Source: Myxococcales bacterium SG8_38 | Lineage (GTDB): Bacteria; Myxococcota_A; Polyangia; Polyangiales; Houyiibacteriaceae | Assembly: GCA_001303415.1 (NCBI GenBank) | Contig: LJTN01000010.1 | Location: forward strand, 2,140 to 66,139 | DNA: 64,000 nt | Reading direction: 5' to 3' | Part shown: positions 1 through 64,000 of the stretch, one piece after another | Numbering within the stretch: the stretch's first letter is position 1 | Layout of the letters: every line of letters begins with the position of its first letter | Notes under the pieces: generated by a model | Database searches by the model: none | Seen by the model: the letters and a program-made list of their open reading frames with translations, nothing else | Told to the model about the DNA's origin: nothing | Translations under genes and position numbers: made by a program

Positions 1-200
1 CCAAGCGACGAGTCGCCACCTCTCCCACGAAAGCGCAAAAACGCAGGCGGCTCGAAGAGAAACGCCGTCAAAGTGAGAGGAAAAGGGCGCGCGGACGCGT
101 TGGAATTTCAGACGAGTGAGCCCCAACCTGTAGCGCTGCACGGTGAGAGCGCACGATTTCAGCTTGTCGAGCACGTGAGGACGGAACACACGTCTTGCGT

Positions 201-983
201 ATGCTCACGCTCTACGGAAATGCGTTCAGTCCCTTTTCGCGCAAAGTGCAGATGGTGCTGGACTACAAGGGGCTCGATCACGAAATGATCGACGGCCTCG
301 CCCGCACCAACCGGGAGAGGCTCGCGGCGGTGAACAAGAGGCTCGAAGTCCCCGTTCTCGACCACGACGGCGTGATCGTCGTCAACTCCGCGGACATCGT
401 GGCCTATCTCGAACGCGTCTTTCCCGAGCGGCCCATTTATCCGCGGGACGACGAGACGTGGGTGAAGGCACGCGCATGGGAGCGCTGCGCCGACTCCGTC
501 ATCGACCCGATCGTGGTGGACATCAGCTACTGGCACTGGGCGATCCGACCCGATCGCATGCCGGAAGGTCTCCTCCACGCAGCCCGCACGGATCTGGCAA
601 CGATCTACGCGGCGCTCGACCAGGAGCTCGAGGGCCGCGAGTGGGTTTGCGGCGAGCTTTCGATCGCAGACATTGCGCTTTTTCCTCACCTCAGCGGCAC
701 GCGACTTCTTCAGGTGCCGTTCGATCCGTCCCGTCATCCCAATCTGCACGCCTGGTACAAGCGTTGCCGGGAGGAGAAGATTTTTGCGGACGACCTTCGG
801 CGTACGAAAGCTTACCTCGCACATCCAGACGCGATGGACGGGGAGCGTGAGAAGATCTTTTGGCGAGGGGATCGCATCGAGTGGCTCTTGGCGCGCGGCT
901 ACCACGAGTGGTTCGTCAACGAGATCGAAGAAGGTCGTGTCCTTTGGCCCAAGCTCGCCATTCCAGCATCGACTGCCGCTTGA
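201..983 (+). CDS. Glutathione S-transferase family protein
   Basis: ORF 195-983 (TTG) trimmed to ATG 201. N-terminal thioredoxin-like GST domain (LYGNAFSPFSRKV, VPVLDHDG) plus helical C-terminal GST domain. Confidence 0.8.
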   Translation: MLTLYGNAFSPFSRKVQMVLDYKGLDHEMIDGLARTNRERLAAVNKRLEVPVLDHDGVIVVNSADIVAYLERVFPERPIYPRDDETWVKARAWERCADSVIDPIVVDISYWHWAIRPDRMPEGLLHAARTDLATIYAALDQELEGREWVCGELSIADIALFPHLSGTRLLQVPFDPSRHPNLHAWYKRCREEKIFADDLRRTKAYLAHPDAMDGEREKIFWRGDRIEWLLARGYHEWFVNEIEEGRVLWPKLAIPASTAA

Positions 984-1098
984 ACCCGAGAGCCGCATGC
1001 GAATACTCTCGATCCCCGCCAGGTTCACGAAAAGGCATTGGCGGCCGGGGTCGAATCGACACTCCACGTGGGGCGAGACATGCAGCACGATTGGCCCC

Positions 1099-2322
1099 TC
1101 ACGCTTCCCTGGCTCGACGAGAGCCGCGATGCCTGGTCCTCGATTGCGGCGTTCGTGGCGCGCCACGGCCGACTCGCAGCAAGCAAACCTTGAGGTAGTC
1201 TCCTTCGGGGAATGATCGAAGCGTCGGATGATCCGGCGCAGCGCCCCAAGATTCGATGATGTCAGCCGAGCGCCGTGCGGCGTACGCGCCCTCCCGAAGT
1301 GAAGCTTCGAAAGCGTCCTGCGTGATGTGGCTCGAGCAGGAAGCTGCAAGATAGAGCCCGCCCTCGCGAACGTGCCGCAGGCAGCTTTGATGTAGCTTCT
1401 GGTATGCACGGGTTGCTTTCGGAACGGCCCGCTGGCTCGGGGCAAAGCTCGGGGGGTCGGCGATCACGATGTCGAACTGGTCGTCGCCGCGGAGGGCGTT
1501 CATGAAGCGAGGGACATCGGACGCCACGACTCGGTGTCTCGAGCGGTCGAGCGCATTGGCGTCCCAGCTCTTTTCGGCAAGCTCGAGCGCCGGGCGAGCG
1601 GCATCGACGGTCACGACCTCGGTTGCGTTCCCGAGGCCCGCCGCGACCGAGAAGCCCCCCGTGTACCCGTACAAATTCAATACGCGGGAGCCGTCGCTCA
1701 CTTGGCGAACACGCCAGCGCGACTCGCGATGATCCAGGAAAAGGCCGGTCTTCTGTCCGTGCCAAAGGCTCGCGACGAGCTTCATGCCCCGCTCGAGCAC
1801 GGTCACCAGCTCGGGCGGACGCTCCCCCCATACGTGCTGCACCCCGAACCCTTCCTGCTTCGGCACTCGAGCGACCCCGCCGCGCACCCCGATCTGCCGA
1901 AGCTCCGGCGTCAACACCTCGAGCCACATGGGCAGCCACGATTGCAGCGCCGGGCTGTCGAAGCTGAGCACCGCATACGCAGCGTAGATGTCTACCACGA
2001 ACCCCGGAAGCCGGTCCCCTTCGCCATGGACGAGCCGATACGCGTTCGTCTCGGGGGGCAGGATCCGCCGACGGAGCGCGGACGCCTCCGAGAGGCGCTC
2101 CGCAAACAGGCTCGCGTCCACGGGCTCGTCGTGCGTGGTGAACACGCGAATGGCGATTGGGCCTTCGTCCGAGATGCCGCGGCAGACGAATCGACCGTTC
2201 CGGCCGTGGACGGCGACGACCCGACCCGCCGTCGCCGGTGGGTCGCGCAGGGCTTTGCGATACACCCAAGGGTGGCCCGAGCGTAGGACCCGCTCCAAAG
2301 GAACGCGAAGCTTCAGCGCCAT
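1099..2322 (-). CDS. rlmI: 23S rRNA m5C methyltransferase RlmI-like (PUA + class I SAM methyltransferase)
   Basis: Colinear with E. coli RlmI: HPWVY, YRLVHGEGDRLPG, GQKTGLFLDHRE, VLNLYGYTGGFS, ADPPSF, PEGDYLK. Start moved to ATG 2322 (MALKLRV) inside ORF 1099-2490. Confidence 0.8.
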   Translation of the reverse strand: MALKLRVPLERVLRSGHPWVYRKALRDPPATAGRVVAVHGRNGRFVCRGISDEGPIAIRVFTTHDEPVDASLFAERLSEASALRRRILPPETNAYRLVHGEGDRLPGFVVDIYAAYAVLSFDSPALQSWLPMWLEVLTPELRQIGVRGGVARVPKQEGFGVQHVWGERPPELVTVLERGMKLVASLWHGQKTGLFLDHRESRWRVRQVSDGSRVLNLYGYTGGFSVAAGLGNATEVVTVDAARPALELAEKSWDANALDRSRHRVVASDVPRFMNALRGDDQFDIVIADPPSFAPSQRAVPKATRAYQKLHQSCLRHVREGGLYLAASCSSHITQDAFEASLREGAYAARRSADIIESWGAAPDHPTLRSFPEGDYLKVCLLRVGRGAPRTPQSRTRHRGSRRAREA

Positions 2323-2480
2323 CTCCTGCACGTTGGTTGCACCGTGTCCCCGACTGCGTCCAACATCCAGCCGAAACCGTCTCGCGGGTCCGTCACCTCG
2401 GCTTGACAGAGCGCTTCGCGCGAGGTCACCGTCTTTTTGCGATGACGCCTTGGCAGACAGGCAATCGAAAGTAGCGCCCC

Positions 2481-4847
2481 GTGAACGCACTCGACCGGAA
2501 GCTATTTCGTGAGGTCATTCGGCTCCGCGGCCAAGCCCTGACCATTGCCGTCGTCGTGGCGTCCGGTGTCGCCTGTTACATCTCGTTGCAGAGCGCATGG
2601 CGAGCGCTCTACGACTCGCGCGACCTCTACTACGAGACCAACCGATTCGCCGACGTCTTCGTACGTTTGAAGCGGGCGCCCAAGGCCGTCGCCGGGCGAA
2701 TCGGCGAGCTACCAGGGGTGGCGCGTGCCTATCCCAGGATCGTGAAGCAGGTGCGCCTGCCGATGGACGATCTCGTCTCGCCAGCGCGCGGCGATCTGAT
2801 TTCCGTCCCGTCGAGCGGCCGTGCTCCTCTCAACGGCTTGGTGCTTCGCGCCGGACGCAATCTCGAGCCCGGACACTACGACGAAGTGTTGGTGAACGAG
2901 CCGTTTGCAAAGGCGCATGGCCTCGAGCCCGGGGACCACTTGTCGGCGGTCATCAACGGCAAGCTACGCGAGCTTCTGATCGTCGGGCACGCGCTTTCTC
3001 CGGAGTACGTCTTCGCGGTGGACACAGGTCTGCTCATGCCCGACGATGCGCGATTCACCCCGATCTGGATGCTCGAGGACTCGATCGCAGCCGCCTATCA
3101 AATGGAGGGCGCCTTCAACGACGTGGCAGTCAAGCTCGAGCCGGGCGCGAATGAAGATGCCGTGCTGACGGCGATCGACCGCGTGCTCGAGCCGTATGGC
3201 GGCCTCGGCGCCTTCACCCGAGAGCACCAGCTCTCACATTCGATCCTAACCAGCGAGATTCAGGGAATCGAGACCCTCGTGGTGTTTCTCCCCGCGGTCT
3301 TTCTGGGCGTCGCCGCCTTTCTACTCAACGTCGTGTTCAGCCGTTTGGTGTCGTTGCAGCGACCCCAGATCGCAGTGCTCAAGGCGTTGGGGTACCGCAG
3401 CCAAACCATCGGGCTGCACTACTTCAAGATGGTGGCGATGATCGTCACTGGCGGCGCTCTCGCAGGCGTCGGCCTGGGCGTCTGGCTGGGCAAGGAAATA
3501 CTCGCCATGTACGCGGAGCTCTTCCGGCTCCCGCAAATGCCCCAACGGGTCGATCTCTCGGTCAGCGTCAACGCGATTCTATTCAGCTTGGTGGCAGGGG
3601 CACTGGGAGCATCGCTCTCGGTTCGGTCGGCGGTACGGCTTCCTCCCGCCGAGGCCATGCGCCCTCCCGCGCCAGCGATTTATCAGGTTGCAGCCGTCGA
3701 ACGCTGGGGCTTCAGCAAGTGGCTTACTCAGCCAGCCAAAATGGTGATCCGGGAGATCTGGCGGCATCCGGGCCGGACGGCGCTGTCCTCTCTCGGAATC
3801 GCGCTGGCCCTATCCATCGTGATCTTGGGTAGGTTCGGCTATGACGCGTATGGGCCGATGATGATGCTGCAGTTCGAGAACCAGCAACGCGAGGATCTCA
3901 CCGTGAGCTTCGTCGAAGCAATGCCCGATCGAGGCCTCGGCTACCTCGCACACGTGCCGGGCGTCGAAGAAGTCGAAGGGCTCCGGGCGACCCCGGTGCG
4001 GATGCGCTCGAAGCATCGCTGGCGAGACACGATGCTGATCGGCATCCCCCAGAGCTCGAAGCTTCGCCAGTTGTTCGACCTCGATTTCGAACGCGTGCCC
4101 ATCCCCAAAGAAGGGGTCCTTCTGACCAACGTCCTCGCCGAGATTCTCGACGTTCAGCCTGGCGACGTCATCGATGTCGAGCTCAAGGAAGGAGATCGCG
4201 GTGACCGTGAGCTCGTGGTGGCGGGACTCATCGAAGAGGGCTTCGGCTTGCAGGGGTATCTCTCCAAATCGCACCTTCATGGTCTCTTGCGCGAGGCGCC
4301 TACGTTCTCGTCGGCGCTTCTTCGCATCGACGAGCCGATGGAAAGCGTGGTGCAGTCCCGGCTGAACGACATCCCCGCCATCCAAGCGGTATCGCGAAAG
4401 AGCGACGCCCTGGCCAGCTTCGAGACGCAGACCGAAGAGACCATGAGGGTGATGACGTTCATCATGACGCTTTTCGCGACCGCCATCGCAATCTCCATCG
4501 TCTACAACAACGCGCGGGTGAGCGTGTCGATGCGAGGTCGCGACTTGGCGACGCTACGGGTGCTCGGGTTTACACGCGGGGAGATCTCGGCCATCCTGAT
4601 CGGCGAGCAAGCCGTGCAAATCGCGCTCGCCATCCCTCTGGGCCTCGTGCTAGGCACTCTCGGCGCCAAAGCCTTGATCGCGTCCTGGACCGACCCGGAG
4701 ATCTTCAGGATTCCTTTCATCATTTCCGACCAAACCTACGCGTTTGCCGTTGCCGTGGTATTGCTGTCGGGCATGGCAAGCGCCCTGCTAGTGCGACGGA
4801 AGCTAGACCGACTCGATTTGATCGGTGTCCTCAAGGCCCGCGAGTGA
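2481..4847 (+). CDS. ABC transporter permease, FtsX/MacB type with duplicated permease module
   Basis: 788 aa, GTG start. N-terminal TM followed by a large periplasmic domain and an FtsX 4-TM bundle, repeated twice. No ATPase gene adjacent. Confidence 0.8.
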   Translation: MNALDRKLFREVIRLRGQALTIAVVVASGVACYISLQSAWRALYDSRDLYYETNRFADVFVRLKRAPKAVAGRIGELPGVARAYPRIVKQVRLPMDDLVSPARGDLISVPSSGRAPLNGLVLRAGRNLEPGHYDEVLVNEPFAKAHGLEPGDHLSAVINGKLRELLIVGHALSPEYVFAVDTGLLMPDDARFTPIWMLEDSIAAAYQMEGAFNDVAVKLEPGANEDAVLTAIDRVLEPYGGLGAFTREHQLSHSILTSEIQGIETLVVFLPAVFLGVAAFLLNVVFSRLVSLQRPQIAVLKALGYRSQTIGLHYFKMVAMIVTGGALAGVGLGVWLGKEILAMYAELFRLPQMPQRVDLSVSVNAILFSLVAGALGASLSVRSAVRLPPAEAMRPPAPAIYQVAAVERWGFSKWLTQPAKMVIREIWRHPGRTALSSLGIALALSIVILGRFGYDAYGPMMMLQFENQQREDLTVSFVEAMPDRGLGYLAHVPGVEEVEGLRATPVRMRSKHRWRDTMLIGIPQSSKLRQLFDLDFERVPIPKEGVLLTNVLAEILDVQPGDVIDVELKEGDRGDRELVVAGLIEEGFGLQGYLSKSHLHGLLREAPTFSSALLRIDEPMESVVQSRLNDIPAIQAVSRKSDALASFETQTEETMRVMTFIMTLFATAIAISIVYNNARVSVSMRGRDLATLRVLGFTRGEISAILIGEQAVQIALAIPLGLVLGTLGAKALIASWTDPEIFRIPFIISDQTYAFAVAVVLLSGMASALLVRRKLDRLDLIGVLKARE

Positions 4848-4922
4848 GCGTCCCAAGTCCGCCTTTCCTGCCAGGCAACGCTGGTCGAAAGCACGGTGCG
4901 CCAACTGACGCTGAGGGTCTAG

Positions 4923-5798
4923 TCAGTACAGGAGCTCGACCCAGCGGCCGCCCGCGGTGAGCTCGGCCTTGCGTCGCGCCCATTTGTCCTCTGAGCCGGC
5001 GATCTCGCTGAACGCCTGATCGAGCTCGTCGCGCATCTTTTCGAGCCCGGCCACGTACACGTAGGTGTTCGGTTGCTCGAGAAGCTTCCATAGCTCCTTT
5101 CCGCGCTGGGAGAGCGCGCCCTCCCAATCGATGGGAGCGGCCCAGGCGGGCCTCGGGCTCAGCGCCTTGAATGCCTGGAAGGTTTCCTTGTCGTAATATT
5201 GTGCAAAGTCGTCCCGTTCGTCATTCATGTAGAGGAGCTCGAGGCCGCTTCGAGCCCCATAGAAGAGCGTGATGGTGCCCTTCCAGTCCGGGACGTTCTT
5301 GTACAGGTGCTTCACGAAGGCCCGGAATGGAGCGATTCCCGTGCCAGTCCCGATGAGGATCAAGTTGGCGTCCATCTCTTCGGGAACGTCGAATGCCAAA
5401 CCGTATGGGCCGGACATGGTGATGCTGTCGCCGGGCGCCAAATCACACAGATAGTTGCTGGCGACGCCCGGATACTCCTCCCCGCTGTACTTGTCGACGT
5501 AGCTCGTGCGGCGAACGACGATCTTGATCCGGGGAAGCCCTGCGGCTTCGCGATCCGGAAGGTCGGCCACGCTGTAAAGACGAAAGTGATGCTCTTGCCC
5601 GAACTCCTTGGCCCCCGGCGCGAGCACGCCGACATTTTGGCCGAGCTCGAGCTCGAAGCCCGGCTTCTCAATTTCCAATGTCAGCTCGCGGACCTCGATA
5701 TCAGACGCTTCCGGCGTGATCCGCTCGCTGGCGACCACGGTGGCCTGGAACCGTCGCCGGGTGTCGTAGTCTTCAAGATGGGTGACTGCAGTATTCAT
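4923..5798 (-). CDS. Ferredoxin-NADP+ reductase, plant/plastidic type
   Basis: RLYSVAD (FAD), GVASNYLC, GTGTGIAPFR (NADP), YVYVAG, C-terminal Tyr. ATGA overlap with the upstream small ORF. Confidence 0.88.
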   Translation of the reverse strand: MNTAVTHLEDYDTRRRFQATVVASERITPEASDIEVRELTLEIEKPGFELELGQNVGVLAPGAKEFGQEHHFRLYSVADLPDREAAGLPRIKIVVRRTSYVDKYSGEEYPGVASNYLCDLAPGDSITMSGPYGLAFDVPEEMDANLILIGTGTGIAPFRAFVKHLYKNVPDWKGTITLFYGARSGLELLYMNDERDDFAQYYDKETFQAFKALSPRPAWAAPIDWEGALSQRGKELWKLLEQPNTYVYVAGLEKMRDELDQAFSEIAGSEDKWARRKAELTAGGRWVELLY

Positions 5799-6010
5799 CG
5801 CATCTCCTCCTCGGCCTCACACGTTCCGCTGTCGGTTCCTTCGTGGCATCGTTGCGAACGGCCGCAATCGCCGCAGCCGGGGCGTCCTGCAAGCGCGTCG
5901 GGGTCATCTCCCGCGTCGGGAAACGATTTCCTCCAGGCGCGTTGCACGCCGACCCATGCTGCGGACAACAGCACGAACGCTCCCACCCCGATGATGTAGT
6001 GGTGCAACAT
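5795..6010 (-). CDS. Small single-TM membrane protein with a 4-Cys C-terminal motif (NqrM-like candidate)
   Basis: 71 aa from ATG 6010, preceded by GGAGG 8 nt upstream. One TM (IIGVGAFVLLSAAWVGV), then GCGDCGRSQRCHEGTDSGTC. Sits between rnfA and the FNR gene with tight junctions. Confidence 0.5.
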   Translation of the reverse strand: MLHHYIIGVGAFVLLSAAWVGVQRAWRKSFPDAGDDPDALAGRPGCGDCGRSQRCHEGTDSGTCEAEEEMR

Positions 6011-6014
6011 CGTC

Positions 6015-6596
6015 CTAACCTCCAAGCCCCCCGAAGCCCATGAAGGTCACCGAAAGCAGCCCGGCGAGCATCAACGCCATCGCCGTGCCCTTCGTCACGT
6101 CTGGCACCTCCGCGAGATCGAGCTTCTCACGCAGGCCGGCCATGAGCACCAGGGCTAGGGTAAACCCGGCTCCTGCGCCAAGCGCGTAGACGATGGACTG
6201 CACGAAGCCATACCCCTTGTTGGTTTGAAAAAGCGCCAACCCGAGGATGGCGCAATTGGTGGTGATGAGGGGCAAGAAGATTCCGAGGGCGCGGAAGAGG
6301 GCCGGGCTGAACTTCTTGATGAACATCTCGACCAGTTGCACCGTAGATGCGATCACGGCGATGAACGAGATGAGCTTGAGGTACGGCGCGTCGATCGCGA
6401 CCAGCAGCGCCTGAATTCCGAAGGCACAGACGGAGCTCACCAGCATGACGAACGTCACCGCGCCCCCCATGCGCGTGGCCGTCTCGAGCTTCGATGAAAC
6501 GCCGAGGAAAGGGCAAATGCCAAGGAAGTACGCCAACACGAAGTTGTTGACGAGTGAGGCGTTGATGAAGATCGACCACAGGGACTCCTGATTCAT
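6015..6596 (-). CDS. rnfA: Rnf electron transport complex subunit A
   Basis: 193 aa polytopic protein of the RnfA/NqrE family (NNFVLAYFLGICPFLG, LPLITTNCAILG). GGAGG SD. Start trimmed from ORF 6015-7382. Confidence 0.93.
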   Translation of the reverse strand: MNQESLWSIFINASLVNNFVLAYFLGICPFLGVSSKLETATRMGGAVTFVMLVSSVCAFGIQALLVAIDAPYLKLISFIAVIASTVQLVEMFIKKFSPALFRALGIFLPLITTNCAILGLALFQTNKGYGFVQSIVYALGAGAGFTLALVLMAGLREKLDLAEVPDVTKGTAMALMLAGLLSVTFMGFGGLGG

Positions 6597-7249
6597 CGAG
6601 CTGCCTCCTCGGTGAGCGAGAGCGTGGCCGCCCTTTCTCTTTGGGCTTTGCGCTGCTTGATCCAGTTGAAGAGCAGCAGCCAACCGGCCAGCGTGAAGAA
6701 GCCCCCGCTCGGCAGAACCATCACGACCCAATCTTGAAAGGCATCGTGAAACAAGGAAACGCCGAAAAGCGACCCGGCGCCGAATATCTCCCGCACCGCG
6801 CCGATCGAAAAGAGGGCGAAGGCAAATCCGACTCCCATGCCCAGGCCGTCCATGGTGGATCGTGCGATCGTGTTCTTCGAGGCAAAGGCCTCGGCCCGGC
6901 CGAGGATCAGGCAATTGACCACGATGAGGGAGATGAAGGCGCCAAGCGCCTTGTAGAGGTCGAGGCTGATCGCCTGGATCACGTAGTCCACCAGGGTGAC
7001 GAAGGTCGCGATGACCAATATGTAGGTCGCGATGCGTACCTCTTTCGGAATGAAGCTCCTGAGCGATGACACCACCATGTTGGACATCACCAGCACGAAT
7101 GCCGTGGCCAAACCCATGGCCAGCGCGTTTCTCGCCGTGTTGGATACCGCCAAGGCAGGGCACATCCCCAGCACTTGAACGAACACGGGGTTGTCCTTCC
7201 AAAGGCCCTTGATGAACTCGTCCGTGGTGGTCTTGGTGGAGACTGCCAT
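6593..7249 (-). CDS. rnfE: Rnf electron transport complex subunit E
   Basis: 218 aa of the RnfE/NqrD family (NPVFVQVLGMCPALAVS, SLIVVNCLILGRAEAFA). GGGAGG SD. 4-nt overlap with rnfA. Confidence 0.93.
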   Translation of the reverse strand: MAVSTKTTTDEFIKGLWKDNPVFVQVLGMCPALAVSNTARNALAMGLATAFVLVMSNMVVSSLRSFIPKEVRIATYILVIATFVTLVDYVIQAISLDLYKALGAFISLIVVNCLILGRAEAFASKNTIARSTMDGLGMGVGFAFALFSIGAVREIFGAGSLFGVSLFHDAFQDWVVMVLPSGGFFTLAGWLLLFNWIKQRKAQRERAATLSLTEEAAR

Positions 7250-7252
7250 GGT

Positions 7253-7945
7253 CTACTCGCCTCCCTGGAAGTCCTGCAGATTGCGTTGGATGCGTGGAAT
7301 CCATTGCTGGGCGCTTTGGTTCAGGATGTTGGCAATGGCCTCCGAGGAGATCGTGGCGCCCGTGATGCCATCTACCTCCCATGGTTGCGTCTTGTTGCCA
7401 TGCCTGACCGGTACGATGGGATGCGCCAGGGACGATTGGTCTTGCGCCAGCGAGACGTCGAGGCGCTCGAAGTTCTCGAGGAAGCCGGGGTCAGTCTCGA
7501 TCTTGTCGCCGAGCCCCGGCGTTTCCTTGCTCTCGAGCACCTGCGTTCCAATGATGGCTTCGTCGGCAAAGGAGTAGCCGTAGATCAGGCGGATGACGTC
7601 CTGGTAACCCATGCCTTGAGCTTCCACCGCGAGGCCGACGAGCTTCTGGTCATCGTCGTAGCCCGCGTAGACCAGCGGCTCGCCGTCGCCGCCCGCGGCG
7701 CTCCCGTCTACGGGTGCGAAATCGCCGGAGTCGCGGAGGCGAAAGGTGGTACTGGCCGTAGCGTCAGGCAAAACCTGGAAGATGGCGCTCTGCAACGCCT
7801 CTGCCTTGTTGCGCTCGATGACCGGCCGTGTCGCTTGAAACACGCCCACGATGAGGAGACCGCAACAGACACCCACGCCGACCATGGCGCGGTACATGTG
7901 CCAGGTGCTGGTCGGCGCCGGGCTGGCGGGCAACGCTCGGCTCAC
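7253..7945 (-). CDS. rnfG: Rnf electron transport complex subunit G (FMN-binding)
   Basis: N-terminal TM, FMN_bind domain, flavinylation motif GITGATISS. GTG 7945 has AAGGAGG 7 nt upstream and overlaps the rnfD stop (GTGA). Alternative ATG at 7897. Confidence 0.85.
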   Translation of the reverse strand: MSRALPASPAPTSTWHMYRAMVGVGVCCGLLIVGVFQATRPVIERNKAEALQSAIFQVLPDATASTTFRLRDSGDFAPVDGSAAGGDGEPLVYAGYDDDQKLVGLAVEAQGMGYQDVIRLIYGYSFADEAIIGTQVLESKETPGLGDKIETDPGFLENFERLDVSLAQDQSSLAHPIVPVRHGNKTQPWEVDGITGATISSEAIANILNQSAQQWIPRIQRNLQDFQGGE

Positions 7946-8967
7946 GATGCGGCCTCCTTGGTTGCCGTGCCGTAAACCCGCGGCCGGAACCAGCGATCGA
8001 GGTGCGGGGTGACCGCGTTGCCGAGAAGAATGGCGTACATCACGCCCTCCGGAAGGCCGCCCCAGGTCCGGATCACCACGGTCACCACGCCGATCAGCGC
8101 TCCGTAGAGATAGCAACCGATCGAAGTCATGGGCGAGCCCACCATGTCGCTCGCCATGAACATCGCGCCGAGCATCAGCCCTCCCGAGAAGATCATGAAG
8201 ACCGGCGATGCATACCGGGTCGGGTCCACGAGATGGAGGGCGCCGCTCAGCACGAACACCGCGGCGATGATCGAAACCGGGATCCGCCAGTTCATCATGT
8301 TGCGAGCGATGAGATAGAGGCCACCCAAGATGATGAGGATGCTCGAGGTCTCGCCCGCCGAGCCGCTCGTGAAGCCCGTGGCGAGGTCAGCAACGGCGGT
8401 GGTTTCTCGGCTGAACTTCCACAGCGCGAGCGGGGTGGCGCTGGTGACGGCGTCGACCGTCGGCTCGGTGAAGGGCAAGGTCAAGGTGGACGACGGCAAC
8501 GAGGTGAAACGACCCGCGGTAAAACCAGCGATCCATGTGGTCATGGCCACGGGAAAAGCCGCCTGGAGCACGGCACGGCCCACCAACGCGGGATTGAACG
8601 TGTTGTAGCCCAAGCCGCCGAACAAGGCCTTGCCCATGGCCACGCAGATGACGCCTCCGACGGCAACCATCCACAGTGGAAGGCTCGGTGGAAGCGTGAG
8701 GCCGTAGAGGAGTCCGGTGATCGTCACCGACCAGTCTCCGATGGTGGTGGGCTTGCCCGTTGCGCGGCAGATGAGGTGCTCGGTCAACACGCACGATACC
8801 AGCGCCATCGAGAGCGTCAGCAGGCCGGCGAGACCGAACGCAAAGATGGCGAACGCCGTGACGGGAAGCAGCGCGAGCACCACGTTGAACATGATGCTGT
8901 CCACGCTGTAGCCGCTCAGGATGTGTGGCGAGGTGCGGATCTCGAGTGTTTTGCCCGGCGCCGGCAT
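7942..8967 (-). CDS. rnfD: Rnf electron transport complex subunit D
   Basis: 341 aa polytopic protein of the RnfD/NqrB family (TSPHI, NPALVGRA, VDAVTSATPL flavin site, FMASDMV). ATG 8967 overlaps the rnfC stop. Trimmed from ORF 7942-9813. Confidence 0.93.
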   Translation of the reverse strand: MPAPGKTLEIRTSPHILSGYSVDSIMFNVVLALLPVTAFAIFAFGLAGLLTLSMALVSCVLTEHLICRATGKPTTIGDWSVTITGLLYGLTLPPSLPLWMVAVGGVICVAMGKALFGGLGYNTFNPALVGRAVLQAAFPVAMTTWIAGFTAGRFTSLPSSTLTLPFTEPTVDAVTSATPLALWKFSRETTAVADLATGFTSGSAGETSSILIILGGLYLIARNMMNWRIPVSIIAAVFVLSGALHLVDPTRYASPVFMIFSGGLMLGAMFMASDMVGSPMTSIGCYLYGALIGVVTVVIRTWGGLPEGVMYAILLGNAVTPHLDRWFRPRVYGTATKEAAS

Positions 8968-9983
8968 CAGGTGGCTCCCGTCTTGCCGGCCGCCGCCTTG
9001 CGCACTGCGGCCTTCGCGGCACGGAACTGCTGCACCAGCGGGATGTGCGAGGGACAGACGAAAGAGCAGGAGCCGCATTCGAAGCAATCCATCAGGTTGT
9101 GTCGCTCGGCCATGACCGAGAACTCTTGGTTGGCTGCCAGCCTGCCTAGAAGCGAGGGGTCGAGGAAGATGGGACAGGCGTCGACGCAGTAGCCGCAGCG
9201 GATGCAGGGGTAGACCGGGCTGTGGGTTCGCTCCGCGGCGGAGTCGGTGAAAGCGGTGACGCCCGACGTGCCCTTGGTGATCGAGATGTCCAGGCTGGAG
9301 GCGGCTCCCCCCATCATCGGTCCACCGAGGAACACACGGTTCACGTCTTCTTCGACCCCCACGTGCTCGAGCAGGAACCGGAGCGGCGTGCCGATGGGGA
9401 TGCGGTAGTTGCCTTTCCGCTTCACGGCAGGCCCTGTCACGGTGATCACCCGCTCCTGGATGCCGCGGCCCAACGGAAGGAGGCGGCCGATCTCTGCGGT
9501 CGTGGCCACGTTGCAACACAGCGCATGAATGTCCAGAGGTAGCCCCCCGGAAGGCACCTCCCGGCCGAGAAGCGCTGCGAACAGCATCTTTTCGGCCCCT
9601 TGAGGGTACTTCACTCGAAGGAGCTCCACCGACCCGTTCAGGTCGCCTGGGAACGTGGCGCGCAGATGCTCCGCTGCATCGGCCTTGTTTGCTTCGACGG
9701 CGATGATGACCTTCTCTGCGCCTGACACTTTGAGTAGGTAGCGGATGCCCACGAAGATGTCGTCGCTTTGCTCGAGCATCACTCTGTGATCGGTCGTGAG
9801 GAACGGCTCGCATTCCGCGCCGTTGATGATGAGCGTGTCGACGAACTTGCCTTCGGGAACTTTGAGCTTGACGTGTGTTGGAAAGGCGGCGCCGCCGAGC
9901 CCCACCACGCCGGCCTCTTGAATCGCAGCGATGATCTCATCGGGCGTCGACGTATCGAGCGGGCAGGGGGTGCCGTCCTCCAC
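8967..9983 (-). CDS. rnfC: RnfC C-terminal module (NADH/FMN-binding fold plus 2x[4Fe-4S]); fragment downstream of in-frame stops
   Basis: GLGGAAFPTHVKL, INGAECEPFLT, CIRCGYCVDACP, CFECGSCSFVCP. The only possible start is GTG 9983, which has no nearby SD. Confidence 0.8.
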   Translation of the reverse strand: MEDGTPCPLDTSTPDEIIAAIQEAGVVGLGGAAFPTHVKLKVPEGKFVDTLIINGAECEPFLTTDHRVMLEQSDDIFVGIRYLLKVSGAEKVIIAVEANKADAAEHLRATFPGDLNGSVELLRVKYPQGAEKMLFAALLGREVPSGGLPLDIHALCCNVATTAEIGRLLPLGRGIQERVITVTGPAVKRKGNYRIPIGTPLRFLLEHVGVEEDVNRVFLGGPMMGGAASSLDISITKGTSGVTAFTDSAAERTHSPVYPCIRCGYCVDACPIFLDPSLLGRLAANQEFSVMAERHNLMDCFECGSCSFVCPSHIPLVQQFRAAKAAVRKAAAGKTGAT

Positions 9984-10013
9984 TTCTTGTGTGGATCCCG
10001 GGAGGGGCTCCTA

Positions 10014-10316
10014 TTACACGGCCGGCACCATGCGGCCGCTGATGCTGGGAGCAAGCGCGATCTTCCGAACGATGCCCGAAGCCGAAGCGTGCATGGAGAC
10101 CGACATGAAGCCGTCCGGGCGCGCAATCCGTTGGCCTCGCCACACCTCTTGGCCTTCTTCCACCACGGGTATCGACGGCGCCCCCATGTGTTGGACCAGG
10201 GGAATGATCAGAAGCGGTGCGAAGGGAAATTGGCGAATGGGCAGCCCACTCGTCTCGTCCTTCGACTCCGGCGGGTGCACCCCATGCCGGAACGTCTTCA
10301 TCCCCAAGAGTCTCAT
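10014..10316 (-). CDS. rnfC: RnfC N-terminal barrel-sandwich domain fragment, ending at TAA-TAG
   Basis: FRHGVHPPESKDET, IIPLVQHMGAPSIPVV, GQRIARPDGFMSVSMHASASG match the RnfC/RsxC N-terminus. Same frame as 8967-9983. Confidence 0.75.
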   Translation of the reverse strand: MRLLGMKTFRHGVHPPESKDETSGLPIRQFPFAPLLIIPLVQHMGAPSIPVVEEGQEVWRGQRIARPDGFMSVSMHASASGIVRKIALAPSISGRMVPAV

Positions 10317-10338
10317 CGGTTTGGTCCGAGGTCGTTTC

Positions 10339-13300
10339 TCAGTTGTACTTCTCGCCGCGCTTGATCCACTTCTCGATGCCTTTTTCGCTTCGGTTCCTCG
10401 GCAAGCCGGGGTGGATGACCCGAGCGGTGCATCGCTCTGCGGCCTTCACCAAGTCTTTGTACGACCCTGCCTCGGCATTCTTGATGAAGGCTTTCTTATC
10501 CGCGTTGTACGCGAAGATCTTGGAATTGATCTGGATGCACTCGTCGCAGGCGGTGCAGTTCTCGGTATCGATCCAGGGAGCGAGGTACCCATCCCCAGCA
10601 GCCGCGGCCGACGCCTTCGTGGCTGCAGGTGTCGCCGCGGACGTAGCAGTCGTCGCTACCGTCACGGGCGCTGCAGCGGCCGACGCGATGGCGGGACCGG
10701 GTGAGTCAGCTCCCATGCCAGCGGACCCAGCTCCGGACTCGGCGGCCATCTGCATGAGCTCGGATACGAGCCTGCTGACCACGTCCTGACGAGCCTGTTC
10801 GACCAGCGATTCGGTGGAGGGTTGATCTTGGCCGGCCAGAGATCGGAGCAAGGTCCAGAAGTCACGCCGGTCCTCGCAGGATTCCACGATGGGCTGCGCC
10901 ACCAGCAGTCGCATCAAGTGCCCGTCCTTGTCCACCATCCACACGTACGGAAAATGGCCCTCGCGGTCGTCCTGATCCATGTCTAGGAATTCCGCCAAAG
11001 GCACCATGTTCTCGTTCCAGGTGTCCGGCGGCGCAACACGGAAGTGCTTGCGGAATCGAGTCTCGGTGATGGCGAAGTCCGCAAACGTGAGCGGCAGCTC
11101 CATCTCCTTGTCGACGCCGTCCTCCTTGTACTTGATCCTGTAGGTGGGCCAGTCCTGATCCATGTCCGGATTGCCCTCTAGGTCGAAGCACTCTTGCGGC
11201 GTTTTCCCCGCATCGGGGTTGTATCGAAAAAGCGGATACGCCCTGGACTCCACCGCCAGCTTCGACTGGGCCGCGCTCATGTCGTCGCCGATGCCGTGCT
11301 CGGGTTGGCAGTTGCTATAGAGGTTGAACAGCGCGGGCCGGCGGGCCTTGAGGCCTTGGATGAAGCCTTCAATCATGTGACTCGAATGCGCGATGGTGCT
11401 CTGCATCACGTACGTGGTGCGATGCGCCATCCCGATGAGACCGATCTCCTTTCGTGGCTCCTGCTTGCCCTTAATGGCCTTTCCATACTGAGCCATGTCC
11501 GACACCTGGCCGATGAAACCGGAGGTGCATGCCTGTCCGCCCGTGTTGGAGTAAACCTGCGTGTCGACGACCAGCACCTTGATCGGCTTACCGGACGCCA
11601 TGAGTCGCGAGAGGTTTTGAAAGCCGATGTCGTACATCGCGCCATCGCCGCCCACCGCGACCACCGGCGGGCAGAGCTCCCACTCTTCGTCGCTGAACTG
11701 GCGCCAGTCGAAATAGGTGAAGAACGAATCGTGCTCGACGGGATTGTACTTGCTCTGCAGCTCGAGCTCGGCGATGCGAATGGCTTTGAAGCCATCCGCC
11801 ATCTTGGCCATGTGCCCCTCGAAGATTCCCATTGCCATGGAGGGCGAGTCTTGGAACAAGTGATTGGCCCAGGGGAACGGGTAGGGGTTGAATGGGTAGG
11901 TGCTGCCCCAAACCGAGGTGCAGCCGGTGCTGTTGATCATCCCCATGCTGGTACGGCCGCGGCCCGTTGTTCCTTCGGTGTACTTCCACCTGAGCCTTTC
12001 CAGATCGGCCACGAGCTTGGTCATGCGTCGAAGCCAGTCCTGATCGATGGGCTGAGCTCCTCCCATGCGTTCGATGCGCTCGGCGATCGCAGAGAGTGTG
12101 ACGTCCCGATCGCCGATGTCTTGCATGATCTTCGCCATGACTTCGGGGTCGCCGACATCGATCTCTCCGGCCAGCCGTAGCTGGATGTGCTTCTTCAGCC
12201 GGTCGATGAGGTCGGTGACGTGGCTCAGATGCTTGGTGATCCGCGCCTGCATCAATGCTTCGACGGTTGCGACGAAGAGGTGGATCGCCGTCTTTTCGGA
12301 ACAGCCGAGACACGCGCCGTCGCCGCTGGTAAACGGCAAGTAGTTGCTCTTGTCGAGCAGGATCGACTCGAGGGTTCCGATGCCTTCTTCCAAATCATCG
12401 ACCCGGATGTACTTCTTCGGGGTGGAAGGAAGATCGGTCCACAGATCCCAGTGGTCGCGAAGTCGTTGAACCGACTCCTCCGTCTGCCTCATCGAGCGCA
12501 GCGCATCGTCGTTACATACCTCGACGCACTCCATACACCCCTTGCACGTGTAGGGGTTCACGGTGATCGAAAGCAGGCCCCCGCTTCCGGACTGTTCCTG
12601 CTCGGGGAGGGTGTAGTGGGGTCGAGTCAGGGCAAACTGGAACCCGTTCAGCTCTTCCTTGAAGTACCCGAGCTCCTTCTTGAGCACGTCCCGCTCGACG
12701 CCTTGAAGCTCGCTTTGCGTAACGGTCTGCTCCATCGCCTGGTCCAGCAGGACTGACACGGAGTCCGTCTCCTTTGACGCCCTGAAGAGAGCATGGAGGT
12801 TGCGCTCCATCACTTTGGCGGCCTTGGGCAGATGCTTGATCTCCGGCGCGTAGCCGTTCTTGCGCACCCGATTCACGACGGTGTCGAGCACTTGACCCAC
12901 CTCGTTCACCAATCCCGGCAGCGCGGTGTCCGGGCAGACCGTGTAGCAATCGCCGCAGGCGGTGCAGTTCTCGGGGACCCACTGAGGATGCTCGAAGCGG
13001 ATTCCGGTCATGTCCCGGAAAAGCGCCGAGGAGGGGGGCATGATGCCCAGCCCGATGAAGGGGTCGGCGAGGTTGTCGTTGCCCATGCCTCGCACGTAAA
13101 AGCTTCCGGTTTGCTCCCAGAAGCGGTGGATGTCGGTCATGGGCGCCTTGCTCTGAGGAAGAGATTTCACCATGAGCGGAAGCTTCAGTCCGGCGCGCTT
13201 TCCCTCGGGCCGGACCTCGTCGATGGGCCCCGGGACGACCTCTCGGACCTCGTCGAAGCCGCGCTTCACAACCCGCATGTTGTCGTCGACGACTCTCTTG

Positions 13301-15354
13301 CCCTTGGAGCCGAACTTTTCTTGGAGCTGGTCGTGGATGGCGTCCAAGAGCTGCTCGTCGGTGAGCCCGGCCTGCTTCATGATCGGCGAGACGGCGAAGA
13401 ACGCGCCCTGGAATGCGATGCCCTGCATTCGGAGCTGCAGATCGGGGTCGGTGGCCTCGTCGCGCGCGATCTTGAAGCCATCCAGGTAGTAGACCTTGAT
13501 CTTCTTGTCGCGAATGATTCGCTGATAGACGGGCGGGATGCTCTCCCACATCTCTTTGGGCGACGCCTTGTCTCCCTGGATGATGAAGACGCCGCCTTCC
13601 TTGAGGCCGGCAAGCGCGTTGGTGTGGCCAAACACGTTCGGGTCCGGTGACAGCACCACGTCGACGTAGAAATACTCGCAGTTGACCTTGATCGGCTCTG
13701 GCGCCGCCGACAGATAATACGTCGTAGGCTGTCCCTTCTTCTCGGAGCCGTACTTGGGGTTCGCCTTGATGTGATAGCCCAGCAAGTCGAACAGCGTCAT
13801 CGCCAGGTTCTTGCCGGTGGTGATGGCGCCCCAGCCGCCGACGGAGTGAAAGCGAACCGTGATGCTGTCCTTGGGCATCAGGTTGGGGTTCTCCGAGCCT
13901 TTCACCACCAGCTCTTTGACCTGAGGATAGGACTCCTCGATCGTCTGTTGATGGATCTCCTGCTTCGGCGTGATGGCCTGGTCCCGGACGAAGTCGATCG
14001 ATAGATAGAAGAGCTTCTTCCGGGCCCCGTCATCGAGCATGTTCTCCACGGCGCCCACCAGGCCTTCGGGTTGCAGATCGCGGCTGCCCATCCCGAAGGA
14101 GCCCGAAAAGAGCGGAGGCGCGTCGTGGAGCGACGTATAGGCAGCAAGCTCCGGGTACGGTGGGTTCTGCGAATCCCTCCCGTTTTCGAGGCACTTGCTC
14201 ACCGTAGCGCGGATCTCCCGCATGAGAGGCAGGTCGGCCGCGAGTGGTTGATCGAGCCGCTCGAGCACCGTGACGCCCCGCTTGCCCCTCAAGATGCGTC
14301 CGATCAGGTCGCTCGGAAACGGTCGGAACATGACCATGTCGACCACGCCCACCTTGAGCCCGCGGGTCTGGCGAAGATAGTCCACCACTGCCTCGGCCGA
14401 TGGGACCATACTTCCCTGGCCCACGATGAGGTAGTCCGCATCGTCGACCCGATACGTCATTACGCGCGCATAGCGACGGCCCGTCAGCGCGTAGTATTCC
14501 TCGAACGCCTGGTCGGTGAGCGCCTGGATGTGATCGAAGAAAAACGGCCGCTGCGCCGCCACGCTCTGCATGTAGGAGTCCTGGTTCTGCACCAGACCGG
14601 ACATCACCGGATTGTCCACGTCCCACAGCAAGGGAATGCGCCGGCGAGTTTCGCCGTATATGATCTTTTGCGCCGCGGTGGGTGTCTCGATGACGTCGTC
14701 CGGACGCCCGAGGTATTCCGCGATGAGCTCGCGCTCAGGCACCATGAGCGATTCGATCAAGTGCGTGGTCAGAAACCCGTCCTGGGCGATGATTCCCGGG
14801 GTGAGAGACAGCTCTGCGATTTTGTGGCTGATGACGTTCAAATCAGCCGCTGCTTGCGCGTTTTTGGCGAACAGTTGGAAGAAGCCCGTGTCATCGACGC
14901 AGTGGTAGTCGTCGTGTCCGGCATGCACGTTGAGGGTGGCCTTGGTCATGGCCCGCGCACCGATGTTGAGGACGTACGTCAGCCGCTTGCCCGCCGCGGC
15001 GTAGAGCGATTCGTGCATGTAGGCGATGCCCTGACCCGACGAGAAGTTCGCGGCGCGCATGCCCGTCATGGACATGCCGGCCGTGACTGCCGCCGCGGCG
15101 TGCTCGCCCTCAGGCTCGATGAAGATCAACGGGCGCCCCGACACGTTGATGTGTCCGGCTGCGGCGGCCTCCGCCCACAGCTCGCCCATTTGTGTCGACG
15201 GCGTGATCGGATAGGCGCCCGCGGCGTCGCTCGATTCACGCTCGCACATGATGACCGCGGTGTTGCCATCGAGCGCGTCCCGTGTGCCGGGGTACTTGAA
15301 CTGGCTCTGGGCGTCTTTCGCGATGTTCTTTTTGCCGAAGAATCGTGGAGACAT
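10339..15354 (-). CDS. nifJ: Pyruvate:ferredoxin (flavodoxin) oxidoreductase, single-polypeptide NifJ/YdbK type, enlarged (1671 aa) with a C-terminal ferredoxin domain
   Basis: PFOR domains I-VII are colinear: YPITPST, GGWGAITTGK, CTACGDCYTVCP and CKGCMECVEVC, GDGACLGC, GGDGAMYDIG...VYSNTGGQ (thiamine pyrophosphate, TPP). These are followed by an Ala/Thr-rich linker and CTACDEC...C. ATG 15354 (MSPRFF) lies within ORF 10339-15366. Confidence 0.9.
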   Translation of the reverse strand: MSPRFFGKKNIAKDAQSQFKYPGTRDALDGNTAVIMCERESSDAAGAYPITPSTQMGELWAEAAAAGHINVSGRPLIFIEPEGEHAAAAVTAGMSMTGMRAANFSSGQGIAYMHESLYAAAGKRLTYVLNIGARAMTKATLNVHAGHDDYHCVDDTGFFQLFAKNAQAAADLNVISHKIAELSLTPGIIAQDGFLTTHLIESLMVPERELIAEYLGRPDDVIETPTAAQKIIYGETRRRIPLLWDVDNPVMSGLVQNQDSYMQSVAAQRPFFFDHIQALTDQAFEEYYALTGRRYARVMTYRVDDADYLIVGQGSMVPSAEAVVDYLRQTRGLKVGVVDMVMFRPFPSDLIGRILRGKRGVTVLERLDQPLAADLPLMREIRATVSKCLENGRDSQNPPYPELAAYTSLHDAPPLFSGSFGMGSRDLQPEGLVGAVENMLDDGARKKLFYLSIDFVRDQAITPKQEIHQQTIEESYPQVKELVVKGSENPNLMPKDSITVRFHSVGGWGAITTGKNLAMTLFDLLGYHIKANPKYGSEKKGQPTTYYLSAAPEPIKVNCEYFYVDVVLSPDPNVFGHTNALAGLKEGGVFIIQGDKASPKEMWESIPPVYQRIIRDKKIKVYYLDGFKIARDEATDPDLQLRMQGIAFQGAFFAVSPIMKQAGLTDEQLLDAIHDQLQEKFGSKGKRVVDDNMRVVKRGFDEVREVVPGPIDEVRPEGKRAGLKLPLMVKSLPQSKAPMTDIHRFWEQTGSFYVRGMGNDNLADPFIGLGIMPPSSALFRDMTGIRFEHPQWVPENCTACGDCYTVCPDTALPGLVNEVGQVLDTVVNRVRKNGYAPEIKHLPKAAKVMERNLHALFRASKETDSVSVLLDQAMEQTVTQSELQGVERDVLKKELGYFKEELNGFQFALTRPHYTLPEQEQSGSGGLLSITVNPYTCKGCMECVEVCNDDALRSMRQTEESVQRLRDHWDLWTDLPSTPKKYIRVDDLEEGIGTLESILLDKSNYLPFTSGDGACLGCSEKTAIHLFVATVEALMQARITKHLSHVTDLIDRLKKHIQLRLAGEIDVGDPEVMAKIMQDIGDRDVTLSAIAERIERMGGAQPIDQDWLRRMTKLVADLERLRWKYTEGTTGRGRTSMGMINSTGCTSVWGSTYPFNPYPFPWANHLFQDSPSMAMGIFEGHMAKMADGFKAIRIAELELQSKYNPVEHDSFFTYFDWRQFSDEEWELCPPVVAVGGDGAMYDIGFQNLSRLMASGKPIKVLVVDTQVYSNTGGQACTSGFIGQVSDMAQYGKAIKGKQEPRKEIGLIGMAHRTTYVMQSTIAHSSHMIEGFIQGLKARRPALFNLYSNCQPEHGIGDDMSAAQSKLAVESRAYPLFRYNPDAGKTPQECFDLEGNPDMDQDWPTYRIKYKEDGVDKEMELPLTFADFAITETRFRKHFRVAPPDTWNENMVPLAEFLDMDQDDREGHFPYVWMVDKDGHLMRLLVAQPIVESCEDRRDFWTLLRSLAGQDQPSTESLVEQARQDVVSRLVSELMQMAAESGAGSAGMGADSPGPAIASAAAAPVTVATTATSAATPAATKASAAAAGDGYLAPWIDTENCTACDECIQINSKIFAYNADKKAFIKNAEAGSYKDLVKAAERCTARVIHPGLPRNRSEKGIEKWIKRGEKYN

Positions 15355-15385
15355 CGAAATCACCAATCAGGCTCTCGCCTCTTGA

Positions 15386-16252
15386 CTAGGTCGGGGCGTC
15401 GCGAAGCGTGCCCTTACGAATGATCTTCTTGGCTGCCGGCCCCTTCACCGGCCCAACCTTGGCATCGATCCAGACGATAGCCCCTGTGGGGCATCGTTCA
15501 ATTGGAGCGCGGGTCTGATGTGGCCTGCTGTAGTCCACCACCGGAAGGTTGTTCCGGATGGTCACGAGCCCCGGGGGCGCGTCCATCTCGCAGCGGCCGC
15601 AGGCGGTGCAAGCGACCTCGCAGTCTTCAAGGATGTCGTCGCCGGCTTCGAGAGAGCTACAGGCGACCCATAATCGATGACTCTGCTTGTGGAGGGAAAA
15701 CAGGTCCTTCGGGCATGCCTCGACGCAGTCCCCGCACGCGGTGCACTTGGCCTCGTCGACGACCGGAAGGTCGTGCGCGTTCATGTGGATGGCATCGAAG
15801 TCGCAGACTTCGTAGCAGTCTCCGAAACCGAGGCAGCCCCAGAAGCAGCCTTTGCCACCGCCGGCCACCCGAGCAGCTGCGCCGCAGCTCTGCTCCCCGT
15901 GGTATGTGGCGTGGTTACGGGCGACGTTCGTGCCTCCCGCGCAGGCGAGCCGAGCCACCAGCTTCTCCTCTGCGCCGACGTCGACGCCCAAGAATCTCGC
16001 GAGCTCTGATCTCTCCTCGTCGGAGCTCACCGTGCACTTTCCCGGTAGCGCGTCGCCCCGGATCAGGGCTTCGGCGAACGGGCGGCACCCGGGGAAACCG
16101 CATGCGCCGCAGTTGGCGTGGGGAAGCATGTCCTCCACCACGTCGATTCGCGGGTCCTCGTAGACGTGGAGCTTCTTGTTCGCCAGGACCAACGCCGTGG
16201 CCAGGATGATTGTGAGTCCGCTGAGGGCGGCAACCGCCGTTAGAAACAGCAT
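15386..16252 (-). CDS. rnfB: Rnf electron transport complex subunit B (polyferredoxin)
   Basis: N-terminal TM (MLFLTAVAALSGLTIIL), CGACGFPGCRPFAEA Fe-S domain, then CTACGDCVEACP and CTACGRC ferredoxin motifs. Trimmed from ORF 15386-16495. Confidence 0.85.
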   Translation of the reverse strand: MLFLTAVAALSGLTIILATALVLANKKLHVYEDPRIDVVEDMLPHANCGACGFPGCRPFAEALIRGDALPGKCTVSSDEERSELARFLGVDVGAEEKLVARLACAGGTNVARNHATYHGEQSCGAAARVAGGGKGCFWGCLGFGDCYEVCDFDAIHMNAHDLPVVDEAKCTACGDCVEACPKDLFSLHKQSHRLWVACSSLEAGDDILEDCEVACTACGRCEMDAPPGLVTIRNNLPVVDYSRPHQTRAPIERCPTGAIVWIDAKVGPVKGPAAKKIIRKGTLRDAPT

Positions 16253-16257
16253 GAGAG

Positions 16258-17739
16258 TCAGTTTTGTGGTTCGATGCCGGTCAAGCGTGCAACGAGCTTG
16301 CGCACCGCGGAGGCCACCGCAGCACGCTCGCGGCTCGTCGCGTCCTTCTCCATGTTCTGCCGCAGGCTTTCGATCTGTGCGTCTCGCTCGGCGCCGAGCT
16401 CCCTCTGCAGCGTCGTCCGGGTGGTGTTCACGTGAGGATTGTCGATTCCCGAGATCTCCCGGAGCGTCTGCCACAGATGGAGGCGCTCCGCACACTGTGC
16501 CGCGAGCTTACGGGAAACGACCTTGCGAACGATGGTCCCCTCCTCGGCGGCAAGCGAGATGAAGGGGAGCTTGCCCACCTGCTGGTGTCGCGAGAGCCTG
16601 AGAAAGTCAACCAATGGAACGAGCGTGTCGGTGCGCTCCGGCGGGTCGGCGAGCTCCGTGGCGAGCTCGGGCTCGGAGGCGGCGAAGTGCGCCAACGTGA
16701 AGGGCTCATCGACTTCGACAGGCTCTCCCTGAGAATCACGGCCGGTGAGCTTGTCCGTGGTCCAAAGGACATCCACCGAAGGATTCGAGGAGAGATCGAA
16801 GCACATGACGAATCGGTCGTCGCGATCGGGATCGTACACGCACATCGGAACGGCTCGGGCACGGACGGCCCGCTCCGCGCGTGTTTGAAATGCATTCTCC
16901 GCTTCGCCGTGCCGCGGGCAAAACACCGAAATCACGCCCGGCCGCGGAACGGTCAGCGCCTGGGAGAGCTGCGCCTGAAAGCCAGATGCGGCCGAATGGG
17001 TCTGAAGTAAGTAGACGCCGCGCATGGCCAGGGGCAGCGTTTCGATGGTCATCCTCGAGGGCACGGCGGTGCCTCCGGCTCCCGATGCTGCCTCGCACAC
17101 GCTCGACCGGAGCGCGAGGACCTTGATTGGCATGCCAGTTTCGAGCAGCGCCATGACACTGCGCAGCCGCGCGCCGTCGCAGCCATCCAGGCGCGCGATC
17201 ACCAGAAACGGAGGACAGGCTCGAAGCTCCCCGGGCCCCAGCTGCCGCCAGTCGAAGTCGGCAAAGCCCGCATCGTGGACTTGGGTATCGTACTTGGCGC
17301 GGATCTCCAGTTGGGCGATCCGCACGGCCCGAAAAACCTGGGCCAGCTGGTTGAAGTGCGCCTCGGCGCGCTCATGAATTTCACCATGGTTCGTGTCGAG
17401 CTCGATGAGGGCGCGATCGAGGGGAACGTCCGGCCACGCCTCCTTCAGCTCAACGAGCTTCGGAATGAGCTCTCGCACGCGTACGAGCCGCTCGGGCGGC
17501 ATCGCCCGGGAGCGCGTGCTCTTTCCGAGCACCTGGGACAACGAATCGACATCGAGGCTCGCGGCAGCAAGAGGCCCGAGCGCGCTCTGCAAGCGGTCCG
17601 GCTCGTGACCGTGGCGATGGTACTCGTCGAGGCGGAGCAGGTTTTCGAGCCCGTCGACGGTTTCGGCCAGAGTTTCGCCAAGGGCGGCGCAATGGCGGCG
17701 CCAGACATCTGCGGCGGGTTGGAGGATCTGCTCTTTCAT
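16258..17739 (-). CDS. PFOR domain VI/VII-like protein lacking TPP and Fe-S motifs (hypothetical)
   Basis: 493 aa, colinear with residues ~1030-1508 of the adjacent PFOR (FRAVRIAQLEIRAKY vs FKAIRIAELELQSKY; FADFDWRQL vs FTYFDWRQF; MPIKVLAL vs KPIKVLVV; LVPLVDFL vs MVPLAEFL). GGDG...NTGGQ is replaced by ARLDGCDG...SSV. Confidence 0.75.
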   Translation of the reverse strand: MKEQILQPAADVWRRHCAALGETLAETVDGLENLLRLDEYHRHGHEPDRLQSALGPLAAASLDVDSLSQVLGKSTRSRAMPPERLVRVRELIPKLVELKEAWPDVPLDRALIELDTNHGEIHERAEAHFNQLAQVFRAVRIAQLEIRAKYDTQVHDAGFADFDWRQLGPGELRACPPFLVIARLDGCDGARLRSVMALLETGMPIKVLALRSSVCEAASGAGGTAVPSRMTIETLPLAMRGVYLLQTHSAASGFQAQLSQALTVPRPGVISVFCPRHGEAENAFQTRAERAVRARAVPMCVYDPDRDDRFVMCFDLSSNPSVDVLWTTDKLTGRDSQGEPVEVDEPFTLAHFAASEPELATELADPPERTDTLVPLVDFLRLSRHQQVGKLPFISLAAEEGTIVRKVVSRKLAAQCAERLHLWQTLREISGIDNPHVNTTRTTLQRELGAERDAQIESLRQNMEKDATSRERAAVASAVRKLVARLTGIEPQN

Positions 17740-17752
17740 GGCTGGACGTGGG

Positions 17753-18712
17753 TCAGGTGACGGTGTAACGGTCCATCTCGGCCTCCAGACGCCGAAGGAA
17801 GGTCTGATGGTCCGGTCGATCCTGGCGTTGCCATCGGATCTCTTCGTAGGCGGGGACGTCGGGGTTCTGATACACGAGACCCATGGGGGCCGGGTCCGCG
17901 GTGACCGCCACCCGCTGCGCCTCGTTGATATCGCGATGATCGTGGGCTTGCACGGCGCCGCGCTTGCGGAGCAAAGGGTGGATGGGGATACCATCCGCGT
18001 GCTCGAGGAACACCACCGGAAAGTTCAAGCCGCCCTCGCCAAAGGCCTTGGGCATGAACACCGGGCAACGCTGGAGGATGCGGACGAAGGAAAGCCCGTG
18101 ATGGTCCCACGCCTTGTCGATCGTCTCGTCGAGATGCGCGGGCAGCCAGGTGGCGGTCTGGGCCACGAAGGAAATGTTGGTCATGCCCATCACGGCGCTG
18201 AGCGGATTCAACGGGTGAAGATAGGTGCCTCTCGGGGTGGTGTTGGTCTTCCATCCGTCCGGCGTCGTGGGCGATGCCTGCATTTTGGTCAGCGCATAAA
18301 CTTCGTTGTCCAGCACCAACACCACGGCGTTGATGTTGTAGCGGATGGCGTGCAACCAATGGTTGCCGCCGATGCTGAAACAGTCGCCGTCGCCCATGAT
18401 CACGATGACGGGGAGCTCAGGACGCGAGAGGCGGACGCCGGTGGCGATGGGCAGAGCGCGGCCGTGGATTCCGTGGAACCCGTAGGTCTTCAAATAGTGG
18501 GGCAGGCGGCTCGAGCAGCCGATGCCGGACACCGAAACGACGTTTTCCGGATCGACGTTGTTCTTTCGTAGCACGCGTTGGAGCGCTGCCAGCACACCGT
18601 GGTCGCCGCAGCCCTTGCACCAGCGGGGCGGCTCGGCTTCGTAGTCTTCGAGGGAATGCGTCTCGATCGCGCACACCTCGAGAAGGCTTTCCTCGGCAAG
18701 CATGGATACCAT
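17753..18712 (-). CDS. korB: 2-oxoacid:ferredoxin oxidoreductase beta subunit
   Basis: WCKGCGDHG, GIGCSSR, IVIMGDGDCFSIGGNH...LDNEVYALTK (TPP motif). GAGGGAG SD. ATGA overlap with korA. Confidence 0.9.
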   Translation of the reverse strand: MVSMLAEESLLEVCAIETHSLEDYEAEPPRWCKGCGDHGVLAALQRVLRKNNVDPENVVSVSGIGCSSRLPHYLKTYGFHGIHGRALPIATGVRLSRPELPVIVIMGDGDCFSIGGNHWLHAIRYNINAVVLVLDNEVYALTKMQASPTTPDGWKTNTTPRGTYLHPLNPLSAVMGMTNISFVAQTATWLPAHLDETIDKAWDHHGLSFVRILQRCPVFMPKAFGEGGLNFPVVFLEHADGIPIHPLLRKRGAVQAHDHRDINEAQRVAVTADPAPMGLVYQNPDVPAYEEIRWQRQDRPDHQTFLRRLEAEMDRYTVT

Positions 18713-20619
18713 CAGTTCACTCCCTCGTTTGCGGCGCGCGCGGGGCCCGGAGCTGCCAGGGCCGGCTGAACGTCAAGGACGCGTTTGATTTCGTCTAGGA
18801 TCTCCACCGGCATATAGGGGCGTCCGGGAACCTTGGCGAAGCAATCGACGTCGATCAAAGTCGCCGCGCGCAAAAGCCAGGCCAATTGGCCGTAGCGGCG
18901 GTTTTCTTCCGTGATGAGAGGGTCGCTCCAGTCGTCGCTGTAGTTGAGCTCCACGGTGGTGACTCGCCGAAATCTCCGGAAGATGTTCTTGAGGCCAGGA
19001 GGCAGGGGGCTCAAAAACTGAATGTGGACCGAGGAAACTGCGAGGCCCTCGGCACGCGCCATGTCCACGGCTTCTTCGACCGCACCCCGAGTGCTTCCCC
19101 AACCCACTAGCAGAAGGTCGCCCTCCGAGGCTCCGTGTACGGTCGGCGGCTTGAGGCTCTGCTGCAGGGTGGCGAGCTTCCGGCTGCGCATGGCATGGCC
19201 GCGCTCGTTCCGCTCGGAGTCGTAGCAAGCCTTGCCGTCGCGATCGTGGTTGAGTGACGTCGTCACGCCCATTCCGCCCGGCTGGCCGGGAATGAGGCGT
19301 TGCGAAAGCCCCGTGGTTGGATCCCAGTCATAAGGAAGCGTTCCGAGGGGGACCGGGCTGAGGTCGAGCGGGGGACGCGGTGGGGTTTTCGAGACATCGG
19401 GACGATCGAAGAGCTGCTGACCAGTGGCGAGATTGGCGTCGGAAAGAACGATCACCAACATTCGGAGCTCCTCCGCGATCTTCCGCGCAACGGACAAGAT
19501 GTAGTAGCACTCTTCGACGGTGCTCGGTGCGATGACCACCTTGGGTGCATCGCCGGGCGCCCCGTAGAGCGCGTGGAGCAGATCCGATTGCTCGATCTTC
19601 GTGGGCAACCCGGTGCTGGGCCCGCCTCTCTGCACATCGACGATGACCAGTGGTGTCTCGGTCATCACCGCCAGGCCCTGGAACTCCGTCTTTAGGGCCA
19701 TACCAGGCCCCGAGGTGATGGTCAGGGCGGTCTTACCGGCGTAGGACGCGCCCAAGGCCACGCCGATCGCGGCGATCTCGTCTTCGGCCTGATGCACGAA
19801 TCCGCCGAAGTCTTCGAAGATCTCGGATAAGGAGTGCGAAGCCGAAGTCGCCGGGGTGATCGGGTACATGGAACAGAGCTCGAACCCAGCGGAGATGGCG
19901 CCAAGGGCGAGCGCGGTATTGCCGTTCATCGCGACTTTCGGCACTTCGCTCTGCGAGGAAGGGATTTCGAAGCACTCCTCGAGGTGGGCCATTCCGTATT
20001 GATGACCGGCGGCCGCAAGCTTTACCGCGACCTCCACGACCTGCTGAGTCTTGTCTTTGAAGATGCCGCGTATCACCTCGTCGAGCACGTTCGGGTCTTT
20101 GCTGTAGAGGGCGCATAGAAGGCCCACCGCAAACATGTTCTTCCCGCGTTGCGCGTCTTCGACGTGACGAAGGGTCTCCTTTTCCAAGGGCACTTCAATG
20201 ATCTTCGCCGCTCCGGAGCGGAATCGGTCGAGCACCTCGCGATAAGATCGTCGATACTGCTCCATCTCGTGGGTCGCCCATTGATCGTCGATCAGCACGA
20301 GAACGTCATCGGCCAGACTATTTGCCTCGAGACGCGAGAGCAGCGCCATCTCGTTGAAAGCCAGCACCACGTTCGCACGGTTGCCCGCATTGGTGACCCG
20401 GCTTCGCTCGGCAAGGCGGATTCGATTGCCGCTCGCGCTTCCGGTGGTGTGGGGTGGAGGTCGAATCTCGGACGGAATGATCTCCACGGTCCAAAGACCG
20501 TTCCCCGCCTTGGCGCAGAGTTGGGCAAAAGCGACGGCTGCTTTCTGGGCGCCTTCGCCGGCGTCACTGACGATCTCGAGTGTGTGCTCTGGGAGGCGGA
20601 TTCGGCGCGGGCCGGGCAT
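18712..20619 (-). CDS. korA: 2-oxoacid:ferredoxin oxidoreductase alpha subunit (gamma-alpha fused)
   Basis: N-terminal POR gamma domain (GEGAQKAA), then alpha/Pyr domain (MYPITPATS, QAEDEIAAIG, SGPGMALK). ATG 20619 is preceded by GGAGGA. Trimmed from ORF 18712-20673. Confidence 0.9.
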   Translation of the reverse strand: MPGPRRIRLPEHTLEIVSDAGEGAQKAAVAFAQLCAKAGNGLWTVEIIPSEIRPPPHTTGSASGNRIRLAERSRVTNAGNRANVVLAFNEMALLSRLEANSLADDVLVLIDDQWATHEMEQYRRSYREVLDRFRSGAAKIIEVPLEKETLRHVEDAQRGKNMFAVGLLCALYSKDPNVLDEVIRGIFKDKTQQVVEVAVKLAAAGHQYGMAHLEECFEIPSSQSEVPKVAMNGNTALALGAISAGFELCSMYPITPATSASHSLSEIFEDFGGFVHQAEDEIAAIGVALGASYAGKTALTITSGPGMALKTEFQGLAVMTETPLVIVDVQRGGPSTGLPTKIEQSDLLHALYGAPGDAPKVVIAPSTVEECYYILSVARKIAEELRMLVIVLSDANLATGQQLFDRPDVSKTPPRPPLDLSPVPLGTLPYDWDPTTGLSQRLIPGQPGGMGVTTSLNHDRDGKACYDSERNERGHAMRSRKLATLQQSLKPPTVHGASEGDLLLVGWGSTRGAVEEAVDMARAEGLAVSSVHIQFLSPLPPGLKNIFRRFRRVTTVELNYSDDWSDPLITEENRRYGQLAWLLRAATLIDVDCFAKVPGRPYMPVEILDEIKRVLDVQPALAAPGPARAANEGVN

Positions 20620-20879
20620 GGGCTTCCTCCGATTGGTGGGAGAGCATGTATCACGAGCGTGCCGGGGTCCCAAGCCGGGCGCTCCCCGCGCCTCCGGCCG
20701 GGACGCGCGGCGGAGCCCTCACACATGGGGATGATGGACCCCCGTTGGTTGTGAGGCCGATGACATCAGCGGCCCTCTCGACGAAGGAAGCCGTCGCTTT
20801 TGTGCTGCGTAGTTTTCGGTTTTGCGAGAGCATCGGACCTTCCCCCATTCATCGCCGAGCAAGTGCCCCGGTCAGACAG

Positions 20880-21365
20880 ATGAGCAGCAACCTCCTCACC
20901 TCGCGTTCCAAGAGAGCATCGATGGCCCTGCTCGCCTCGTTCCTGCTGGGGGCCTTCTCCGTGACTGCGCATGCAGGCGGCCCCGAGCCCGAAGAGCCAG
21001 GGCCCATCGTGCTCGCGCAAGCCGACCGCATCCTCGGGCATTGGCAGCGAGGGCAGGGCGAGGCGATCATCGAGGTCAAGCGCGACGCGGGAGTCTATCG
21101 CGGCGTGATCGTCTGGAGTCAGCGCCGCCCTGAGGCGGTCGGCACCGAGGTGTTCCGGGAGCTTCGCTACGATCCGCGGAAGCAAGCCTGGGAGGGCCGA
21201 GCCTATTCCATCGATCGCGGGCGCGAAGTGCGCATCGACATCGTGGCCCCCGGGCGCGACGAGCTGGAGCTCACGGCCCATGTGCTGATCTTCAAGCGTC
21301 GCGTGGGCTTCAAGCGCGTACCCAGCTCGGAGGCAGCCGCTCGCCGAACCGAGCAGGGGCTTTGA
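20880..21365 (+). CDS. Secreted DUF2147-like protein
   Basis: Signal peptide (MALLASFLLGAFSVTAHA) and the pattern GHWQ...IIEVKRDAGVYRGVIVW...WEGRAYSIDRG typical of DUF2147. Start chosen at ATG 20880. Confidence 0.6.
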   Translation: MSSNLLTSRSKRASMALLASFLLGAFSVTAHAGGPEPEEPGPIVLAQADRILGHWQRGQGEAIIEVKRDAGVYRGVIVWSQRRPEAVGTEVFRELRYDPRKQAWEGRAYSIDRGREVRIDIVAPGRDELELTAHVLIFKRRVGFKRVPSSEAAARRTEQGL

Positions 21366-21462
21366 CCCTGCCTCGGGGGAAAGGCGCTCGGGCCGACCCG
21401 GTCCGGACGATTTGGGGGGCGCCATCCGAAACCGCTATCCTGATCTCACGGGGGACCTCGAG

Positions 21463-22812
21463 ATGATTCGTACGCTTGGCTTTCAGACGGCGCGCAACGC
21501 TTGCGTCGTGATCGTGGGTTGGATCTTCATGGGCTGTGGGGGCTCGGACCCAGGCGCAGGAGGTGGCGGCGCCGGTGGGACCGGTGGCTCGAGCGGCGGA
21601 TGCACCGTCACCGCGCAGTGCGTGGCTCCCCAGGTCTGCGAGCCCGTCACGCAGACCTGCGTCACGCCGCTGGCCTCTTGCACAGGCCACGCGGAGTGTA
21701 CCGGCGGCACCTACTGCGAGGTGACGGAGAATGTCTGCCTCCCCTCGTCGCTCGGCGCCCCGTGCGCAGGTCCGGAGAACTGCAATGGAGAGTGCGTCGA
21801 CGGTTTTTGCGGCTGTAGCGGTGTGGCCCACGAAAGGCAGCTCGAAACAAGCCCGCTCGACATTTATCTCGTTCTCGATCGCACGGGCAGTATGGGCACG
21901 GACTGCGCGTACGTCCCAGGCGCCTCCCCGCCCGTGAGCTCGAAGGCATGCTTTGCCACCTATGCGCTTGCCGACTACCTGATCGAAGTCTCGCCCGCCG
22001 TCGATACGACGCTTGCGTTCAACGTCATGTCCCTGTCGAACGATTGCACCGGCGCGAGCTATGATCCTGCGCTCATCGCAAAGACCTCCCTTCCCGTCAC
22101 GTCCGACAGCGCATTGGTACAGAGGATCAGCGACGAGAATTTCAGTGGTGGATACGGCACCCGTATCGAAGGCGCGCTTCGGGGTATCGCTAACTACGCG
22201 GTCAATAATGAGGTCCAAGGACGTGAGATGATCGGCGTCCTCATCACCGACGGAGACGCCACCAACTGCAACACCAACAACACCTATCTCGCCGGAATCA
22301 TCGCGGACCACCTCGCGAATACGGGCATGCGAACTTTCATCATCGGCATGGAAGGAGCCAGCGAAGACAAGCTCGAGGAGCTCGCAGCAGCGGGCGGCGC
22401 AGAGCCGCACGATGACTTCTGCGGAGGCCTCACTCCGCCCTGTCACTACTGGAATGTCGGGGACGCCTCCGGTGACGTCCTTGCCAATGCGTTGCAGGCG
22501 ATCTCCGAGCAGGCAGTGCCGTTGCCGTGCGAAATCGACGTCACGGGTCTGACGCCGCCCGAGGGGGAAGTGCTCGACTATGGGCGGGTCAACGTGACTC
22601 TCACCCAAGGCGAGAGCGTGACGACCATCCCGCAGGTAGGCAGTCCGGCTGTGTGCCCTGCCGACCAGCTCGCCTGGTACTACGATGTCCCGGCCGCGCC
22701 GACCAAGATCAACCTGTGCCCGAACGCCTGCGACACCGTGACCGCGGCCGGTGACGGCGCAAAGCTCAACGTCGTCGCCGGGTGCACGGATACCGTAATC
22801 ATCGTGCAGTGA
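21463..22812 (+). CDS. Lipoprotein with Cys-rich repeats and a von Willebrand factor A domain
   Basis: Lipobox-like IFMGC, Gly-rich linker, repeated C-x-C-rich modules, MIDAS-like LDRTGSMG and LITDGDATNC. Confidence 0.75.
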   Translation: MIRTLGFQTARNACVVIVGWIFMGCGGSDPGAGGGGAGGTGGSSGGCTVTAQCVAPQVCEPVTQTCVTPLASCTGHAECTGGTYCEVTENVCLPSSLGAPCAGPENCNGECVDGFCGCSGVAHERQLETSPLDIYLVLDRTGSMGTDCAYVPGASPPVSSKACFATYALADYLIEVSPAVDTTLAFNVMSLSNDCTGASYDPALIAKTSLPVTSDSALVQRISDENFSGGYGTRIEGALRGIANYAVNNEVQGREMIGVLITDGDATNCNTNNTYLAGIIADHLANTGMRTFIIGMEGASEDKLEELAAAGGAEPHDDFCGGLTPPCHYWNVGDASGDVLANALQAISEQAVPLPCEIDVTGLTPPEGEVLDYGRVNVTLTQGESVTTIPQVGSPAVCPADQLAWYYDVPAAPTKINLCPNACDTVTAAGDGAKLNVVAGCTDTVIIVQ

Positions 22813-22836
22813 GGGGGCCGGACACTGGTTCGTTCT

Positions 22837-24642
22837 CTAGGGCGCCACTTCGCAAGGAAACGACTCCACTCCTTCGATGACCTCGACGAAGTCACCTTCT
22901 TCGACGCGGCTTTGAAGCGTATCGGGCTCGGTCACCGCTCGCCAGAACCAGTCACGCATCACCTCACCGTCGACTTCCCCGACCCACAGCTCCGGACGGA
23001 TCGAGACCACGTGGACGCTCTCGCTCGAAACGCTCGTGTAGTAGTAGTTGATGCCGTTCAGGTCTTTCGTGTCGCAGTAGCTCTGGCGCATAGTGTTGAT
23101 GAACGTGGCTTCGTCGTCGAAAAAGGAATCGCGCTGCTGCGTGTTGTCCTTCTGGTTGCTCAGAATTAGAAACTGTTGCTCGGGAACCTGCTTGAGCCTG
23201 GGGGAGATGGCCTCATAGAGGACGGGGCCGAGCGCGCAGTCCCCCGCGAAGCAATATGGCGGCAAGTTGGGCATCGCTCCCCACGCCGGGACCTTGAGCA
23301 CCCCGAGCCCGCGGACGCCGAGGACCTCTCCGTTGTCGAGCGCGCCACCCGCGTCGGGGAAAGCCGCGGTCCTCGGCCACTGCAAGTCGTCGAGGAGCCA
23401 GTGGTAGTTGTAGAGCGTCCCATATCCCCCCGCCGACCAGCCCCCGAACAACGCAATGAGCTCATCGGGACGGAATCCAGCGCCTCCTTCTTCGTCCATG
23501 AGCTTCCAGATCACGTCCCGCACCATTCGAACGGCCGCTCGGAGATTGACCGAGCCATAGCGGGGGAGTTGGAGCGCGCCCAGCTCCTCGGTCACACCGC
23601 CGCCCGCGAACACGTCTTGATTGCAGTAGGGCAAGAAGACCTTGGTCCAGTCGGCGAAGGGGCTCTCGGCAGGGTCATTGGAGGCAATGCCACCGGCGGC
23701 GGGCGGCTCGTTGTCGAGGGCATTGAAGAGTTGGGGATTGCTCTCAAAGCGCGCGCCGCAATCCTCTTCGAAGGCGCAGACCCCGCCTCCCTCGAGCCCG
23801 ATGATGATTCGGTCGAGACGCTCGCCCTCCGGCGCCAGGCGAACCTGAAACGCATACGGGGTTCCATCGCCGCACAACGTGCCCCACTTGTCACCGTCGA
23901 CCACGACCTGCACGTATTCGCCTCGCGGAGCTTCGAAATCCGCATTGGAAGGCCCACATGACAGAGCGAGCGAGCCCGTGTCCGCATGACCGGTGGCGGT
24001 GATGCAATCGACTTGATGGACTGCACGATCGACATAGGTCGAAGGACTGACCGCGATGAGCGCCGCGAGGTCTTGGCAAGCTGCTTCGATGTCGCTCACG
24101 GCACTGTCTATCAGCGCTTGACGTTCGGCTGCGACAGCCGCGTCGCTGCACTCGCCGCTGGCAAGGCAGGTGTTGATCGCTGCCAAGGCCTCGTCCACCA
24201 TCGTGGAGATCGTCTGATGCGCACTTGCCAAGCATGCCTGCTCGTCATCGCTGGTTTCCAGCCAGACGGCGCCTTGAGGCCCTCCGTACGTTCGCCATGC
24301 AAGCGAGGCTGATTCGGAGGAACAGGCGTTTTGAAGCCGTCCCACCACCGCGTCCACCGACAGCGACCCGAAGTCTCCGTCTGCGCAGTTCGACTCGACC
24401 GTCTGCGCGAGCGCGACCAAGGCGGCCGTGACGTTCGGGTCATCCGATTGGCAAGCGGCGTCGCTGCTCTGATAGCAAGCCTCTACGGCTTCGTTGAGCT
24501 CTCCGATGCAGACGCGAAGCGCCTCCGGCGCGGTCGTGACGCAGGCAGTGGTCGTCGCGTTGTCATCGCTATCGCAGCCGGATGCCGGAATTGCGAGAAG
24601 CATCGTTGCATGAAGGAAGGGTAGCCAAGTCTGGTGTCGCAT
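22837..24642 (-). CDS. Lipoprotein with C-terminal pectin acetylesterase/Notum-like hydrolase domain
   Basis: Lipobox IPASGC. LEGGGVCAFEEDC, FLPYCNQDVFAGG and GGWSAGGYG match the PAE family pattern. Start at ATG 24642. Confidence 0.6.
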   Translation of the reverse strand: MRHQTWLPFLHATMLLAIPASGCDSDDNATTTACVTTAPEALRVCIGELNEAVEACYQSSDAACQSDDPNVTAALVALAQTVESNCADGDFGSLSVDAVVGRLQNACSSESASLAWRTYGGPQGAVWLETSDDEQACLASAHQTISTMVDEALAAINTCLASGECSDAAVAAERQALIDSAVSDIEAACQDLAALIAVSPSTYVDRAVHQVDCITATGHADTGSLALSCGPSNADFEAPRGEYVQVVVDGDKWGTLCGDGTPYAFQVRLAPEGERLDRIIIGLEGGGVCAFEEDCGARFESNPQLFNALDNEPPAAGGIASNDPAESPFADWTKVFLPYCNQDVFAGGGVTEELGALQLPRYGSVNLRAAVRMVRDVIWKLMDEEGGAGFRPDELIALFGGWSAGGYGTLYNYHWLLDDLQWPRTAAFPDAGGALDNGEVLGVRGLGVLKVPAWGAMPNLPPYCFAGDCALGPVLYEAISPRLKQVPEQQFLILSNQKDNTQQRDSFFDDEATFINTMRQSYCDTKDLNGINYYYTSVSSESVHVVSIRPELWVGEVDGEVMRDWFWRAVTEPDTLQSRVEEGDFVEVIEGVESFPCEVAP

Positions 24643-24820
24643 GGCGCGGAAGACTATCACGGGTCTGAGGACCTGGGCGGGGCTAAATCGCAGTCGCAGC
24701 GGACGCTTGCCGAGTCGCCGTGAACCGCCGCCAGATCGGCGGGGCAGTCTGCGCGCGAGCAAGTGACAAGGGCGCACCACGTGAATAGGCTACGGCCAGG
24801 CTTGTCGGAGGTGTTTCGTG

Positions 24821-25729
24821 ATGAATCGATGTTTCAATCTAGTCCTGGGCGTGCTCGTGATCCTCGTTGGGTGTGAATCCAGCTCGTCCGAGCCGTCGCG
24901 GGGCTGCGGGACGGACATCGCCGTGGGCGAGGTTCAGGGATTCGGGACGCAGATACCAACGAGGACGGAGGGGATTGTTTTCGACGCGGCGGGCAATCTC
25001 TTCGTCTCGGCGATCAGCACTCAAACGGATGACCAATTGCTCTCCATCGCCTTGGACGGCACCCCCACCTTGGTGACGGAAGCCACGTCGATCCTCGGTC
25101 TGGAAAGTCACGCAAACGGGATCCTCGCGGCTGGGTTCGAGACGGGTCAGCTGTTGCTGATCGACCCGGCGGATGGCTCCATCGACGTCATTGCGGAGAA
25201 CCTCGGCGCACCCAATTTCGTGGTCACGACGCCGTGGGGCACGATCCTGGTTTCGGACGACTCCCGCAGGCAGGACTCGATCGACGAAGTGACCTGGGAC
25301 GGACAAGTGTCCACATGGGTGCAGGGTGTGCCGACGCCCAATGGAATGGTGTTCTCGCTCGACCAACGCACACTTTACGTTGCAACCACCTTGGAAGAGC
25401 CGGGGCTCTGGAGAGTGCCCGTGTCTGAAGACGGGCAGGCCGGCACGCCGACGAAATGGGTTGCCTTCGAGCTCACGACACCGGACGGCGTCGCGATCGA
25501 CAGCGAGGGCAACGTGTATGTTGCGCTCAACACGACAGGCGAGATCGCCAAGGTCGATTCGGAGGGCAACGTGACCACCGTCGCCGAGGGAGTCGACTGG
25601 GTGGCGAGCTTGGCTTTCGGCCAAGGAGAGCTCGACCCCTGCTCGATCTACGCCACGAGCCTCTTTGATACGCAGCTCGACACCCAGCTCTGGCGCGTCG
25701 GCGTCGGCACGCTTGGAGTCGAGAAGTGA
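24821..25729 (+). CDS. SMP-30/gluconolactonase/LRE-like beta-propeller lipoprotein
   Basis: Lipobox ILVGC. Repeated EGIVFDAAGNLFVS, PNGMVFSLDQRTLYVA and PDGVAIDSEGNVYVA blades. Confidence 0.65.
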   Translation: MNRCFNLVLGVLVILVGCESSSSEPSRGCGTDIAVGEVQGFGTQIPTRTEGIVFDAAGNLFVSAISTQTDDQLLSIALDGTPTLVTEATSILGLESHANGILAAGFETGQLLLIDPADGSIDVIAENLGAPNFVVTTPWGTILVSDDSRRQDSIDEVTWDGQVSTWVQGVPTPNGMVFSLDQRTLYVATTLEEPGLWRVPVSEDGQAGTPTKWVAFELTTPDGVAIDSEGNVYVALNTTGEIAKVDSEGNVTTVAEGVDWVASLAFGQGELDPCSIYATSLFDTQLDTQLWRVGVGTLGVEK

Positions 25730-25842
25730 GTCCATGCCGCACCGCGGCGACGACTGTTGCGACGCGGTAAATCGCGACGGTGCGGTGCGCATCCACGGAG
25801 CGCGCGAGTGAATTCAAACCCCCATCGGGTATAAGGGTACAG

Positions 25843-26844
25843 ATGACGACGAGCACGCGGGCTGTCGGTGTCGCGCTGACCGTCGACTTGGTGATCGTCA
25901 TTGCCAAATCGGTGGCCGCGCTTCTCACCGGTTCGATCGCGATTTTCGCCGAGGTCGTGCATTCACTCGCGGACGTCGTAAACCAGCTACTCTTGGTGGT
26001 AGGAATCGTGCGCTCCGAACGCTCGCCCGACTCGAAGTTTCCATACGGGTTTGGCCGGTCTCGCTACGTCTGGGCGTTGCTTTCTGCGGCCGGGGTGCTG
26101 TTCGTCGGCAGTGGCGTGACGATCGTCCGTGGAGCGCAACAGGTGTGGTCTCCTGAGCCGCTCTCTCACCTCGATTGGGGATTCTTGATTTTGCTCGGCT
26201 CGCTTGCCGCGGAAAGCATGTCGCTCGGAGTTGGTCTTGCGGCGGTTCGGCGTGCCGCAAGGCAAACGGATCAGTCGGTCTGGAACTATCTCAAGGGCGG
26301 GCCGGACCCGATGGGCGTGGCCGTCGTTCTCGAGGATGGCTCCGCAGTCCTCGGTGTCGGGATTGCCTTGGCTGGGATCGGGTTGACACGCCTCACGGGC
26401 AACCCGGCTTGGGATGGCGCAGCGTCCTTGGCTATCGGCGTGCTGCTCGGCGGGACCGCGGTCTTCTTGATCGATCGAAACCGGCGCTTCCTCCTCGGCC
26501 CGGCTCCTCCACCGGAAGCCGTCGAACGGATGATTGCCGTGCTCGAGGAAGATCCCATCATCGATCGGATCCGTGACGTGAAGGTCTCGCAGCTGGGAGC
26601 AGAGGAGGTTCGTTTCAAGGCGGAAATTGCCTTCAACGGCCGCGCCCTCGCGCAACAGTTGTTGGCGGGTAGAGACCTCGACGCCACGTGGGCGGGCCTC
26701 GACGGCCCAAAGGCCCTCGAACGTCTGCTGGTCGAATTCGGCGCGGAGGTGACCGACGCAGTAGGTGACTCGGTGGACCGAATCGAGGAGCGGTTGGCCG
26801 AAGCGGTTCCGGAGGCCCGCCACGTCGATCTGGAGCCCGATTGA
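25843..26844 (+). CDS. Cation diffusion facilitator family transporter
   Basis: Six TM helices with HSLADVVNQ in TM2, a FPYGFGR loop and a C-terminal cytoplasmic dimerisation domain. ATG 25843. Confidence 0.85.
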   Translation: MTTSTRAVGVALTVDLVIVIAKSVAALLTGSIAIFAEVVHSLADVVNQLLLVVGIVRSERSPDSKFPYGFGRSRYVWALLSAAGVLFVGSGVTIVRGAQQVWSPEPLSHLDWGFLILLGSLAAESMSLGVGLAAVRRAARQTDQSVWNYLKGGPDPMGVAVVLEDGSAVLGVGIALAGIGLTRLTGNPAWDGAASLAIGVLLGGTAVFLIDRNRRFLLGPAPPPEAVERMIAVLEEDPIIDRIRDVKVSQLGAEEVRFKAEIAFNGRALAQQLLAGRDLDATWAGLDGPKALERLLVEFGAEVTDAVGDSVDRIEERLAEAVPEARHVDLEPD

Positions 26845-27116
26845 CGCGTGCTTTTGCCTGCCGGATGCTACGGTCGCTCGACGCGGATCGACCAAGGGCC
26901 GCCGGTGGCGGGGCCGTAGAGAAGCGTGCCCCCGAACCAGGACGCCGCCTCGACGTTTCCAAGCCCAGCTGAGTCGACTAGGAGGGCTGCAGGGTCTGCG
27001 GTTGGGACGAAGAGCTCCAGAATTTCGCGAGCGAGCGGGGTACGGCGGGTCTGGTGGGCACCGCGACCCCCCACATGTCGCCCCCGGCCTTGCCCGCCTT
27101 CCTCGACAACCCCGAC

Positions 27117-27180
27117 GGAGCTGCTACTGTAGCTCCTTGAACGCCCTCTTCTAGGGCGCGGCAGCTCACCGTGGGCTGCC
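27117..27180. other. Three consecutive GC-rich stem-loops in a 567-bp intergenic region
   Basis: GGAGCTGC-TACT-GTAGCTCC (27117-27136), CGCCCT-CTTCT-AGGGCG (27142-27158), GGCAGC-N9-GCTGCC (27160-27180). Confidence 0.3.
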
Positions 27181-27411
27181 GGCACGTTGGCTGTTCCTAC
27201 CAGAACCCGCCGTGACTCGAAACAGCGGTTTGAGGTTCGTAGAAGCACAGGCAACGAGAAAGTGAGCGGGCTCGCCGGGCATACCGTCCCCGAGCGTGCG
27301 TGGCGTCAGCCGCGCAGCCTCACGCATTCAAAGCTCTGGGGGGAGCACGCTTTCCCCGGGAAAGAGAGTGTCTCCTCAGGAGACGAAAGAAAGAACGAAG
27401 AGAGTAAGAAC

Positions 27412-27693
27412 ATGAGTAGCAAGCTATTTGTAGGCGGATTGAGCTGGAACACCACGAGCGCAGCCCTCGAGGAGGCCTTTGCGGCCTGCGGCGAGGTCGT
27501 CGAGGCGAAGGTCGTCACCGACCGAGATTCAGGTCGGTCGCGGGGCTTCGGCTTCGTGACGTTTCAGGACGATCAAGGGGCCGCGCGAGCGATTGAAGAG
27601 CTAGACGGCTCGGCGCTCGACGGTCGCACCATCAGAGTGGACCGCGCCAACGATCGGCCGAGCGGCGAGCGCCGTTCGAATCGTCGCTGGTGA
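27412..27693 (+). CDS. RRM-type RNA-binding protein
   Basis: 93 aa. RNP2 KLFVGGL and RNP1 RGFGFVTF. Trimmed from ORF 27187-27693. Confidence 0.9.
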
Positions 27694-28904
27694 GAAGAGA
27701 GCTCTTGAAGCAGCAAGCTGCAATCGCCCGTGTCGTCGAACGTCCCGAATCGGAAGCGGATCGGACGTTCGACGCCCTAGGGCTCATCCCCGAGTTGCTG
27801 TCGGCGATCAATCACGCCGGCTATAGAAACCCAACTGCAATTCAACAGCAGGCGATCCCCCCGGCGCTGAGCGGGCGCGATGTTCTCGGCTGCGCGCAGA
27901 CGGGAACTGGAAAAACCGCAGCGTTTACGCTGCCGTTGCTGCAACATCTCGACGCACGTGCGGGAAACGAGCCTCGTCTTCGCGCGCTGGTTCTCACTCC
28001 CACGCGTGAGCTCGCGGCACAAATCAGCGCAAGCTTCAGCACGTACGGAGCTGACCTCGACCTTTGGCACACGGTCGTCTTTGGCGGCGTGAGCGACAAG
28101 CCGCAGATCGCCGAGATCCGCCGCGGCTTGGACGCGCTGGTGGCCACCCCGGGACGCCTGCTCGATCTGATGGGTCGCGGTGTCGTTCGTCTAGACGACG
28201 TGGAGATCTTCGTCGTCGATGAGGCGGATCGAATGCTCGACATGGGGTTCTTGCCGGACGTGCGCCGAATCGCCAGAGCCCTGCCCGAGAAGAGACAGAC
28301 GATGTTCTTCTCGGCTACGATGCCTCCCGAGATACGACGGCTGGCAGAAGGGCTGCTCGACCGTCCCGTGAGCGTCGCCGTGGCGCCTATCTCCTCGACC
28401 GTCGAGCAAGTCGCGCAGCACGTCTTCTTCGTAGACAAAGCCAAGAAGCGAGGCTTGCTTGCGGATCTGCTGCGTGATCCTGAGCTGAAGCACACCATCG
28501 TGTTCAGCCGGACCAAGCACGGAGCCAACCGAATCGTGCGAGAGCTCGGCAAGGCTGGCATCCGCGCAGAAGCGATCCACGGCAACAAGTCGCAAGGTGC
28601 GCGAACTCGGGCGCTCGACGCGTTTCGCGACGGAAGCCTGTCGGTGCTCGTCGCGACGGACATCGCGGCACGCGGCATCGACGTCGAGGGCGTGACACAT
28701 GTGATCAATTTCGATCTGCCGAATGTTCCAGAGACGTATGTTCACCGGATCGGACGGACCGCCCGCGCGGGCGCGTCCGGAGTGGCGCTGTCTTTTTGTG
28801 ACCGAGAAGAGCGATCTCATCTCGCGAGCATCGAGAGATTGATCGGAAAGCGTCTCATTCAGTCAGACGGCGGAAGGACGCCGAGAACCGGAGCGGAGGC
28901 ATGA
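27690..28904 (+). CDS. DEAD-box ATP-dependent RNA helicase
   Basis: Q motif (TAIQQQAIP), [43 protein letters not shown] start overlaps the upstream stop (GTGA). Confidence 0.92.
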
Positions 28905-29266
28905 CCAACAAGATATTCGTAGGCAATCTCGACTTTGGCGTCACCGAGCAGCAGCTTCGTGAGCTGCTTTCCGAGGTGGGTGAAGTCGTGGATGTGCACA
29001 TCCCAACCGACAGAGAGTCCGGGCGCCCGCGGGGCTTCGCGTTCGTGCGTTTCGCGAACGAAGCGCAGGCAGCGAAGGCGGTCGAGACCATGAACGGTCA
29101 GGACGTTTCGGGGCGCGCTCTCAGGCTCGACCTCGCCGAGGATCGGCCCCGCGCACCCCGCGCGCCTGGACGAGACTTCGGTGGAGGTGGGCGACCGGGC
29201 GGATTCCAGAAGGCCGGGAGGCCCAAGGGCAGCCGACGAGGCCTTCGCGCCAAGAAGCGCAGCTGA
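28901..29266 (+). CDS. RRM-type RNA-binding protein with Arg/Gly-rich tail
   Basis: RNP2 KIFVGNL, RNP1 RGFAFVRF, C-terminal RGG-like tail. ATGA overlap with the helicase stop. Confidence 0.9.
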
Positions 29267-29409
29267 GTCGATCACTGTCATTCGAGCAGGGGCATCTCGA
29301 CAAGAGGTCGTCCCGCTCGGATGGCGGAGACCTTTGCCGCGTGTGCTAGAGTCGGTCCTGGAGGTTCAAGCAGGGGTTTGCGTTCCTCGGCATTCGCCCC
29401 TCGGCTCCC

Positions 29410-30219
29410 GTGGTCAGTCGTATCGAAAGGTTGCGGGAGATCGGACGCGCCGGCCGCGAAATCGCGGTCGAAGCGGTCTATCTCGCGCAGCGAATCGACA
29501 CACGGCAGCTGGAGGCGGAACGATTGGCCTCCACGCCGCTCCTGGTCGACGCGGGGCGCGAAGGGCTCTGCGTCTTGTTTCGCTACGGTGTCGTCGTTTT
29601 TCTGAACGTGACGCCGGCAGAGCGGACGGGGTTCATCTCGGCCGTCGAGCCGCTGCTGACGGAGCGGTTCGAGAAGCCCGTGAGCGACCGGTTGGTCCTC
29701 ACGATCGAGGCGATCGACGCGGACCGCGTGCGCGGTGGGGTGGTCGTGTGCCCGGACATCGACATCGAGCGAGTGCAGGTCATTGCGGACGCGCTCGCGA
29801 AGAGCGTGGCGCTCATCCACTACGAGGAGACTGCATCTTCGGCGTTCGAGGATGTCGAGCCGCTTGCTTTCAATCTCGAGCGCACCGGACGGACGCCACG
29901 GAGCGCGCGAGGGCTCGCGAAGAGGATCGGCAGCATCCTCATGACGCTTACCCGGACCGTCGGTAGGGTCGAGGCCGCCGACAAGCCCGAGGTGCTTTGG
30001 GAGCATCCCGAGCTCGATTCGCTCCATGCGCGACTCAGCGACGAGTTGGAGCTGGTGGAGAGGCATCGTGCGCTCGAGCGCAAGCTCGACGTCATGTCGA
30101 ATGCGGCACGTTCCTTGCTCGACCTTCGCCTACACGCACAGAGCCTGCGGGTCGAGTGGTACATCGTGCTGCTCATCCTCGTCGAGATCGTGATCGCCCT
30201 CTACGAGCTTTCGCGCTGA
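29410..30219 (+). CDS. RMD1/DUF155 family protein
   Basis: DUF155 core with the characteristic C-terminal TM RVEWYIVLLILVEIVIALYE. GTG start. Confidence 0.72.
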   Translation: MVSRIERLREIGRAGREIAVEAVYLAQRIDTRQLEAERLASTPLLVDAGREGLCVLFRYGVVVFLNVTPAERTGFISAVEPLLTERFEKPVSDRLVLTIEAIDADRVRGGVVVCPDIDIERVQVIADALAKSVALIHYEETASSAFEDVEPLAFNLERTGRTPRSARGLAKRIGSILMTLTRTVGRVEAADKPEVLWEHPELDSLHARLSDELELVERHRALERKLDVMSNAARSLLDLRLHAQSLRVEWYIVLLILVEIVIALYELSR

Positions 30220-30919
30220 GCATGATGACGCCGAGGCTTTCCGCAATCGCGCGCGACACACGGCGTCGGCCCCGCGGCGTAGAGAGGAGATTCTGATTGA
30301 CCTCGAGCTCGACCCCCACGTATCGAGACTGATCGAAGATGCGACGGAGATAGGTGACGAAACCGTCGGTCTTGCCGAGATAGGGATAGTTCCGCCTCAC
30401 ACGAAGATCGGGATCGACCTCGCCAAGCGCATCCTTCCAACGTTGGCAGAACGCTCGCTCCGTTGCTCTCGAGGGATCGTAAAGCAGGCCCACGTCGGCC
30501 GTTCGAAGCTGGCCGTCGACCCGCGGTGTGAAGCTATGAACCCCGACGTGCACCACCTGGTGCCCGCGGCGGACTCGCTCCTCGATCCACGCCTCGACGG
30601 CATCGCGGTGGGGGAAGTAGTGCTCTTCGAGCAGGGCGGCGCGGTCGGCAGCGCCGAGCTTCTTGGAAACCTCCGAGAAGAGAAGCGGGTGCCCGACGGA
30701 ACGGTTGAGATCGACCAAGAGCCGGGTGACCGTGCTCGCGTAGAGCGGCGCCCCGAGCGAGCGCTGCAAAGCACACGCCAATGCCAGGGCGCCGAAGTCG
30801 CATCCTCGATGGGTCTGCAGCAAACGTTGGGCGCTCGGGCCTGCGAACAAATCGCCGTATTGCGGCGGCACGCGCGCGCCACCGTGCTCGCACGTGAGCA
30901 GCAGCACGGGGCGTCTCAT
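30173..30919 (-). CDS. N-formylglutamate amidohydrolase family protein
   Basis: LLTCEHGGARVP N-terminal motif, VHSFTP, GVELEVNQ. ATGA overlap with the upstream GCS2 gene. Trimmed from ORF 30173-31432. Confidence 0.8.
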   Translation of the reverse strand: MRRPVLLLTCEHGGARVPPQYGDLFAGPSAQRLLQTHRGCDFGALALACALQRSLGAPLYASTVTRLLVDLNRSVGHPLLFSEVSKKLGAADRAALLEEHYFPHRDAVEAWIEERVRRGHQVVHVGVHSFTPRVDGQLRTADVGLLYDPSRATERAFCQRWKDALGEVDPDLRVRRNYPYLGKTDGFVTYLRRIFDQSRYVGVELEVNQNLLSTPRGRRRVSRAIAESLGVIMLSAKARRGRSRSRRG

Positions 30920-32163
30920 GGCTCGCTCGAGAAGCGTTCTCCTCGCGCCAGACAGTCTGCGAGGCGGAGGTAGACCTCGTGGAGCTGCGCAGGGCTTGGG
31001 TTCCGGCCGGTCGCCCGCAAGATTCTGCGAGCCAGGCAGCCTTCGTTCAGGATGAAGCGGAGATCCCCAACCGTGGCAGCTTGCACATGCGCCGGCGTTG
31101 GCTCGACGCACGTCTCGACGACGTGCTGCCAAATCTCGGCCGCACGGACGGCACGGCCACCGAGACCGAACGTGCGAAGAAAGCGGGCGTCGTCGATGAC
31201 CGCATGGTCCGCGTCGCGAATCGTCGATAGCAACAACTGCTCGAGCGCGCGGTCGTCCCAAGCTTGCTGGTCTTCGCAGCTCGTCCAAGTCTCTTCGACG
31301 AGCGCGCGAACGGCAGCGATTGTCGCTTGTGCCACGGAGAGGTCCATTCGCGGGCACTCCTGAACGTCGAGAAGCCGGATCTCGAGCGCCATGCGGTCGA
31401 ACCGCGCGATGCAGCCCCGGGCATTGATCCACTCGTGCTGGAGAATGCCTTCTGGATCGAAGGGTGCGAGGTCACGATAGATCCCGTCTAGCAACATCTC
31501 GTAGTCACGCTGGCGAAATACGGCCTCGGGGATCACGCGGCCGGTGACCGAGGGAATACGGCGCGCATTGTGGCGGTAGACCTCGACCCGAGTGTCCAGA
31601 AGACCGCTGGGGCGACCGTCGACGAACGGCGAGCTCGCAGCCAGCGCGGGGAGGATCGGAAGAATCAACCGAATTGCAGCGTGCAGCCGCCCTAGCTCCT
31701 CGTCGTTCGCAAAGGGCAGGTTGATGTGCATGCTCTGCAAATTCGACCATCCATGTCCGCGACAGTCGAAGATGCGGTGCAGGCTCCGGTAAATGACGTC
31801 GTCTTCGTGAGGCCAGAGCCGAAGCTCGTCAGCAGCCATCCAAGGGTGCATCGCGGTTGGGAGCAGCCGCGCGCCCATGGGACCCAGCAGTGAGTCGATC
31901 GTGGTGATGTCTCCTTGAAAAACCTCGTGTAGACCGGAGAGGGTCCTCACGGGTCCGTTGGTCTTGAGCTCCACAAGATGCAATGCGAGCTCGTTCGACC
32001 ATCGCAACGCGCCCCGATCGACCTCCATCTCGTAGCTGCCGGCCACGGCTTTCAAGAGCTCGTCTGCAATGGGCCGAACGGACAAGGTTTCGGCATCGAC
32101 GATCATGTATTCGATCTCGATGCCGACTGCTTCGAAGAGATGGAGGTGGTCGGAGGGGGTCAC
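30916..32163 (-). CDS. Carboxylate-amine ligase, glutamate-cysteine ligase family 2 (YbdK-like)
   Basis: GIEIEYMIVD, ELALHLVELKT, HINLPF, VEVYRHN. GTG start overlaps the ATP-grasp stop (GTGA). Confidence 0.85.
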   Translation of the reverse strand: MTPSDHLHLFEAVGIEIEYMIVDAETLSVRPIADELLKAVAGSYEMEVDRGALRWSNELALHLVELKTNGPVRTLSGLHEVFQGDITTIDSLLGPMGARLLPTAMHPWMAADELRLWPHEDDVIYRSLHRIFDCRGHGWSNLQSMHINLPFANDEELGRLHAAIRLILPILPALAASSPFVDGRPSGLLDTRVEVYRHNARRIPSVTGRVIPEAVFRQRDYEMLLDGIYRDLAPFDPEGILQHEWINARGCIARFDRMALEIRLLDVQECPRMDLSVAQATIAAVRALVEETWTSCEDQQAWDDRALEQLLLSTIRDADHAVIDDARFLRTFGLGGRAVRAAEIWQHVVETCVEPTPAHVQAATVGDLRFILNEGCLARRILRATGRNPSPAQLHEVYLRLADCLARGERFSSEP

Positions 32164-33620
32164 CTTCGCTCCCGCTGTCCTCGTCGCTCCAGGCGGTCGT
32201 AGAAGCTCTGCATGATGCGGAGGTAGAGCTCGTCCTTGAGGATGGAGTCCTCCGTGCCGGCCTCGATGCTCGGGTTGTCGTTCACCTCCATGACCAGGAG
32301 CCTGTCTCCCACCTCCTTGATGTCGACCCCGTACAGGCCGTCACCGATGAGATTGGACGCGCGCACGGCGAGATCGACCACTGCCTTTGGCGCATCTTCG
32401 ACCGCGAGCGTATCGGTGCGACCGTAGAGGCGTCGTTTCTCGCCAAGCGCCTTCTGGATCTGCCAATGACCGCGGGCCATGTGGTATCGACACACGTAGA
32501 GCGCCTTGCCGTCGAGCACACCGACACGCCAGTCGAAATCGGAAGCGGCGAACTCCTGGGCGATGACGAGCTCGGACTTCTGAAGGAACTCGCGCAGGTG
32601 CGCCGACAGCTCGGCTTTGGTGTCCGCTTTGACTACGCCCGCCGAAAACGAGCTGTCGGGCTTCTTGAGAACGCAGGGAAGGCCGAGCTTTTCGGCGACC
32701 TGGTCAGCGCTCTCGCGATACACGACGAGCGTCTTCGGGCAGTCGATGTGGTTCTGCTCGAAGAGCTCGGCCTGATAGACCTTGTTCGTGCAGCGCACGA
32801 TCGATTCCGGATCGTCTATCACGACCAAGCCCTCGGCTTCTGCGCGACGGGCGAAACGGTACGTGTAATGATCGACAGCGGTCGTCTCCCGCAAGAACAA
32901 CGCATCGAACTCTGCAATGCGGCCGAAGTCCTCCTTGCCGATGACCCATGCGTCGAAGCCGACTTTCTTTGCAGCACGAAGGAAACGTTGAATGGCTTTA
33001 TCGTCCGATGGCGCGTCGACTTCGTCGGGGTTGACCAGGATCGCGAGATCGTAGCGCGCACGTTGCACGCCGGGTGGGTGCGGTCTGTCGAAGAATCGCC
33101 GCGCCTGCTCGATCACGAACTCGCGATGCGACTCGGGAATCTCGTGCGAGGCGATGACCCGGAGCTTCTCGAGACGCCATTGATCGGCGTAAACGAATTC
33201 GGCGCGCAGCAAAGGGGCGGGGAAGTGATTGAAGAGAGCACGACATAGCCTGTCGTACCGCTTGGCCATGTTACGGCCAAAGTAGATGCTGAGAACGAAT
33301 CGATCGCTTTTAATCGGAGCGAGTGTTTGTCGCACGAGGAGCTCGGTCGTTTCCGAGGCGATGCGGACGAGAGACGCTTGCCGCAGGTCCTGCATGGTCG
33401 TGACCGATGGAAGTGGCCTGTGTCCCCGGGCAGCGGCCAAGAGCGAGACGTAGTAGCCGGCGCTCTGGTACGCGTAGCTTCTGCAAAGGTTGAATATCTT
33501 GGCCCGTTTGAGCTCGACGAATCTCGGATTGGTGAGGTAGTCCGACGCGGTCACCACCTCGGTCCCTGGAATCTGGAGCGGCCAGTTCTCCGGCCGCTCG
33601 ACGACGATCAGCGCGCTCAC
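32160..33620 (-). CDS. RimK-type ATP-grasp ligase with RimK-like N-terminal (RLAN) domain
   Basis: N-terminal KIFNLCRSYAYQSAGYYVSLLAAARGHRPLP. C-terminal ATP-grasp (PCVLKKPDSSFSAGV, VIAQEF, LLVMEVNDNPS). GTG start overlaps the peptidase stop. Confidence 0.85.
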   Translation of the reverse strand: MSALIVVERPENWPLQIPGTEVVTASDYLTNPRFVELKRAKIFNLCRSYAYQSAGYYVSLLAAARGHRPLPSVTTMQDLRQASLVRIASETTELLVRQTLAPIKSDRFVLSIYFGRNMAKRYDRLCRALFNHFPAPLLRAEFVYADQWRLEKLRVIASHEIPESHREFVIEQARRFFDRPHPPGVQRARYDLAILVNPDEVDAPSDDKAIQRFLRAAKKVGFDAWVIGKEDFGRIAEFDALFLRETTAVDHYTYRFARRAEAEGLVVIDDPESIVRCTNKVYQAELFEQNHIDCPKTLVVYRESADQVAEKLGLPCVLKKPDSSFSAGVVKADTKAELSAHLREFLQKSELVIAQEFAASDFDWRVGVLDGKALYVCRYHMARGHWQIQKALGEKRRLYGRTDTLAVEDAPKAVVDLAVRASNLIGDGLYGVDIKEVGDRLLVMEVNDNPSIEAGTEDSILKDELYLRIMQSFYDRLERRGQRERR

Positions 33621-34345
33621 CGGGCACGTCCCTTGGGTTGGGGTTCGGGGGTCAGCACCAGCAGGTTCGCATCATAGGTCATCACGCCCAGCGCAATGGC
33701 CATGATTAGGCGGTCCATACGAACGCTGTAGCGATGTGTTCGAAATCGCGGGTTGTCGTGCGATGGATCCGACACCGTGACCTCGCGCTTCTTTCGGTCG
33801 TATCCGCTCAGAACCACGAAGTGCCCGACCGGCTCGCCCCGTACATCGTCGTATTGATCCTCATGCTCCCGTGCGCACTGATAGAGATAGGTCGCGCTGA
33901 GCCCAGTGAGGATGGGAGCGCCCCGGTTCAAGAAGCGCCGAATCAACGACGGCCGAAGCTCCTCGAAGCGCACCACGCCACCGAGCCGGAGGTACTCGAG
34001 ATATGCATCAGTGGCGATTCGAAGCTTGCGCGTGCGTTTGTGCTTCAGCTGCGCCTCGAGCCGTTCCGCCAGGTCCACGCCGCCGCCGAACCAGGTTGGG
34101 TCGAACATCTGAAGGTTATAGGTGTAGATCTCGGCCAGATAGCCGCGGCGAAGCGCGTGGCAGGCGAGGGAGACTGCAAACGTGCCCCCTTCCGGCAGCG
34201 GCTCGACCTCCGCGACCACGCCTTCGAGAGGGGTCTCGTCTCCCCAGTACCGATAGACCGCATGCAGACAGGTGGGGCCGCAAGTCGTGTCGTCGGGCTG
34301 AGGCAGGATTTCCAGCTCGAGCTGGGCGGTAAGCGGTTTGGCCAT
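33617..34345 (-). CDS. Cytoplasmic papain-fold (C39-like) cysteine peptidase family protein
   Basis: Gln six residues before the Cys (QPDDTTCGPTC) and GHFVVLSGYD His motif. No signal peptide. First gene of the four-gene operon. Confidence 0.6.
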   Translation of the reverse strand: MAKPLTAQLELEILPQPDDTTCGPTCLHAVYRYWGDETPLEGVVAEVEPLPEGGTFAVSLACHALRRGYLAEIYTYNLQMFDPTWFGGGVDLAERLEAQLKHKRTRKLRIATDAYLEYLRLGGVVRFEELRPSLIRRFLNRGAPILTGLSATYLYQCAREHEDQYDDVRGEPVGHFVVLSGYDRKKREVTVSDPSHDNPRFRTHRYSVRMDRLIMAIALGVMTYDANLLVLTPEPQPKGRAR

Positions 34346-34470
34346 GTTGGGAGCGGAAGAATAGCTGAGTCGCGCGGGGGTGGCATGCTACCGGGATTGG
34401 GCTCTGCGGGGCGGGGCGCCTGGGTTTTGGTTCCCGTCCGGAGGTGGTATTCTCGCCTCAGAGGCCCGCA

Positions 34471-34902
34471 ATGATCACCGTCGCGCAACTGCTCAATTAC
34501 AAAGGTTACAACGTAGAGACGATCGCTCCCGACGCGACCGTGTACGAAGCAATACGACGCATGGCCGACCTCGACATCGGCGCGCTGGTCGTGATCGAGA
34601 GTGGAAAGGTCGTCGGTCTCATCACCGAGCGTGACTACGCACGCAACGTCTTTCTCAAAGGCAAGTCCTCCCCGACGACTCCGGTGCGGGAGGCGATGGC
34701 GGACGATGTCTTGGTTGTCGGCTGTAACAAGACGACCAGGGACTGCATGGCGATCATGACCGGCAAACGGACGCGGCACTTGGTGGTCATGGAAGCGGGG
34801 GAGCTCGTCGGCATCCTCTCGATCGGCGACCTAGTCCGGAGCATCGTGGCCGAGCAAGACATGACGATCGAGCAGCTCGAGCAGTACATCCTTCGCGGCT
34901 GA
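34471..34902 (+). CDS. CBS domain pair protein
   Basis: Two CBS motifs (GALVVIESGKVVGLITERD; RHLVVMEAGELVGILSIGD). ATG 34471. Confidence 0.85.
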   Translation: MITVAQLLNYKGYNVETIAPDATVYEAIRRMADLDIGALVVIESGKVVGLITERDYARNVFLKGKSSPTTPVREAMADDVLVVGCNKTTRDCMAIMTGKRTRHLVVMEAGELVGILSIGDLVRSIVAEQDMTIEQLEQYILRG

Positions 34903-35100
34903 GGGCCAACCGGACGGGCGAGCCGTGGTCACACTCCTGCCGAACTGCGTTCGTGGGCTTGTAATCTAGCCTACACTCACGCACCTGGTGCCATATGCGA
35001 GCCGCTCGTGTTGGGATCGGGGCGGCGTCCCTCTCGTGGCATCTTCCCAGCCGGCGCGATCTTCGATATACGCAACTTTACCCGTTTTCTGGATCTCAGC

Positions 35101-36795
35101 ATGACCCACACGCCCCAGCACTCTTGGAGCGCCATCGTGGCGGTACTTGCGATCCTACTCGTAGGCGCCGAAGAATGCTCGCGCACGCCGCAACCGTCGC
35201 CGATGGATCTCATTGCGCCGGATCGCCAGATTCACCCTGACTATGTACAAACGGTCGAGGGCGAGCCTTCGTTCGATTACCGGAACATCGATGGCACCGG
35301 AAACCACACCGTGCACTTCGAGCTGGGGGCTGCCAATACGACCTTTCGGCGAATCCTGCCCAACGAATACTCCGATCAGATTTCCGCCATGGCCGGCATC
35401 AACCGGCCCTCACCACGCGAGGTCAGCAACGTCGTCTGCGATCAAGGAGCGCCGGTTCCGAACGAGCTCGGGTCTAGTGACTTCCTCTGGCAGTGGGGGC
35501 AATTCCTCGACCACGACATCGACCTCACGGAGGGAAACGAGCCATTTGAGCCCGCGCACATTCTCCCAGAAACGGGAGACCCATTTTTCGATCCCGACAA
35601 TACGGGCCTTGCGCAGATCGAGTTTTTCAGGTCTCGCTCCCACGCGGGCACTGGCATCGACGCCACATATCCGCGGCAGCAAATGAACATGGTCACGCAC
35701 CACATCGATGCGTCCCACGTCTACGGCTCCGATCCCGTCCGCGCCGCGGCCCTGCGGACCAACGATGGAACCGGCCGGCTCAAAGTCAGTGCGGGCAACC
35801 TGCTACCGTTCAACATCGACGGGCTTCAGAATGCGGGGGGGAACGGCCCCGAACTCTTCGTAGCAGGGGACATCCGGGCAAACGAGCAGGTGGGTCTCAC
35901 CGCGATGCACACCCTTTTCGTGCGCGAGCACAATCGGCGTGCCGCGGAAATCGCCGCGAGTAATCCGAGTCTCTCCGGGGAAGAAATCTACCAGGAGGCG
36001 CGCCGTTACGTGGGCGCATTGATGCAGGGGATCACCTACAACGAGTTCTTGCCGGCTTTGCTCGGTCCCAATGCCTTGACGCCGTACACTGGGTACAAGG
36101 AGACGGTCAGCCCGGCCATCTTCACTTGCTTCTCCGCGGCAGCGTTCAGGTTTGGGCACAGCGCGGTGAGCGAAACCTTGCTCAGGCTGGAGGCCGATGG
36201 TCAGCCGAGCCCGTTTGGACACCTGCCGTTGAAGGATGCGTTCTTCGCGCCCGAGCGACTGGTCACCGAGGGTGGCATCGAGCCGATCCTCCGGGGTCTT
36301 GCGGCCCAAGAGATGTCCAAAATCGACGTGAAGGTCGTCGACGCTTTGCGGAATTTCTTGTTTGGCGATCCAACCGCAGGAGGCCTCGACCTGGTTTCGC
36401 TCAATCTTCAGCGCGGCCGGGACCACGGGTTGCCGGGCTACGTTGGAGCGCGAGTCGCGCGCGGCTTCGGTAATGTGAGCTCGTTTGCGCAAGTCAGCTC
36501 GGATCCCGAGGTCCAGTCGCTCCTGGCGGCCGTTTATCCAAGCGTAGAGTCCATCGACATGTGGGTCGGAGGGATTGCCGAGGATTCAGTCAACGGCGGA
36601 CACGTGGGACCCTTGGTATTCCACCTTCTCAAGGTTCAGTTCGAGTCACTTAGGAATGGCGACCGGTACTGGTACCAGTGGGATATGTCCGCCGCGGAGA
36701 TCGCCGAAATCGACGGCACGACGCTGGCCGACGTCATTCGGCGCAATACCACCATTGGAGCAGAGATCAGCGACGACGTGTTTCACGTCAACTGA
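35101..36795 (+). CDS. Animal haem peroxidase family protein (peroxidase-cyclooxygenase superfamily)
   Basis: FLWQWGQFLDHDIDL (distal His), FRFGHSAV (proximal His), LQRGRDHGLPGY, signal-anchor N-terminus. ATG 35101. Confidence 0.85.
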   Translation: MTHTPQHSWSAIVAVLAILLVGAEECSRTPQPSPMDLIAPDRQIHPDYVQTVEGEPSFDYRNIDGTGNHTVHFELGAANTTFRRILPNEYSDQISAMAGINRPSPREVSNVVCDQGAPVPNELGSSDFLWQWGQFLDHDIDLTEGNEPFEPAHILPETGDPFFDPDNTGLAQIEFFRSRSHAGTGIDATYPRQQMNMVTHHIDASHVYGSDPVRAAALRTNDGTGRLKVSAGNLLPFNIDGLQNAGGNGPELFVAGDIRANEQVGLTAMHTLFVREHNRRAAEIAASNPSLSGEEIYQEARRYVGALMQGITYNEFLPALLGPNALTPYTGYKETVSPAIFTCFSAAAFRFGHSAVSETLLRLEADGQPSPFGHLPLKDAFFAPERLVTEGGIEPILRGLAAQEMSKIDVKVVDALRNFLFGDPTAGGLDLVSLNLQRGRDHGLPGYVGARVARGFGNVSSFAQVSSDPEVQSLLAAVYPSVESIDMWVGGIAEDSVNGGHVGPLVFHLLKVQFESLRNGDRYWYQWDMSAAEIAEIDGTTLADVIRRNTTIGAEISDDVFHVN

Positions 36796-36857
36796 TCACG
36801 ATTTTTTCGCAACGCCCTGGAGGGCAGGGACGAGCCATCGTAGGCTAGCCGAGTCCG

Positions 36858-37616
36858 ATGCAAGAAGGCTTGGTTACGGCACTGTTGTGGCTTCTGTTTG
36901 GCGGCACACACGTCGGGCTGACCATGCCGCCCCTTCGAAGGCGCATGAGCAATGCCTTGGGTGAAGCTGGATTCGTCGTCCTTTACTCCGTCATCGCAAT
37001 CGCGACCTTCGCCGCGCTCGTGCACTATGTGGCCTTGCACCGGTGGGATGAGCCGCAAGCCGCCCTGTTGGTGACCATTCCGCCCGTTCGGGGTGCCCTC
37101 TTTGGGCTTTCCGTCGCCGGGTTCTCGCTCTTCATCGCGGCGGTTCTCGTCTATCCACGTCTCCCGATGGCCACCTTCCGCCATCGCGTGACCCCCGTGC
37201 GCGGCATCCAACAGATAACGCGTCATCCGTTTTTTTCGGGTATTGCGATCTGGGCTGCAGCCCATTCATTGCTCGCGCCGTCGCAGGTGACGTTCGTGTT
37301 TTTCATCGGCGTCGTCGCGCTGGCGTTCGTCGGGGCGATTCACCAAGATCGACGACTGATCGCCGAGCTGGGGGAGCCCTATCGCGCGTATGTGGCGGCG
37401 ACTTCGTTCTGGCCCTTGGTGGCTGTGCTCACCAAGCGTCAGCGCATCCGTTGGCGAGAGCAGCCCTGGCTTGCCTACGGCGTAGGCATCGGCGCGAGCC
37501 TCGGGCTCTACCAGGTCCATGACCACATCTTCGATCACGGCGGGGTCTACGTGATCGGCGTGGTTAGCCTTGGCTCGATCCTCGCGATCGTGAGCTCACG
37601 CTTCAGAGCGGGTTGA
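36858..37616 (+). CDS. NnrU family membrane protein
   Basis: Polytopic membrane protein with GIQQITRHPFFSGIAIWAAAH, characteristic of the NnrU family. Confidence 0.7.
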   Translation: MQEGLVTALLWLLFGGTHVGLTMPPLRRRMSNALGEAGFVVLYSVIAIATFAALVHYVALHRWDEPQAALLVTIPPVRGALFGLSVAGFSLFIAAVLVYPRLPMATFRHRVTPVRGIQQITRHPFFSGIAIWAAAHSLLAPSQVTFVFFIGVVALAFVGAIHQDRRLIAELGEPYRAYVAATSFWPLVAVLTKRQRIRWREQPWLAYGVGIGASLGLYQVHDHIFDHGGVYVIGVVSLGSILAIVSSRFRAG

Positions 37617-37671
37617 CATCGAAGCCGCGCCCACCAGTAATAGCTCTTCCGGTGAAAAGGAAACGGCCGAG

Positions 37672-39165
37672 GTGTTCGACGACTATCTCCACCATGATGC
37701 GCTCGGTCTTGCCGAGCTGATCCGCAAGCGCGAGGTTCATCCAAAGGAAGTCGTCGAGGCGGCCATCTTGCGCGCGGAGAAGATCAACCCCGAGCTCAAC
37801 GCAATCGTGACACCGCTCTATGACTATGCGCATGAGCGGGTCCGACGAGATCTCTCGGGACCCTTCGCCGGTGTTCCCTTCCTACTCAAGGACGTTCACC
37901 ACGCCCTCGAGGGGACGCCGATGAGCAACGGCAGCCGGTTGCATCAGGGCGAGGTGTCGTCCTTCACCGCCGAGATCGTCCGCCGATTCCTGAATGCCGG
38001 CCTGGTCGTGTTCGGCAAGACCAATACGCCCGAGTACAAGGCCTCGGTGTTCACGGTGCCGAAAGCGTGGGGCGCCACCCGCAATCCCTGGGACGTCACG
38101 CGGTCGGCCGGTGGCTCGAGCGGGGGGTCGGCGGCGGCCGTCGCAGCCGGGATCGTTCCCATGGCCTCGGCCACCGACGAGGGCGGCTCCATTCGAATGC
38201 CCGCGTCGGCCTGTGGCGTCTTTGGTCTCAAGCCGAGCCGCGGACGAAATCCCGTGGGCCCCGACTTCATCTGGGAGGCCGAAGGGCTTTCGACCTCACA
38301 CGTCGTGAGCAGAAGCGTTCGTGATACCGCTGCAATGCTCGACGTGACCCAAGGTCTTGAGCCGGGCTCCTCCTACGCTGCGCCCGCACCGCCCACGGGG
38401 GGCTTCCTCGGCGCTGCAGAGCAGGATCCAGGCAAATTGCGTGTCGGTATTTCGACAGCGACCGAGGTCTTCGGCACCAAGATGGAGTCAGGCTGTCTCG
38501 ACGCGGTTCACGTAACTGGCAATCTTTTAGCGGACTTGGGGCACGATGTGGACGAGGTCGAGCTTCCCTACCACGAGTGGGAGGTGCTCCGGACGGTCGT
38601 TTTGCTCATGGCTGCCAATGCCGCGGTCCTGGTGTCGCGCCTCGAGGCCAAGTACGGCCGATCCAAGGTTCGAGGATCGCTCGAGGAGGTGACGCTGCTC
38701 CTCGCGCGGACCGGACGAGCGATGTCCGCCGAGGAGCTCGCATCCAGTCGGCTGTCGGCCCGCCAGGTTGGGCTCGCCGTGTGCCGATTCTTCGACCACT
38801 ACGACATCCTGGTGACGCCCACCCTCGGCCGGATCCCGGTTCGCCTCGAGAAGACCGAGCCCACGGCTGGCGAGCAGAGGCTGCTCCGATTTCTGGTGTC
38901 TCCCGCGGCGGCGGGGGTGTTCCGTGTTCCTCGGCTTCGTGAGCGCGTCCTCGATGCGCAGCTCGAGACCTTCTCTCAGCAGGTGCTGCATCGGACGATG
39001 GTCGCCAATCTGACCGGGATTCCGGCCATGTCCGTGCCCTTACATCGCACCGAGAACGAGCTGCCGGTGGGCGTTCAGTTCCTCGGTCGCTATGGAGATG
39101 AGGTCACTCTCCTGCGGCTTGCGACCCAGCTCGAGCGAGCGATGCCCTGGCGTTTGCGCAGCTGA
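37672..39165 (+). CDS. Amidase (amidase-signature family)
   Basis: [14 protein letters not shown]...[26 protein letters not shown] signature. GTG start. Confidence 0.9.
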
Positions 39166-39185
39166 TTGTTCGCATCGCAAGAGGC

Positions 39186-40421
39186 TCAGGAGGGGCGATG
39201 ATCCGCGCAGTGCGCGGTCGCCGTGGCGAGCGCCACCGGGCGTAGGTCCCCCGGAATTCGGCCTCCGAAACAATTGGTCACGATCGCGACGCCGAGCTGG
39301 CGTTCCGGGTCTGCCCACGCCCCCGAGCCTCCGAACCCAAAGTGTCCGAATGCGTGGGGGTTGGGGAGACCGACATCCACGGTACGACCGCCCCAGGACA
39401 GACGGAGGCCGAGCGACACGGGACGCATGTAACCGACCTTGAATCGCAGCGGGAAGGGTATCACGCGGCCGATCGGTGCATTCTGGTCCTCCGTGGCCTC
39501 GGCGAGCGATTTGGCGGAAAGCAGACGTACTCCGTCCAGCGCTCCTCCTCGGCTGAGGGCGCCGTAGAGCCGAGCCAGCGAGCGAGCATTGAACACGCCG
39601 TTGCCGGAAGGGATGGTCGAAGTGAGCCAGCGGGGGTCGCCGAGAACACTTCCGAGCCCCGGCGGAATCATGGCGTCGATAGCCTGGCCCAAGGCCGAAT
39701 GCCAACGTAGGGTGGTCCACGCGGAACGCCGGACTCTCGCTCGCACGCCGCGCGGGCGTCCCTGGAGCGCCTTGCGGGGAATCTTCGGAATCAGAAGCTC
39801 CGCGACTCGCGGAAGCTCGCTTTCGGGTAGCCCCATGTAGAGGCCATCGAGCCCCAGCGGGTCAGCTAGGTATTCCTTGATCAACTCGGGGAAACGCTTG
39901 GACGTCACGCGCTGGAGCACCTCGCCGATGATCCAACCGCCGGTCCATGCATGATAGCCAAAATCCGTATCCGGCTTGTGCACGGGCCACATGTCCTCGA
40001 TCACGCGGATCATGTGATCCCAGTCGAACATCTCCTCGGCCGAGTCGATGACACGCGCAATCGAGTAGAGGCCTGCACGATGAGAAGCTGCTTGCCGAAT
40101 CGTGATGCTTCCCTTTCCGTTCCTGGCGAATTCGGGCCAGTACCTCGCCACGGGCGCGTCGAGCTCGACGAAGCCGCGATCGACCATCTGATGCAGCAGC
40201 GTCGCCATGACCCCCTTGCCGGTGGACATGCTCAACGCGAGCGTCCGCGGCTCGAATGGGTTGCCGCGTCGATCCCTCGTGCCGCATGCGAGATCTGCGA
40301 CGAGCTCGCCGCGATGATAGACGGCGATGGCAACACCGCCAGGCCCGTGCATCGGGACACACCACCTCACCACGTCGCGCAGCGAGCGAAAATCGGGATG
40401 GCTGTAACCACGGACTTGCAT
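39186..40421 (-). CDS. Serine hydrolase, beta-lactamase/esterase (class C-like) family
   Basis: SxxK motif SMSTGK, YHAWTGGW, and a GFGGSG-type C-terminal motif. Confidence 0.85.
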   Translation of the reverse strand: MQVRGYSHPDFRSLRDVVRWCVPMHGPGGVAIAVYHRGELVADLACGTRDRRGNPFEPRTLALSMSTGKGVMATLLHQMVDRGFVELDAPVARYWPEFARNGKGSITIRQAASHRAGLYSIARVIDSAEEMFDWDHMIRVIEDMWPVHKPDTDFGYHAWTGGWIIGEVLQRVTSKRFPELIKEYLADPLGLDGLYMGLPESELPRVAELLIPKIPRKALQGRPRGVRARVRRSAWTTLRWHSALGQAIDAMIPPGLGSVLGDPRWLTSTIPSGNGVFNARSLARLYGALSRGGALDGVRLLSAKSLAEATEDQNAPIGRVIPFPLRFKVGYMRPVSLGLRLSWGGRTVDVGLPNPHAFGHFGFGGSGAWADPERQLGVAIVTNCFGGRIPGDLRPVALATATAHCADHRPS

Positions 40422-40427
40422 GGGGTG

Positions 40428-41633
40428 TCAGGAGGCGACCTCGATCTCGCGCAAGAAGCGCAAGGCGCGTTGCGTCACCCGGCCCTTGTCGAAGTATAGA
40501 ATGTGGCCGCCGCAGCTCCAGTACGCCTGCGGACGACCGAAGTGCTCCCACAGTGCCTCGGTGTGCACCGCAGGAATGATTCCGTCGTTCACGCTGGCGA
40601 CGAGGAGCACGCGCTCTGCCGGAACTCTCAGAGCGTGGGACAAGGGCGTGAAGGGAGCGAGGATCTTCCGAAGCTCGCGGATCATCATGGCCGGCTCGTC
40701 GATCGATTGCTCGAAGAACTGACGCGTGGGCCAGCTCATCACCAGGTCTGCGATGCTCACCACCGGCGCAACGCTCACGATGAAATCGATGCGCGGCTCG
40801 AGACACGCCAGCATCGACGCGTGAAAGCCGCCCCAGCTGTAACCCATGATCCCCACCTTGGGCGCGCCGCGCCGCAACAGATGGTCGATCAGAATGCGCA
40901 GATCCATCACGCCTTGGGCACAAGCCTCGCTCAAGCGCCACAACGACGGCTGAATGATCGCGGTGCCATGGTACGCCGCCGACCGCGGCATGCGTCCGCC
41001 GTGGAGCGGCAGGTTCATGAACACCACGTCGAGCCCGGCATCGTAGAACCTCTGCGCCGAAAACCACATCTTGTTGATTCGATAGTCCGGGGCCGAAAAG
41101 CCGTGGAGAAAGATGACGACGGGCCGAGGCCCGTTCTGATGAAACCAGCCGCGAGACTCTACGCGTTCGTTGGGCTCGAGCGCTGCATACTCGTCGCGGA
41201 AGCGAGGATCGAGCGTCTCGAACGGGCTGTAGAAGTCGATGCTTGCCAGGCTCGCGCTCTTCGGGTCCCAAGATCGCCGTCGCGTAGCACGCTCGACCAC
41301 CGAGTGTTTCGCGGGCGGCGGCACGAAGGCGCTGCCCGGCTCATCCAAGAAACGTCGCTGCGAGTAGAACGCGTGATAGTCGATGTACTCCTGCAACGTC
41401 GTATCGGACAAATGCGGCTGAATCTTGTGCTTGAACGGAATCGACATCACCGCCGCAGCCACGCGGTCGAGCCCGTGCGCGAGCTTGCCCAGAGCCGCGC
41501 ATGCCTCGCTGCTCTTTCGACGGAAGGCGTGCGCTGAAAAGTCGGCGCAGAGAGCCTCGATCCACGCGGTGCCCGACTCCCCCGGTACGGCGCTTGGAAA
41601 CGAATTGTTGTGGGGGTGATGAATCGCGGACAC
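40428..41633 (-). CDS. Alpha/beta hydrolase
   Basis: Nucleophile elbow GYSWGG, VVIFLHGF. GTG 41633 is preceded by AAGGGAGG 4 nt upstream. Trimmed from ORF 40428-41819. Confidence 0.75.
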   Translation of the reverse strand: MSAIHHPHNNSFPSAVPGESGTAWIEALCADFSAHAFRRKSSEACAALGKLAHGLDRVAAAVMSIPFKHKIQPHLSDTTLQEYIDYHAFYSQRRFLDEPGSAFVPPPAKHSVVERATRRRSWDPKSASLASIDFYSPFETLDPRFRDEYAALEPNERVESRGWFHQNGPRPVVIFLHGFSAPDYRINKMWFSAQRFYDAGLDVVFMNLPLHGGRMPRSAAYHGTAIIQPSLWRLSEACAQGVMDLRILIDHLLRRGAPKVGIMGYSWGGFHASMLACLEPRIDFIVSVAPVVSIADLVMSWPTRQFFEQSIDEPAMMIRELRKILAPFTPLSHALRVPAERVLLVASVNDGIIPAVHTEALWEHFGRPQAYWSCGGHILYFDKGRVTQRALRFLREIEVAS

Positions 41634-41743
41634 AAAGCCTCCCTTGCTGGGGCACGGCGCCGAAGCGGCATCATGCAAATGGGGTGCCGTTCTTCGGCAG
41701 GTTCGTCTTTTCGTATGAGATCCGCGACTTTCTGGCATCAGCA

Positions 41744-41760
41744 GGCGCAGAAACTGCGCC
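41744..41760. promoter_or_regulatory. Perfect 7-3-7 palindrome GGCGCAG-AAA-CTGCGCC in a divergent promoter region
   Basis: Read directly. Lies 80 nt upstream of the aminotransferase ATG and 111 nt from the hydrolase GTG. Candidate operator or RNA hairpin. Confidence 0.25.
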
Positions 41761-41839
41761 GATCGGGCACTTGTGCGCAGCCGTTTCGTGGGGGCGCGAG
41801 TCGAGCGCCTAGACGCCATGGCTCGGGTACACTGCGCTC

Positions 41840-43069
41840 ATGTCCACGAAGCCGCCTGAGCAACCCTTCGAAACGTTCGACCAGCTCGCCGAGGTCTTTC
41901 GGGAGCACGTCGCCCCCAACAAGCTCGCCTACTACCAGCGGATGGGCCTTCAGCTGGTGATGGGCAAGAGGGAGGGCATTTGGTTCGAAGATGCATATAC
42001 GAGGCTTCGTTTCATCAACTGCCACTGCAATGGCGGCGTCTTCAGCCTGGGGCACTGCAATCCACGCGTGACGGCGGCCGTGTCGAATGCGCTTGGCGCG
42101 CTCGACATCGGCAATCACCACTTCTTGTCCGGCCAGCGGGCGCAGCTCGCATCGCGGTTGTCTGCCACGTTCGATCACGCGCTGCCGCGGGTCGTGTTTG
42201 GCGTGTCGGGCGGAGAAGCCATCGACCTGGCCATCAAGGCCGCGCGGGGCGCCACCGGGCGCCTCGGGATCGTGTCCGTGCGCGGTGGGTACCACGGTCA
42301 CACCGGGCTCGCCATGGCAGCTGGTGACGCCGCATTTCGAGATCCGTTTGGTCCGAACCTGCCGGGCTTCGTGCAGGTACCCTTCAATGACGTGGAGGCC
42401 ATGGACGCGGCGATCGGCGACCAGACTGCGGCGGTCCTCATCGAGGCGGTCCCCGCGACCCTCGGCATGCCGATTCCGGAGCCGGGATACTTCGGCGCGA
42501 TTCGCAGGCTTTGCGACGAGCGTGGCGTGCGATTGCTCGTCGACGAGGTTCAAACGGGGCTCGGCCGAACCGGTGCGTGGTGGGGCATCCAGCATGAATC
42601 GGTGATCCCGGACGCCATCATCACGGGGAAGGGCCTTTCGGGCGGCATCTATCCGATCACGGCTACGCTTCTCACTCGCGAGATGCACGAGACCATCGAT
42701 AGCGAAGCAAATCCTTTCGTTCACATCTCAACCTACGGGGGCTCCGAGCTCGGCTGCGTCGCCGCGCAGGCGGTGCTCGACATCGTCGGAGAGCCGGGAT
42801 TCTTGGAGCGAGTGATGACGCTTTCCGCACGGTTGGACGACGCCTTCGCTCCGCTTCCCTTCGAGCTGCGACGTCGCGGGCTCTTCATGGGGCTCGGATT
42901 TCAGAGTGAGATGGAGGCTCTCGGCGCCCTGATGCGGATTCTGCAGCAGGGCGTCTTCTGCTTCCCCGCCGGCAATGATCGACGCGTGCTCCAGTTCTTG
43001 CCGCCGCTCATCTTGGGCGACGAAGAGTGCGAGGACTTGATCGAACGAATGATCAAGGCGTTTGCGTGA
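41840..43069 (+). CDS. Class-III (ornithine/GABA-type) PLP-dependent aminotransferase-fold enzyme
   Basis: GVSGGEAIDLAIK, YHGHT, LLVDEVQTGLGRTG, PLP-lysine context ITGKGLSGG. Confidence 0.88.
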   Translation: MSTKPPEQPFETFDQLAEVFREHVAPNKLAYYQRMGLQLVMGKREGIWFEDAYTRLRFINCHCNGGVFSLGHCNPRVTAAVSNALGALDIGNHHFLSGQRAQLASRLSATFDHALPRVVFGVSGGEAIDLAIKAARGATGRLGIVSVRGGYHGHTGLAMAAGDAAFRDPFGPNLPGFVQVPFNDVEAMDAAIGDQTAAVLIEAVPATLGMPIPEPGYFGAIRRLCDERGVRLLVDEVQTGLGRTGAWWGIQHESVIPDAIITGKGLSGGIYPITATLLTREMHETIDSEANPFVHISTYGGSELGCVAAQAVLDIVGEPGFLERVMTLSARLDDAFAPLPFELRRRGLFMGLGFQSEMEALGALMRILQQGVFCFPAGNDRRVLQFLPPLILGDEECEDLIERMIKAFA

Positions 43070-43974
43070 TGCCGCTGGTCAGCAGGTCCGAGATCGAAGA
43101 GCTCGAAAAGCAGCTGGAGCGCGCTGCGCGAGATGGCCACACCGAGGACTTGAGCATCATCGGCTATGGGGAAGTCACCATCGCGGTGAAGCTCGGCACC
43201 AGCCACGGTGACTTCGCCTGCAAGCGATTGGTTCCATTTTCCACGGCTGGAGCTGCGCGACGTACCGCGGCTCTCATCGCGTCGTACGTCGAGCAGCTCG
43301 AAGCATGCGGGATCGAAGTCGTGGAGACGGAAACGCCGATTCTGGAAAGCAACCGGGGTCACGTGCTCTACTGCGTGCAACCGCTTCTTCGTCCCGGTAC
43401 GCTCGGTCCGGATTTTCTTCGCCACAAGACGGGCGAAGAGGCCGCGCCTTACGTTCGGCGAATCTTCGAGCACATCCGCGCATCGGTGACTCCGTCGCTT
43501 GCCCCGGACGGCCAGCTTTCGAACTGGGCCATCGAAGACGATCACCTTCGCTATCTCGACGTGGGCACGCCTTTCCTCCGAGACGAACGAGGCAGAGATC
43601 TGTTTGACTTCACCGAGCAGACGCGCGCGCTTCCGGGGCCGGTTCGTCTCATCGTGAACCGGTTCCTGTTGCGGGGGATCCTCGACAACTATCATTCGGT
43701 CCGCGGGCAGGCTTTGGACTTCTTGGGCAACCTCATCAAGGAAGGGCTCGCGAACTTGCTTCCGTCGCTGACTCCGGTTGCGAACGAGGTCTTCGATTTG
43801 GATCCGCAGATCACCGAACGAGAGGTGAGAGCACACTACAAGAGCGATGCGCAAACGTATGCGTTCGTGCAGGCCGCGCGCCGCGCCGACCGATGGGTCT
43901 ACCGCAACCTGCTCAGAAGGCCTTACCCGTACCTGCTGCCGCCTCGGATCGACCGGTTCGGTCAGGGCTCGTAG
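43069..43974 (+). CDS. Protein-kinase-like fold protein (putative small-molecule kinase)
   Basis: GYGEVT Gly-loop, ACKRL (beta-3 Lys), DGQLSN (DxxxxN catalytic loop), LDVG (DFG-like). ATG overlaps the aminotransferase stop (TGATG). Confidence 0.6.
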   Translation: MPLVSRSEIEELEKQLERAARDGHTEDLSIIGYGEVTIAVKLGTSHGDFACKRLVPFSTAGAARRTAALIASYVEQLEACGIEVVETETPILESNRGHVLYCVQPLLRPGTLGPDFLRHKTGEEAAPYVRRIFEHIRASVTPSLAPDGQLSNWAIEDDHLRYLDVGTPFLRDERGRDLFDFTEQTRALPGPVRLIVNRFLLRGILDNYHSVRGQALDFLGNLIKEGLANLLPSLTPVANEVFDLDPQITEREVRAHYKSDAQTYAFVQAARRADRWVYRNLLRRPYPYLLPPRIDRFGQGS

Positions 43975-46900
43975 GCACAATAGGTGCCGGTTCGGATCGC
44001 TCGATCGAGATGCTTTGCGAGCCCGGCGTGGTGACCCTCGATCCGACGGATCGCATCCCGGATGCGGCGCTGCACGTTGACCCTTGCACGCTCCGCGGCC
44101 GAGCCGCTTCGGCGCGGCCGTCCGCCGATGCCGACCGCCTTGGAAAGCTCCTGCTCGATGAGCGCGAGCTCCCGGCGGGAACGCTCCGCCCGCGCCGGAT
44201 CATTCCATTCTTCGGCTTCCGCGAGCTCCGCTTTCAGCTCGAAGACGCGTGCCTTGTACTGACGCCTCGCTTCTTCGTCGAGCAGCTCTCCGGCATCCCC
44301 GCGGTCAACGGGCGCTCCCTGCGCTTTCGGGCCCTCGCTCAAATCGAGCACGTGGAACTCTCGTCCAGGCTCCGCGACGAGCGCTGCCAAGAGCCGTACC
44401 CCTCTTACGTTCTTCAGATGGAATTCTGCGGTTCCGTATCGCACGACCCAGGCGTCGCCGACCTGATGCATGCTGAGATTGTTGGTGTTTGCGGGGGGCG
44501 GATGGTGCTCCTCGACCTGGCCTTGGAGCCTGGTGAGCAGCAGCGTGGCATCGGCCTCGAGGGCGCGCATCCGGAGCTCGCGCGCAGTGGTCTGCGCCTC
44601 TTGCGCGAGCGTCGAAGCGCGCCGACGATCGGCAGGCGCGTCGCTCTCGGCCAGAAGCTCGGCGTAGTCGTGCGAGATCAACGCATGCACGGGTCGGCCG
44701 CCGGTCCGCCGGGTTGTCTCCAAGGCGTGCTCATAGTGGTCGCGGGCTTCGCCTTCGCGACCCAAGAATCGTGCGAGGGAGGCCAGGCCCCAACGCGTGG
44801 GACCCTCCAGCGTCATGTAGAGCATGCCTCCCGTGACCAGGTGGTCTTGGGTCAGGAGCAGGCTGCGGTAGAGATGCTCGGCGAGCTCTCGATCTCGAGC
44901 CGCGATGGCGAGCCTGGCGACGCTCAGCTGGAACGTGTGGTCTCCGAGACGCAGCACCTCGTGCACCGCGTCGCGGTCGAAGCCATGCAACCCGATGGTC
45001 ACGCGGCGGGCGAGCACGTGCTCGGCGCCTATGATGACGCTCGCCGAGGTGCGTCCCAAATCCGTGTCGCCCCAGTGGCCGTCGAGCTTCTTTAGCAGTG
45101 GGAGCTGAGCATCGAAGTCGCCTCGAAGTTGAAGCAAGCGAGCCTTTTGCATCGCATGAACCACGCCGGCATTCGGATCTCGGCCACGCTCACCGAGAAC
45201 CCGGGCCTCCTCGACGAGCTGCTCTGCCGCCTCGAAGTCGCCCTCCCAGATCGCGCGAAGCGCGTGCATGGCGACCGATCGCCACCGGTATGCGGGATGA
45301 TCGAGCTGCTCGGCGATGCGTTCGCAAGCCCGCATGGTACGAAACGCGTCGTCGAGCCTGCCGAGCTCGAGATAGTCCATGGTCGAGCGCAGGTTTCCCC
45401 GGAGCGCTTCGACCCGATTGCCGAGCTCTTCGGCCAAGGTTGCATGCTCCCTGTCGAGGCCGATGCGCTCCTCCAAATCGCCGACGTCGACCATGGCAGA
45501 GCCCCCGTTGCGCAGCGTGTCGAGGAGCGTTTCGCGTTCGCCGAGGCGGCGAGCCATCGCGATCGCTTCACGGGCCAGCTGCATCGGTCCTGCGGGATCG
45601 ACAGCGGGCTGCTGGGCAGCCGCGAGGCGAGCCATGACGCGAGCCCGTAGCACGCTGTCGTGCGGGTCGAGCGCATCGAGCGCTTCTTGGAGCAGGGCAA
45701 CGAGCTCCGGATCGACCTTGGCATAGATGAGGGCGGCACCGTGCTCCAACGCCGCCCGCGCCAACAGCTCGGGGTTCGTCAGATTGCGCGCCACCTCGGC
45801 AGCGGCGAGGCTGGTTTGCTTTCCTAGTATGACCTCGCCCGCCCGAGTCTGCGCATGCGCCAGCTCGAGCAGAAGCTCCGCGTGTATTTCGGGATCGAGG
45901 CTACCTGCGGTTTCCGACGCCCGAAGCGCTTCGCGATGCGCTTGCACCGCCTCTTCGAAGGCCAACTGCTGCAAGGCTTGGGCGCCAGCATTCCGATAGG
46001 CATCCGCGGCTTCGCGACAACGGCCTGCAGCAGCGAGGTGGTGCGCGACTTCGGACCAACGGAGCTCGCCGTCGCGTGTCCTGTCTTCGAGTATTCGTGC
46101 CAACCGTGCGTGCGCGTCCGCGCGCCGGGGTTCCTCGATGCCTTCGTAGACCAGCTCGCGGATCAGAAAATGCACGAAGCGGTATCGTTGAGGTGCCGTT
46201 TCCACGAGGATGGCGGCGTCGGTCGCTTCCTGGCACGCGGCTACGTACTTGGCTTCTTCGTCTTGGAAGCAAGCCTGAAGAAGGCCCACGTCGAATTCGC
46301 GTCCGACGATCGCTCCGCATTGCAGGGTCTGAACACACTCCGGCGAAACCCGCGTCAAGCGCTCCCGAATGGCGGTACGGACCGAACGCGGAACGGACAC
46401 ACGGTCGACCGAGCCGCTCGATCCCCGTGTGCGCCACAGTCTCGCGAGCTCCACGAGGAAGAGCGGGTGGCCATCTGTCGTCCGGTGGAGCGCGGCGACG
46501 AACGAGGAATCCGCCGTCTCGTCTGTGGCTTTCACGAACGCAGCAACATCCTCTTTGCTCAATCGGTCGAGCGCGAGCCGGTTACCCTCTTGCGCTGCGC
46601 GAATGAGCTGCGGGCCTGCTGGCGCGGTTGCAAGCTCCGCCTCGCGAAACGTGCCCAGTATGAGAAGAGGCTGGTGCCGGACCGTGGCCGCGAGAAACTC
46701 CAACAGCAGAACCGTCGATACGTCCGCCGCGTGCAGGTCCTCGAGCACGAGCACCAGAGGCAGGCGCTGGGCGGCGTCCGCGATGACCCCGCTGATCGCG
46801 TCCATGAGCTGGAAACGCGCCTGGTCCGGCCCGAGGTCGGAAGGGAGGGGAGTCGGTCCGGTCTGGCCCAGCTCCGGGAGGATCTGCGCGAGCGGCTCGG

Positions 46901-47186
46901 AGTGCGCGTCCACTCGACCCGGGTCGGCGGTGCGCAGCACGGCTCGCAGAATCTGGACCCAGGGCCAATACGCGGGGGCGCCTCCGGCTTCCCAGCACCG
47001 TCCCCAAAAAGCGCGCATGCCGCGGGCTCGGGCGAGATGGCCCAATTCCTCGGCCAGTCGGCTCTTGCCGATTCCGGGCTCACCGGTCACGTACCAGATC
47101 GAGCCTCGGCCTTCGGCAACCTGATCGAGCGCGTCGGCGAGCCGACTGATTTCGCGATCGCGTCCGACGATGATTGACTCTGCCAA
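43962..47186 (-). CDS. STAND/AAA ATPase with TPR-like helical repeats and a conserved C-terminal module (regulator-like)
   Basis: IVGRDREISRL, Walker A GEPGIGKSRL, Walker B LVLVLEDLHAAD, long TPR-like region. The C-terminus has FHLKNVRGVRLLAALVAEPGREFHVLDL. TTG start with GAGGGAG SD. Confidence 0.8.
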   Translation of the reverse strand: MAESIIVGRDREISRLADALDQVAEGRGSIWYVTGEPGIGKSRLAEELGHLARARGMRAFWGRCWEAGGAPAYWPWVQILRAVLRTADPGRVDAHSEPLAQILPELGQTGPTPLPSDLGPDQARFQLMDAISGVIADAAQRLPLVLVLEDLHAADVSTVLLLEFLAATVRHQPLLILGTFREAELATAPAGPQLIRAAQEGNRLALDRLSKEDVAAFVKATDETADSSFVAALHRTTDGHPLFLVELARLWRTRGSSGSVDRVSVPRSVRTAIRERLTRVSPECVQTLQCGAIVGREFDVGLLQACFQDEEAKYVAACQEATDAAILVETAPQRYRFVHFLIRELVYEGIEEPRRADAHARLARILEDRTRDGELRWSEVAHHLAAAGRCREAADAYRNAGAQALQQLAFEEAVQAHREALRASETAGSLDPEIHAELLLELAHAQTRAGEVILGKQTSLAAAEVARNLTNPELLARAALEHGAALIYAKVDPELVALLQEALDALDPHDSVLRARVMARLAAAQQPAVDPAGPMQLAREAIAMARRLGERETLLDTLRNGGSAMVDVGDLEERIGLDREHATLAEELGNRVEALRGNLRSTMDYLELGRLDDAFRTMRACERIAEQLDHPAYRWRSVAMHALRAIWEGDFEAAEQLVEEARVLGERGRDPNAGVVHAMQKARLLQLRGDFDAQLPLLKKLDGHWGDTDLGRTSASVIIGAEHVLARRVTIGLHGFDRDAVHEVLRLGDHTFQLSVARLAIAARDRELAEHLYRSLLLTQDHLVTGGMLYMTLEGPTRWGLASLARFLGREGEARDHYEHALETTRRTGGRPVHALISHDYAELLAESDAPADRRRASTLAQEAQTTARELRMRALEADATLLLTRLQGQVEEHHPPPANTNNLSMHQVGDAWVVRYGTAEFHLKNVRGVRLLAALVAEPGREFHVLDLSEGPKAQGAPVDRGDAGELLDEEARRQYKARVFELKAELAEAEEWNDPARAERSRRELALIEQELSKAVGIGGRPRRSGSAAERARVNVQRRIRDAIRRIEGHHAGLAKHLDRAIRTGTYCAYEP

Positions 47187-47998
47187 CGGGCTCCCTCGGG
47201 AGCAAAGTTATCACGCACACAAAGCTCGTCGAAACCGGCGCGCAGCATGTTGCGATAGGAGGACCCGGGCTGGCCTTCGATGGGCATACCGGTCTCGGTG
47301 AACGCGTGCGAGCAGCCAAGGGCCTGCGCTCGCTTCAAGCGCGCGGCCATCAGGGCGCGCTGGCTTCCTTTGCGCCGCGCCGCCGGCGCCGTTGCTGCAA
47401 ATGCGAGGGATGCGTCCACTCCTCGCACATAAAGAGCCCCTACGGCGACCACGTCCTGGCGCTGCTCGGCCACGAAATAGTGCCATCCTTCGCGCCCGAT
47501 CCCGGCGGCAAACAGCGGGCCCGCTTCCTCCGGCAGATCGAAGGCCCGGGCGACGATGTGACCCACCCGTCGGGCGTCCTCCGGTCTCGCCAGTCTGACC
47601 GCTAGCTCGCAGGCCGCCTCGCTCACAGGCGCGCTCGGCCGGACGAGCTTCATCCAGCTGCGGTGGTAACGGATGACCCCATGCTTGGTCAGCAGGCGCA
47701 AGAGCTCCGAATCGCGTAGATGGCTTCCCGCGTGGATCCAGAAGCGGTGGATGGAGCGCTCTACGAAGTGCTCGACCACCGCGTCGACGGTCTCTGGCGT
47801 GGGGACGGCCCAGGTCCCGAGCCCGATGGCCCGGTTCAGCAGGAAGTGGTCGACGTTCGATGCGCGCAACAGCGTGACGCCGCGTCGCTCCACGGCCGAC
47901 AGTCCGAGCCGCTCCAGGAGTGGCGCCGGCGCATGCTGGTAGAGGTCCAGCCATGCGTCTCGTTCGATGGCTTCGCTTCGTCGAATCAGCTCCTGCAT
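47087..47998 (-). CDS. GNAT family N-acetyltransferase (tandem GNAT-like halves)
   Basis: C-terminal acetyl-CoA motif ARRKGSQRALMAARL and SYRNMLRAGF. The 3' end overlaps the STAND gene start by 100 nt. Confidence 0.75.
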   Translation of the reverse strand: MQELIRRSEAIERDAWLDLYQHAPAPLLERLGLSAVERRGVTLLRASNVDHFLLNRAIGLGTWAVPTPETVDAVVEHFVERSIHRFWIHAGSHLRDSELLRLLTKHGVIRYHRSWMKLVRPSAPVSEAACELAVRLARPEDARRVGHIVARAFDLPEEAGPLFAAGIGREGWHYFVAEQRQDVVAVGALYVRGVDASLAFAATAPAARRKGSQRALMAARLKRAQALGCSHAFTETGMPIEGQPGSSYRNMLRAGFDELCVRDNFAPEGARWQSQSSSDAIAKSVGSPTRSIRLPKAEARSGT

Positions 47999-48111
47999 CG
48001 ATCTCCTCCTCGATCCAGGTGCCGTGACTTTCGGTGGAACGATGTTCCCTCGGAAATCACGCCTGTCGATCGTAGGGCGCGAGGCCGACCCATCGTGCCC
48101 AGGAGGTAGAC

Positions 48112-48867
48112 ATGGTTTCTATTTTGATCGCCATCATCCTGTTTTTTCTGACTTTTACGGCCTACGACACCTTGCGTCCCGCCCGGCGCTACCCGAAGGT
48201 CCGTGGCTGGCTCACCAGGGGAGTCCTCTCGTTTGTGGTTTACATGGGCGTCTCCACGGCGATGCCGTTCCTCTGGGACGCCTGGCTTGGCGCGCATCGC
48301 CTGGTCGACGCGACGCGGCTCGGCACCTGGGGTGGGGCCGCAGTCGGGTTCCTCACCGTGCAGGTCTTCATGTATGGCTGGCACCGCTTGCTCCACGAAA
48401 ACGGCTTCCTTTGGCGCTGGCTTCACCAGATGCACCACAGCGCCGAGCGAATCGACGTCGCGGGCGCGTTCTACTTCTCGCCCCTGGACATGGTCGGCTG
48501 GACGTTCTTGGGGAGCCTGGCCCTCGTTTGGGCGGTCGGCGTGACGCCCGAGGCTGCCGTGCTGGTGAGCATCGCGCTCACCTTCATGGGCGTGTTCTCC
48601 CATGCGAACATCCGTACGCCTCGATGGCTCGGCTACCTGATCGCACGGCCGGAGATGCACGCCGTGCACCACGAACGCGGATCGCACTCGGGCAACTACT
48701 GCGACTTGCCAGTGATCGACATGCTCTTTGGCACCTATCGGAACCCAGAGACGTTCGAGGGCGTGGGCGGCTTCTACGATGGCGCCTCATCGCGCGTCGG
48801 CGACATGCTGATGGGACGCGACGTGTCGACGCCGGAACCCGTCGAGGCGCACGCGATCGCGGCCTAG
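48112..48867 (+). CDS. Fatty acid hydroxylase/sterol desaturase family membrane protein
   Basis: His boxes HRLLH, HQMHH, HAVHH. AGGAGG SD 5 nt upstream of the ATG. Confidence 0.85.
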   Translation: MVSILIAIILFFLTFTAYDTLRPARRYPKVRGWLTRGVLSFVVYMGVSTAMPFLWDAWLGAHRLVDATRLGTWGGAAVGFLTVQVFMYGWHRLLHENGFLWRWLHQMHHSAERIDVAGAFYFSPLDMVGWTFLGSLALVWAVGVTPEAAVLVSIALTFMGVFSHANIRTPRWLGYLIARPEMHAVHHERGSHSGNYCDLPVIDMLFGTYRNPETFEGVGGFYDGASSRVGDMLMGRDVSTPEPVEAHAIAA

Positions 48868-48874
48868 CGATGGC

Positions 48875-49291
48875 TCATGCGAAGGGTCGGAAGATGGCCA
48901 GGGTCACGATGAGGATCGCGATAATCGCCACGGCCCAACCGAGGCGGCTGAATGTTCTCGTGTCCACGTCTTGGCCCTGCGCCCATCGCCGCAACTTGCC
49001 GGTCAGCACGCCCGTCACACCGGCCAGCACGAGCAGGAGCGTCAGCTTTGCATGTATCCAGCCTTGTTTGGCGTAAACCTCCGCGAAGCTCGGAACGAGC
49101 ATTCCAAAGCCGCCCGCGAATGCGAGCAACATGGCTGGCGTCGTCACACGCAGCGTGACGCTCCGAAGCGCCCGGGCGACACCGCTTTCGGGTGGGGTCG
49201 GTGCGGATGCCGCCATGGCCACGGCCACCGCGGTCCCAACCCAAAATACGATACCCAGGAAATGAAGGTATCGAAACACGATCATGCTCAT
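48875..49291 (-). CDS. Small 4-TM membrane protein, HemJ/CopD-like
   Basis: 138 aa. FRYLHFLGIVFWVG and GWIHAKLTLLLVLAGVTG...IFRPF resemble the HemJ/UPF0093 pattern. Weak, pattern-only assignment. Confidence 0.45.
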   Translation of the reverse strand: MSMIVFRYLHFLGIVFWVGTAVAVAMAASAPTPPESGVARALRSVTLRVTTPAMLLAFAGGFGMLVPSFAEVYAKQGWIHAKLTLLLVLAGVTGVLTGKLRRWAQGQDVDTRTFSRLGWAVAIIAILIVTLAIFRPFA

Positions 49292-49315
49292 GCCTGTTCC
49301 TCCGCGCGCGGCAGT

Positions 49316-49945
49316 CTAGCTTCCATGGACCAGCGGCACAAAAACGCACCGACAAAGCTCCTCTGCTTCGAGCTTGCCTTTGACTTTGCGCGAGGCCTGC
49401 AAGGATTGGCCCCACCTTCCGCCAACGGGGATGACGAGCCGGCCTCCCTCCTTGAGCTGCTCGACCAGGGCCTCGGGAACGTCCTCCGCGGCAGCCGCCA
49501 CCACGATTCCGTCGTAAGGCGCTCCCGCCGGCCATCCCTTGCGGCCGTCGGCGCAGATGACTTCGACGTTGTCGATCCCGATGGAGTCGAGCGCGCGGCG
49601 TGCATTGGTCACGAGATCGGGAATGATCTCTACCGCGTAAACCTTCTTTGCCAGCTTGGAAAGAACGGCGGCCTGATAACCCGAACCCGCGCCGACCTCC
49701 AAAACGGTTTCGTCGCCTTCGAGCTGTAGCGCCTCGACCGACATCGCGACCATGAGTGGCTGTGAGATCGTCTGGCCGTGAGAGAGCGGAAGCGCGCCGT
49801 CCGCATACGCCTCGCGTCGGAGCGACTCGGGCACGAACACTTCGCGCGGCACCTCGCCCATCGCGGCCAGCACTCGCGCATCGCGGATGCCGCGGCGCCG
49901 GAGCTGGTACTCCACCATGTTCGCCCGCTCTTTCTCCAGTTGCAT
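49316..49945 (-). CDS. pcm: Protein-L-isoaspartate O-methyltransferase
   Basis: GQTISQPLMVA, VLEVGAGSGYQAAVL, YDGIVVAAAA, GGRLVIPVG. Confidence 0.92.
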   Translation of the reverse strand: MQLEKERANMVEYQLRRRGIRDARVLAAMGEVPREVFVPESLRREAYADGALPLSHGQTISQPLMVAMSVEALQLEGDETVLEVGAGSGYQAAVLSKLAKKVYAVEIIPDLVTNARRALDSIGIDNVEVICADGRKGWPAGAPYDGIVVAAAAEDVPEALVEQLKEGGRLVIPVGGRWGQSLQASRKVKGKLEAEELCRCVFVPLVHGS

Positions 49946-50040
49946 GCCACCCCCTCATAGCACCGAACCGCTTCGGGCCACCAGGCCTTGCGTTCGAGTC
50001 CGGCCCGCGTACAGTCGGTCCTTCGCGATCGAGGAATCAC

Positions 50041-51114
50041 ATGGCCAAGACGAACCCAGGGAATTTTTTCGAGGATTTCGAAGCGGGCGCAGAGCTCGTG
50101 CACGCGGTGCCCCGCACCATCACCGAAGGAGAGGCAGCGATGTACATCGGCCTCACCGGCTCCCGGTATCCGCTGCATTGTTCGGCGGAGTTCGCCCGCT
50201 CACTCGGTTTCTCGAGGGAGACGATCAACGACCTACTGGTGTTTCACATCGTCTTCGGCAAGACCGTGAACGACGTGTCGCTCAACGCTGTAGCCAACCT
50301 CGGTTACGCAGGTCTGCGTTTTCTATTGCCGGTATATCCGGGTGACACGCTGCGATCCGTTTCGAAGGTCGTGGGTAAGCGCGAGAACAGCAATGGTAAG
50401 ACCGGCGTGGTCTGGGTGAAGACGGTGGGGACCAACCAACGTGGCGAGGCGGTGCTGGAGTACTACCGGTGGGTGATGGTGCACAAACGCGATCCGTCGA
50501 CGCCGACCGGTGCGGCTGACCGACCGGCCATGCCAAAAGAGGTCGCACCCTCCGAGCTCGTCGTTCCGTCCAATCTCGATCTGAGCCGATACGAGGAATG
50601 GCCTTCCGGGGGAGCCGCATATTTCGAGGACTACGAAATTGGAGAGAAGATCGATCACGTCGATGGAATGACCATCGAGGAATCCGAGCATGCGACGGCG
50701 ACACGCCTCTATCAGAACACCGCCAAGGTGCATTTCGATGCAGTGCAGACCAAACAGACCCGCTTCGGGCGCCGTTTGATGTACGGCGGGCACGTGATCA
50801 GCGTAGCGCGCTCCCTCTCGTTCAACGGCATGGAACGGGTTCTCGGGATCCTGGCCTGGAACGGCGGCGCGCATGCCAACCCGACCTTCGCAGGCGATAC
50901 GATCTACGCGTACAGCGAGATTCTGGACAAGGCCGACATCCCCGGCCGCGCCGACGTCGGGGCGCTGCGGGTGCGGCTGGTGGGCCTGAAGGACGTCGGC
51001 CCGACGGAAGCAGGTTTCCCGCTAAAAGTCTCCAAAGACGATGGAGAAGCGTACCATGGCAGCGTGGTACTAGACTTGGACTACTGGCTGCTCGTACCCA
51101 GGCGAGTACGCTAA
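50041..51114 (+). CDS. MaoC-family double hot-dog (R)-hydratase (mesaconyl-CoA hydratase-like)
   Basis: 357 aa with two hot-dog halves. GAGGAA SD. Trimmed from ORF 49756-51114. Confidence 0.78.
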   Translation: MAKTNPGNFFEDFEAGAELVHAVPRTITEGEAAMYIGLTGSRYPLHCSAEFARSLGFSRETINDLLVFHIVFGKTVNDVSLNAVANLGYAGLRFLLPVYPGDTLRSVSKVVGKRENSNGKTGVVWVKTVGTNQRGEAVLEYYRWVMVHKRDPSTPTGAADRPAMPKEVAPSELVVPSNLDLSRYEEWPSGGAAYFEDYEIGEKIDHVDGMTIEESEHATATRLYQNTAKVHFDAVQTKQTRFGRRLMYGGHVISVARSLSFNGMERVLGILAWNGGAHANPTFAGDTIYAYSEILDKADIPGRADVGALRVRLVGLKDVGPTEAGFPLKVSKDDGEAYHGSVVLDLDYWLLVPRRVR

Positions 51115-51133
51115 ATTTTGAAGGAGCCCATTC

Positions 51134-51268
51134 ATGTACTTGAACATCATTCACAGCGAGCGTTCCAGTAAGCGCAACAAGAGCGCCCGTCGCCATGCGA
51201 AGCGTAAGGCGAAGAACCGTCGCCGTATCAATCGCATGCACGGACGCAAATTGGGTCGCCGCCTCTGA
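51134..51268 (+). CDS. 44-aa highly basic small protein (not in the ORF track)
   Basis: ATG 51134 with AAGGAG 8 nt upstream. Translates to MYLNIIHSERSSKRNKSARRHAKRKAKNRRRINRMHGRKLGRRL. Fills the gap between the MaoC gene and ppsR (19 nt and 11 nt spacers). Confidence 0.45.
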   Translation: MYLNIIHSERSSKRNKSARRHAKRKAKNRRRINRMHGRKLGRRL

Positions 51269-51279
51269 GCGTTCTGACG

Positions 51280-52128
51280 ATGGAGGCCAAGGTCATTTAC
51301 GTCGTCAGCGACTCGACCGGCGAGACTGCCGAGCGAGTGACCCGGGCCACCTTGCTTCAGTTTCCCGATCACCCGGTCCGTCTCAAGGTCGAGCGGCGCG
51401 TGCGAGACCGACGTGGCCTGACCACCATCCTGGAAAGCGCCGCGGCGCAGAACGCGATGATCGTTTTCACGCTCGTGCGTCCGGAGCTTCGCGATCACTT
51501 CAATCAACAGGCGGCGCTGCTCAAGGTTCGACACGTAGACTTGATCGGCTCCTTGATCAGCCAGATCGGCCATTATCTCCAAGCCGATCCCGTAAACATC
51601 CCGTCGGCCGAAATGCCGCTCTCGGAGGAGTATTTCCGCCGCGTGGAGGCCATCGAGTTCGCGGTCAAGAGCGATGACGGCAAGGAGCCGCGCAACCTCC
51701 ACAAGGCCGACCTGGTCGTGGTCGGTGTGAGCCGAACCAGCAAGACTCCGCTCTCCACGTATTTGGCGGGACGAGGCCTCAAAGTCGCAAACGTTCCATT
51801 GGTGCTCGACGTGGAGCCGCCCAGCGAGCTCTACGAGCTACCTGGCTACCGAGTCGTGGGGCTCACCATCGACGTCGACCAACTCATGGACATCCGAAAG
51901 CAGCGCCTCCAGCAGTTGGGCATGCCTCCAGACGCCAACTACGGTCTTCGCGATCACGTCAAGGCAGAGCTGGAATACGCCCATGCCATCTTCCGCGCCC
52001 ATCCGGAGTGGATGGTGGTCGACGTCACCAACTGCGCCATCGAAGAAACGGCGACGATCATCCTGGATGCCGTGAAGGAGCGCGAAGAGCTCCGCGGCTT
52101 GACGATGCCGCCCCCTCGCGTGCTCTAG
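51280..52128 (+). CDS. ppsR: Pyruvate,phosphate dikinase / PEP synthase regulatory protein (kinase/pyrophosphorylase)
   Basis: VSDSTGETAE N-terminus and P-loop VGVSRTSKTPLS, typical of the DUF299/PpsR family. Confidence 0.9.
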   Translation: MEAKVIYVVSDSTGETAERVTRATLLQFPDHPVRLKVERRVRDRRGLTTILESAAAQNAMIVFTLVRPELRDHFNQQAALLKVRHVDLIGSLISQIGHYLQADPVNIPSAEMPLSEEYFRRVEAIEFAVKSDDGKEPRNLHKADLVVVGVSRTSKTPLSTYLAGRGLKVANVPLVLDVEPPSELYELPGYRVVGLTIDVDQLMDIRKQRLQQLGMPPDANYGLRDHVKAELEYAHAIFRAHPEWMVVDVTNCAIEETATIILDAVKEREELRGLTMPPPRVL

Positions 52129-52144
52129 CGCGGTATCTGCCGGA

Positions 52145-52657
52145 TCATCGCTGCCTCGGTCCCGAGCCGTATCGGGTCGAGAGCGCGGCGTAGAACTGCG
52201 CGAGGATTCCATCGGCGACGCGGAGCCGCCGGCTCAGCTCGCGAGCGATGTTCATCACGAACAAGGCGTAATCTTTCATGTCGCGGCGGTACAGCAAGCT
52301 CTCGACGTGCTCGGCTGTCACCGAAAGGACCAAGGTCGGGGCGACTGCCCGGACGCTCGCCGAGCGCGGCTGAACGTCGATGATCGACATTTCGCCGAAC
52401 CAGTCTCCAGGGCCGAGCACCGCAACGCGAACGTCGCCCCCCGACTCGCCTTTCTTGATCACCTCGAGCTCTCCTGCGACGACGACGAACATCTGCGTGG
52501 AAAGATCGCCTTCCTCCACCACCATCTCGCCCGCCTCGATCCGGGTCGTCGGCAGCGACGCGGCCAACGTTTCCAGCGTGGCCCTACTCAAACCGCCGAA
52601 CAGACCGATGTCGGCGAGGTGTTCCGGAGTGAGCTTGGGCGTGGGAGGTCGAGCCAT
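52145..52657 (-). CDS. Cyclic nucleotide-binding domain protein
   Basis: FGEMSIIDVQPRSASVRA phosphate-binding cassette. ATG 52657. No DNA-binding domain. Confidence 0.8.
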   Translation of the reverse strand: MARPPTPKLTPEHLADIGLFGGLSRATLETLAASLPTTRIEAGEMVVEEGDLSTQMFVVVAGELEVIKKGESGGDVRVAVLGPGDWFGEMSIIDVQPRSASVRAVAPTLVLSVTAEHVESLLYRRDMKDYALFVMNIARELSRRLRVADGILAQFYAALSTRYGSGPRQR

Positions 52658-52728
52658 GCTTCCAGCATACGCGAACGATTCGTTTACGTCATGGAATCGA
52701 ATTGGATAGATTGACCTCGGGCGCCCCG

Positions 52729-53901
52729 ATGACCCGCGCAGACAAGCCAAGTGCCTTTGGGCCTTACGAGCTCGTTCGGCGGCTTGCCGTGGGCGGGATG
52801 GCAGAGGTGTATCTGGCCAGGCTGCGGGGCGAGGCAGGGTTCGAGAAACCGGTGGCCGTCAAGCGAATCCATCCTCGACTCGAGGGCGGGGAAGCGGGGC
52901 CCGACGCCTTGGTGCAGGAGGCGAAGCTCTCGGCGTCCTTGTGTCATCCGAACATCGTTCAGACCCTGGACCTATCGTACGCAGAAGGCTCGTACGCCCT
53001 CGTCATGGAGCACGTCGAGGGTTACGACCTCCACCACGTGATCGGCATGCTGCGCGAAGCCGGCCGGCCTTTCCCCATCGACCTCGCGTCACACGTGGCA
53101 GCCGAGGTCTGTCGCGCGCTCGACTACGCTCACCACCTCGTGGACGAGCAAGGCGAGCCCGTCGGCCTCGTTCATCGAGACGTGTCGCCCGAAAACATCC
53201 TGTTGAGCTTTGCTGGAGAGGTGAAGCTCGCGGACTTCGGCATCGCCAAGACCACGGTGAGGCCGAGCGATCCGGGCACTCGGATGGTGAGGGGCAAATA
53301 CTTCTACATGTCGCCCGAGCAAGCGCAGGCTGGGCCGGTCGACCATCGCAGCGACATCTTTTCTGCGGGCGTGGTGCTTTGGGAGCTCTTGGCGGGGCGG
53401 AGGTTACATCAGGCGCACGACGTGGCGTCGTTGCTACGCGACGTGAGACGCGCCGAGGTGCCGCTTCCTTCGTCCCTGCGCGCTGGCGTCCCTCGGGAGC
53501 TCGATGAGATCGTAGCCCGCGCGACTGCGCGCCGCCGCGACGAGCGCTATCCGCGCGCCGGGGCGATGGCTGACGCCCTGACCGCGTACTTGAGGCGAAG
53601 GCCGGCCGTGCACGCAACCCGCCAGCTCGGCGAGGTCTTGGCTGGATTGAGATGCCGTGCCGCCGCAACGCCGAGGCCAGACGAGGCGGACGTTCCGAGA
53701 ACGCGCGACCACGTCGTCACGCAGCCTGCGCCCGAGGGCGCGATGCCGCCGAAGCCAACGTCTGGGCTCGAAGACACAGAGCAAACCCTCACCGGATGGC
53801 GCCGCCCCGAGACGAGCGCTCGCCGTCACCGATGGATGCTCGTGCTCGCGGTGGGGTCTCTCATGGTGGGCATCCTTCTGTGGTCGTTGCACGGGGTCTG
53901 A
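52729..53901 (+). CDS. Ser/Thr protein kinase with C-terminal TM anchor
   Basis: GGMAEVY, VAVKRI, HRDVSPENILL, DFGIAK, SPEQ. C-terminal TM WMLVLAVGSLMVGILLW. Confidence 0.88.
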   Translation: MTRADKPSAFGPYELVRRLAVGGMAEVYLARLRGEAGFEKPVAVKRIHPRLEGGEAGPDALVQEAKLSASLCHPNIVQTLDLSYAEGSYALVMEHVEGYDLHHVIGMLREAGRPFPIDLASHVAAEVCRALDYAHHLVDEQGEPVGLVHRDVSPENILLSFAGEVKLADFGIAKTTVRPSDPGTRMVRGKYFYMSPEQAQAGPVDHRSDIFSAGVVLWELLAGRRLHQAHDVASLLRDVRRAEVPLPSSLRAGVPRELDEIVARATARRRDERYPRAGAMADALTAYLRRRPAVHATRQLGEVLAGLRCRAAATPRPDEADVPRTRDHVVTQPAPEGAMPPKPTSGLEDTEQTLTGWRRPETSARRHRWMLVLAVGSLMVGILLWSLHGV

Positions 53902-53910
53902 CGCGCCCAC

Positions 53911-54774
53911 TCACGGACGCGGATCCTCGCCCAACACCACGTTGTCGATCAGCCGTGTCCCGCCCAGGTGCGCCGCCACCGCGATCAGCAGACGGCTCGG
54001 AGTCGGGGATTCCGGTGCTGGCAAAAGAGACTCCGGATCGATGGCCGCCACGTAGTCGATTCGATCCACGTCGCGCTCGACACGCTCGGTTGCGAGCGCC
54101 CGAAGACGCTCGCCGCGGCGCTCGCCGCGTTCCCAGGCGTCGTGTGCCTCGCGAAGAGCAGCCACGATCGCGAGCGCCCGTTCGCGTTCCGCGATCGACA
54201 AGTAGCGATTGCGGGAGGAGAGGGCGAGGCCGTCGGTTTCTCGGACGATCGGGCAACCCACGACCTCGACGGGCATGTGGAGGTCTCGGACCATGGTGGA
54301 GAGCACCTTCCACTGCTGATAGTCCTTGCGACCGAATACCGCGACCGAGGGGCCGACGAGGTTGAAGAGCTTCGCGACCACGGTGGTGACGCCTTCGAAA
54401 TGCGTGGGTCGAAACTCCCCTTCGAGCGGCCTCGAGAGCCGAGAGACCACGACGCTGGTCTGAAATCCGGGCGGGTACATCGCGTCCCGCTCCGGCGCAA
54501 AGACCAGATCCACGCCCCGCGCCTGGCAGCCATCCAGATCGCTCTCGAGCATTCGAGGATAGCGCTCGAGGTCTTCGCCAGCCGCAAACTGCAAGGGGTT
54601 GACGAAGATGGTGGCGACGATGAAGCCCGCGCGGGCCTTGGCCTCTTCGATCAGCGAAAAATGCCCTTCGTGCAGCGCACCCATCGTGGGCACGAGCCCA
54701 ACGCGATGGCCGAGCGCGCGAGCATCATCGCAGGCCTGCCGGAGCTCGGCAGGCTTGCGGACGAGCACCGTCAT
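53911..54774 (-). CDS. panC: Pantoate-beta-alanine ligase
   Basis: [36 protein letters not shown]. Confidence 0.93.
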
Positions 54775-55682
54775 CCCTTCGGTCCGTAGGCAGCCCGCAG
54801 GTCTTGCACCAAGCTCAAGGCACTTTTCGCAGGCTCTGCTTCGCTCTTCTTCACGTTGCCGAAGCTGAACGCCTCGGTCGGGAAGGTGCCTGCGCGCACC
54901 TCATCCCGGTAGCGGCGGGCGGCGGCCACGCCTTCCTCGAAGAACTCGGCGTAGCGTTTCACGAATTTGGGCTTCAGGTCGGGCGTGAGACCCAACAGGT
55001 CGTAGCAGACCAGCACTTGCCCGTCGCAGTGGGGACCTGCGCCGATTCCAATGGTGGGAATGTGCACCGCTTGGGTAATGCGCTCGGCGAGGTCGGTAGG
55101 AATGCCTTCGAGCACCAGCGCATACGCGCCCGCTTCGGCCACTGCCTCGGCGTCCGCCAACACGCGAACCGCGGTTTCCTCGGTTCTGCCCTGCACACGG
55201 AATCCGCCCATCGCGTGCACGCTCTGCGGCGTGAGCCCCACGTGGGCCATCACCGGGATGCCCGCGCGCACGATGCGCTCGATCGTCGGCGCCGCATCGA
55301 CCCCGCCTTCGAGCTTGACGGCCTGGGCGCCGCCCTCGGCGAGGAAGCGGCCGGCATTCTTGAGCGCCTGCTCCATGCCGAGCTGCCAGCTCAGAAATGG
55401 CATGTCGCCCACGATGTGGGCGCGTCGCGTGCCGCGAGCGACCGCCCGACAATGGTAGATGACCTCGTCGACCGTCACCGGGAGCGTCGAGTCCTGGCCC
55501 TGGACGACCATGCCCAAGGAGTCTCCGACCAGAAGCACGTCGATGCCCGCCTCGTCGAACAGACGTGCGAAGGTTGCATCGTAGGCCGTGACCATCGTGA
55601 TTCGCTCGCCTTGCTGCTTCATGCTGCGAAGGCGCGGAACCGTGATCGGCCGCCCGTCGGACGCGTGTCCTCTCTCGCTCAT
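54771..55682 (-). CDS. panB: 3-methyl-2-oxobutanoate hydroxymethyltransferase
   Basis: [32 protein letters not shown] 55682. ATGA overlap with panC. Confidence 0.93.
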
Positions 55683-55808
55683 CGATTGGGTTCGCTTTGG
55701 TCGCGGCCGGGTCGATTCCCGGTCCACGCCTCGACGCCCGATAAACATAGCACCGAATTCGACACGGTCACCGGGGAGAAAAACACCGTGGAATCGACCA
55801 ATTGCGAC

Positions 55809-57053
55809 CTAGGGCTGCATCAGCGCGGCGATTTGCGCCGCAAGCTCCTCGTCATCGCCGGCCGCCAAGGCCTCCGCTCGCGTCAGCATTCGATGGGCTT
55901 CGTCCGTGAGGCCGATCGCTTGAAGCAACCGGCCCGCTTCGAAGTGATAGCGGGCGTGGCGCTCGCGGTCGCTTCCCTGGCTGAGCGCTCGGTACATGTC
56001 GGCGGCGCGCTCCAGCCGACCCGCGGATTCGTAGAGCCGCGCGAGGCTCGTCGCCGTCGGTGGAGGGAAGTCGGTGATCTGGTGATTCGTAAAAAACTCG
56101 ATGACCTGCTCGAAGAACCTCCGCGCGTCGTCTGCTTTCCCCACCTCCTCGGAGACGAGCCCGAGCTCCTCGAGGAGCCGCCAGTCGGTGCCCGAGGTCC
56201 GACTCAGCTCGAGCGCGGTGCGAAGCACGTCTAGCGCCTCCTCCGCGTGTCCCTTCTCACGAAGGAATGCGCCCATGGCCAGGTAAGGGCGGTAGTCGTC
56301 CGGCCTGGTGTGCACGGCGGCTTCGAAGTGGCGCATCGCCTCCTCGAACTCGCCCCGGTCGTCGGCGAGGCGTGCCAGCGTCAGATTGGCCGCGAGCTGG
56401 GCTTCCGGTGCTTCGCCGTCGCCCATCACCGCGACGAAGCGCTCGAGAGCATCGCGGCCGCCCGTCAGATCCTCACGCAGCAGACGCGCTCGCCCGATCT
56501 CCAACCAGAGATATCTGGGCGCCAGGGCGATCTCGAGCAGCGATTCGAGCTGGGCCAGCGCGTCGTCTGCCTGTTCTTTGTGGAGCATGACGAGCGCGTG
56601 CAGCAGGTCGTCGCCATAGGCCTCGTATTCGTCGGCTTGGCCCTCCTCCCACTGGCCCATGAGCACGGCAATTCGCTCCTCGTCGGTCATTTCGAGGGAC
56701 GCTGCCTGGGTCCGGGCGTCTTCGGCCTCGAGACCGTCGAGCAATGCGCTTGCTTCGGCGCGAGCGGCTTGTCCGACGGCGACCTCGAGGGCTCCCTCGA
56801 GCTCCTGAGTTGCAAGCTCTATCGCTCCCTGCTTCAGATAGGCCTTGGCCTCGTCGATGCGTCGGTGCGCAATGGCGTCCAAACAGCGCTGCATCTTGGT
56901 CTCCAGATCGGGCCGAGCCTCGGCGGGCGCCGTGTCGAGCGCCTTTTCGTAGGCGAGCTTGGCCGAGCCGTAGTCCCCAGCCGAATAGAGCGCGTCGGCC
57001 TTCTTTTCGAGCCCTGCCGGATCGGCGGAGAACAGCTTCTTCAAGAGGCTCAT
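55809..57053 (-). CDS. TPR repeat protein
   Basis: 414 aa of Ala/Leu/Glu-rich TPR-like helical repeats. ATGA overlap with the upstream gene. Confidence 0.72.
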   Translation of the reverse strand: MSLLKKLFSADPAGLEKKADALYSAGDYGSAKLAYEKALDTAPAEARPDLETKMQRCLDAIAHRRIDEAKAYLKQGAIELATQELEGALEVAVGQAARAEASALLDGLEAEDARTQAASLEMTDEERIAVLMGQWEEGQADEYEAYGDDLLHALVMLHKEQADDALAQLESLLEIALAPRYLWLEIGRARLLREDLTGGRDALERFVAVMGDGEAPEAQLAANLTLARLADDRGEFEEAMRHFEAAVHTRPDDYRPYLAMGAFLREKGHAEEALDVLRTALELSRTSGTDWRLLEELGLVSEEVGKADDARRFFEQVIEFFTNHQITDFPPPTATSLARLYESAGRLERAADMYRALSQGSDRERHARYHFEAGRLLQAIGLTDEAHRMLTRAEALAAGDDEELAAQIAALMQP

Positions 57054-58162
57054 GACTCGAACTGCTTGGACCTTCGCTTCGCAGCTTGTTTGAGCGGGCT
57101 CGGGATCCCACGGCTCCGCGACAATGCTCTGAGGTCGTTGCGACGCAGGTGCGGCAAGAAGCCCATGGACAAGGCAAGTGGCGTCTTCGGGTTGTTACAC
57201 AGGTAGCGCTTCATCTCGTAGCTGCGCAACCACTCGCGCTTGCGTCCGATGTATCGCAGCACGTCCTCGGAAACCTCGCGACTCTGAGCTGCGTTCTTCG
57301 CCTCGCTCTCGGTCAGGGCAGGCGACGAAATCGCGGCCATGCTCACGACGCGGTTGGGATCCCGAACCAGAATCGAGCGAGCCGCGGCGTTTCCCAGCAA
57401 GGCGAGGCGGATCTTCTCGCCCGTATTCATGCCGCGAATTTTCGTCTGCAGGGGAATGAACTCCTCCTTGGTCTCCTCGGTGCCTTCGACGTCGTCGCGG
57501 TCGACGGCATCGACGTCGGCGTCCTCATCGAGAGCCCGCGAGAAGATCTCGTCCCCGGGCAAGGGTTCGTCGCTCGGCTCCGGAATCAACTGGCCTCGGA
57601 TCTCCCGCTTGAGCTCCTCGAACATGGGGATCCCCGTGAGCTCGACCTCGTGGCGGACGGCGAGCTCGATGAGTCGCTCCGCCGTCGACATGCGGGTGTT
57701 TCGGTTCTTGTAGAGCGCTTCGATGATCTGGGGTGCGCCGATCAGTCGCTGCTGGTTGACGGAGATGATCTCGGTGATGCGCTCGGGGCAATGGGTCGAA
57801 ATGAGCGCAATGGTCGCATCCGCCGCCGCATGATTGGATGCGAGGCGCGCCAACACCTCATCGTTGCTCGAGAATCGAGCTGCTAGCTCGTGAAATACGG
57901 CGGGCGGCAGCTCCTGCTCGCATGCCGGCAAAAGCACGTTTTCGGGCAGTTGAACGAGGGTGTCGGTCGCAGACTGTGACACGCTTGGGTCGCCATCGGA
58001 CGTGAGCTGCACCAGGAGGAGCACCAGGTCGCTTCCGCGAACGGGAACCATGCCGCGCGCGGCCATCATCTTCGCGGGGGCCGGCGCGTTGGGATCGGCG
58101 AAACGGCGTAGCCGTTCGGGTATTTCGTCGAGGGGCAGCGGCAGCTCGGGGATGGTCAGCAT
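57050..58162 (-). CDS. Hypothetical helical-repeat (HEAT/ARM-like) protein
   Basis: 370 aa from ATG 58162. No recognisable catalytic motifs. Coding supported by operon context and length. Confidence 0.55.
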   Translation of the reverse strand: MLTIPELPLPLDEIPERLRRFADPNAPAPAKMMAARGMVPVRGSDLVLLLVQLTSDGDPSVSQSATDTLVQLPENVLLPACEQELPPAVFHELAARFSSNDEVLARLASNHAAADATIALISTHCPERITEIISVNQQRLIGAPQIIEALYKNRNTRMSTAERLIELAVRHEVELTGIPMFEELKREIRGQLIPEPSDEPLPGDEIFSRALDEDADVDAVDRDDVEGTEETKEEFIPLQTKIRGMNTGEKIRLALLGNAAARSILVRDPNRVVSMAAISSPALTESEAKNAAQSREVSEDVLRYIGRKREWLRSYEMKRYLCNNPKTPLALSMGFLPHLRRNDLRALSRSRGIPSPLKQAAKRRSKQFES

Positions 58163-58191
58163 GGATTGTCGCAACGGCGCGATCTTGGCGC

Positions 58192-58977
58192 CTATCGGCC
58201 CGTGAAGTCAGGTTCTCGCTTCTGGAGGGTTGCGGCAACCCCCTCCTTGGCGTCTTCGGTTTGCAAGCTCGCCGCCTGAAGCGCGGCTTCTTCGCGCGCG
58301 GCGTCCCGGATGCGCCAACCGAGCGCCCGCCGGATCGAGGCCTTCATCTGTCGTACGGCAAGCGGCGCGGAAGCCGCGATCGAGCGGGCGAGCGCCGTCG
58401 CAGTCGGCAAGACCTCCCCGGCGTCCTTGGCATGCGTGACCAACCCCATTCGCAACGCCTCGCTTCCGGTGACCAGCCGCCCCGTGAAGAGCAGCTCCGA
58501 TGCGTGTGCCACGCCGACGAGGCGAGGCAGCACATAACTGATTCCCAGCCCAGAATGGATTCCCAAGCGCGCGAAATTGGCTCCGTATTTCGCGTCGGCA
58601 TTTGCGATTCGGATATCGGTCAAGAGCGCCAGACCGAAGCCGCCGCCCACGGCGTGGCCGTTGAGCGCCCCGACGACGGGGACCTCGATGTGCAGCACCT
58701 TCAGGAACGGCTCGTACATCGCAAAGGACATCTCGGCCGATGGTTTGCCCAGATCATCGCGCTGCAGCGACGAGCGGAGATCGGCGCCGGCGCTGAAGCA
58801 ATCCCCTTTTCCAGTGATCACCAGGCAACGAATGCCGAGGTCGCGTTGCGCCTGCTCGATCGCACCGGAAAACGCGTCCAGGAGCTCTGGCGTCATCGCG
58901 TTGCGCCGTGCCGGGCGGTTGAGGGTGATCGTCCCGACCAAGCCCTCCACCTCGTACAAGACCGCTGGCTCCTCCAT
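58192..58977 (-). CDS. Enoyl-CoA hydratase/isomerase (crotonase) family protein
   Basis: ITLNRPARRNAM, FSAGADL, NGHAVGGG. ATG 58977. Confidence 0.88.
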   Translation of the reverse strand: MEEPAVLYEVEGLVGTITLNRPARRNAMTPELLDAFSGAIEQAQRDLGIRCLVITGKGDCFSAGADLRSSLQRDDLGKPSAEMSFAMYEPFLKVLHIEVPVVGALNGHAVGGGFGLALLTDIRIANADAKYGANFARLGIHSGLGISYVLPRLVGVAHASELLFTGRLVTGSEALRMGLVTHAKDAGEVLPTATALARSIAASAPLAVRQMKASIRRALGWRIRDAAREEAALQAASLQTEDAKEGVAATLQKREPDFTGR

Positions 58978-59072
58978 GGTCCGGGACTCTAGCCCCCTTG
59001 GCGCAGCCGGCAACCACGGATTATTGGCCGATTTCTTGCCCCCGAGGCGCTGAACGGGGTAGCGGGAACCCT

Positions 59073-59861
59073 ATGCAGGGGACCAAGGTCGTTCGCCCGT
59101 TTCCGTTCTTCCGCGCTGGTGCGCGCGCCAGCCAGCCGCAGCTGTCCAAGCCCATTCTGGTGTTGGAGGACGTCTACAAATTCTTTCGTCCCGACCAGCC
59201 GACCCTTCGGGGCGTCAATCTGTTGGTCGATCGCGGCGAGTTCGTGTTCATCACCGGACCGAGCGGGGCCGGCAAGAGCACGCTTTTGAAGCTCGTGTAT
59301 CGAGAGCTCACGGTCGACGAGGGCAGGGTGCTGTTTTGCGGCCGGGACATCGGACGCTTGACGGACGGCTCGGTGCCGTTTCTGCGCCGCAACCTCGGGA
59401 TCGTGTTTCAGGACTTCCGCATCATCGACCATTGGACGGTCTTCGAGAACGTGGCCGTGGCCCTCGAGATTCTGTCCATACCGCAGCGCCTGATTCGTTC
59501 CCGGGTTGCAGAGGCGCTCGAGCGGGTCGGGTTGGCCGGGCGCGGTCCCGAGCAGACCAGCAATCTTTCGGGTGGCGAGAAGCAGAGGGTCGCCATCGCA
59601 AGAGCGATCGTTCCGGAGCCGGCGCTGATCTTGGCAGACGAGCCGACGGGCAACCTCGATCCCCATTTGGCGATCGACATCCTGACGCTGTTCGAGGAAA
59701 TCAACGCAACGGGCACGACCGTGCTGTTTGCGACGCATGACCATTCCTTGATCTCGAAACGAGACCATCGACTCGTCGCAATCGACGAAGGCCGTGTGGT
59801 GGAGGCTCAGAAGGGGCTCAAACACTGGCCAGGCAGTGGCATTCACACGCTGGTGGGGTGA
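59073..59861 (+). CDS. ftsE: Cell division ATP-binding protein FtsE
   Basis: Walker A GPSGAGKST, LSGGEKQRVAIARA, LILADEPTGNLD. Followed by ftsX. Confidence 0.9.
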   Translation: MQGTKVVRPFPFFRAGARASQPQLSKPILVLEDVYKFFRPDQPTLRGVNLLVDRGEFVFITGPSGAGKSTLLKLVYRELTVDEGRVLFCGRDIGRLTDGSVPFLRRNLGIVFQDFRIIDHWTVFENVAVALEILSIPQRLIRSRVAEALERVGLAGRGPEQTSNLSGGEKQRVAIARAIVPEPALILADEPTGNLDPHLAIDILTLFEEINATGTTVLFATHDHSLISKRDHRLVAIDEGRVVEAQKGLKHWPGSGIHTLVG

Positions 59862-59865
59862 AACG

Positions 59866-60747
59866 ATGGACGTGAAGAGCGCAATGACGCGAGCGAGGAG
59901 GGGCCTTCGCGAGGAGCGGCGGCTCTATGTCGTGGCGGTGACCAGCCTGGCCGTCGCATTTCTGTGCCTCGGCGCCACGCTTCTCGGCGTCACCAATCTC
60001 GATGCGGCAGCGACGCGGTGGGGGCACAGCGGACGCATCACCTTGTTCCTCAAGGACGACGCCGATCCCCAGGACATTGCACAGCTTCGGGTCGTGCTCG
60101 AAGGCTTGGGCGACGTCAGCGAGGTCACACATGTCACACCGGAGCAGGCGCGGGCTTCCTTCCTCGAGGAAGCGGACGTCGGTGCAGATCTCGGCTCGCT
60201 CCCTTCGGAGGTCTTTCCTGCTTCGCTCGAGGTCACGCTGGTGAACGGGGTGACCCGCGAACGCAGCGAATCGATCGCGTCGCGTTTGGGGCAGTTTCGC
60301 GCGGTCAGCGACGTGGAGAGCTACCGCGGCTGGTTCGAGAAGCTCGATCATCTCTTGTGGGGTGCACGCATGCTGGCCGCGGGTCTCGCCTTGCTGGTGG
60401 TTTTCTGCGTCGTCGCCGTCATCGGCAACACGATCCGCCTCGCGGTCGCACGGCGACGTCAGGAGATCGAGGTGATGAAGCTCTGCGGCGCGACCAACGG
60501 ATTCGTTCGCGGGCCGTTCGTGCTCGAGGGCATGTTCCAGGGCTTTGCCTCCGCGCTCCTCGCCGTGCTTGCGCTCCTCGCAGGCTATCTCGCGCTACAC
60601 GAGCCGGTGGACTCGACACTGGCCGCCTTGACCGGAAGCCGAATCGTCTTCTTGAGCGCGTGGACGATGCTCGCGCTCTTGCTCGGAGGGGCCCTCATCG
60701 GTGCAATCGGAAGCGCGCTCTCCGTGCGACGCTATCTCTCGGTGTGA
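59866..60747 (+). CDS. ftsX: Cell division permease-like protein FtsX
   Basis: N-terminal TM, periplasmic domain, three C-terminal TMs with EIEVMKLCGAT. Confidence 0.88.
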   Translation: MDVKSAMTRARRGLREERRLYVVAVTSLAVAFLCLGATLLGVTNLDAAATRWGHSGRITLFLKDDADPQDIAQLRVVLEGLGDVSEVTHVTPEQARASFLEEADVGADLGSLPSEVFPASLEVTLVNGVTRERSESIASRLGQFRAVSDVESYRGWFEKLDHLLWGARMLAAGLALLVVFCVVAVIGNTIRLAVARRRQEIEVMKLCGATNGFVRGPFVLEGMFQGFASALLAVLALLAGYLALHEPVDSTLAALTGSRIVFLSAWTMLALLLGGALIGAIGSALSVRRYLSV

Positions 60748-60748
60748 C

Positions 60749-61729
60749 ATGAAGATCAAGCGCAAGCTCTGGGTGTGGATTGCGGCGGGCTTCTTCGCGG
60801 CGACCGCCAGCGCCGAGCAAGACTTGGGCGTTGCCGGGCTGACCGACGTGGCGGCGGTGGAGGGCAAGATCGCCGAGAGCCTCGCTCGTGTCGAGCACGC
60901 CCACACGCGGCAAGCGCAGATCGACACCGAGATCTCCGGCCTGGCGAGTCAGCGTGACGATGCCCAAGGGCGGCTGCACGAGCGGGCGAGGGCGCTCTAC
61001 CGGGTTCGCCGTGCGGGGATGTTGCCCGTGGCGGGAGGGTTCGATGCGCTGATGGCGCACCTCGCGCGCGTGCAGCGGCTGTCTCGAATGGTGAAGAACG
61101 ATCTCGACACGATGGAGTTTCTCGAGCAGCGCGGTGCGGCGCTTCGCGCAGAGAAGAACGAGCTCGCCGAGGCGCTTCAAGAGGCGCACGCCATGCTAGG
61201 AGCCCTCGAGGCCAAGAAGCAGGAGCTCGAGGAAAGCACGCGCAGCGCGTCGCTGTTTCAGGACACGCTCCGCGGGGAGCGGCAGGAAGTCGCGAGCGAC
61301 AGCTTGAGCTACGGCCGCATCCGGGTGTCGGGTGACATGGACGACCTCGGTGACGGCTTCTCGGAAATGCGCGGACAACTGGCATTGCCGGTGCAAGGCT
61401 CGATGCGGATCGGGGAGAGCTCCCGGGAAGGGGCGCCGGGGCTCGAGTTCTACGGAAGGCCGGGTGGGCCGGTTCGGGCTGCGGCAGACGGCAGAGTGGC
61501 CTTCGCGCGGCAGTACGGTGCCTACGGGCTCATGGTCATCCTCGACCACGGCGGGAGCTTCTACACGGTTTATGGAGGCTTGGGCACCACGGACGTGCAA
61601 GTGGGTGATTGGGTCGGCATGAGCACGCGGATCGGCACGCTCGACACCGGCAGTCCCGATGCCGTGCTCTTCTTCGAGGTTCGACGAGGCACCCGCCCAC
61701 TCGACGCCCGTAGCTGGCTCGGTCTCTAA
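60749..61729 (+). CDS. EnvC-like coiled-coil protein with degenerate LytM/M23 domain
   Basis: Signal peptide, long coiled coil, and a C-terminal M23 fold (VILDHGGSFYTVYGGL) lacking a clear HxxxD/HxH metal site. Position after ftsEX. Confidence 0.8.
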   Translation: MKIKRKLWVWIAAGFFAATASAEQDLGVAGLTDVAAVEGKIAESLARVEHAHTRQAQIDTEISGLASQRDDAQGRLHERARALYRVRRAGMLPVAGGFDALMAHLARVQRLSRMVKNDLDTMEFLEQRGAALRAEKNELAEALQEAHAMLGALEAKKQELEESTRSASLFQDTLRGERQEVASDSLSYGRIRVSGDMDDLGDGFSEMRGQLALPVQGSMRIGESSREGAPGLEFYGRPGGPVRAAADGRVAFARQYGAYGLMVILDHGGSFYTVYGGLGTTDVQVGDWVGMSTRIGTLDTGSPDAVLFFEVRRGTRPLDARSWLGL

Positions 61730-61793
61730 CCTTGGAAGCGGTTCCCCCTCTTCGCTGCGCGTGCGTGGTATGCTCCCCGCCGTTGGAGGTGGG

Positions 61794-62267
61794 ATGAGCT
61801 ATCGAGACTTCATCAACTGGTTTTCGACGACGCCCGTCGGAAGCTGGATCGCGAAGACGTTTGCATCGAAGGTCGACCCAGCGCTCTACAAGCTCAGCGG
61901 CGGACGGTTCACCAGCACGGGGCCGCTCACGATCCCGCAGCTCACCCTCATCACGACCGGTCGGAAGTCGGGTAAGCCGCGCGTCGTACAGCTGGGATAC
62001 ACCGAGGACGGGGACGACGTGCTGGTCATCGCCAGCAACTTCGGCGGTACCAACCATCCCGCCTGGTCGTACAATCTCGATGCGAACCCCGAGGCCAAGA
62101 TTCGACTCGGCGCCGCGGAGAAGGACGTCGCGGCCACGCGTCTCACGGACTCGGAAAAGGCGATCCTCTGGCCCAAGATCGAAAATACGATTCCGCAGAT
62201 GAAATCGTACGTGAAGAGGACCGACCGCAACATCAAGGTGTACCGGCTCAAGGAGCGCACGTCGTAG
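61794..62267 (+). CDS. Deazaflavin-dependent nitroreductase (DDN)-like family oxidoreductase
   Basis: LITTGRKSGKPRVVQLGY, VIASNFGGTNHPAWSYNL. GGAGG SD before ATG 61794. Confidence 0.75.
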   Translation: MSYRDFINWFSTTPVGSWIAKTFASKVDPALYKLSGGRFTSTGPLTIPQLTLITTGRKSGKPRVVQLGYTEDGDDVLVIASNFGGTNHPAWSYNLDANPEAKIRLGAAEKDVAATRLTDSEKAILWPKIENTIPQMKSYVKRTDRNIKVYRLKERTS

Positions 62268-62313
62268 GTCAGGGGGCCGTGATCCGATTGCTGGGGATAG
62301 GCCGATAGAGTAA

Positions 62314-64000
<1,687 letters not shown>

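What the first reader, a model, noticed from the sequence alone, without database searches (positions are those of the whole stretch)
4923..20619. One-strand ferredoxin hub: korAB, PFOR-like pseudo-subunit, rnfB, giant PFOR::ferredoxin, rnfCDGEA, 4-Cys peptide and FNR
Seen: twelve co-directional minus-strand genes run from 20619 to 4923. Junctions range from a 4-nt overlap to a 31-nt gap. korA/korB, rnfC/rnfD, rnfD/rnfG, rnfE/rnfA and small ORF/FNR overlap, and many genes carry strong SDs (AAGGAGG, GGGAGG, GGAGG). Established: pyruvate:ferredoxin oxidoreductase (PFOR) and 2-oxoacid:ferredoxin oxidoreductases reduce ferredoxin, or consume it when run in reverse. Rnf couples ferredoxin:NAD+ electron transfer to ion translocation. 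Plant-type ferredoxin-NADP+ reductase (FNR) equilibrates ferredoxin with NADP(H). Inference: all three ferredoxin nodes (2-oxoacids, NAD(H)/ion gradient, NADP(H)) are hard-wired into one apparent transcription unit. The PFOR gene sits between rnfB (the ferredoxin-facing subunit) and rnfC. I do not recall that placement in described rnf operons such as the rnfABCDGE or rnfCDGEAB types. It could run oxidatively (2-oxoacid to ferredoxin to Rnf, conserving energy). It could also run reductively (NADH plus ion gradient to ferredoxin to pyruvate/2-oxoglutarate synthase).
Basis: partly seen in the sequence, partly recalled or inferred. Interest (0 to 1): 0.8.

Follow-up and report, generated by a model that had tools for sequence, protein, structure and literature searches.

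The report
Pyruvate oxidoreductase wired into Rnf operon
A conserved gene block found in many mostly oxygen-respiring bacteria joins an oversized pyruvate-oxidising enzyme carrying its own ferredoxin on a flexible tether to the Rnf membrane ion pump and an NADP reductase, which probably lets these cells conserve energy that ordinary pyruvate dehydrogenase dissipates.

Summary
Twelve co-directional minus-strand genes (20619-4923) encode KorA, KorB, a PFOR-derived pseudo-subunit ("X"), RnfB, a 1671-aa PFOR, RnfCDGEA, a 71-aa Cys-rich membrane protein and a plant-type FNR. Junctions run from a 4-nt overlap to a 31-nt gap.

The linkage is not an accident. Among 80 related loci from at least six phyla, rnfC follows the PFOR in 70 of 72 readable cases. 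rnfCDGEA plus FNR are complete in 56 of 57. All 78 readable PFORs end in a variable low-complexity linker plus a 4-Cys ferredoxin domain.

X follows korAB in every X context I read. Most longer X relatives carry the same tethered ferredoxin. In three such clusters the PFOR lacks it, so there is one arm per cluster.

My best reading is that a tethered ferredoxin carries electrons from 2-oxoacid oxidation to Rnf (NADH plus ion gradient) and to FNR (NADPH). This would be an energy-conserving alternative to pyruvate and 2-oxoglutarate dehydrogenases. Direction and physical coupling are inferred, not shown.

Ten literature searches found no description of this arrangement.

The parts
18712..20619 (-). 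korA: alpha subunit (domains III-I-II) of a two-subunit 2-oxoacid:ferredoxin oxidoreductase
   Evidence: Pfam POR, POR_N and PFOR_II. NCBIfam TIGR03710 scores 508.6 bits against a cut-off of 482.75.
17753..18712 (-). korB: TPP-binding beta subunit
   Evidence: Pfam TPP_enzyme_C and PFO_beta_C. GDG-X-N motif at aa 107 and CxxC at aa 32. The closest solved structures are S. tokodaii OFOR beta (5B46) and M. marinus OGOR beta (6N2N).
16258..17739 (-). X: non-catalytic paralogue of the C-terminal half of the giant PFOR; third gene of the korAB module; short form without a ferredoxin tail
   Evidence: No Pfam or NCBIfam hit. 29% identity to PFOR aa 1183-1520, E 2e-46. The GDG/TPP motif is absent family-wide and an HRHGH motif is conserved. 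The AlphaFold model has pLDDT 87 and its best PDB matches are PFOR and OFOR beta. X follows korAB in L006, L007, L088, L090, L091 and L092.
15386..16252 (-). rnfB: ferredoxin-facing Fe-S subunit of Rnf
   Evidence: Pfam FeS (PF04060) plus 4Fe-4S dicluster domains. NCBIfam TIGR01944 scores 90.3 bits against a cut-off of 68.7.
10339..15354 (-). Giant PFOR (1671 aa): domains I, II, III, V (two CxxCxxCxxxC motifs separated by an insertion of about 125 aa) and VI, then a C-terminal extension, linker and ferredoxin
   Evidence: Pfam POR_N, PFOR_II, POR, Fer4, TPP_enzyme_C and Fer4_13. PDB 6CIN and 1B0P match in five separate stretches. YPITPS, ARA and GDG-N motifs are kept. TIGR02176 scores only 404 bits against a cut-off of 911.
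10588..10746 (-). Low-complexity Ala/Pro/Ser/Thr/Gly-rich linker of the PFOR (aa ~1541-1593 in ORF numbering)
   Evidence: Seen directly in the sequence. In the related PFORs the corresponding segment is variable in sequence and rich in A/P/S/T/G/E/Q. The region from the anchor motif to the first ferredoxin Cys measured 69-96 aa in the 64 that could be measured.
10342..10587 (-). Tethered single-cluster ferredoxin domain of the PFOR (YLAPWIDTEN-CxxCxxC...C)
   Evidence: Pfam Fer4_13. Matches D. africanus ferredoxin I, 1DAX. A tail of about 72 aa, almost always with 4 Cys, is present in all 78 related PFORs.
8967..10316 (-). rnfC (NADH/FMN subunit), interrupted in this strain
   Evidence: Pfam RnfC_N in the 100-aa part; Complex1_51K, SLBB and 2x[4Fe-4S] in the remainder. 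The gene is intact at 449 aa in the 99.87% identical L001.
10011..10016 (-). In-frame double stop TAA TAG inside rnfC
   Evidence: The sister strain reads TAC TTG at this site. Four of the 23 SNPs between the strains fall within 11 nt here. The same allele is present in two Logan assemblies.
7942..8967 (-). rnfD
   Evidence: Pfam NQR2_RnfD_RnfE, E 3e-103. TSAT flavinylation-type motif.
7253..7945 (-). rnfG
   Evidence: Pfam FMN_bind. TGAT motif.
6593..7249 (-). rnfE
   Evidence: Pfam Rnf-Nqr, E 1e-67. Two conserved membrane Cys.
6015..6596 (-). rnfA
   Evidence: Called as an Rnf-Nqr family gene in L001. 75-96% identical across loci.
5795..6010 (-). Small membrane protein (71 aa): one TM helix followed by a cytoplasmic Cys cluster; uncharacterised family
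   Evidence: A Cys-rich ORF of this kind was found between rnfA and FNR in 54 of the 56 loci where that interval could be read. 90 database homologues are all 'hypothetical' with no Pfam domain.
4923..5798 (-). Plant-type ferredoxin-NADP+ reductase
   Evidence: Pfam FAD_binding_6 and NAD_binding_1. Best PDB matches are cyanobacterial and plant FNR, E 5e-38. RLYS and GTGIAP motifs and a C-terminal Tyr.
20648..20653 (-). Candidate -10-like element (TGATAC) about 29 nt upstream of the korA ATG; low confidence
   Evidence: A similar TGATA(A/C)/TGTTAG/TGGTAG element sits at the same place in 4 of 5 related Myxococcota loci. It was not detected by the consensus promoter scan.

Best explanation
The cluster encodes a ferredoxin-centred 2-oxoacid oxidation system built around one covalently tethered ferredoxin.

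Shown:
- The PFOR keeps its catalytic motifs. It ends in a flexible low-complexity linker plus a single-cluster ferredoxin domain.
- It is almost invariably encoded next to a complete Rnf and a plant-type FNR.
- KorAB has a third partner, X, which is a catalytically dead copy of the PFOR C-terminal module.
- In other lineages X carries the ferredoxin arm while the neighbouring PFOR lacks it.

Inferred:
- PFOR (pyruvate) and KorAB-X (2-oxoglutarate or another 2-oxoacid) reduce the tethered ferredoxin.
- The arm delivers electrons to RnfB. Rnf then reduces NAD+ and exports Na+ or H+.
- The arm also delivers electrons to FNR, which makes NADPH.
- The net chemistry equals that of pyruvate and 2-oxoglutarate dehydrogenases. 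The difference is that the roughly 100-180 mV drop from ferredoxin to NAD+ is conserved as ion-motive force instead of being lost.
- The system is probably used at low oxygen.
- The small Cys-rich membrane protein is an Rnf accessory or maturation factor.

In this particular strain the rnfC double stop probably disables or weakens the Rnf branch. That would leave PFOR::Fd to FNR, a route analogous to pyruvate:NADP+ oxidoreductase.
For: - Family assignments and intact catalytic or cofactor motifs.
- Tight junctions with no intergenic terminators.
- In GTDB species genomes at least 589 loci encode a relative of this PFOR. In the 80 best, rnfC follows the PFOR in 70 of 72, and rnfCDGEA plus FNR are complete in 56 of 57. 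rnfB lies either before the PFOR (31 loci) or after FNR (32 loci).
- Identities to the window co-vary between the cluster genes, r = 0.77-0.97. The cluster appears to move as a unit.
- All 78 related PFORs carry the linker plus a ferredoxin tail of about 72 aa, almost always with 4 Cys.
- In the X family, 29 of 32 proteins of 541-700 aa and 66 of 69 of 701-900 aa carry the same tail, and none has GDG.
- Reciprocity: in L088, L090 and L092 the PFOR stops exactly at the conserved helix before the linker, while X carries the arm.
- L092 has the same order as the window, korA-korB-X-rnfB-PFOR-rnfC-D-G-E.
- L056 has the PFOR followed directly by FNR with no rnf. Pyruvate to NADPH is the thermodynamically downhill direction, which favours an oxidative reading.
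- Four gammaproteobacterial loci share a conserved FNR/Anr-like box, TTGAGC-N3-GATCAA, about 130-140 nt upstream of rnfB. This points to low-oxygen control in that lineage.
- The energetics of ferredoxin:NAD+ coupling by Rnf are established knowledge (reviews PMC5861303, PMC12174285).
Against: - There is no expression, biochemical or interaction data.
- Direction cannot be read from sequence. PFOR, OFOR, Rnf and FNR are all reversible.
- Rnf in characterised aerobes (A. vinelandii, E. coli Rsx) runs in reverse (PMC12174285).
- No FNR/Anr-like box occurs upstream of korA in the window or its Myxococcota relatives.
- korAB-X also occurs without a neighbouring PFOR-rnf cluster (L006, L007), so its coupling to Rnf is not obligatory.
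- rnfC is broken in this strain and truncated in L012, so the Rnf branch is dispensable at least sometimes.
- Substrates of the PFOR and of KorAB are assigned by family only. The PFOR is far below the NCBIfam equivalog cut-off.
Confidence: 0.55

Rival explanations
1. The same hardware runs reductively. Respiration-built ion-motive force drives Rnf backwards (NADH to ferredoxin) and FNR feeds in NADPH. The reduced arm then drives PFOR and KorAB as pyruvate and 2-oxoglutarate synthases. This would give anaplerotic CO2 fixation, or C2 assimilation without a glyoxylate shunt.
For: All four enzyme types are reversible. Rnf works in reverse in aerobes such as A. vinelandii (PMC12174285). The KorB relative from M. 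marinus (6N2N) is a reverse-TCA enzyme. The carriers are mostly respiring organisms able to build a large ion gradient (my own knowledge of the named genera).
Against: L056 pairs the PFOR with FNR alone, without Rnf. Running that pair reductively from NADPH is uphill. The carriers include RuMP methanotrophs and polysaccharide-degrading Bacteroidota that make pyruvate directly from sugars. No other reverse-TCA genes, such as ATP-citrate lyase, were seen in the flanks examined, but those flanks were searched only with the window's own proteins.
Confidence: 0.22
2. The genes are co-located and co-transferred only because they share a soluble ferredoxin pool. There is no physical coupling and no special role for the tether. 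The PFOR C-terminal ferredoxin is an internal wire extension, and X is a stabilising or assembly subunit of KorAB.
For: Functional PFOR to ferredoxin to Rnf coupling through free ferredoxin is well known in anaerobes such as Prevotella (PMC10542786). korAB-X occurs alone in L006 and L007. The position of rnfB varies between loci.
Against: The linker is long, low-complexity and variable in sequence but always present, which is typical of mobile arms. The arm sits on either PFOR or X, never on both, in the four architectures where both proteins could be read in full. No free ferredoxin gene lies within the cluster.
Confidence: 0.15
3. A redox-homeostasis or stress role similar to E. coli Rsx. 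The Rnf-type complex and FNR keep Fe-S proteins or regulators reduced, with PFOR as an auxiliary electron source.
For: Rsx is an Rnf homologue with such a role in an aerobe (PMC12174285). In Methylococcus capsulatus, genes for a putative Rnf complex were among the hits of a CRISPRi screen for CH4-dependent growth (PMC13108547). It is not known whether that is this paralogue.
Against: No regulator target such as SoxR is encoded nearby. The investment in a 1671-aa catabolic enzyme plus KorAB fits central carbon flux better than signalling.
Confidence: 0.05

Closest known systems
Rnf complex (RnfABCDGE; A. woodii, C. tetanomorphum, A. vinelandii), with described gene orders rnfABCDGE, rnfCDGEAB and rnfBCDGEA
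   Same: All six subunits are present, with the expected domains, flavinylation-type motifs and Fe-S motifs. The core order rnfCDGEA, with rnfB either before or after, matches the Bacteroidetes/Chlorobi and Firmicutes types (PMC4014512, PMC3534657).
   Different: A 5-kb PFOR gene sits between rnfB and rnfC, or directly before rnfC. A small Cys-rich membrane protein and a plant-type FNR follow rnfA. None of the papers I found describes this. In this strain rnfC is interrupted.
Homodimeric PFOR (D. africanus 1B0P, M. thermoacetica 6CIN; NCBIfam TIGR02176 nifJ type)
   Same: Domains I, II, III, V and VI are in the same order. YPITPS, the Arg of ARA, GDG-N and two CxxCxxCxxxC motifs are kept.
   Different: It is about 450 aa longer. 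It has insertions after domain II, between the two ferredoxin-type clusters and before the TPP domain, plus a C-terminal extension, a flexible linker and an extra ferredoxin domain. It scores 404 bits against the equivalog cut-off of 911.
Pyruvate:NADP+ oxidoreductase (PNO) of Euglena, Cryptosporidium and Blastocystis (from my own knowledge)
   Same: A PFOR is joined to a carrier domain and an FNR-type NADP+ reductase, so that pyruvate oxidation yields NADPH. L056 shows the bare PFOR::Fd + FNR pair.
   Different: In PNO the partner is a fused flavodoxin-like/FNR-like (P450-reductase-type) module. Here the carrier is a tethered [4Fe-4S] ferredoxin, the FNR is a separate plant-type protein, and Rnf forms a second outlet.
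Two-subunit (alpha-beta)2 2-oxoacid:ferredoxin oxidoreductases (S. tokodaii OFOR 5B46/5B48; M. marinus OGOR 6N2N; mycobacterial KorAB)
   Same: KorA and KorB have the same domain make-up and the closest sequences.
   Different: A conserved third gene, X, follows korAB. In many lineages X brings a tethered ferredoxin. To my knowledge no such subunit is described for this enzyme class.
NADH-dependent phenylglyoxylate dehydrogenase PadEFGHI of Azoarcus/Aromatoleum (from my own knowledge; sub-threshold NCBIfam hits)
   Same: An OFOR-type enzyme is coupled to a pyridine nucleotide through an added FNR-like flavoprotein.
   Different: It has a different substrate, is a soluble five-subunit enzyme, and has no Rnf and no tethered arm.
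NqrM (DUF539) maturation factor of Na+-NQR (architecture recalled from memory; PMC12174285)
   Same: A small protein with one TM helix and a cytoplasmic Cys cluster, encoded at the end of the operon of an Rnf/Nqr-type pump.
   Different: No detectable sequence similarity. No Pfam hit appeared even at E<10 for 26 family members.
Lipoyl 'swinging arms' of 2-oxoacid dehydrogenase E2 subunits (analogy, from my own knowledge)
   Same: An Ala/Pro-rich flexible linker carries a small redox-carrier domain between active sites.
   Different: The carrier here is an Fe-S ferredoxin, not a lipoyl domain. Mobility is inferred from composition only.

Membership tests
Rnf complex (ferredoxin:NAD+ oxidoreductase, ion-translocating) | All six subunits RnfA, B, C, D, E and G are encoded together | tested here: met
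   Pfam and NCBIfam hits for each subunit.
Rnf complex (ferredoxin:NAD+ oxidoreductase, ion-translocating) | Intact RnfC (NADH/FMN-binding subunit) | tested here: not met
   An in-frame TAA TAG lies at 10011-10016 in this strain. The gene is intact in L001 and in 66 of 68 related loci.
Rnf complex (ferredoxin:NAD+ oxidoreductase, ion-translocating) | Covalent-FMN motifs in RnfD and RnfG, conserved Cys pairs in RnfA and RnfE, and 2x[4Fe-4S] in RnfC | tested here: met
   TSAT (RnfD), TGAT (RnfG), Cys28/115 (RnfA), Cys30/113 (RnfE), and two CxxCxxCxxxC motifs in RnfC.
Rnf complex (ferredoxin:NAD+ oxidoreductase, ion-translocating) | Ferredoxin:NAD+ activity coupled to Na+/H+ translocation | not testable with these tools
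   Requires membrane vesicle assays.
Pyruvate:ferredoxin oxidoreductase (homodimeric, nifJ type) | Domain order I-II-III-V-VI with a TPP GDG-N motif and three [4Fe-4S] sites | tested here: met
   Only one of the four ligands of the TPP-proximal cluster (the TGC Cys) was checked explicitly.
Pyruvate:ferredoxin oxidoreductase (homodimeric, nifJ type) | Scores above the curated equivalog cut-off (TIGR02176) | tested here: not met
   403.8 bits against a cut-off of 911.35. This is a divergent clade, and pyruvate as substrate is inferred from the conserved YPITPS Thr and ARA Arg only.
Two-subunit 2-oxoacid:acceptor oxidoreductase (KorAB/OFOR alpha-beta) | Alpha subunit above the TIGR03710 cut-off; beta subunit with TPP motif and CxxC | tested here: met
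   korA scores 508.6 against 482.75. korB has GDG-N and CKGC. However, korB scores 235.3 on TIGR02177, below the 261.9 cut-off.
Two-subunit 2-oxoacid:acceptor oxidoreductase (KorAB/OFOR alpha-beta) | 2-oxoglutarate specificity (implied by the name 'Kor') | not testable with these tools
   The closest structures include both the broad-specificity StOFOR and the 2-oxoglutarate-specific MmOGOR.
Plant-type ferredoxin-NADP+ reductase | FAD_binding_6 and NAD_binding_1 domains, RxYS and GxGxAP motifs, C-terminal aromatic residue | tested here: met
   (RLYS, GTGIAP, terminal ...LLY). Scores are below the cyanobacterial PetH equivalog cut-offs, so this is a separate bacterial branch.
NqrM (DUF539) | Sequence match to PF04400 | tested here: not met
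   No hit for any of 26 family members at E<10. Only the architecture resembles NqrM.
TPP-dependent enzyme (for protein X) | GDG-X(24-30)-N diphosphate/Mg-binding motif | tested here: not met
   The motif is absent in X, in 46 aligned relatives, and in all 150 top profile hits. The fold is nevertheless PFOR domain VI-like.

The most novel reading that the evidence does not exclude
PFOR, KorAB-X, Rnf and FNR form one membrane-docked machine. A single swinging ferredoxin arm, carried by PFOR or by X, shuttles electrons from 2-oxoacid decarboxylation to RnfB and FNR. This would give mostly aerobic bacteria of at least six phyla ion-pumping versions of the pyruvate and 2-oxoglutarate dehydrogenase reactions. 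X would be a new adaptor or arm-carrier subunit of two-subunit OFORs, and the small Cys-rich protein a new Rnf accessory factor.
Probability: 0.3. Interest if true: 0.85.

Novelty: new variant of a known kind. Interest (0 to 1): 0.7.

Why it matters
Rnf is understood mainly in anaerobes, in nitrogen fixers and as E. coli Rsx. What it does in ordinary aerobic heterotrophs and methanotrophs is largely open.

This cluster gives a concrete and testable answer for hundreds of species, including cultured Flavobacteriia, Cytophagia, Pirellulaceae and Methylotuvimicrobium. In this reading a dedicated PFOR with a tethered ferredoxin feeds Rnf and FNR.

If the reading is correct, three things follow:
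- It changes how pyruvate and 2-oxoglutarate oxidation are budgeted energetically in sediment and aquatic bacteria at low oxygen.
- It adds a third subunit class (X, with or without ferredoxin) to the two-subunit OFORs.
- It offers a compact, self-wired module that converts 2-oxoacids to NAD(P)H, of interest for engineering.

Tried and rejected
1. Selenocysteine or read-through in rnfC. Rejected: the stops are TAA TAG, not TGA, and there are two in a row.

2. The double stop as an artefact of one assembly. Unlikely: the window and a Logan contig are identical, a second run gives the same split gene calls, and an ENA contig carries the intact allele.

3. NqrM homology of the small protein. No Pfam hit at E<10 and no NCBIfam hit. 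All 90 database relatives are 'hypothetical'.

4. Internal promoters or terminators. Consensus scans found nothing at any junction. Terminator-like hits lie inside genes and are only weakly above the shuffled expectation.

5. An FNR/CRP-type box upstream of korA in the window and its Myxococcota relatives. None was found with 2 or fewer mismatches in the window. The box was found only in four gammaproteobacterial loci.

6. Riboswitch or other RNA elements. There are no Rfam hits and no tRNAs in the window.

7. Literature. Ten full-text searches plus targeted reading found the three canonical rnf gene orders. They found no description of a PFOR embedded in rnf, of the tethered ferredoxin, or of X. 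Biegel et al. 2011 was not held.

8. Looking up the contig upstream of L088 to find its rnfB.

9. Whether the Cytophagales X-like gene carries a ferredoxin. The loci end too early, and the best database relatives are only about 30% identical.

Full report
**1. Observation**

The minus strand between 20619 and 4923 carries twelve consecutive genes.
- KorA: POR, POR_N and PFOR_II domains. It passes the TIGR03710 cut-off.
- KorB: TPP_enzyme_C.
- A 493-aa protein with no family hit, called X here.
- RnfB.
- A PFOR of 1671 aa, with an additional C-terminal Fer4_13 domain.
- RnfC, RnfD, RnfG, RnfE and RnfA.
- A 71-aa ORF with no family hit.
- A flavoprotein with FAD_binding_6 and NAD_binding_1 domains. 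Its best solved relatives are cyanobacterial and plant ferredoxin-NADP+ reductases, E 5e-38.

Junctions range from 4-nt overlaps to a 31-nt gap. Shine-Dalgarno-like sequences precede eight of the genes. Consensus scans place no promoter-like or terminator-like site at any junction. Cofactor motifs are intact throughout.

The window's source is a Myxococcota lineage. The small protein is identical to one annotated in 'Myxococcales bacterium SG8_38', and the nearest genomes are Myxococcales or 'delta proteobacterium' MAGs.

**2.

The rnfC frame contains TAA TAG at 10011-10016. A Logan contig (SRR29904084) is 100% identical to the window over 13.8 kb and carries the same stops. A second run (SRR29904083) gives the same split gene calls. 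An ENA contig that is 99.87% identical reads TAC TTG at this site and encodes an intact 449-aa RnfC. Four of the 23 differences between the two strains fall within these 11 nt.

rnfC is continuous in 66 of 68 related loci. The interruption is therefore a recent strain-level lesion. The next in-frame start, a GTG ten codons downstream, has no ribosome-binding site, so the Rnf branch is probably impaired in this strain.

A related Myxococcales chromosome (L012) keeps the PFOR. Its rnfC is truncated after about 190 aa, and the rest of rnf is replaced by unrelated genes.

**3. Conservation of the core**

A scan of one genome per GTDB species with the PFOR found at least 589 loci encoding a relative. 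The 80 best are 66-87% identical to the window's PFOR. They come from Myxococcota, Acidobacteriota, Bacteroidota, Planctomycetota, Gammaproteobacteria and Calditrichota. They include cultured Rubripirellula, Algoriphagus, Aquiflexum, Flagellimonas, Seonamhaeicola, Hyunsoonleella, Methylotuvimicrobium and Methylomicrobium.

I mapped the window's proteins onto these loci:
- rnfC directly follows the PFOR in 70 of the 72 loci with readable downstream sequence.
- rnfCDGEA and FNR are both present in 56 of the 57 loci with at least 6.5 kb downstream.
- rnfB lies immediately before the PFOR in 31 loci and after FNR in 32. The second arrangement is typical of Bacteroidota and the methanotrophs.

The small ORF is also conserved. 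It has one TM helix and a motif of the form W..VQ..W...F...D(A/V)LAGR..CGxCGCxxxC. It has no Pfam or NCBIfam match, and every database relative is annotated 'hypothetical'.

Identities to the window co-vary among the cluster genes, r = 0.77-0.97. This is consistent with inheritance and transfer of the cluster as a block.

The exceptions are informative. L056 (Thermoanaerobaculia) has the PFOR followed directly by FNR with no rnf. L031 (Calditrichales) has a second, ordinary rnfCDGEA set next to the PFOR-linked one.

**4. The PFOR**

It aligns with D. africanus and M. thermoacetica PFOR in separate stretches. It retains the substrate and TPP motifs and two CxxCxxCxxxC motifs. It is about 450 aa longer than those enzymes, and it scores only 404 bits against the 911-bit equivalog cut-off of TIGR02176.

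In all 78 related PFORs that could be read, the protein ends in the same way:
- a conserved helix of the form ...EVV..IA.GLM.LAGG;
- a sequence-variable, low-complexity Ala/Pro/Ser/Thr/Gly/Glu-rich stretch;
- a conserved ...YMAPWI(D/E)T motif followed by a ferredoxin domain of about 72 aa, almost always with 4 Cys.

This is the anatomy of a carrier domain on a flexible tether. Mobility itself is inferred from composition only.

**5. Protein X**

Residues 126-439 of X are 29% identical (E 2e-46) to PFOR residues 1183-1520. The alignment extends across the PFOR-specific helical insertion, and X ends exactly where the PFOR linker begins. The GDG/TPP motif is absent from the whole family, and an (E/D)EYHRHGH motif is conserved. 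An AlphaFold model (pLDDT 87, pTM 0.77) finds PFOR and OFOR beta subunits as its best structural matches.

X belongs with KorAB rather than with the PFOR. It follows korAB as a three-gene unit in a planctomycete and in an Opitutaceae genome that have no rnf nearby. A divergent X-like ORF follows korAB downstream of the PFOR-rnf cluster in four Cytophagales loci.

A profile search of 1.84 billion representative proteins gave 2060 hits, 898 of them at E<=1e-30. Among the best 150, sorted by length:
- At most 540 aa (33 proteins): 32 lack a ferredoxin tail.
- 541-700 aa (32 proteins): 29 carry the same linker-plus-ferredoxin tail as the giant PFOR.
- 701-900 aa (69 proteins): 66 carry that tail.

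None of the 150 has GDG.

**6. One arm per cluster**

Three clusters with an arm-bearing X were read in full.
- L088: PFOR (1377 aa) - rnfCDGEA - small ORF - korA - korB - X::Fd (604 aa).
- L090: korA - korB - X::Fd (873 aa) - rnfB - PFOR (1251 aa).
- L092: korA - korB - X::Fd (833 aa) - rnfB - PFOR (1507 aa) - rnfC - rnfD - rnfG - rnfE.

In each of them the PFOR terminates at the conserved helix, with no linker and no ferredoxin. In the window and its close relatives the reverse holds. There the PFOR carries the arm and X is the short form.

L092 has the same gene order as the window, although its X is only about 30% identical. The 12-gene arrangement is therefore not a lineage-specific accident. 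The reciprocal placement of the arm is the strongest sequence-level argument that PFOR, KorAB-X and Rnf use one shared tethered ferredoxin and work close together.

**7. Mechanism (inference)**

PFOR and KorAB-X reduce the tethered ferredoxin. The arm delivers electrons to two outlets:
- RnfB, the established ferredoxin-facing subunit. Rnf then reduces NAD+ while exporting Na+ or H+.
- FNR, which produces NADPH.

The net chemistry equals that of the pyruvate and 2-oxoglutarate dehydrogenases. The difference is that the ferredoxin-to-NAD+ potential drop is conserved (established energetics: PMC5861303, PMC12174285).

Three points favour the oxidative direction:
- L056 pairs the PFOR with FNR alone. 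That pairing is analogous to eukaryotic pyruvate:NADP+ oxidoreductase and is thermodynamically downhill.
- The carriers include sugar- and methane-oxidising organisms that already make pyruvate.
- Four gammaproteobacterial loci share an FNR/Anr-like box, TTGAGC-N3-GATCAA. It stands as an island of conservation about 130-140 nt upstream of rnfB and suggests low-oxygen induction in that lineage.

No such box is present in the Myxococcota. There, only a -10-like TGATA(A/C) element about 29 nt upstream of korA is shared.

The reductive reading remains a serious rival. In it, Rnf runs in reverse and the two enzymes act as pyruvate and 2-oxoglutarate synthases. Nothing in the sequence decides direction.

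**8. Comparison with what is known**

The parts are all members, or divergent members, of known families: Rnf, PFOR, two-subunit OFOR and plant-type FNR.

What appears undescribed:
- the embedding of a PFOR in the rnf operon;
- the tethered ferredoxin;
- the X subunit, with or without its arm;
- the small Cys-rich membrane protein.

Ten full-text searches and targeted reading found only the canonical rnf orders rnfABCDGE, rnfCDGEAB and rnfBCDGEA (PMC4014512, PMC3534657, PMC12174285). They found nothing on this arrangement. Subscription-only literature was not searchable, so prior description cannot be excluded.

**9. Verdict**

It is a widespread, modular 2-oxoacid-ferredoxin-Rnf-FNR system with a swinging ferredoxin. 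In this particular strain it sits with a freshly broken rnfC.

I rate it a new variant of known kinds, with interest 0.7. The functional model rests on inference from anatomy and synteny and needs the experiments listed.

Noticed in passing
window 10004-10014 (rnfC): Four substitutions within 11 nt, relative to a 99.87% identical strain, create TAA TAG and a Phe>Leu change. The other 19 differences between the strains are scattered, and the affected genes remain 99-100% identical at protein level. This looks like a single multi-nucleotide event that knocked out rnfC in one population (SRR29904083 and SRR29904084).
   Followed up: partly
L012:14847-17602 (Myxococcales bin5 chromosome CP070713.1): The PFOR is retained, but rnfC is truncated after about 190 aa and is followed by a FadL-like outer-membrane protein gene. 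No rnfB lies upstream. This is a second, independent loss of the Rnf branch in Myxococcota.
   Followed up: partly
L056:3-5643 (Thermoanaerobaculia MAG): The giant PFOR is followed directly by the plant-type FNR, with no rnf genes in between. This is a minimal pairing analogous to pyruvate:NADP+ oxidoreductase.
   Followed up: partly
L023, L030, L032, L086, about 130-142 nt upstream of rnfB: A conserved TTGAGC-N3-GATCAA box (FNR/Anr-type, one mismatch) and a downstream TTTGACTC box stand out as islands of conservation in otherwise diverged intergenic DNA of four gammaproteobacterial loci.
   Followed up: partly
L031:391-4827 (Calditrichales MAG): A second, more divergent rnfCDGEA set lies a few kb upstream of the rnfB-PFOR-rnfCDGEA-FNR cluster. 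The PFOR-linked Rnf is therefore a specialised paralogue in that genome.
   Followed up: no
window 16258-17739 (X), aa 38-45: The motif (D/E)EYHRHGH is nearly invariant in the X family and absent from the corresponding PFOR segment. It could be a metal-binding or interface site. Its function is unknown.
   Followed up: no
window 10339-16252 and 16258-17739: X, rnfB, PFOR and rnfC lack recognisable Shine-Dalgarno sequences, whereas the other eight genes have strong ones. This may reflect different translation levels or translational coupling.
   Followed up: no
window 2481-4847 (+), 20877-21365 (+), 21412-22812 (+), 22837-24780 (-): The flanking genes appear unrelated to the cluster. They are a convergent FtsX-type ABC permease, a divergent DUF2147 secreted protein, a Cys-rich VWA-domain protein and a pectinacetylesterase-like protein.
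   Followed up: no
L068:14938-16167 (Saprospiraceae MAG): A gap of about 1.2 kb separates the PFOR from rnfC, and the rnfC region contains an in-frame stop. This may be an insertion or decay. I did not examine it further.
   Followed up: no

Follow-up and report, generated by a model that had tools for sequence, protein, structure and literature searches.

The rnfC gene, which encodes a subunit indispensable to the membrane-bound redox pump Rnf, carries two adjacent stop codons, TAA and TAG, within its reading frame in an uncultured member of the Polyangiales (Myxococcota), in an operon that otherwise looks complete. This raises the question of whether the gene has recently been broken, is still read in two pieces or by recoding, or merely appears interrupted because of a technical error. 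We addressed this question for a stretch of 64,000 nucleotides, here called the window, from a MAG of 3.62 Mb (105 contigs, 92% complete, 63% GC), which had been read before from its letters alone (the preliminary description). On the basis of sequence comparisons, we consider it likely that the window holds a genuine and very recent loss-of-function allele of rnfC, present in one Polyangiales population and most likely created by a clustered mutation in place.

The interrupted rnfC gene and its operon

The locus is a co-directional cluster comprising an rnfB-like gene, a gene for a PFOR-like protein of 1675 aa, rnfC, rnfD, rnfG, rnfE, rnfA, a 71-aa ORF and an FNR-like gene. The neighbours of rnfC (rnfD, rnfG, rnfE, rnfA and rnfB) are those of an Rnf operon, and their order is identical on a contig of the Logan assemblies. 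All features lie on the minus strand and are given in the direction of reading:

15386-16495, minus strand: rnfB-like gene, open (Pfam)
10339-15366, minus strand: gene for the 1675-aa PFOR-like protein, open (Pfam; residues 919-1675 compared with the sister lineage)
8967-10316, minus strand: whole rnfC, 449 codons plus TGA, broken at codons 101-102 (alignment with RnfC chains of the PDB, Pfam)
10014-10316, minus strand: 5' ORF encoding 100 aa, which cover the barrel-sandwich domain RnfC_N except for the end of the last strand (PF13375, positions 2-94 of the 101 in the profile)
10011-10016, minus strand: tandem in-frame stops TAA (10016-10014) and TAG (10013-10011), replacing the conserved codons for Tyr101 and Leu102
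9984-10010, minus strand: nine codons, EPLPGSTQE, from the stops to the first possible restart codon; conserved coding sequence rather than spacer, without a usable SD
8967-9983, minus strand: 3' fragment ORF of 338 aa, starting from GTG 9983, with the NADH/FMN-binding Complex1_51K domain, SLBB and two CxxCxxCxxxCP 4Fe-4S motifs (Pfam)
7942-8967, minus strand: rnfD, intact, 95.6% identical to the sister lineage and without stops
7253-7945, minus strand: rnfG, intact (Pfam, sister comparison)
6593-7249, minus strand: rnfE, intact (Pfam, sister comparison)
6015-6596, minus strand: rnfA, intact (Pfam, sister comparison)
5795-6010, minus strand: 71-aa ORF, intact (sister comparison)
4923-5798, minus strand: FNR-like reductase, intact (Pfam, sister comparison)

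The PFOR-like gene between rnfB and rnfC ends in a C-terminal ferredoxin domain. Downstream of it the sister lineage has the same gene order, with the FNR-like reductase after rnfA. Genuine starts in the operon are preceded by an SD 6-8 nt upstream, with AAGGAGG for rnfG, GGGAGG for rnfE, GAGGAGG for rnfA and GAGGAGGAG for the FNR-like gene. The ATG of rnfD overlaps the stop codon of rnfC (ATGA-type coupling), and its SD is weak.

Around the break, the minus strand reads ...ATG GTG CCG GCC GTG TAA TAG GAG CCC CTC CCG GGA TCC ACA CAA GAA GTG GAG.... The ORFs 10014-10316 and 8967-9983 share one frame and, when joined, give 447 sense codons and two stops, in agreement with the length of 449 codons claimed before. 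An uninterrupted frame of about 440-500 codons, as expected for RnfC, is therefore missing from the window gene. The first ORF matches RnfC_N (PF13375) with an E-value of 5.5e-27 over residues 8-100, and the second matches Complex1_51K (PF01512, 7.4e-45), SLBB (PF10531) and the Fer4/4Fe-4S dicluster families. Together they show the architecture of RnfC, namely a Nuo51-type NADH/FMN domain with GLGGAAFPT, followed by SLBB and then by the two CxxCxxCxxxCP motifs; the translation contains the motifs CIRCGYCVDACP and CFECGSCSFVCP.

RnfC chains of solved complexes (7zc6_C, 9eri_C and 8ahx_C) match the joined gene collinearly over its full length (E-values from 2e-104 to 3e-86), and in these chains the position of the stops is occupied by the strand 'AVIIEN' or 'SVVIES'. 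According to an AlphaFold model of RnfC, which is moderate (pLDDT 65) and served for secondary structure only, residues 96-104 form a beta-strand, followed by coil over residues 105-124 and, from residue 125, by the first helix of the FMN domain. The two ORFs in one frame, the complementary Pfam halves and the end-to-end alignment thus bear out the preliminary description, in which the stops split an otherwise intact rnfC. The gene product resembles the RnfC/RsxC proteins of Clostridium tetanomorphum (7ZC6), Acetobacterium woodii (9ERI) and Azotobacter vinelandii (8AHX) in domains, motifs and operon, but differs from these systems in the interruption at codons 101-102 and in the giant PFOR-like gene located between rnfB and rnfC, the latter being shared with its relatives. 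The interrupted gene is the sole rnfC copy in the MAG, and the RnfC of the sister lineage (G122) is 96% identical to it.

Presence of the stops in independent assemblies

Among the explanations offered before was an artefact of assembly or sequencing. A Logan contig from run SRR29904085 matches 7 kb of the window at 100% identity, TAATAG included, and a Logan contig from run SRR29904083 carries the 100-aa gene and, 30 nt further on, the 338-aa gene. Overall, the exact split products of 100 aa and 338 aa were found on three Logan contigs from at least two runs. Because Logan assembles each run separately and with an assembler differing from that of the MAG, an artefact of MAG assembly or polishing is largely excluded, and a random sequencing error behind TAATAG is very unlikely.

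Controls across the genome were clean as well. Internal stops were absent from the conserved domains of 38 ABC_tran and 36 Pkinase matches in the same genome. A tblastn search with 275 ORFs, taken from 400 kb of the relative G015, returned, as the only stops in the middle of bona fide genes, the rnfC pair and one in an IS transposase. This IS-type transposase (rve-like, PRSPWQNPYCER), located on contig C3 of the same genome at about 12859-13179 on the minus strand, has a stop in place of a conserved Trp. The hexamer TAATAG is rare in the genome, with 87 copies on both strands compared with about 467 expected from base composition. Furthermore, we scanned for tandem stops with 90 or more open codons on each side (n = 77) and filtered them by GC content at the codon positions; rnfC was the only one of the 77 sites with genuine coding sequence on both sides. 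The tandem stops in rnfC therefore go beyond what chance would give. The sole other candidate passing the filter, C69:7643, was rejected as an antisense frame. Plain scans for pairs of ORFs in the same frame are too noisy at 63% GC, where long antisense frames occur, and Pfam, tblastn and the GC filter were used instead.

A technical cause of another kind, such as a systematic sequencing error, a mixed-strain consensus or a minority variant promoted to the consensus, appears quite improbable to us. It is true that the genome is a MAG of 105 contigs and 92% completeness whose support consists of assemblies, that the agreeing runs have adjacent accessions and probably a common sample origin and chemistry, and that a stop in the same codon at the end of a contig from another lineage (L023, see below) could signal a context-specific error. 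Against this stand the identical double stop obtained with two assemblers from at least two runs, embedded in 7 kb of 100% identity, and the clean record of all other conserved genes tested; in addition, two specific substitutions 2 nt apart are atypical of a consensus-level error. Given the shared split in the Logan assemblies and the genome controls, the earlier suggestion of an artefact can largely be set aside.

Sense codons at the stop site in related lineages

The preliminary description had proposed an alignment of rnfC orthologs from close relatives, and all of them proved to be open at the stop site. In a codon alignment with 19 orthologs, no gap was found at this position and the stops sit on the Tyr-Leu codons. 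Among the 18 relatives from the same genus or close to it, 17 have Tyr-Leu and one has Tyr-Ile, and a distant ortholog has Ile-Leu. For the first codon the relatives have TAT or TAC, and for the second CTG, CTC or TTG. The combination TAT TTG was seen in L003 and L088 and TAC CTC in the sister lineage, the other members of its clade carrying TAC CTG or TAT CTC. A stop at the site was found in none of the same-genus orthologs, neither among the 17 of a first sample nor among the 36 of an order-level sample.

We extended this comparison with the pattern GGNCGNATGGTNCCNGCNGTNTANNNNGARCC, in which the first codon may be Tyr or a stop and the second is left free, to JGI metagenome contigs and a genome collection of 185,579 species. 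The 87 matching stretches (39 + 48) include none with a stop at the site, and their second codon encodes Leu in 84 cases, Ile in two and Val in one. In an ML tree built on the 840 nt upstream of the stop site, the window is placed beside L109, a Polyangiales MAG, within a clade of eight with a support of 100%; the other seven members have an intact rnfC. The positions of the stops are thus sense codons in all of these orthologs, the closest included, as in a young pseudogene.

Defects at other places of rnfC were seen in G177, G286, G252 and G249, none of them at the stop site of the window. G177 has a TAG beyond residue 431, in the C-terminal tail, and in G286 and G252 the gene is cut by runs of 100 N. 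In G249 (L133, G249:C16:18500-21500) rnfC is distributed over three frames (residues 1-50, 47-314 and 316-440), corresponding to two frameshifts; this long-read MAG contains either a second rnfC pseudogene of the genus or indel errors of the assembly. Within the same order, the domain match of a 503-aa RnfC_N frame (G124:C8:133338-133532) is interrupted by a single in-frame TGA, which could reflect selenocysteine, a pseudogene or an error.

Mutational origin of the tandem stops

The alignment suggests that the codons for Tyr101 and Leu102 became TAA and TAG by changes in place, no bases being inserted or deleted. We agree with the preliminary description that two adjacent stops cannot come from one substitution. 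Its proposal of a 6-nt insertion or replacement does not fit the codon alignment, in which the length is unchanged and the stops fall exactly on the Tyr-Leu codons. Such an event is also unnecessary, because two T>A transversions, at a distance of 2 nt, turn TAT TTG into TAA TAG. As the sister clade has TAC CTS, more than two changes may be needed, and three or four base changes, or a prior synonymous step from CTG to TTG, are possible.

One clustered multi-nucleotide mutation would be the most likely source of these changes, and two separate hits the less likely one. There is room for at most about 10 neutral substitutions in rnfC since the break, and a second independent hit changing TTG to TAG would be one of about 4050 single changes, which gives a chance of about 0.25% or less. 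Furthermore, the 15 nt at the stops (window 9999-10016, minus strand) differ from the sister lineage at 6 positions, more densely than any other part of the gene; these differences include F105L, at a position that is Phe in nine of nine outgroups. From the low chance of a second hit and this density of differences, we infer that the stops go back to a single clustered event. Clustered multi-nucleotide events account for a small percentage of spontaneous mutations.

A local template was searched for, and no direct or inverted match of at least 6 nt covering the changed bases was found within about 650 nt, so that a templated or quasi-palindrome mutation was rejected. The end of a repeat or mobile element was discarded as well, since neither TAATAGGAG nor the 16-mer surrounding the site occurs a second time in the genome. 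Seven nt past the stops, the gene contains CCCGGGATCC (window 9995-10004, minus strand), in which a SmaI and a BamHI site overlap in the manner of a polylinker. An engineered cassette was nevertheless rejected, because these ten bases encode Pro-Gly-Ser, are found identically in the relative L004 and come from environmental metagenome runs. Of the engineered or selected knockout considered in the preliminary description, the engineered half consequently falls away for this environmental MAG with its natural CCCGGGATCC; natural selection of the knockout may have played a part.

Age of the break and selection on the gene

Between the window and L109, rnfC shows a dS of 0.47, a dN of 0.021 and an omega of 0.045, and other pairs of rnfC orthologs have omega values of 0.03-0.06. 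With nine outgroups used for polarisation and the stops excluded, 11 amino-acid changes were assigned to the branch of the window and 8 to that of the sister lineage. Set against their counterparts in the sister lineage, the other operon genes compared (PFOR residues 919-1675, rnfD, rnfG, rnfE, rnfA, the 71-aa ORF and the FNR-like gene) run to full length, with identities of 83-98%. Neither relaxed selection nor further decay was found in rnfC, which has no other lesion, and this pattern is expected only if the break is very recent. Judged in this way, the break appears to be very young in evolutionary terms. Precisely for this reason, the normal omega fits a gene that has just died as well as one that is still working in two pieces.

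The interrupted rnfC shares several traits with young nonsense pseudogenes: its stops lie at positions that are sense codons in the orthologs, the rest of gene and operon is intact, signals of rescue are absent and part of the genus can do without the gene. It differs from them in having two adjacent nonsense codons instead of one. We know of no described rnfC with a double nonsense mutation, and a literature search for rnfC pseudogenes gave nothing useful; the kind of event itself is ordinary.

Translation of the interrupted gene in two pieces or by recoding

Could the gene still be functional in its present form? One possibility is a two-piece RnfC, in which ribosomes would reinitiate at GTG 9983, located 27 nt past the second stop, and the parts of 100 aa and 338 aa would assemble. 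Bacterial ribosomes can reinitiate over such distances between termination and restart. Judging from the domain profile and the structural model, the cut would lie near a domain boundary (position 95 of 101 in the RnfC_N profile, followed by the coil of residues 105-124 and the FMN helix from residue 125), the 3' fragment retains all cofactor motifs, and omega remains low, although the latter is equally expected of a very young break. In these respects the interrupted rnfC is comparable to naturally split, coupled genes, with which it shares two ORFs in the same frame, a cut near a domain boundary and a possible start 27 nt on, but it differs from them in that the split is not conserved, the downstream ORF has neither its own SD nor a conserved start, and conserved residues would be lost. 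A protein made in two pieces would lack eleven residues, eight of them with little or no variation among the orthologs (E103, P104, P106, G107, S108, T109, Q110 and E111), and the N-terminal domain would be cut within its last strand. The preliminary description was right in stating that genes of the cluster have an SD and that GTG 9983 has none within 20 nt; the only similar motif, TAGGAG, is made by the second stop itself and lies 24 nt upstream. In most relatives, this GTG is GTC, ATC, GTT or CTT. A lineage-specific functional split, as had also been considered, finds no support among the relatives: none of them, including the sister lineage, is split (0/36 congeners and 0/87 motif matches at this site). 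Apart from two frames of G592 (204 and 258 aa), the approximately 150 RnfC_N matches in 401 genomes of the phylum lie in frames of about 440 aa or more, and no stand-alone RnfC_N gene is among them. Altogether, we regard a functional two-piece RnfC as improbable.

Recoding by read-through, suppression or bypass is exceedingly improbable. What speaks for a bypass is that an identical Val codon GTG stands directly before the stops (10019-10017) and again, in frame, 33 nt downstream (9983-9981), so that a ribosome might hop from one to the other. Matched take-off and landing codons and a stop directly after take-off are also found in phage T4 gene 60. In contrast to gene 60, the stretch to be skipped in the window is homologous, conserved coding sequence (YLEPxPGSTQE) and not an inserted non-coding gap, there is no stable take-off hairpin (the RNA fold at the site is unremarkable, z = -0.08), and the arrangement is found in no relative. 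Most likely, the match between the two GTG codons is coincidental. Read-through or suppression would have to overcome TAA-TAG, a terminator of the strongest type. Of the 35 tRNAs found in the genome, none is a suppressor with a CTA or TTA anticodon, and in-frame TAA or TAG codons are absent from the other conserved genes tested by tblastn. Judged by the type of codon, the tRNA anticodons and the use in other genes, the combination typical of stop recoding (a recodable codon, the corresponding machinery and reuse elsewhere) is not seen here. Selenocysteine was rejected, as neither stop is TGA.

A stop at the same codon in another lineage

The loss of rnfC function, our preferred reading, leaves one observation that a purely random hit would not predict. 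A further sequence, L023 (ENA ERZ1303544 k141_305477), is a MEGAHIT contig of 863 bp from a different Polyangiales lineage, with rnfC at 559-863. It ends in ...GCC GTC TAA CT and therefore has a TAA at the codon of Tyr101, 2 nt before the end of the contig. Its 100-aa product (P0138) differs from the fragment of the window at 8 residues and falls into the same cluster at 90% identity. L023 lies outside the clade of the window, and its placement beside L006 has a support of only 70%. A stop shared by descent was rejected, because the lineage is outside the supported clade of eight, whose other members are intact. A hit in the same codon is unexpected by chance, with a rough estimate of 1e-3 to 1e-2. 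The simplest reading is that the TAA of L023 is a base error at the low-coverage end of a contig.

Alternatively, Tyr101 could be the site of recurrent knockouts in independent Polyangiales populations, either selected, if the loss of Rnf is advantageous, or favoured by a mutable site. Such a scenario would account for the TAA at the same codon in a lineage outside the clade of the window, and it is in line with the loss of Rnf from about a third of the genus. It depends on a single contig, however, whose stop lies 2-5 nt from the end, where assemblies are least reliable; none of the 87 other sequences has a stop there, and the site shows no repeat, palindrome or special structure. We therefore hold a selected or hotspot knockout to be highly improbable. 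If Tyr101 were indeed a recurrent break point in independent Polyangiales populations, or if RnfC were made in two pieces by reinitiation at the domain boundary, the window would hold a natural variant, on/off or split, of a subunit central to bioenergetics and not a case of random decay; there is but a very slender chance of this.

Consequences for the Rnf complex

We therefore return to a recent loss of rnfC function as the likely explanation. Ribosomes should terminate after residue 100, within the final beta-strand of the barrel-sandwich domain at the N-terminus, and the part of RnfC that binds NADH and FMN and carries the 4Fe-4S clusters would not be made at useful levels. According to solved complexes, RnfC holds the NADH site, FMN and two 4Fe-4S clusters. 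Because of this, termination at residue 100 should abolish electron transfer from ferredoxin to NAD+ and leave the Rnf complex inactive. The break may also reach beyond rnfC itself. With the overlapping start of rnfD, its weak SD and about 1 kb of untranslated rnfC mRNA, the lost coupling and Rho-dependent polarity would probably lower the expression of rnfDGEA and of the FNR-like gene.

Such a loss is plausible in this genus. No rnfC was found in 18 of the 54 genomes that the order-level sample contains for this genus, several of the 18 being 100% complete, which indicates that Rnf belongs to the accessory metabolism of the genus. In kind, the event is already known: it is an ordinary gene break, unusual only as a double hit, and not a new way of building RnfC. 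If the split allele were functional after all, it would mean that the N-terminal domain of RnfC can be supplied in trans, which would be of interest for the structure of Rnf and Nqr, but the evidence does not suggest this.

For annotation, both ORFs should be treated as one rnfC pseudogene, and a working Rnf complex should not be assigned to the MAG, although its korAB-PFOR-rnf-FNR ferredoxin cluster looks complete. Beyond this genome, the allele would represent a clean natural case of a clustered double-nonsense mutation, caught before other decay has set in and in a genus that appears to be losing Rnf repeatedly.

Follow-up and report, generated by a model that had tools for sequence, protein, structure and literature searches.

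Between the korB and rnfB genes of Myxococcales bacterium SG8_38 lies an unannotated open reading frame for which neither Pfam nor NCBIfam has a model, which raises the question of what protein is made between a 2-oxoacid oxidoreductase and an Rnf operon. In the window, by which we mean the whole stretch of 64,000 nucleotides that was analysed (contig LJTN01000010.1), this gene, here called X and not KorC, a name already taken by the gamma subunit, encodes 493 amino acids on the minus strand, its product beginning with MKEQILQ and its stop codon falling within the coordinates given in Table 1. The placement described in the first-pass annotation was correct: korB ends 13 nt upstream of X, and 5 nt separate the stop codon of X from the start codon of rnfB. 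A longer, 578-aa version of the open reading frame, starting at 17994, was rejected because it overlaps korB and has no homolog backing, and the real start of korA probably lies slightly downstream of its first TTG. In the long PFOR encoded within the rnf operon, domain V, with its two clusters, is split, domain VI contains an insertion, and a ferredoxin domain is tethered at the C-terminus. The rnfC gene contains tandem in-frame stop codons at 10011-10016, so that the Rnf complex may be defective in the source genome or in the assembly.

Table 1. Coordinates in the window of X, its parts and the neighbouring genes
Feature	Coordinates	Strand	Description
rnfC-rnfD-rnfG-rnfE-rnfA	6015..10330	-	rest of the rnf operon
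long PFOR, 1675 aa	10339..15366	-	between rnfB and rnfC; catalytically intact
rnfB	15386..16252	-	directly downstream of X
X	16258..17739	-	TPP-dead 493-aa paralog of the C-terminal third of the long PFOR
X residues 435-493	16261..16437	-	long C-terminal helix, ending in conserved LTG(I/V)(E/D)P
X residues 301-434	16438..16839	-	beta-rich C-terminal extension common to the long PFOR (motifs YDPD, FDLSSNP, LWQTLREISG)
X residues 126-300	16840..17364	-	second half of the TPP-binding (PP) fold, degenerate
lost TPP/Mg motif site in X	17083..17196	-	ARLDGCDG...SSVCEAAS replaces GGDG-x31-NTGGQ
X residues 1-125	17365..17739	-	long helices (AlphaFold2 secondary structure); homolog of long PFOR insertion 1034-1135 (hhalign)
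HRHGH motif, X residues 41-45	17605..17619	-	near-invariant in the 493-aa clade
korB	17753..18712	-	OFOR beta subunit, TPP motif and cluster cysteines intact
korA	18712..20673	-	gamma-alpha fusion subunit

The origin of X is indicated by its similarity to this long PFOR, which had been noticed by eye as a colinear match to PFOR residues of about 1030-1508 and which proved to be highly significant. BLASTP against the neighbouring 1675-aa protein aligned X residues 126-439 with PFOR residues 1183-1520 (E=2e-46, 29% identity, 346 columns), and this alignment contained all the motif pairs listed earlier, including FADFDWRQL/FTYFDWRQF, CPPFLVIA/CPPVVAVG, MPIKVLAL/KPIKVLVV, AVPMCVYDPD/AYPLFRYNPD, FDLSSNP/FDLEGNP, LVPLVDFL/MVPLAEFL and LWQTLREISG/FWTLLRSLAG. 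A profile-profile comparison by hhalign of 85 X family members with 20 long PFORs matched X residues 8-435 to PFOR residues 1034-1515 with a probability of 100% (E=6.9e-55), and the long-PFOR-specific motifs common to the two proteins were RIA-LE---KY----HD, F-W-Q, YDPD/YNPD, FDL--NP and LW--L. The AlphaFold2 model of X had a pLDDT of 87.8, and its best Foldseek matches were PFOR domain VI (6cip, E=4e-5, probability 1.0) and then OFOR beta subunits (9bt4_C and 5exd_F). Scans of X against Pfam and NCBIfam returned no family and no TPP domain, with Pfam even at E<=1, and because the X family profile matched none of the PDB sequences, the fold assignment rests on the AlphaFold2 model and Foldseek. 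The first-pass annotation had called X a paralog of PFOR domain VI/VII; homology and fold bear out domain VI, but the label 'domain VII' is not established, since no sequence relationship of the X C-terminal extension to Desulfovibrio africanus domain VII was detected, either with the family profile against PDB sequences or through an alignment of the long PFOR with 6CIN. The long PFOR itself aligns with solved PFORs (6CIN) only up to residue ~1396.

The similarity does not extend to the residues that make PFOR domain VI catalytic. In the hhalign alignment, the invariant PFOR GGDG (residues 1239-1242) stands opposite ARLD of X (182-185), and the Mg-ligand Asn1274 of PFOR NTGGQ stands opposite Ala217. 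The loop carrying cluster ligand Cys1149 is deleted within X residues 1-125, X lacks the N-terminal portion of domain VI, in which C1019 and C1022 lie, and the position of C1353 is not conserved in the X family. Such losses of the TPP/Mg motif and the Fe-S cysteines, whether by replacement, deletion or lack of conservation, were found in all 85 aligned family members. Window X has neither a CxxCxxC motif nor any other [4Fe-4S]-binding Cys motif, and its residues CDG and FCPRHG are unconserved across the family; Cys cluster motifs occur only in X relatives of 600-1300 aa. PFOR domains I, II and III (POR_N, PFOR_II, POR) are also absent, as indicated by Pfam and by the confinement of the alignment to PFOR 1034-1515. 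Both the replacement of the TPP/Mg motif by ARLDGCDG...SSV, at sites that vary across the 85 homologs, and the loss of the cluster-ligand cysteines had been claimed on first reading and are confirmed here, and a proper alignment, while matching X significantly to PFOR domain VI, brought out no intact TPP-binding residues. Judging from its sequence, X is no longer able to bind TPP/Mg or an Fe-S cluster.

Loss of the cofactor site went together with strong conservation of the remaining protein. The dN/dS of X, calculated against the ortholog at locus L003, is 0.19, which indicates purifying selection; more than 130 homologs of ~493 aa are present in Myxococcota, Verrucomicrobiota and Planctomycetota, and 26 columns are invariant among 85 X sequences, the invariant polar residues of X being H41, R42, H43, H45, R140, E145, K149, Y150, H155, D156, R211, R295, D303, D305 and N319. 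X is thus an enzyme homolog that has lost its cofactor residues under purifying selection, and its designation as a pseudo-enzyme derived from the TPP-binding domain is supported by homology, fold, family-wide ligand loss and dN/dS. HRHGH occurs neither in the short and the ferredoxin-bearing forms of X nor in the long PFOR. X belongs to what we term the X superfamily, a KorAB-linked, undescribed group of TPP-dead PFOR-derived proteins of ~335 to 1300 aa, defined in the present analysis, with 2071 representatives at the 50%-identity level. X is 27-31% identical to long PFORs whichever lineage is compared, which rules out that it is a recent local duplicate of the neighbouring PFOR, and by these comparisons it is an ancient, widespread family. 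Gemmatimonadota and relatives encode a ~335-aa homolog in the same korB-rnfB slot (hhalign probability 97%, E=3.7e-11), and since this short form has no C-terminal extension, the core function must sit in the helical region and the pseudo-PP half-domain. In a neighbour-joining tree, computed with simple distances and an HMM of the 493-aa clade, and read only at nodes of 96-100% bootstrap, the 493-aa clade joined the 601-604-aa ferredoxin-bearing forms at 100% bootstrap, by which topology the loss of ferredoxin in the 493-aa clade is derived. An apparent KorB-X fusion (L015) and a split X (L038) seem to stem from frameshift errors in the MAG assemblies.

The genomic neighbourhood of X is conserved, too. 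X follows korA-korB at 68 of 69 informative loci from several phyla; korB is directly upstream at 64 of them, at 4 further loci korAB is upstream but 1.2-3.3 kb of extra sequence lies between korB and X, and korAB is missing at a single locus. This linkage spans Myxococcota, Verrucomicrobiota, Planctomycetota, Fibrobacterota, Elusimicrobiota, Gemmatimonadota, Acidobacteriota and Proteobacteria, and it is independent of nearby rnf or PFOR genes: in Opitutales and Novipirellula, a ferredoxin-less X accompanies korAB alone, with no rnf or PFOR gene within 10 kb, from which either the role of X is intrinsic to KorAB or its partner is encoded elsewhere. Many rnfB-PFOR-rnf clusters, in turn, have no korAB-X, which shows that PFOR-Rnf does not need X. 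A search with a planctomycete long PFOR, meant to find such proteins in genomes with stand-alone korAB-X, named only Gemmatimonadota and Planctomycetota MAGs among its best 120 matches.

A further regularity concerns the ferredoxin domain. In the closest X relatives and in the long PFOR, the LTG(I/V)(E/D)P point is followed by a flexible linker and a tethered single-cluster ferredoxin domain (PF13370 in the X relatives), both of which are lacking in window X and its clade. Exactly one tethered ferredoxin was found at each of 35 loci, counted as loci and not as independent evolutionary events: at 23, as in the window, X has no ferredoxin and an intact PFOR carries its own, and at the other 12, X carries the ferredoxin and a TPP-dead PFOR-like protein within the rnf operon has none. 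There were no mixed cases (Fisher p=1.2e-9, uncorrected for phylogeny).

As the cofactor site is lost and the gene nearly always comes directly after korAB, X is most likely a non-catalytic helper of KorAB, a 2-oxoglutarate enzyme related to PFOR. The association with KorAB is well supported, and comparative genomics, through the 68 of 69 loci and the ferredoxin complementarity, is where the earlier suggestion of a docking or structural subunit of KorAB or an adaptor to RnfB finds its backing; what we infer from it is that X physically binds KorAB, that it acts in docking, and how the electrons travel. We consider it fairly probable that X is a non-catalytic third subunit or adaptor of a clade of KorAB-type two-subunit 2-oxoacid:ferredoxin oxidoreductases, which it would link to the PFOR/RnfB electron path. 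According to this model, X would have arisen as a copy of the C-terminal third of an Rnf-linked long PFOR, comprising the helical insertion, the second half of the TPP fold and the C-terminal extension, and would supply KorAB with a surface module of the long-PFOR type that KorAB lacks. The module may serve as a platform on which electrons pass, in either direction, between the KorB [4Fe-4S] cluster and a tethered ferredoxin domain plus RnfB. In most relatives X itself brings its ferredoxin, flexibly leashed; the clade of the window's X has lost leash and ferredoxin, and the intact long PFOR, two genes downstream, carries the sole tethered ferredoxin. Because only the long PFOR holds one, KorAB-X would use the PFOR/RnfB outlet jointly with the PFOR to bring electrons into the Rnf complex. 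As a tentative extension, for which we see perhaps one chance in a few, KorAB-X might join RnfB and the PFOR encoded in the rnf operon, or the TPP-dead derivative of this PFOR, in one physical assembly on Rnf, in which the PFOR-derived pseudo-enzymes act as scaffolds and Fe-S wires and a single leashed ferredoxin shuttles the electrons. Were this so, oxidation of 2-oxoglutarate and pyruvate, or the reverse synthesis, would need no soluble ferredoxin pool for its coupling to ion-translocating NAD+ reduction, which would be direct.

Other roles for X have to be weighed against that of a KorAB subunit or adaptor. X might dock no partner at all and instead cap the cluster region of KorB, around which its pseudo-PP fold and C-terminal extension would wrap, conferring oxygen tolerance or stability, as does domain VII of D. 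africanus PFOR, a C-terminal extension that stabilises the dimer and shields the proximal cluster from oxygen. The lineages that host X are for the most part aerobic or facultative, the protein is devoid of redox cofactor ligands, and in Opitutales and Planctomycetota korA, korB and X occur as an isolated trio, all of which would suit a protective function; we nevertheless think it unlikely, since it leaves unexplained both the tethered ferredoxin domain of most relatives and the strict one-ferredoxin complementarity with the rnf-embedded PFOR-like protein, and the sequence comparisons revealed no similarity to D. africanus domain VII. Pseudo-enzymes are also often regulators of active paralogs, and X keeps half of the PP fold together with surface motifs specific to the long PFOR, so it could be imagined as a decoy: its pseudo-PP domain would vie with KorB for binding to KorA, or with PFOR protomers when these dimerise, and would in this way tune the activity or direction of OGOR or PFOR. 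Such a regulator is improbable: lacking the N-terminal half of the PP domain, X could not replace KorB like for like at the KorA interface, and its tight, apparently stoichiometric position directly after korB suggests a constitutive subunit.

The many invariant polar residues between H41 and N319 and the clade-specific, His-rich HRHGH motif might alternatively mean that X has gained another catalytic or ligand-binding role, with CoA, a nucleotide or a metal, for instance, bound through HRHGH, in which case the link to KorAB would be metabolic and not physical. We regard this as improbable too, as no family or structure match points to another activity and most of the conserved X residues are common to the catalytically normal long PFOR, which argues against a new active site. 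That X is a functionless, decaying remnant of a duplicated PFOR gene, as the lost cofactor motifs alone might suggest, is effectively refuted by the low dN/dS, the constant length of its homologs in three phyla, the invariant columns and the confident predicted fold. We therefore retain the non-catalytic KorAB subunit or adaptor as our preferred reading.

Two-subunit KorAB proteins are regarded as alpha-beta enzymes that are complete in themselves and work with free ferredoxin; a near-obligate, conserved third gene in a large KorAB clade spread over many phyla implies another way of working for that clade. Our literature searches for the X family, for a third KorAB subunit of such a kind and for PFOR within rnf operons returned nothing. 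An Rnf operon with its own giant PFOR, TPP-dead PFOR-like proteins in the same slot and the one-ferredoxin rule are pointers to 2-oxoacid oxidoreductases being hard-wired to the Rnf ion pump, and the X family offers concrete components through which aerobes or facultatives using oxygen-sensitive ferredoxin enzymes might channel low-potential electrons. X also represents a clean case of a ThDP-enzyme domain recycled as a putative pseudo-enzyme subunit, and a cultured host is available in Novipirellula herctigrandis CA13.

Among known systems, single-chain PFOR/NifJ (TIGR02176; solved as 6CIN and 1B0P) provides in its domain VI the best fold match for X, although the X family sequence profile reaches none of the solved PFORs. 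The nearest relatives by type are the uncharacterised long PFORs of ~1650-1700 aa encoded between rnfB and rnfC, from which X differs in having no domains I-V, no first half of domain VI, no GDG...N TPP/Mg motif, no cluster cysteines and no C-terminal ferredoxin domain. OFOR beta subunits (PorB/KorB; PF02775, TIGR02177) share their fold class with X, that of the PP domain found in ThDP enzymes, but X has no HMM match to TPP_enzyme_C or PorB_KorB, no TPP motif and no [4Fe-4S] ligands, and it keeps only the second half of the fold, to which ~125 aa of helices and a ~190-aa C-terminal extension are added. With D. africanus PFOR domain VII, X shares the idea of a structural or protective C-terminal add-on to domain VI. 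The OFOR delta subunit (PorD/KorD), which in four-subunit OFORs is the ferredoxin-type module for electron transfer, and PFOR domain V resemble X in the role proposed for it, that of an extra module joining an alpha-beta core to its electron partner; X is, however, not homologous to either. Window X has no cluster-binding cysteines, and in its relatives the place of a two-cluster domain packed on the enzyme is taken by a single cluster on a flexible linker.

Both pairwise and profile alignment placed X, the 493-aa product (a name that we also use for its TPP-dead relatives), in highly significant homology with the window's long PFOR. BLASTP matched X 126-439 to residues 1183-1520 of the neighbouring PFOR (E=2e-46, 29% identity, 346 columns), and all the motif pairs named by the first-pass annotation were found in this alignment. 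Profile-profile comparison of 85 X homologs with 20 long PFORs aligned X 8-435 with PFOR 1034-1515 (probability 100%, E=6.9e-55), so the span of ~1030-1508 originally read off the PFOR was correct. Intact TPP residues did not emerge: the profile-profile alignment put ARLD of X opposite the PFOR-invariant GGDG (1239-1242) and Ala217 opposite the Mg-ligand Asn1274 of NTGGQ, as expected from the replacement of the TPP/Mg motif that had been noticed by eye. The cluster-ligand cysteines, also described as not kept, are missing from X with the deleted loop carrying Cys1149 and the absent N-terminal part of domain VI carrying C1019/C1022, and the 'CDG' and 'FCPRHG' of the window's X are unconserved within its family. 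The neighbouring PFOR and KorB were intact by the same tests. Pfam and NCBIfam scans of X gave no match. A confident AlphaFold2 model of X, built from the 85-sequence alignment (pLDDT 87.8, pTM 0.78), had Moorella and Desulfovibrio PFOR as its best structural matches, followed by OFOR beta subunits and then other ThDP enzymes. The first-pass observation is confirmed in full; for the 'domain VII' part of its label, homology to domain VII of the D. africanus PFOR found no support.

In the nearest public relative of the window locus, L003 from a Polyangiales (Myxococcota) MAG, X is 80% and the neighbouring genes 93-95% identical, and dN/dS between the two X orthologs was 0.107/0.571 = 0.19. Together with the homology and the lost TPP and cluster sites, this value supports the earlier pseudo-enzyme reading, and we conclude that X is a pseudo-enzyme that arose from the C-terminal module of the long PFOR, and that it forms a functional gene family kept by selection. 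A functionless remnant is effectively excluded. X is one member of a large, previously undescribed family: an exhaustive X-profile search retrieved 2071 cluster representatives at E<=1e-3, of which 908 reached E<=1e-30, and the alignment of 85 sequences has 26 invariant columns. More than 130 public proteins of about 493 aa, all 'hypothetical', are 44-80% identical to X and come from Myxococcota, Verrucomicrobiota (Opitutales, Puniceicoccaceae, Oceanipulchritudo) and Planctomycetota, including the cultured strain Novipirellula herctigrandis CA13. The length classes of the family (about 335, 493, 600, 750, 850, 1190 and 1300 aa), which all lack the TPP motif, look like dead long-PFOR copies truncated at the N-terminus. 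Between korB and rnfB, where the window has X, Gemmatimonadota, Acidobacteriota and some Planctomycetota carry the 335-aa form, whose homology covers X residues ~3-320 (hhalign probability 97.2%, E=3.7e-11). A near-invariant LDEYHRHGH of the ferredoxin-less 493-aa clade, which neither the long PFOR nor the short and ferredoxin-bearing forms of X contain, might be a metal- or phosphate-binding site gained in that clade.

In the window, X lies in a tightly packed minus-strand operon, in which korA and korB overlap (TGATG) and 13 nt separate korB from X and 5 nt X from rnfB. To follow this arrangement we annotated 145 related loci (L handles), from genome and metagenome collections, by BLAST against the window proteins, and scored korAB linkage wherever at least 3.3 kb of sequence was available upstream of X (69 genes). 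The gene immediately upstream was korB in 64 of the 69; in four, korAB was still found upstream, korB and X being set apart by an additional 1.2-3.3 kb, and in one there was no korAB upstream. The sole exceptions to adjacency are the closely related metagenome contigs L071, L075, L078 and L079, where the extra sequence precedes an X of 837-856 aa and with which L070 is listed, and L077, where the 8 kb upstream of X contain no korAB. Linkage to korAB is thus near-obligate, and it is independent of nearby rnf or PFOR genes: korA-korB-X stands alone in Novipirellula and Opitutaceae, follows rnf genes in Elusimicrobiota and Fibrobacteraceae, and is absent from within 5 kb upstream of at least nine rnfB-PFOR-rnfCDGEA clusters. 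X is therefore genetically coupled to KorAB, the two-subunit 2-oxoacid (2-oxoglutarate) oxidoreductase, which is its conserved partner, not PFOR or RnfB. Two MAG contigs carry an apparent KorB-X fusion and a split X; since these breaks coincide with frame changes in otherwise conserved genes, they are probably assembly frameshifts, not real fusion or fission.

Genes and sites in the window and in related loci
Feature	Locus	Position	Strand	Remark
korA (gamma-alpha fusion)	window	18712-20673	minus	
korB	window	17753-18712	minus	
X, 493 aa	window	16258-17739	minus	N-terminus MKEQILQ
HRHGH of LDEYHRHGH	window	17605-17619	minus	X residues 41-45
rnfB	window	15386-16252	minus	
long PFOR, 1675 aa	window	10339-15366	minus	between rnfB and rnfC
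rnfC, rnfD, rnfG, rnfE, rnfA	window	about 6015-10330	minus	
rnfC	window	about 8967-10330	minus	in-frame TAA TAG at 10011-10016
FNR-like gene (FAD_binding_6 + NAD_binding_1)	window	4923-5798	minus	directly after rnfA
dead PFOR-like in rnf operon	L060	3083-6397		
dead PFOR-like in rnf operon	L062	13841-17596		
dead PFOR-like in rnf operon	L064	13567-18186		
dead PFOR-like in rnf operon	L063	1-2739		
dead PFOR-like in rnf operon	L067-L069, L074, L089, L092, L107, L116			
korA to rnfC, both PFOR kinds	L091	4652-17807		
apparent KorB-X fusion	L015	about 9016-11473		819-aa ORF
split X	L038	2657-4145		

In at least ten other loci rnfA is followed by a homolog of the FNR-like gene (43-83% identity), and in two Opitutaceae loci (L126, L028) the gene lies directly upstream of korA; the conserved parts of the module may include it too. 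The window's rnfC carries tandem stop codons where six related Myxococcota loci have Tyr-Leu (PAVYLEP); its frame is otherwise intact, with 87-96% identity to those relatives, and the stops could be true inactivation, a split RnfC or a sequence error.

The window PFOR, which likely starts at the ATG at 15354, not the TTG at 15366, is of an unusual form, with a two-cluster ferredoxin domain split by about 120 aa, a domain VI insertion of about 100 aa and a score far under the TIGR02176 cut-off. At least 45 loci (Myxococcota, Gemmatimonadota, Acidobacteriota, Planctomycetota) have it between rnfB and rnfC. Its C-terminus (helix, low-complexity linker, single-cluster ferredoxin domain, PF13370) is shared by most X classes; X proteins of the 335-aa form and of the window's 493-aa clade have no ferredoxin domain. 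In a neighbour-joining tree of the shared region, the 493-aa clade and the ferredoxin-bearing X of 601-604 aa from Fibrobacteraceae and Elusimicrobiota form one group with 100% bootstrap, so that the ferredoxin loss of the 493-aa clade is most likely secondary. A second kind of dead PFOR, inside rnf operons, fills the rnfB-rnfC slot in other lineages: a PFOR-like protein of 1100-1560 aa from which NTGGQ, the CxGC/TGCSS cluster ligands and the C-terminal ferredoxin are gone, while both CxxCxxC clusters of domain V remain. We found that 23 loci combine X without ferredoxin with an intact rnf-embedded PFOR (NTGGQ, CxGC, TGCSS) bearing its own tethered ferredoxin, and 12 combine ferredoxin-bearing X with a TPP-dead rnf-embedded protein that lacks the C-terminal ferredoxin and the proximal-cluster ligands and keeps both domain-V clusters. 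With no mixed case (Fisher p=1.2e-9, loci being counted rather than independent events), X and the rnf-embedded PFOR-like gene co-vary in ferredoxin content in a strictly complementary way. In one locus, L091, both kinds of PFOR-like gene co-occur: korA, korB and a ferredoxin-less X of 812 aa are accompanied by an intact, ferredoxin-bearing long PFOR, then rnfB, a second PFOR-like protein that is TPP-dead (1524 aa), and rnfC.

Gene linkage and ferredoxin complementarity favour the earlier proposal of a KorAB subunit or RnfB adaptor, and X is quite probably a non-catalytic KorAB-associated subunit. Physically, we infer that it would bind KorAB as a third subunit and supply a long-PFOR-type platform (helical insertion, pseudo-PP half-domain, C-terminal extension), through which electrons could pass between the KorB [4Fe-4S] cluster and a tethered ferredoxin and/or RnfB. 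In window-type clusters, since the intact PFOR owns the only tethered ferredoxin, KorAB-X would share its outlet into Rnf. In the other cluster type TPP and the proximal cluster would come from KorAB, the sole active enzyme, the two domain-V clusters from the dead PFOR-like protein and the tethered ferredoxin from X; together these parts would reconstitute a PFOR-like route for electrons that is specific for 2-oxoglutarate. We hold this docking and shared-outlet mechanism only tentatively, its main weakness being that in Opitutales and Novipirellula a ferredoxin-less X stands with korAB alone. X might instead be a cap that protects against oxygen or stabilises, act as a regulatory decoy or have a new ligand-binding function.

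As a KorAB-associated subunit, X would be a new subunit type for OFORs, and its family suggests that KorAB, PFOR and Rnf are hard-wired into one electron-transfer module. Nothing covering the family was found in Pfam, NCBIfam, solved structures or the literature. X is homologous to domain VI of PFOR and lacks domains I-III, the TPP motif, the cluster ligands and an HMM match, hence every functional mark of a PFOR; as it has no TPP motif, cluster ligands or HMM match, it likewise has none of those of the OFOR beta subunits. To the delta/domain V electron-transfer module of larger OFORs X is not homologous, and is at most alike in working.

Follow-up and report, generated by a model that had tools for sequence, protein, structure and literature searches.

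Within the 64,000-nucleotide window of the Myxococcales bacterium SG8_38 genome analyzed here, four minus-strand open reading frames at 30173-34345 make up a single operon, as is evident from the ORF listing and the sequence. They encode, in order of transcription, a papain-fold peptidase, a ligase carrying an RLAN and an ATP-grasp domain, a GCS2-family ligase, and a protein of the N-formylglutamate amidohydrolase (FGase) family. We tentatively propose that the operon works as a self-contained module in the cytoplasm, where it makes a short acidic peptide of the gamma-glutamyl type non-ribosomally and also turns it over, a reading we regard as plausible if still short of probable.

The four-nucleotide overlaps (GTGA, GTGA, and ATGA) that the earlier note on this DNA had placed between the genes are borne out by the ORFs and the sequence (Table 1). 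At all three junctions the start codon shares 4 nt with the stop of the previous gene, and the four genes are translationally coupled. The mechanical call of the FGase ORF extends to 31432; we set its start at the ATG at 30919 because homologues and the Pfam match begin there. Neither a sigma-70-like site nor an Rfam match was found in the intergenic region 5' of the operon (34346-34470). Beyond it lies the divergent CBS-pair gene that had also been reported, which is real (ATG at 34471, CBS 1e-21), adjoins the operon in the closest relatives only, and is not part of the four-gene system. None of the four operon proteins carries a signal peptide, a TM segment, or an acidic C-terminal tail, in agreement with the cytoplasmic location previously assigned to the peptidase.

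Table 1. Coordinates of the operon, its junctions, and its ligase domains within the window
Feature	Position	Strand	Details
Peptidase ORF	33617-34345	-	242 aa
RLAN-ATP-grasp ligase ORF	32160-33620	-	486 aa
RLAN domain	33108-33548	-	residues 25-171
Pre-ATP-grasp and ATP-grasp catalytic part	32163-33065	-	residues 186-486
GCS2 ligase ORF	30916-32163	-	415 aa
FGase-family ORF	30173-30919	-	248 aa counted from ATG at 30919
GTGA start/stop overlap, peptidase/ligase	33617-33620	-	junction reads ...CCCGGTGAGCG
GTGA start/stop overlap, ligase/GCS2	32160-32163	-	junction reads ...AAGGTGACCC
ATGA start/stop overlap, GCS2/FGase	30916-30919	-	junction reads ...GCCATGAGAC
Divergent intergenic region 5' of operon	34346-34470	.	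125 nt, presumed promoter region

The RLAN-ATP-grasp ligase is encoded in at least 583 species-representative genomes, and RLAN forms 831 clusters at 50% identity. Our neighborhood survey covered the 80 best related loci, approximately 50 of which contain all four genes, in the same order in nearly all cases. These loci span Myxococcota, Gemmatimonadota, Planctomycetota, Gammaproteobacteria, Acidobacteriota, and Spirochaetota, and include one archaeon, a Thermoplasmata MAG; the four-gene arrangement persists at 39% RLAN identity in an organism with 40% GC. The 4-nt overlaps are likewise kept, at 45/70 peptidase/ligase, 40/70 ligase/GCS2, and 25/52 GCS2/FGase junctions. Given that order and overlaps are conserved across phyla, chance adjacency is excluded, and the linkage first noted in the source genome holds well beyond it. 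Around the 80 loci there is no conserved fifth gene, transporter, or regulator, nor a conserved small ORF that could serve as a precursor or tag (Pup-like candidates included), and a linked target or tag gene was found in none of the 80. FGase was detected in 53/80, some of the others ending at contig edges, and no replacement gene occurs in the loci lacking it (about one-quarter or more); it is, as to a lesser extent is the peptidase, an accessory rather than an obligatory component. Many of the host MAGs are of saline or sediment origin, in a sampling that was uncontrolled.

Pfam scans upheld all four domain assignments made earlier from the letters alone, each above its gathering cut-off, and the motifs then quoted (Q-x5-C, GHFVVL, and CEHGG) are present as described. 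The RLAN-ATP-grasp ligase consists of an N-terminal RLAN domain (6.3e-49) followed by an ATP-grasp amidoligase of the RimK/GshB/LysX type (RimK, 9.5e-11). It scores 82.9 bits against NCBIfam rimK_fam, under the 143.4 cut-off; its top PDB matches are RimK structures (7qyr, 5zct, and 4iwx), and cyanophycin synthetase is one of the weak ATP-grasp matches. Alignment to RimK places intact ATP/Mg residues at K319, Q355-E356, D363-x-R365, D433, E445, and N447, in columns that are invariant in 20 orthologues. RimK R189, a contact residue for the chain's terminal Glu (PMC10092738), corresponds in our ligase to a Q inside an invariant H-W-Q-I that is followed by an 8-residue insert, and the position of RimK R8 is N by manual alignment. 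With the Glu-binding Arg189 exchanged, the ligase might add a residue other than Glu. The RLAN domain bears an invariant signature (N44/Y51-Q52/G55-Y-Y/R65/H67/N117/P136) and is basic in the operon's clade (median pI 9.9). Its AF2 model (pLDDT 73) gives weak Foldseek matches, nearly all to ATP-grasp enzymes, and hhalign detected no similarity between RLAN and the ATP-grasp part of the same protein.

The GCS2 protein is predicted to be a carboxylate-amine ligase of the YbdK/GshA type (Pfam 9.9e-30, model positions 1-287 of 291). The GhExE motif, which is the Mg/ATP-site signature of the GCS2 superfamily (PMC2588565), is present as G14-I-E16-I-E18 and is invariant in 24 orthologues, as are E58, H62, E65, H137, N148, R249, E261, R263, and D266; H146 is nearly so. 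With this, the active-site residues of both ligases prove invariant on alignment. The protein scores far under the cut-off of every NCBIfam equivalog and matches PDB entries only at E ~3e-4, and since it is distant from all characterized GCS2 subgroups, its use of glutamate is an extrapolation.

The remaining two proteins are putative hydrolases. The first is a probable stand-alone cytoplasmic cysteine peptidase or transpeptidase of the papain-fold C39 type (Peptidase_C39_2 1.3e-10, C39 8.8e-6), with a helical insert at roughly residues 83-140 beyond the C39 core. Its motifs lie at Q16-x5-C22 and G174-H175-FVVL, and Q16, C22, H175, and D193, invariant across 44 homologues, coincide in alignment with Q/C/H/D in the peptidase domain of ComA; the catalytic residues are intact. 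The AF2 model (pLDDT 87.6) matches C39 domains in Foldseek (6mpz, TM 0.78 on target), together with Alr0975, which is phytochelatin-synthase-like, and PeiR, a pseudomurein endoisopeptidase, all at E ~1e-5 and 10-17% identity. Its similarity to Alr0975 is weak (TM 0.41-0.48, 9-11% identity) and no better than that to C39 domains or PeiR, and the peptidase has no Phytochelatin Pfam match. We rejected a role as a bacteriocin leader peptidase, as an ABC transporter is neither fused nor adjacent. The second is predicted to be an N-formylglutamate-amidohydrolase-like hydrolase (Pfam 2.9e-22) with the C10-E11-H12-G-G motif and invariant E11, H12, N72-R73, H128, E204, and E206; the family motifs are conserved, and we leave the catalytic role of any given residue unassigned. 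Its closest structure is the uncharacterized Atu2144 (2odf, profile E 3.5e-39), and no NCBIfam model, HutG included, matches it. The protein is strongly basic (pI 10.4), as are all of its orthologues (median pI 11.1, range 9.1-12.0).

These assignments bear on whether the genes belong to ordinary pathways that merely lie side by side, namely HutG, GshA/GshB, RimK modification of S6, and C39 leader processing. Generic database names ("N-formylglutamate amidohydrolase," "RimK family protein," "C39 family peptidase") invite this reading, which we consider highly improbable and effectively refuted: all NCBIfam equivalogs fall far under cut-off (S6-Glu ligase 38 vs 331, glutathione synthase 24 vs 272, Glu-Cys ligase 46 vs 409), HutG is unmatched, an ABC transporter is absent nearby, and order and overlaps are conserved across phyla. 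Plain histidine catabolism, an outcome the earlier note had allowed for, is disfavored in particular, with neither hut genes nor another known pathway beside FGase. Assignment as an NAGGN synthase system was rejected alongside RimK, GshA/GshB, and HutG.

What the related loci share is the RLAN-ATP-grasp ligase, which is the hub of the system. Some of its relatives are accompanied by GCS2 only, some by the peptidase only, and some stand alone at their locus; others are stand-alone fusions, either GNAT-RLAN-ATP-grasp or RLAN-ATP-grasp-GNAT, one of which adjoins a CitMHS/DcuC carboxylate transporter. NAGGN synthase models do not match the GNAT fusions at E<=1e-5. GCS2 and GNAT are interchangeable around this hub, and replacement of a carboxylate-amine ligase by an acyltransferase is expected if a free peptide is N-capped.

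In the pathway we propose, the logic would be that of glutathione synthesis. GCS2 would activate a gamma-carboxylate (of L-Glu, by family precedent) and link it to some amino acid X via the amine of the latter; the RLAN-ATP-grasp ligase, like GshB or RimK, would activate an alpha-carboxylate, either that of X or that of the product as it grows, and then attach one or more further residues. The basic FGase-like enzyme may remove a C-terminal or N-acylated Glu-type residue, cutting the same type of bond as in N-formyl-Glu, and the papain-fold enzyme may cleave or transpeptidate the remaining amide bond by way of an acyl-enzyme at Cys22, a chemistry modeled on phytochelatin-synthase-like enzymes acting on glutathione. 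In lineages with GNAT in place of GCS2, acetylation would cap the amine, and the products would resemble NAAG or NAGGN. The scheme advanced earlier, in which two ligases build and two hydrolases trim, fits all of these findings and has some comparative support, though the division of labor is still something we infer. The occurrence of the RLAN-ligase alone, with GCS2 only, or in GNAT fusions is consistent with a small-molecule product, as is the GNAT fusion beside the CitMHS/DcuC transporter, and the lack of a linked tag, precursor, or exporter gene lends some comparative support to the mechanism, as does the interchange of GCS2 and GNAT. The peptidase model appears to resemble the glutathione-cleaving Alr0975 about as well as C39 domains. 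Precedents exist: GCS2 members produce gamma-Glu-Cys, a missing Pup-like ORF has earlier been used to argue for glutathione-like peptides (PMC2588565), and Ngg makes an N-acetyl dipeptide from an operon that also includes a peptidase (PMC8070244). We found no biochemical follow-up of the operon or of RLAN neighborhoods in the searchable literature.

Several features speak against a small peptide. Coupled ligase and hydrolase pairs would form a futile cycle for a simple metabolite, paired synthesis and hydrolysis being more typical of reversible modification or polymer turnover; the basic FGase and RLAN hint that the substrate is polyanionic or a macromolecule and not a tripeptide; and the nearest relatives of the ATP-grasp, RimK and LysX, both work on the C-termini of proteins. 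In the main rival reading, which we judge unlikely, if worth serious consideration, the operon reversibly modifies, by a glutamylation-type reaction, at least one protein encoded at another locus, and so would be the prokaryotic equivalent of RimK/RimB and tubulin TTLL/CCP. GCS2 would initiate a branch at a gamma-carboxylate, in the manner of PafA on Pup; RLAN-ATP-grasp would lengthen the chain via alpha-carboxylates; and the FGase-like enzyme would trim it, with the papain-fold enzyme removing the branch point or exposing the acceptor C-terminus. Such a system accounts for two ligases and two hydrolases under tight translational coupling and for an FGase and RLAN kept basic, as would suit an acidic chain. 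The ligase's best sequence and structure matches are protein C-terminus enzymes (RimK and LysX/ArgX), RimK operons also contain a trimming protease (PMC11957791, PMC10092738), the isopeptidase PeiR is one of the peptidase's top structural matches, and the Pup ligase has its closest relative in GCS2 (PMC2588565). However, a target or tag gene is linked in 0/80 loci, all four proteins lack an acidic tail, residues that hold poly-Glu in RimK have been exchanged, R189 for Q and (manual alignment) R8 for N, and stand-alone GNAT fusions and ligase-only loci fit free substrates more easily.

The same basic FGase and RLAN would also suit the making and mobilizing of a free polyanion of polymer or oligomer length (poly-Glu, for instance, or a branched polyamide resembling cyanophycin) as a nitrogen/carbon store or osmolyte. 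The ATP-grasp would build the backbone and GCS2 attach side-chain residues, with the peptidase as depolymerase and the FGase-like enzyme splitting the freed units. RimK does produce poly-alpha-Glu in vitro (PMC10375531), the weak ATP-grasp matches include cyanophycin synthetase, making and degrading genes lie together as in cyanophycin, and the saline/sediment settings of many host MAGs point weakly the same way, given the uncontrolled sampling. We nevertheless think this improbable: the ligase has lost the Arg with which RimK grips the terminal Glu, there is no fused second ligase domain, unlike in cyanophycin synthetase, FGase is missing without replacement from about one-quarter or more of loci, and nothing observed points directly to a polymer.

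Glutathione biosynthesis, a close known counterpart of the operon, likewise pairs a GCS2-superfamily ligase with a RimK/GshB-clade ATP-grasp in the cytoplasm. GhExE and the ATP/Mg residues are intact in the operon's ligases, whereas both fall under all GshA/GshB equivalog cut-offs, and the operon adds the RLAN domain and two co-transcribed hydrolases. Alr0975, whose gamma-Glu-Cys acyl-enzyme arises from glutathione, and the C39 domains of double-glycine peptidases share the papain fold and Gln/Cys/His/Asp with the operon peptidase, which differs in its extra helical insert and at 10-17% identity; its best Foldseek, Pfam, and PDB sequence matches come from these groups. Of the relatives with a solved structure and a name, RimK lies nearest to the ATP-grasp part. 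It belongs to the RimK/RimB system for poly-alpha-glutamylation of ribosomal protein S6 and its trimming, and in Pseudomonas the ligase shares an operon with a protease, as here. RimK lacks RLAN, its chain-binding R189 motif FRSNLHRGG becomes H-W-Q-I-Q-K plus an insert in our ligase, its partner protease is retropepsin-like rather than papain-fold, and its system has no counterparts of GCS2 and FGase.

RLAN was reportedly defined by Iyer, Abhiman, Burroughs and Aravind in 2009 (Mol Biosyst 5:1636). Their survey is said to have described RLAN fused to RimK-like ATP-grasp domains and occurring together with GNAT, COOH-NH2 ligases, and peptidases, in what it predicted to be peptide-synthesis or tagging systems; Pfam PF14401 presumably derives from it. 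Such neighborhoods were reportedly flagged computationally, as the earlier note also stated, and the GNAT fusions and GCS2 linkage are re-found here. Tubulin TTLL/CCP, in which TTLLs are ATP-grasp enzymes, and pupylation (PafA/Dop) offer ligase-hydrolase pairs acting on Glu carboxylates, as an analogy only. PafA derives from GCS2-like ligases (PMC2588565); unlike in pupylation, a Pup-like ORF and proteasome genes are absent at the operon. The NAGGN operon (asnO-ngg-peptidase) makes an N-capped dipeptide by acyltransferase and peptide-bond-forming functions and includes a peptidase (PMC8070244); ours uses GCS2 rather than GNAT and has no amidotransferase. The mammalian NAAG/beta-citrylglutamate synthases RIMKLA/B are RimK-like and make N-capped dipeptides non-ribosomally, and both they and the NAGGN system are analogous to the GNAT-RLAN-ATP-grasp fusions.

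The four minus-strand genes of the operon are joined as the earlier note had described, by three start/stop overlaps that read GTGA, GTGA and ATGA in the sequence, and the four domain families it had named (Peptidase_C39_2/C39, RLAN with RimK, GCS2 and FGase) all score above the Pfam gathering thresholds. For the FGase gene we used the ATG start, as a longer mechanical ORF is without homologue support. Neither a signal peptide nor a hydrophobic segment was found in any of the four operon proteins. The peptidase is identical to AMJ62_04040 (100% identity), and the closest genome locus among the matches listed is that of a Polyangiales MAG (98%). Base composition is even along the window, and the operon is therefore not an obvious recent island. 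A search for regulatory RNAs returned no Rfam match; no sigma-70-like site was found, and terminator-like matches fell only within genes.

Genes of the operon and their products
Product	Position	Strand	Length
C39-type peptidase	33617-34345	minus	242 aa
RLAN-ATP-grasp ligase	32160-33620	minus	486 aa
GCS2 ligase	30916-32163	minus	415 aa
FGase-family hydrolase	30173-30919	minus	248 aa, counted from ATG

The FGase gene and a convergent DUF155/RMND1-like gene (29410-30219) share 47 nt at their 3' ends (30173-30219), and no terminator-like site was found between the two. Also in the window is a compact plus-strand cassette (27412-29266) in which genes for two RRM (RNA-binding) proteins, the second at 28901-29266, flank that of a DEAD-box helicase (27690-28904). 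The first RRM ORF stops where the helicase starts, and the helicase gene has a start/stop overlap with the second RRM gene (28901-28904); a DEAD-box helicase between two bacterial RRM proteins looks like a unit for RNA remodelling in the cold or under stress. Genes at 35008-39165 (plus strand) encode, in order, a bacterial 'animal haem peroxidase' of full length (An_peroxidase, 6.5e-149), which has a hydrophobic segment at its N terminus, an NnrU membrane protein and an amidase.

We scanned one genome per species for relatives of the hub ligase, the RLAN-ATP-grasp protein, which is present in at least 583 species-representative genomes, and searched the best 80 of these loci (54-98% identity) with the four window proteins by tblastn. 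The 80 loci come from Myxococcota, Gemmatimonadota, Planctomycetota, Gammaproteobacteria, Vicinamibacteria, Spirochaetota, 'Eiseniibacteriota' and a Thermoplasmata MAG; the gammaproteobacterial loci include that of the cultured Wenzhouxiangella sediminis. The linkage on which the earlier note relied holds across phyla: about 50 of the 80 loci have all four genes, almost all in the window's order. Individually, the peptidase was found at 70 loci, GCS2 at 72 and FGase at 53, with several of the misses being contig ends. The 4-nt overlap recurs at 45 of 70 peptidase/ligase, 40 of 70 ligase/GCS2 and 25 of 52 GCS2/FGase junctions. From this conserved translational coupling we would predict that the four proteins form a stable complex. 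All four genes also occur in order in a relative with 39% RLAN identity, from an organism of 40% GC. Between phyla, the hub ligase retains 55-60% identity. In metagenomes the peptidase, the ligase and the FGase-like hydrolase, which are the three proteins searched there, each form thousands of clusters at 90% identity.

When the ORFs of the 80 loci were clustered all-versus-all, once from 70 aa upwards and once for the range 20-90 aa, only the four genes and antisense shadows of them emerged; there was no sign of a further gene, be it for a transporter, a precursor or a tag. The neighbouring CBS and DUF155 genes, considered as members of the system, are not conserved beyond the closest relatives. 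Where FGase or GCS2 is absent we recognised no replacement, and without FGase the operon ends after GCS2. At one locus, from a Polyangiaceae MAG (L023:10775-12726), GCS2 and FGase follow the peptidase and ligase genes downstream but are encoded on the other strand; the operon halves can therefore separate yet stay adjacent. None of the four proteins matched a PADLOC anti-phage defence model, and we set aside the idea of a known defence system of this kind.

The hub ligase has an RLAN plus RimK-like ATP-grasp architecture, with RLAN (PF14401; 165.9 bits against a Pfam cut-off of 25) at residues 25-171 (window 33108-33548) and, C-terminal to it, a RimK domain (42.1 bits against 21) at residues 279-454. 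Its K319, E356, D433, E445 and N447 align with the ATP/Mg residues K141, E178, D248, E260 and N262 of RimK. Across 20 orthologues, drawn from many phyla, there is no variation at the phosphate-binding Lys, the hinge Glu, D-x-R or the D/E/N metal ligands, all of which align with RimK. RLAN itself, in which Y51, Q52, R65, H67 and N117 are invariant, gave a mediocre AF2 model (pLDDT 73), whose Foldseek matches are almost all ATP-grasp enzymes (ArgX, ITPK1, PsnB, RimK and PPIP5K) and weak (E 2e-3 to 0.1, TM ~0.3). This hint that RLAN is a degenerate duplicate of the ATP-grasp part went unsupported, as hhalign found nothing between the two and a profile search of the PDB gave no support for duplication. 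A degenerate half resembling ATP-grasp is one way to read RLAN; the other is that the likeness is an artefact of the mediocre model.

The second ligase covers positions 1-287 of the 291-position GCS2 model (104.3 bits against a Pfam cut-off of 21). Invariant in its alignment are G14-I-E16-I-E18, E58, E65, H137, R249, E261 and R263, comprising the GhExE Mg/ATP signature of the GCS2/carboxylate-amine ligase superfamily (PMC2588565) and the core-strand Glu, His and Arg residues, so that the protein belongs to this superfamily. The active-site residues of the two ligases, whose loss would have told against the earlier note's reading, are thus retained. The FGase-family protein (PF05013; 80.3 bits against 28.9) keeps the EH, D-x-NR, HSF and E-x-E motifs, with E11, H12, N72, R73, H128, E204 and E206 invariant in 21 orthologues, and its closest structure is the uncharacterised Atu2144 (2odf; profile E 3.5e-39).

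In the peptidase (C39_2, 42.4 bits against a Pfam cut-off of 24), Q16, C22, H175 and D193 are invariant among 44 homologues and fall, on alignment, at the catalytic positions of the C39 domain of ComA. Its AF2 model, a confident one (pLDDT 87.6), contains a full C39 core (TM 0.78 on a 140-residue target) plus an insert, and bears a similarly weak resemblance to the glutathione-cleaving, phytochelatin-synthase-like Alr0975 and to the pseudomurein endoisopeptidase PeiR. We rejected a role in processing the double-glycine leaders of bacteriocins: the 242-aa protein stands alone, and neither an ABC transporter nor a conserved small ORF was found at the 80 loci.

That the operon serves ordinary known pathways is effectively excluded, for its proteins score below the cut-offs of the named families and neither hut neighbours nor known-pathway genes accompany it. 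GCS2 stays below the cut-offs of the named GshA, YbdK and EgtA families (PRK13515, the best, 64.1 against 371; TIGR02050, 54.7 against 176.4; gshA_cyano, 34.1 against 249), and the hub ligase below those of the glutathione synthase GshB (NF003573, 24.1 against 272; TIGR01380, 23.2 against 299). Histidine catabolism, named in the earlier note as an example of a known pathway on which its proposal might fail, finds no footing here: the FGase-like enzyme matched no NCBIfam family, HutG included, at E<=0.01 and the bona fide FGase 2q7s only partially (2.2e-5), and no hut gene occurs among the neighbours of the operon or is conserved in the related loci.

The hub ligase also falls below the RimK cut-offs (TIGR00768, 82.9 against 143.4; NF007764, 38 against 331). 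Pseudomonas RimK uses R189 and N262 for contacts with the terminal Glu of its bound chain, and R8, R64, S7, S14 and S68 for those with earlier chain residues (PMC10092738). The equivalent of R189 is a Gln in the hub ligase, inside an invariant H-W-Q-I motif that is followed by an 8-residue insert, whereas that of N262 is kept; in a manual alignment of the N-terminal domain R8 is replaced by Asn, and the equivalents of R64 and S14 are retained. The Glu-chain contact set as a whole is therefore not reproduced, and because the R189 and R8 equivalents are replaced, a poly-Glu tail of the RimK type is probably not the substrate.

With the RLAN domain as query, an exhaustive HMMER search gave 831 clusters at 50% identity. 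The arrangements sampled include an RLAN ligase with GCS2 only, peptidase and ligase only, the ligase alone, stand-alone GNAT-RLAN-ATP-grasp or RLAN-ATP-grasp-GNAT fusions, and a divergent GNAT neighbour. RLAN-ATP-grasp is therefore the constant element; it is usually paired with another enzyme that acylates amines, either GCS2 or GNAT, and the two hydrolases of the operon are frequent but dispensable. The metagenomic protein P0255 (410 aa) is an apparent peptidase-RLAN fusion, with peptidase from residue 38 (hhalign E 5.8e-55) and RLAN at 211-350; it could be a true fusion or, in a contig that is fragmentary, the result of a frameshift at the 4-nt overlap. A 305-aa gene upstream of an RLAN-GNAT fusion proved unrelated to the peptidase. 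Two loci (L092:2031-5457 and L093:1863-5289) have a GNAT-RLAN-ATP-grasp fusion that stands alone, immediately downstream of the genes for a CitMHS/DcuC-type carboxylate transporter and for a separate GNAT, an arrangement that, as a single observation, recalls mammalian RIMKLB, the maker of beta-citrylglutamate. No Ngg (NAGGN synthase) model appeared among the matches of the window ligase or the GNAT-RLAN fusions, and no asparagine-synthase neighbour was found at the operon or fusion loci.

Our best reading, which we hold tentatively and at somewhat short of even chances, is that the operon applies a glutathione-like logic to free substrates, with built-in turnover. It is favoured by the interchange of GCS2 and GNAT, the stand-alone fusions, and the lack of a linked tag or precursor and of an exporter, as well as by precedent: the NAGGN operon is a ligase operon that also carries a peptidase (PMC8070244), and like reasoning has been applied to other GCS2-like neighbourhoods (PMC2588565). 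The main rival, in which a protein whose gene lies elsewhere is modified reversibly in the manner of glutamylation, seems unlikely to us; it better explains the two-plus-two symmetry of the enzymes, their tight coupling and the basic character of FGase and RLAN. All FGase orthologues examined (in L004-L080 and L095) are very basic, with a median pI of 11.1 and a range of 9.1-12.0 (still 9.05 in the 40% GC relative), the window protein ends in an Arg/Ser-rich tail (AKARRGRSRSRRG), and RLAN is basic in the operon's clade (median pI 9.9), this being a trait of that clade and not of the whole family; the ATP-grasp core (pI 5.4) and GCS2 (pI 5.1) are instead acidic. This unexpected charge pattern suggests an anionic substrate. 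A polymer model appears decidedly improbable to us.

RLAN-RimK-like ligases accompanied by COOH-NH2 ligases, GNATs and peptidases have reportedly been flagged by Iyer et al. (2009) and in Pfam's RLAN entry, the former being said to predict peptide-synthesis or tagging systems from such neighbourhoods. A full-text literature search found no biochemical study of RLAN or of such operons; a Klebsiella ATP-grasp study concerns an unrelated TupA-like enzyme. The operon typifies this predicted kind and is not a new one, and its worth is that of a well-defined, widespread and tractable unknown. Comprising four soluble enzymes within 4.2 kb and requiring no linked substrate gene, it lends itself well to expression in another host and to reconstitution in vitro. 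If the operon makes a small peptide, soil and sediment bacteria could have in it a new and widespread thiol of low molecular weight, osmolyte or signalling peptide; should the substrate be a protein, the operon would constitute a new reversible post-translational modification system.

One specific form of the latter, which strikes us as decidedly improbable, is a portable four-enzyme glutamylation kit that would act reversibly on proteins encoded elsewhere. GCS2 would be the branch-initiating ligase and RLAN-ATP-grasp the chain-elongating one, with the basic FGase-like enzyme as a chain-shortening hydrolase and the peptidase as a cysteine isopeptidase that removes branches or exposes C termini. 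If true, the TTLL/CCP glutamylation of tubulin in eukaryotes would have a four-enzyme analogue spread over many phyla of bacteria and reaching some archaea.
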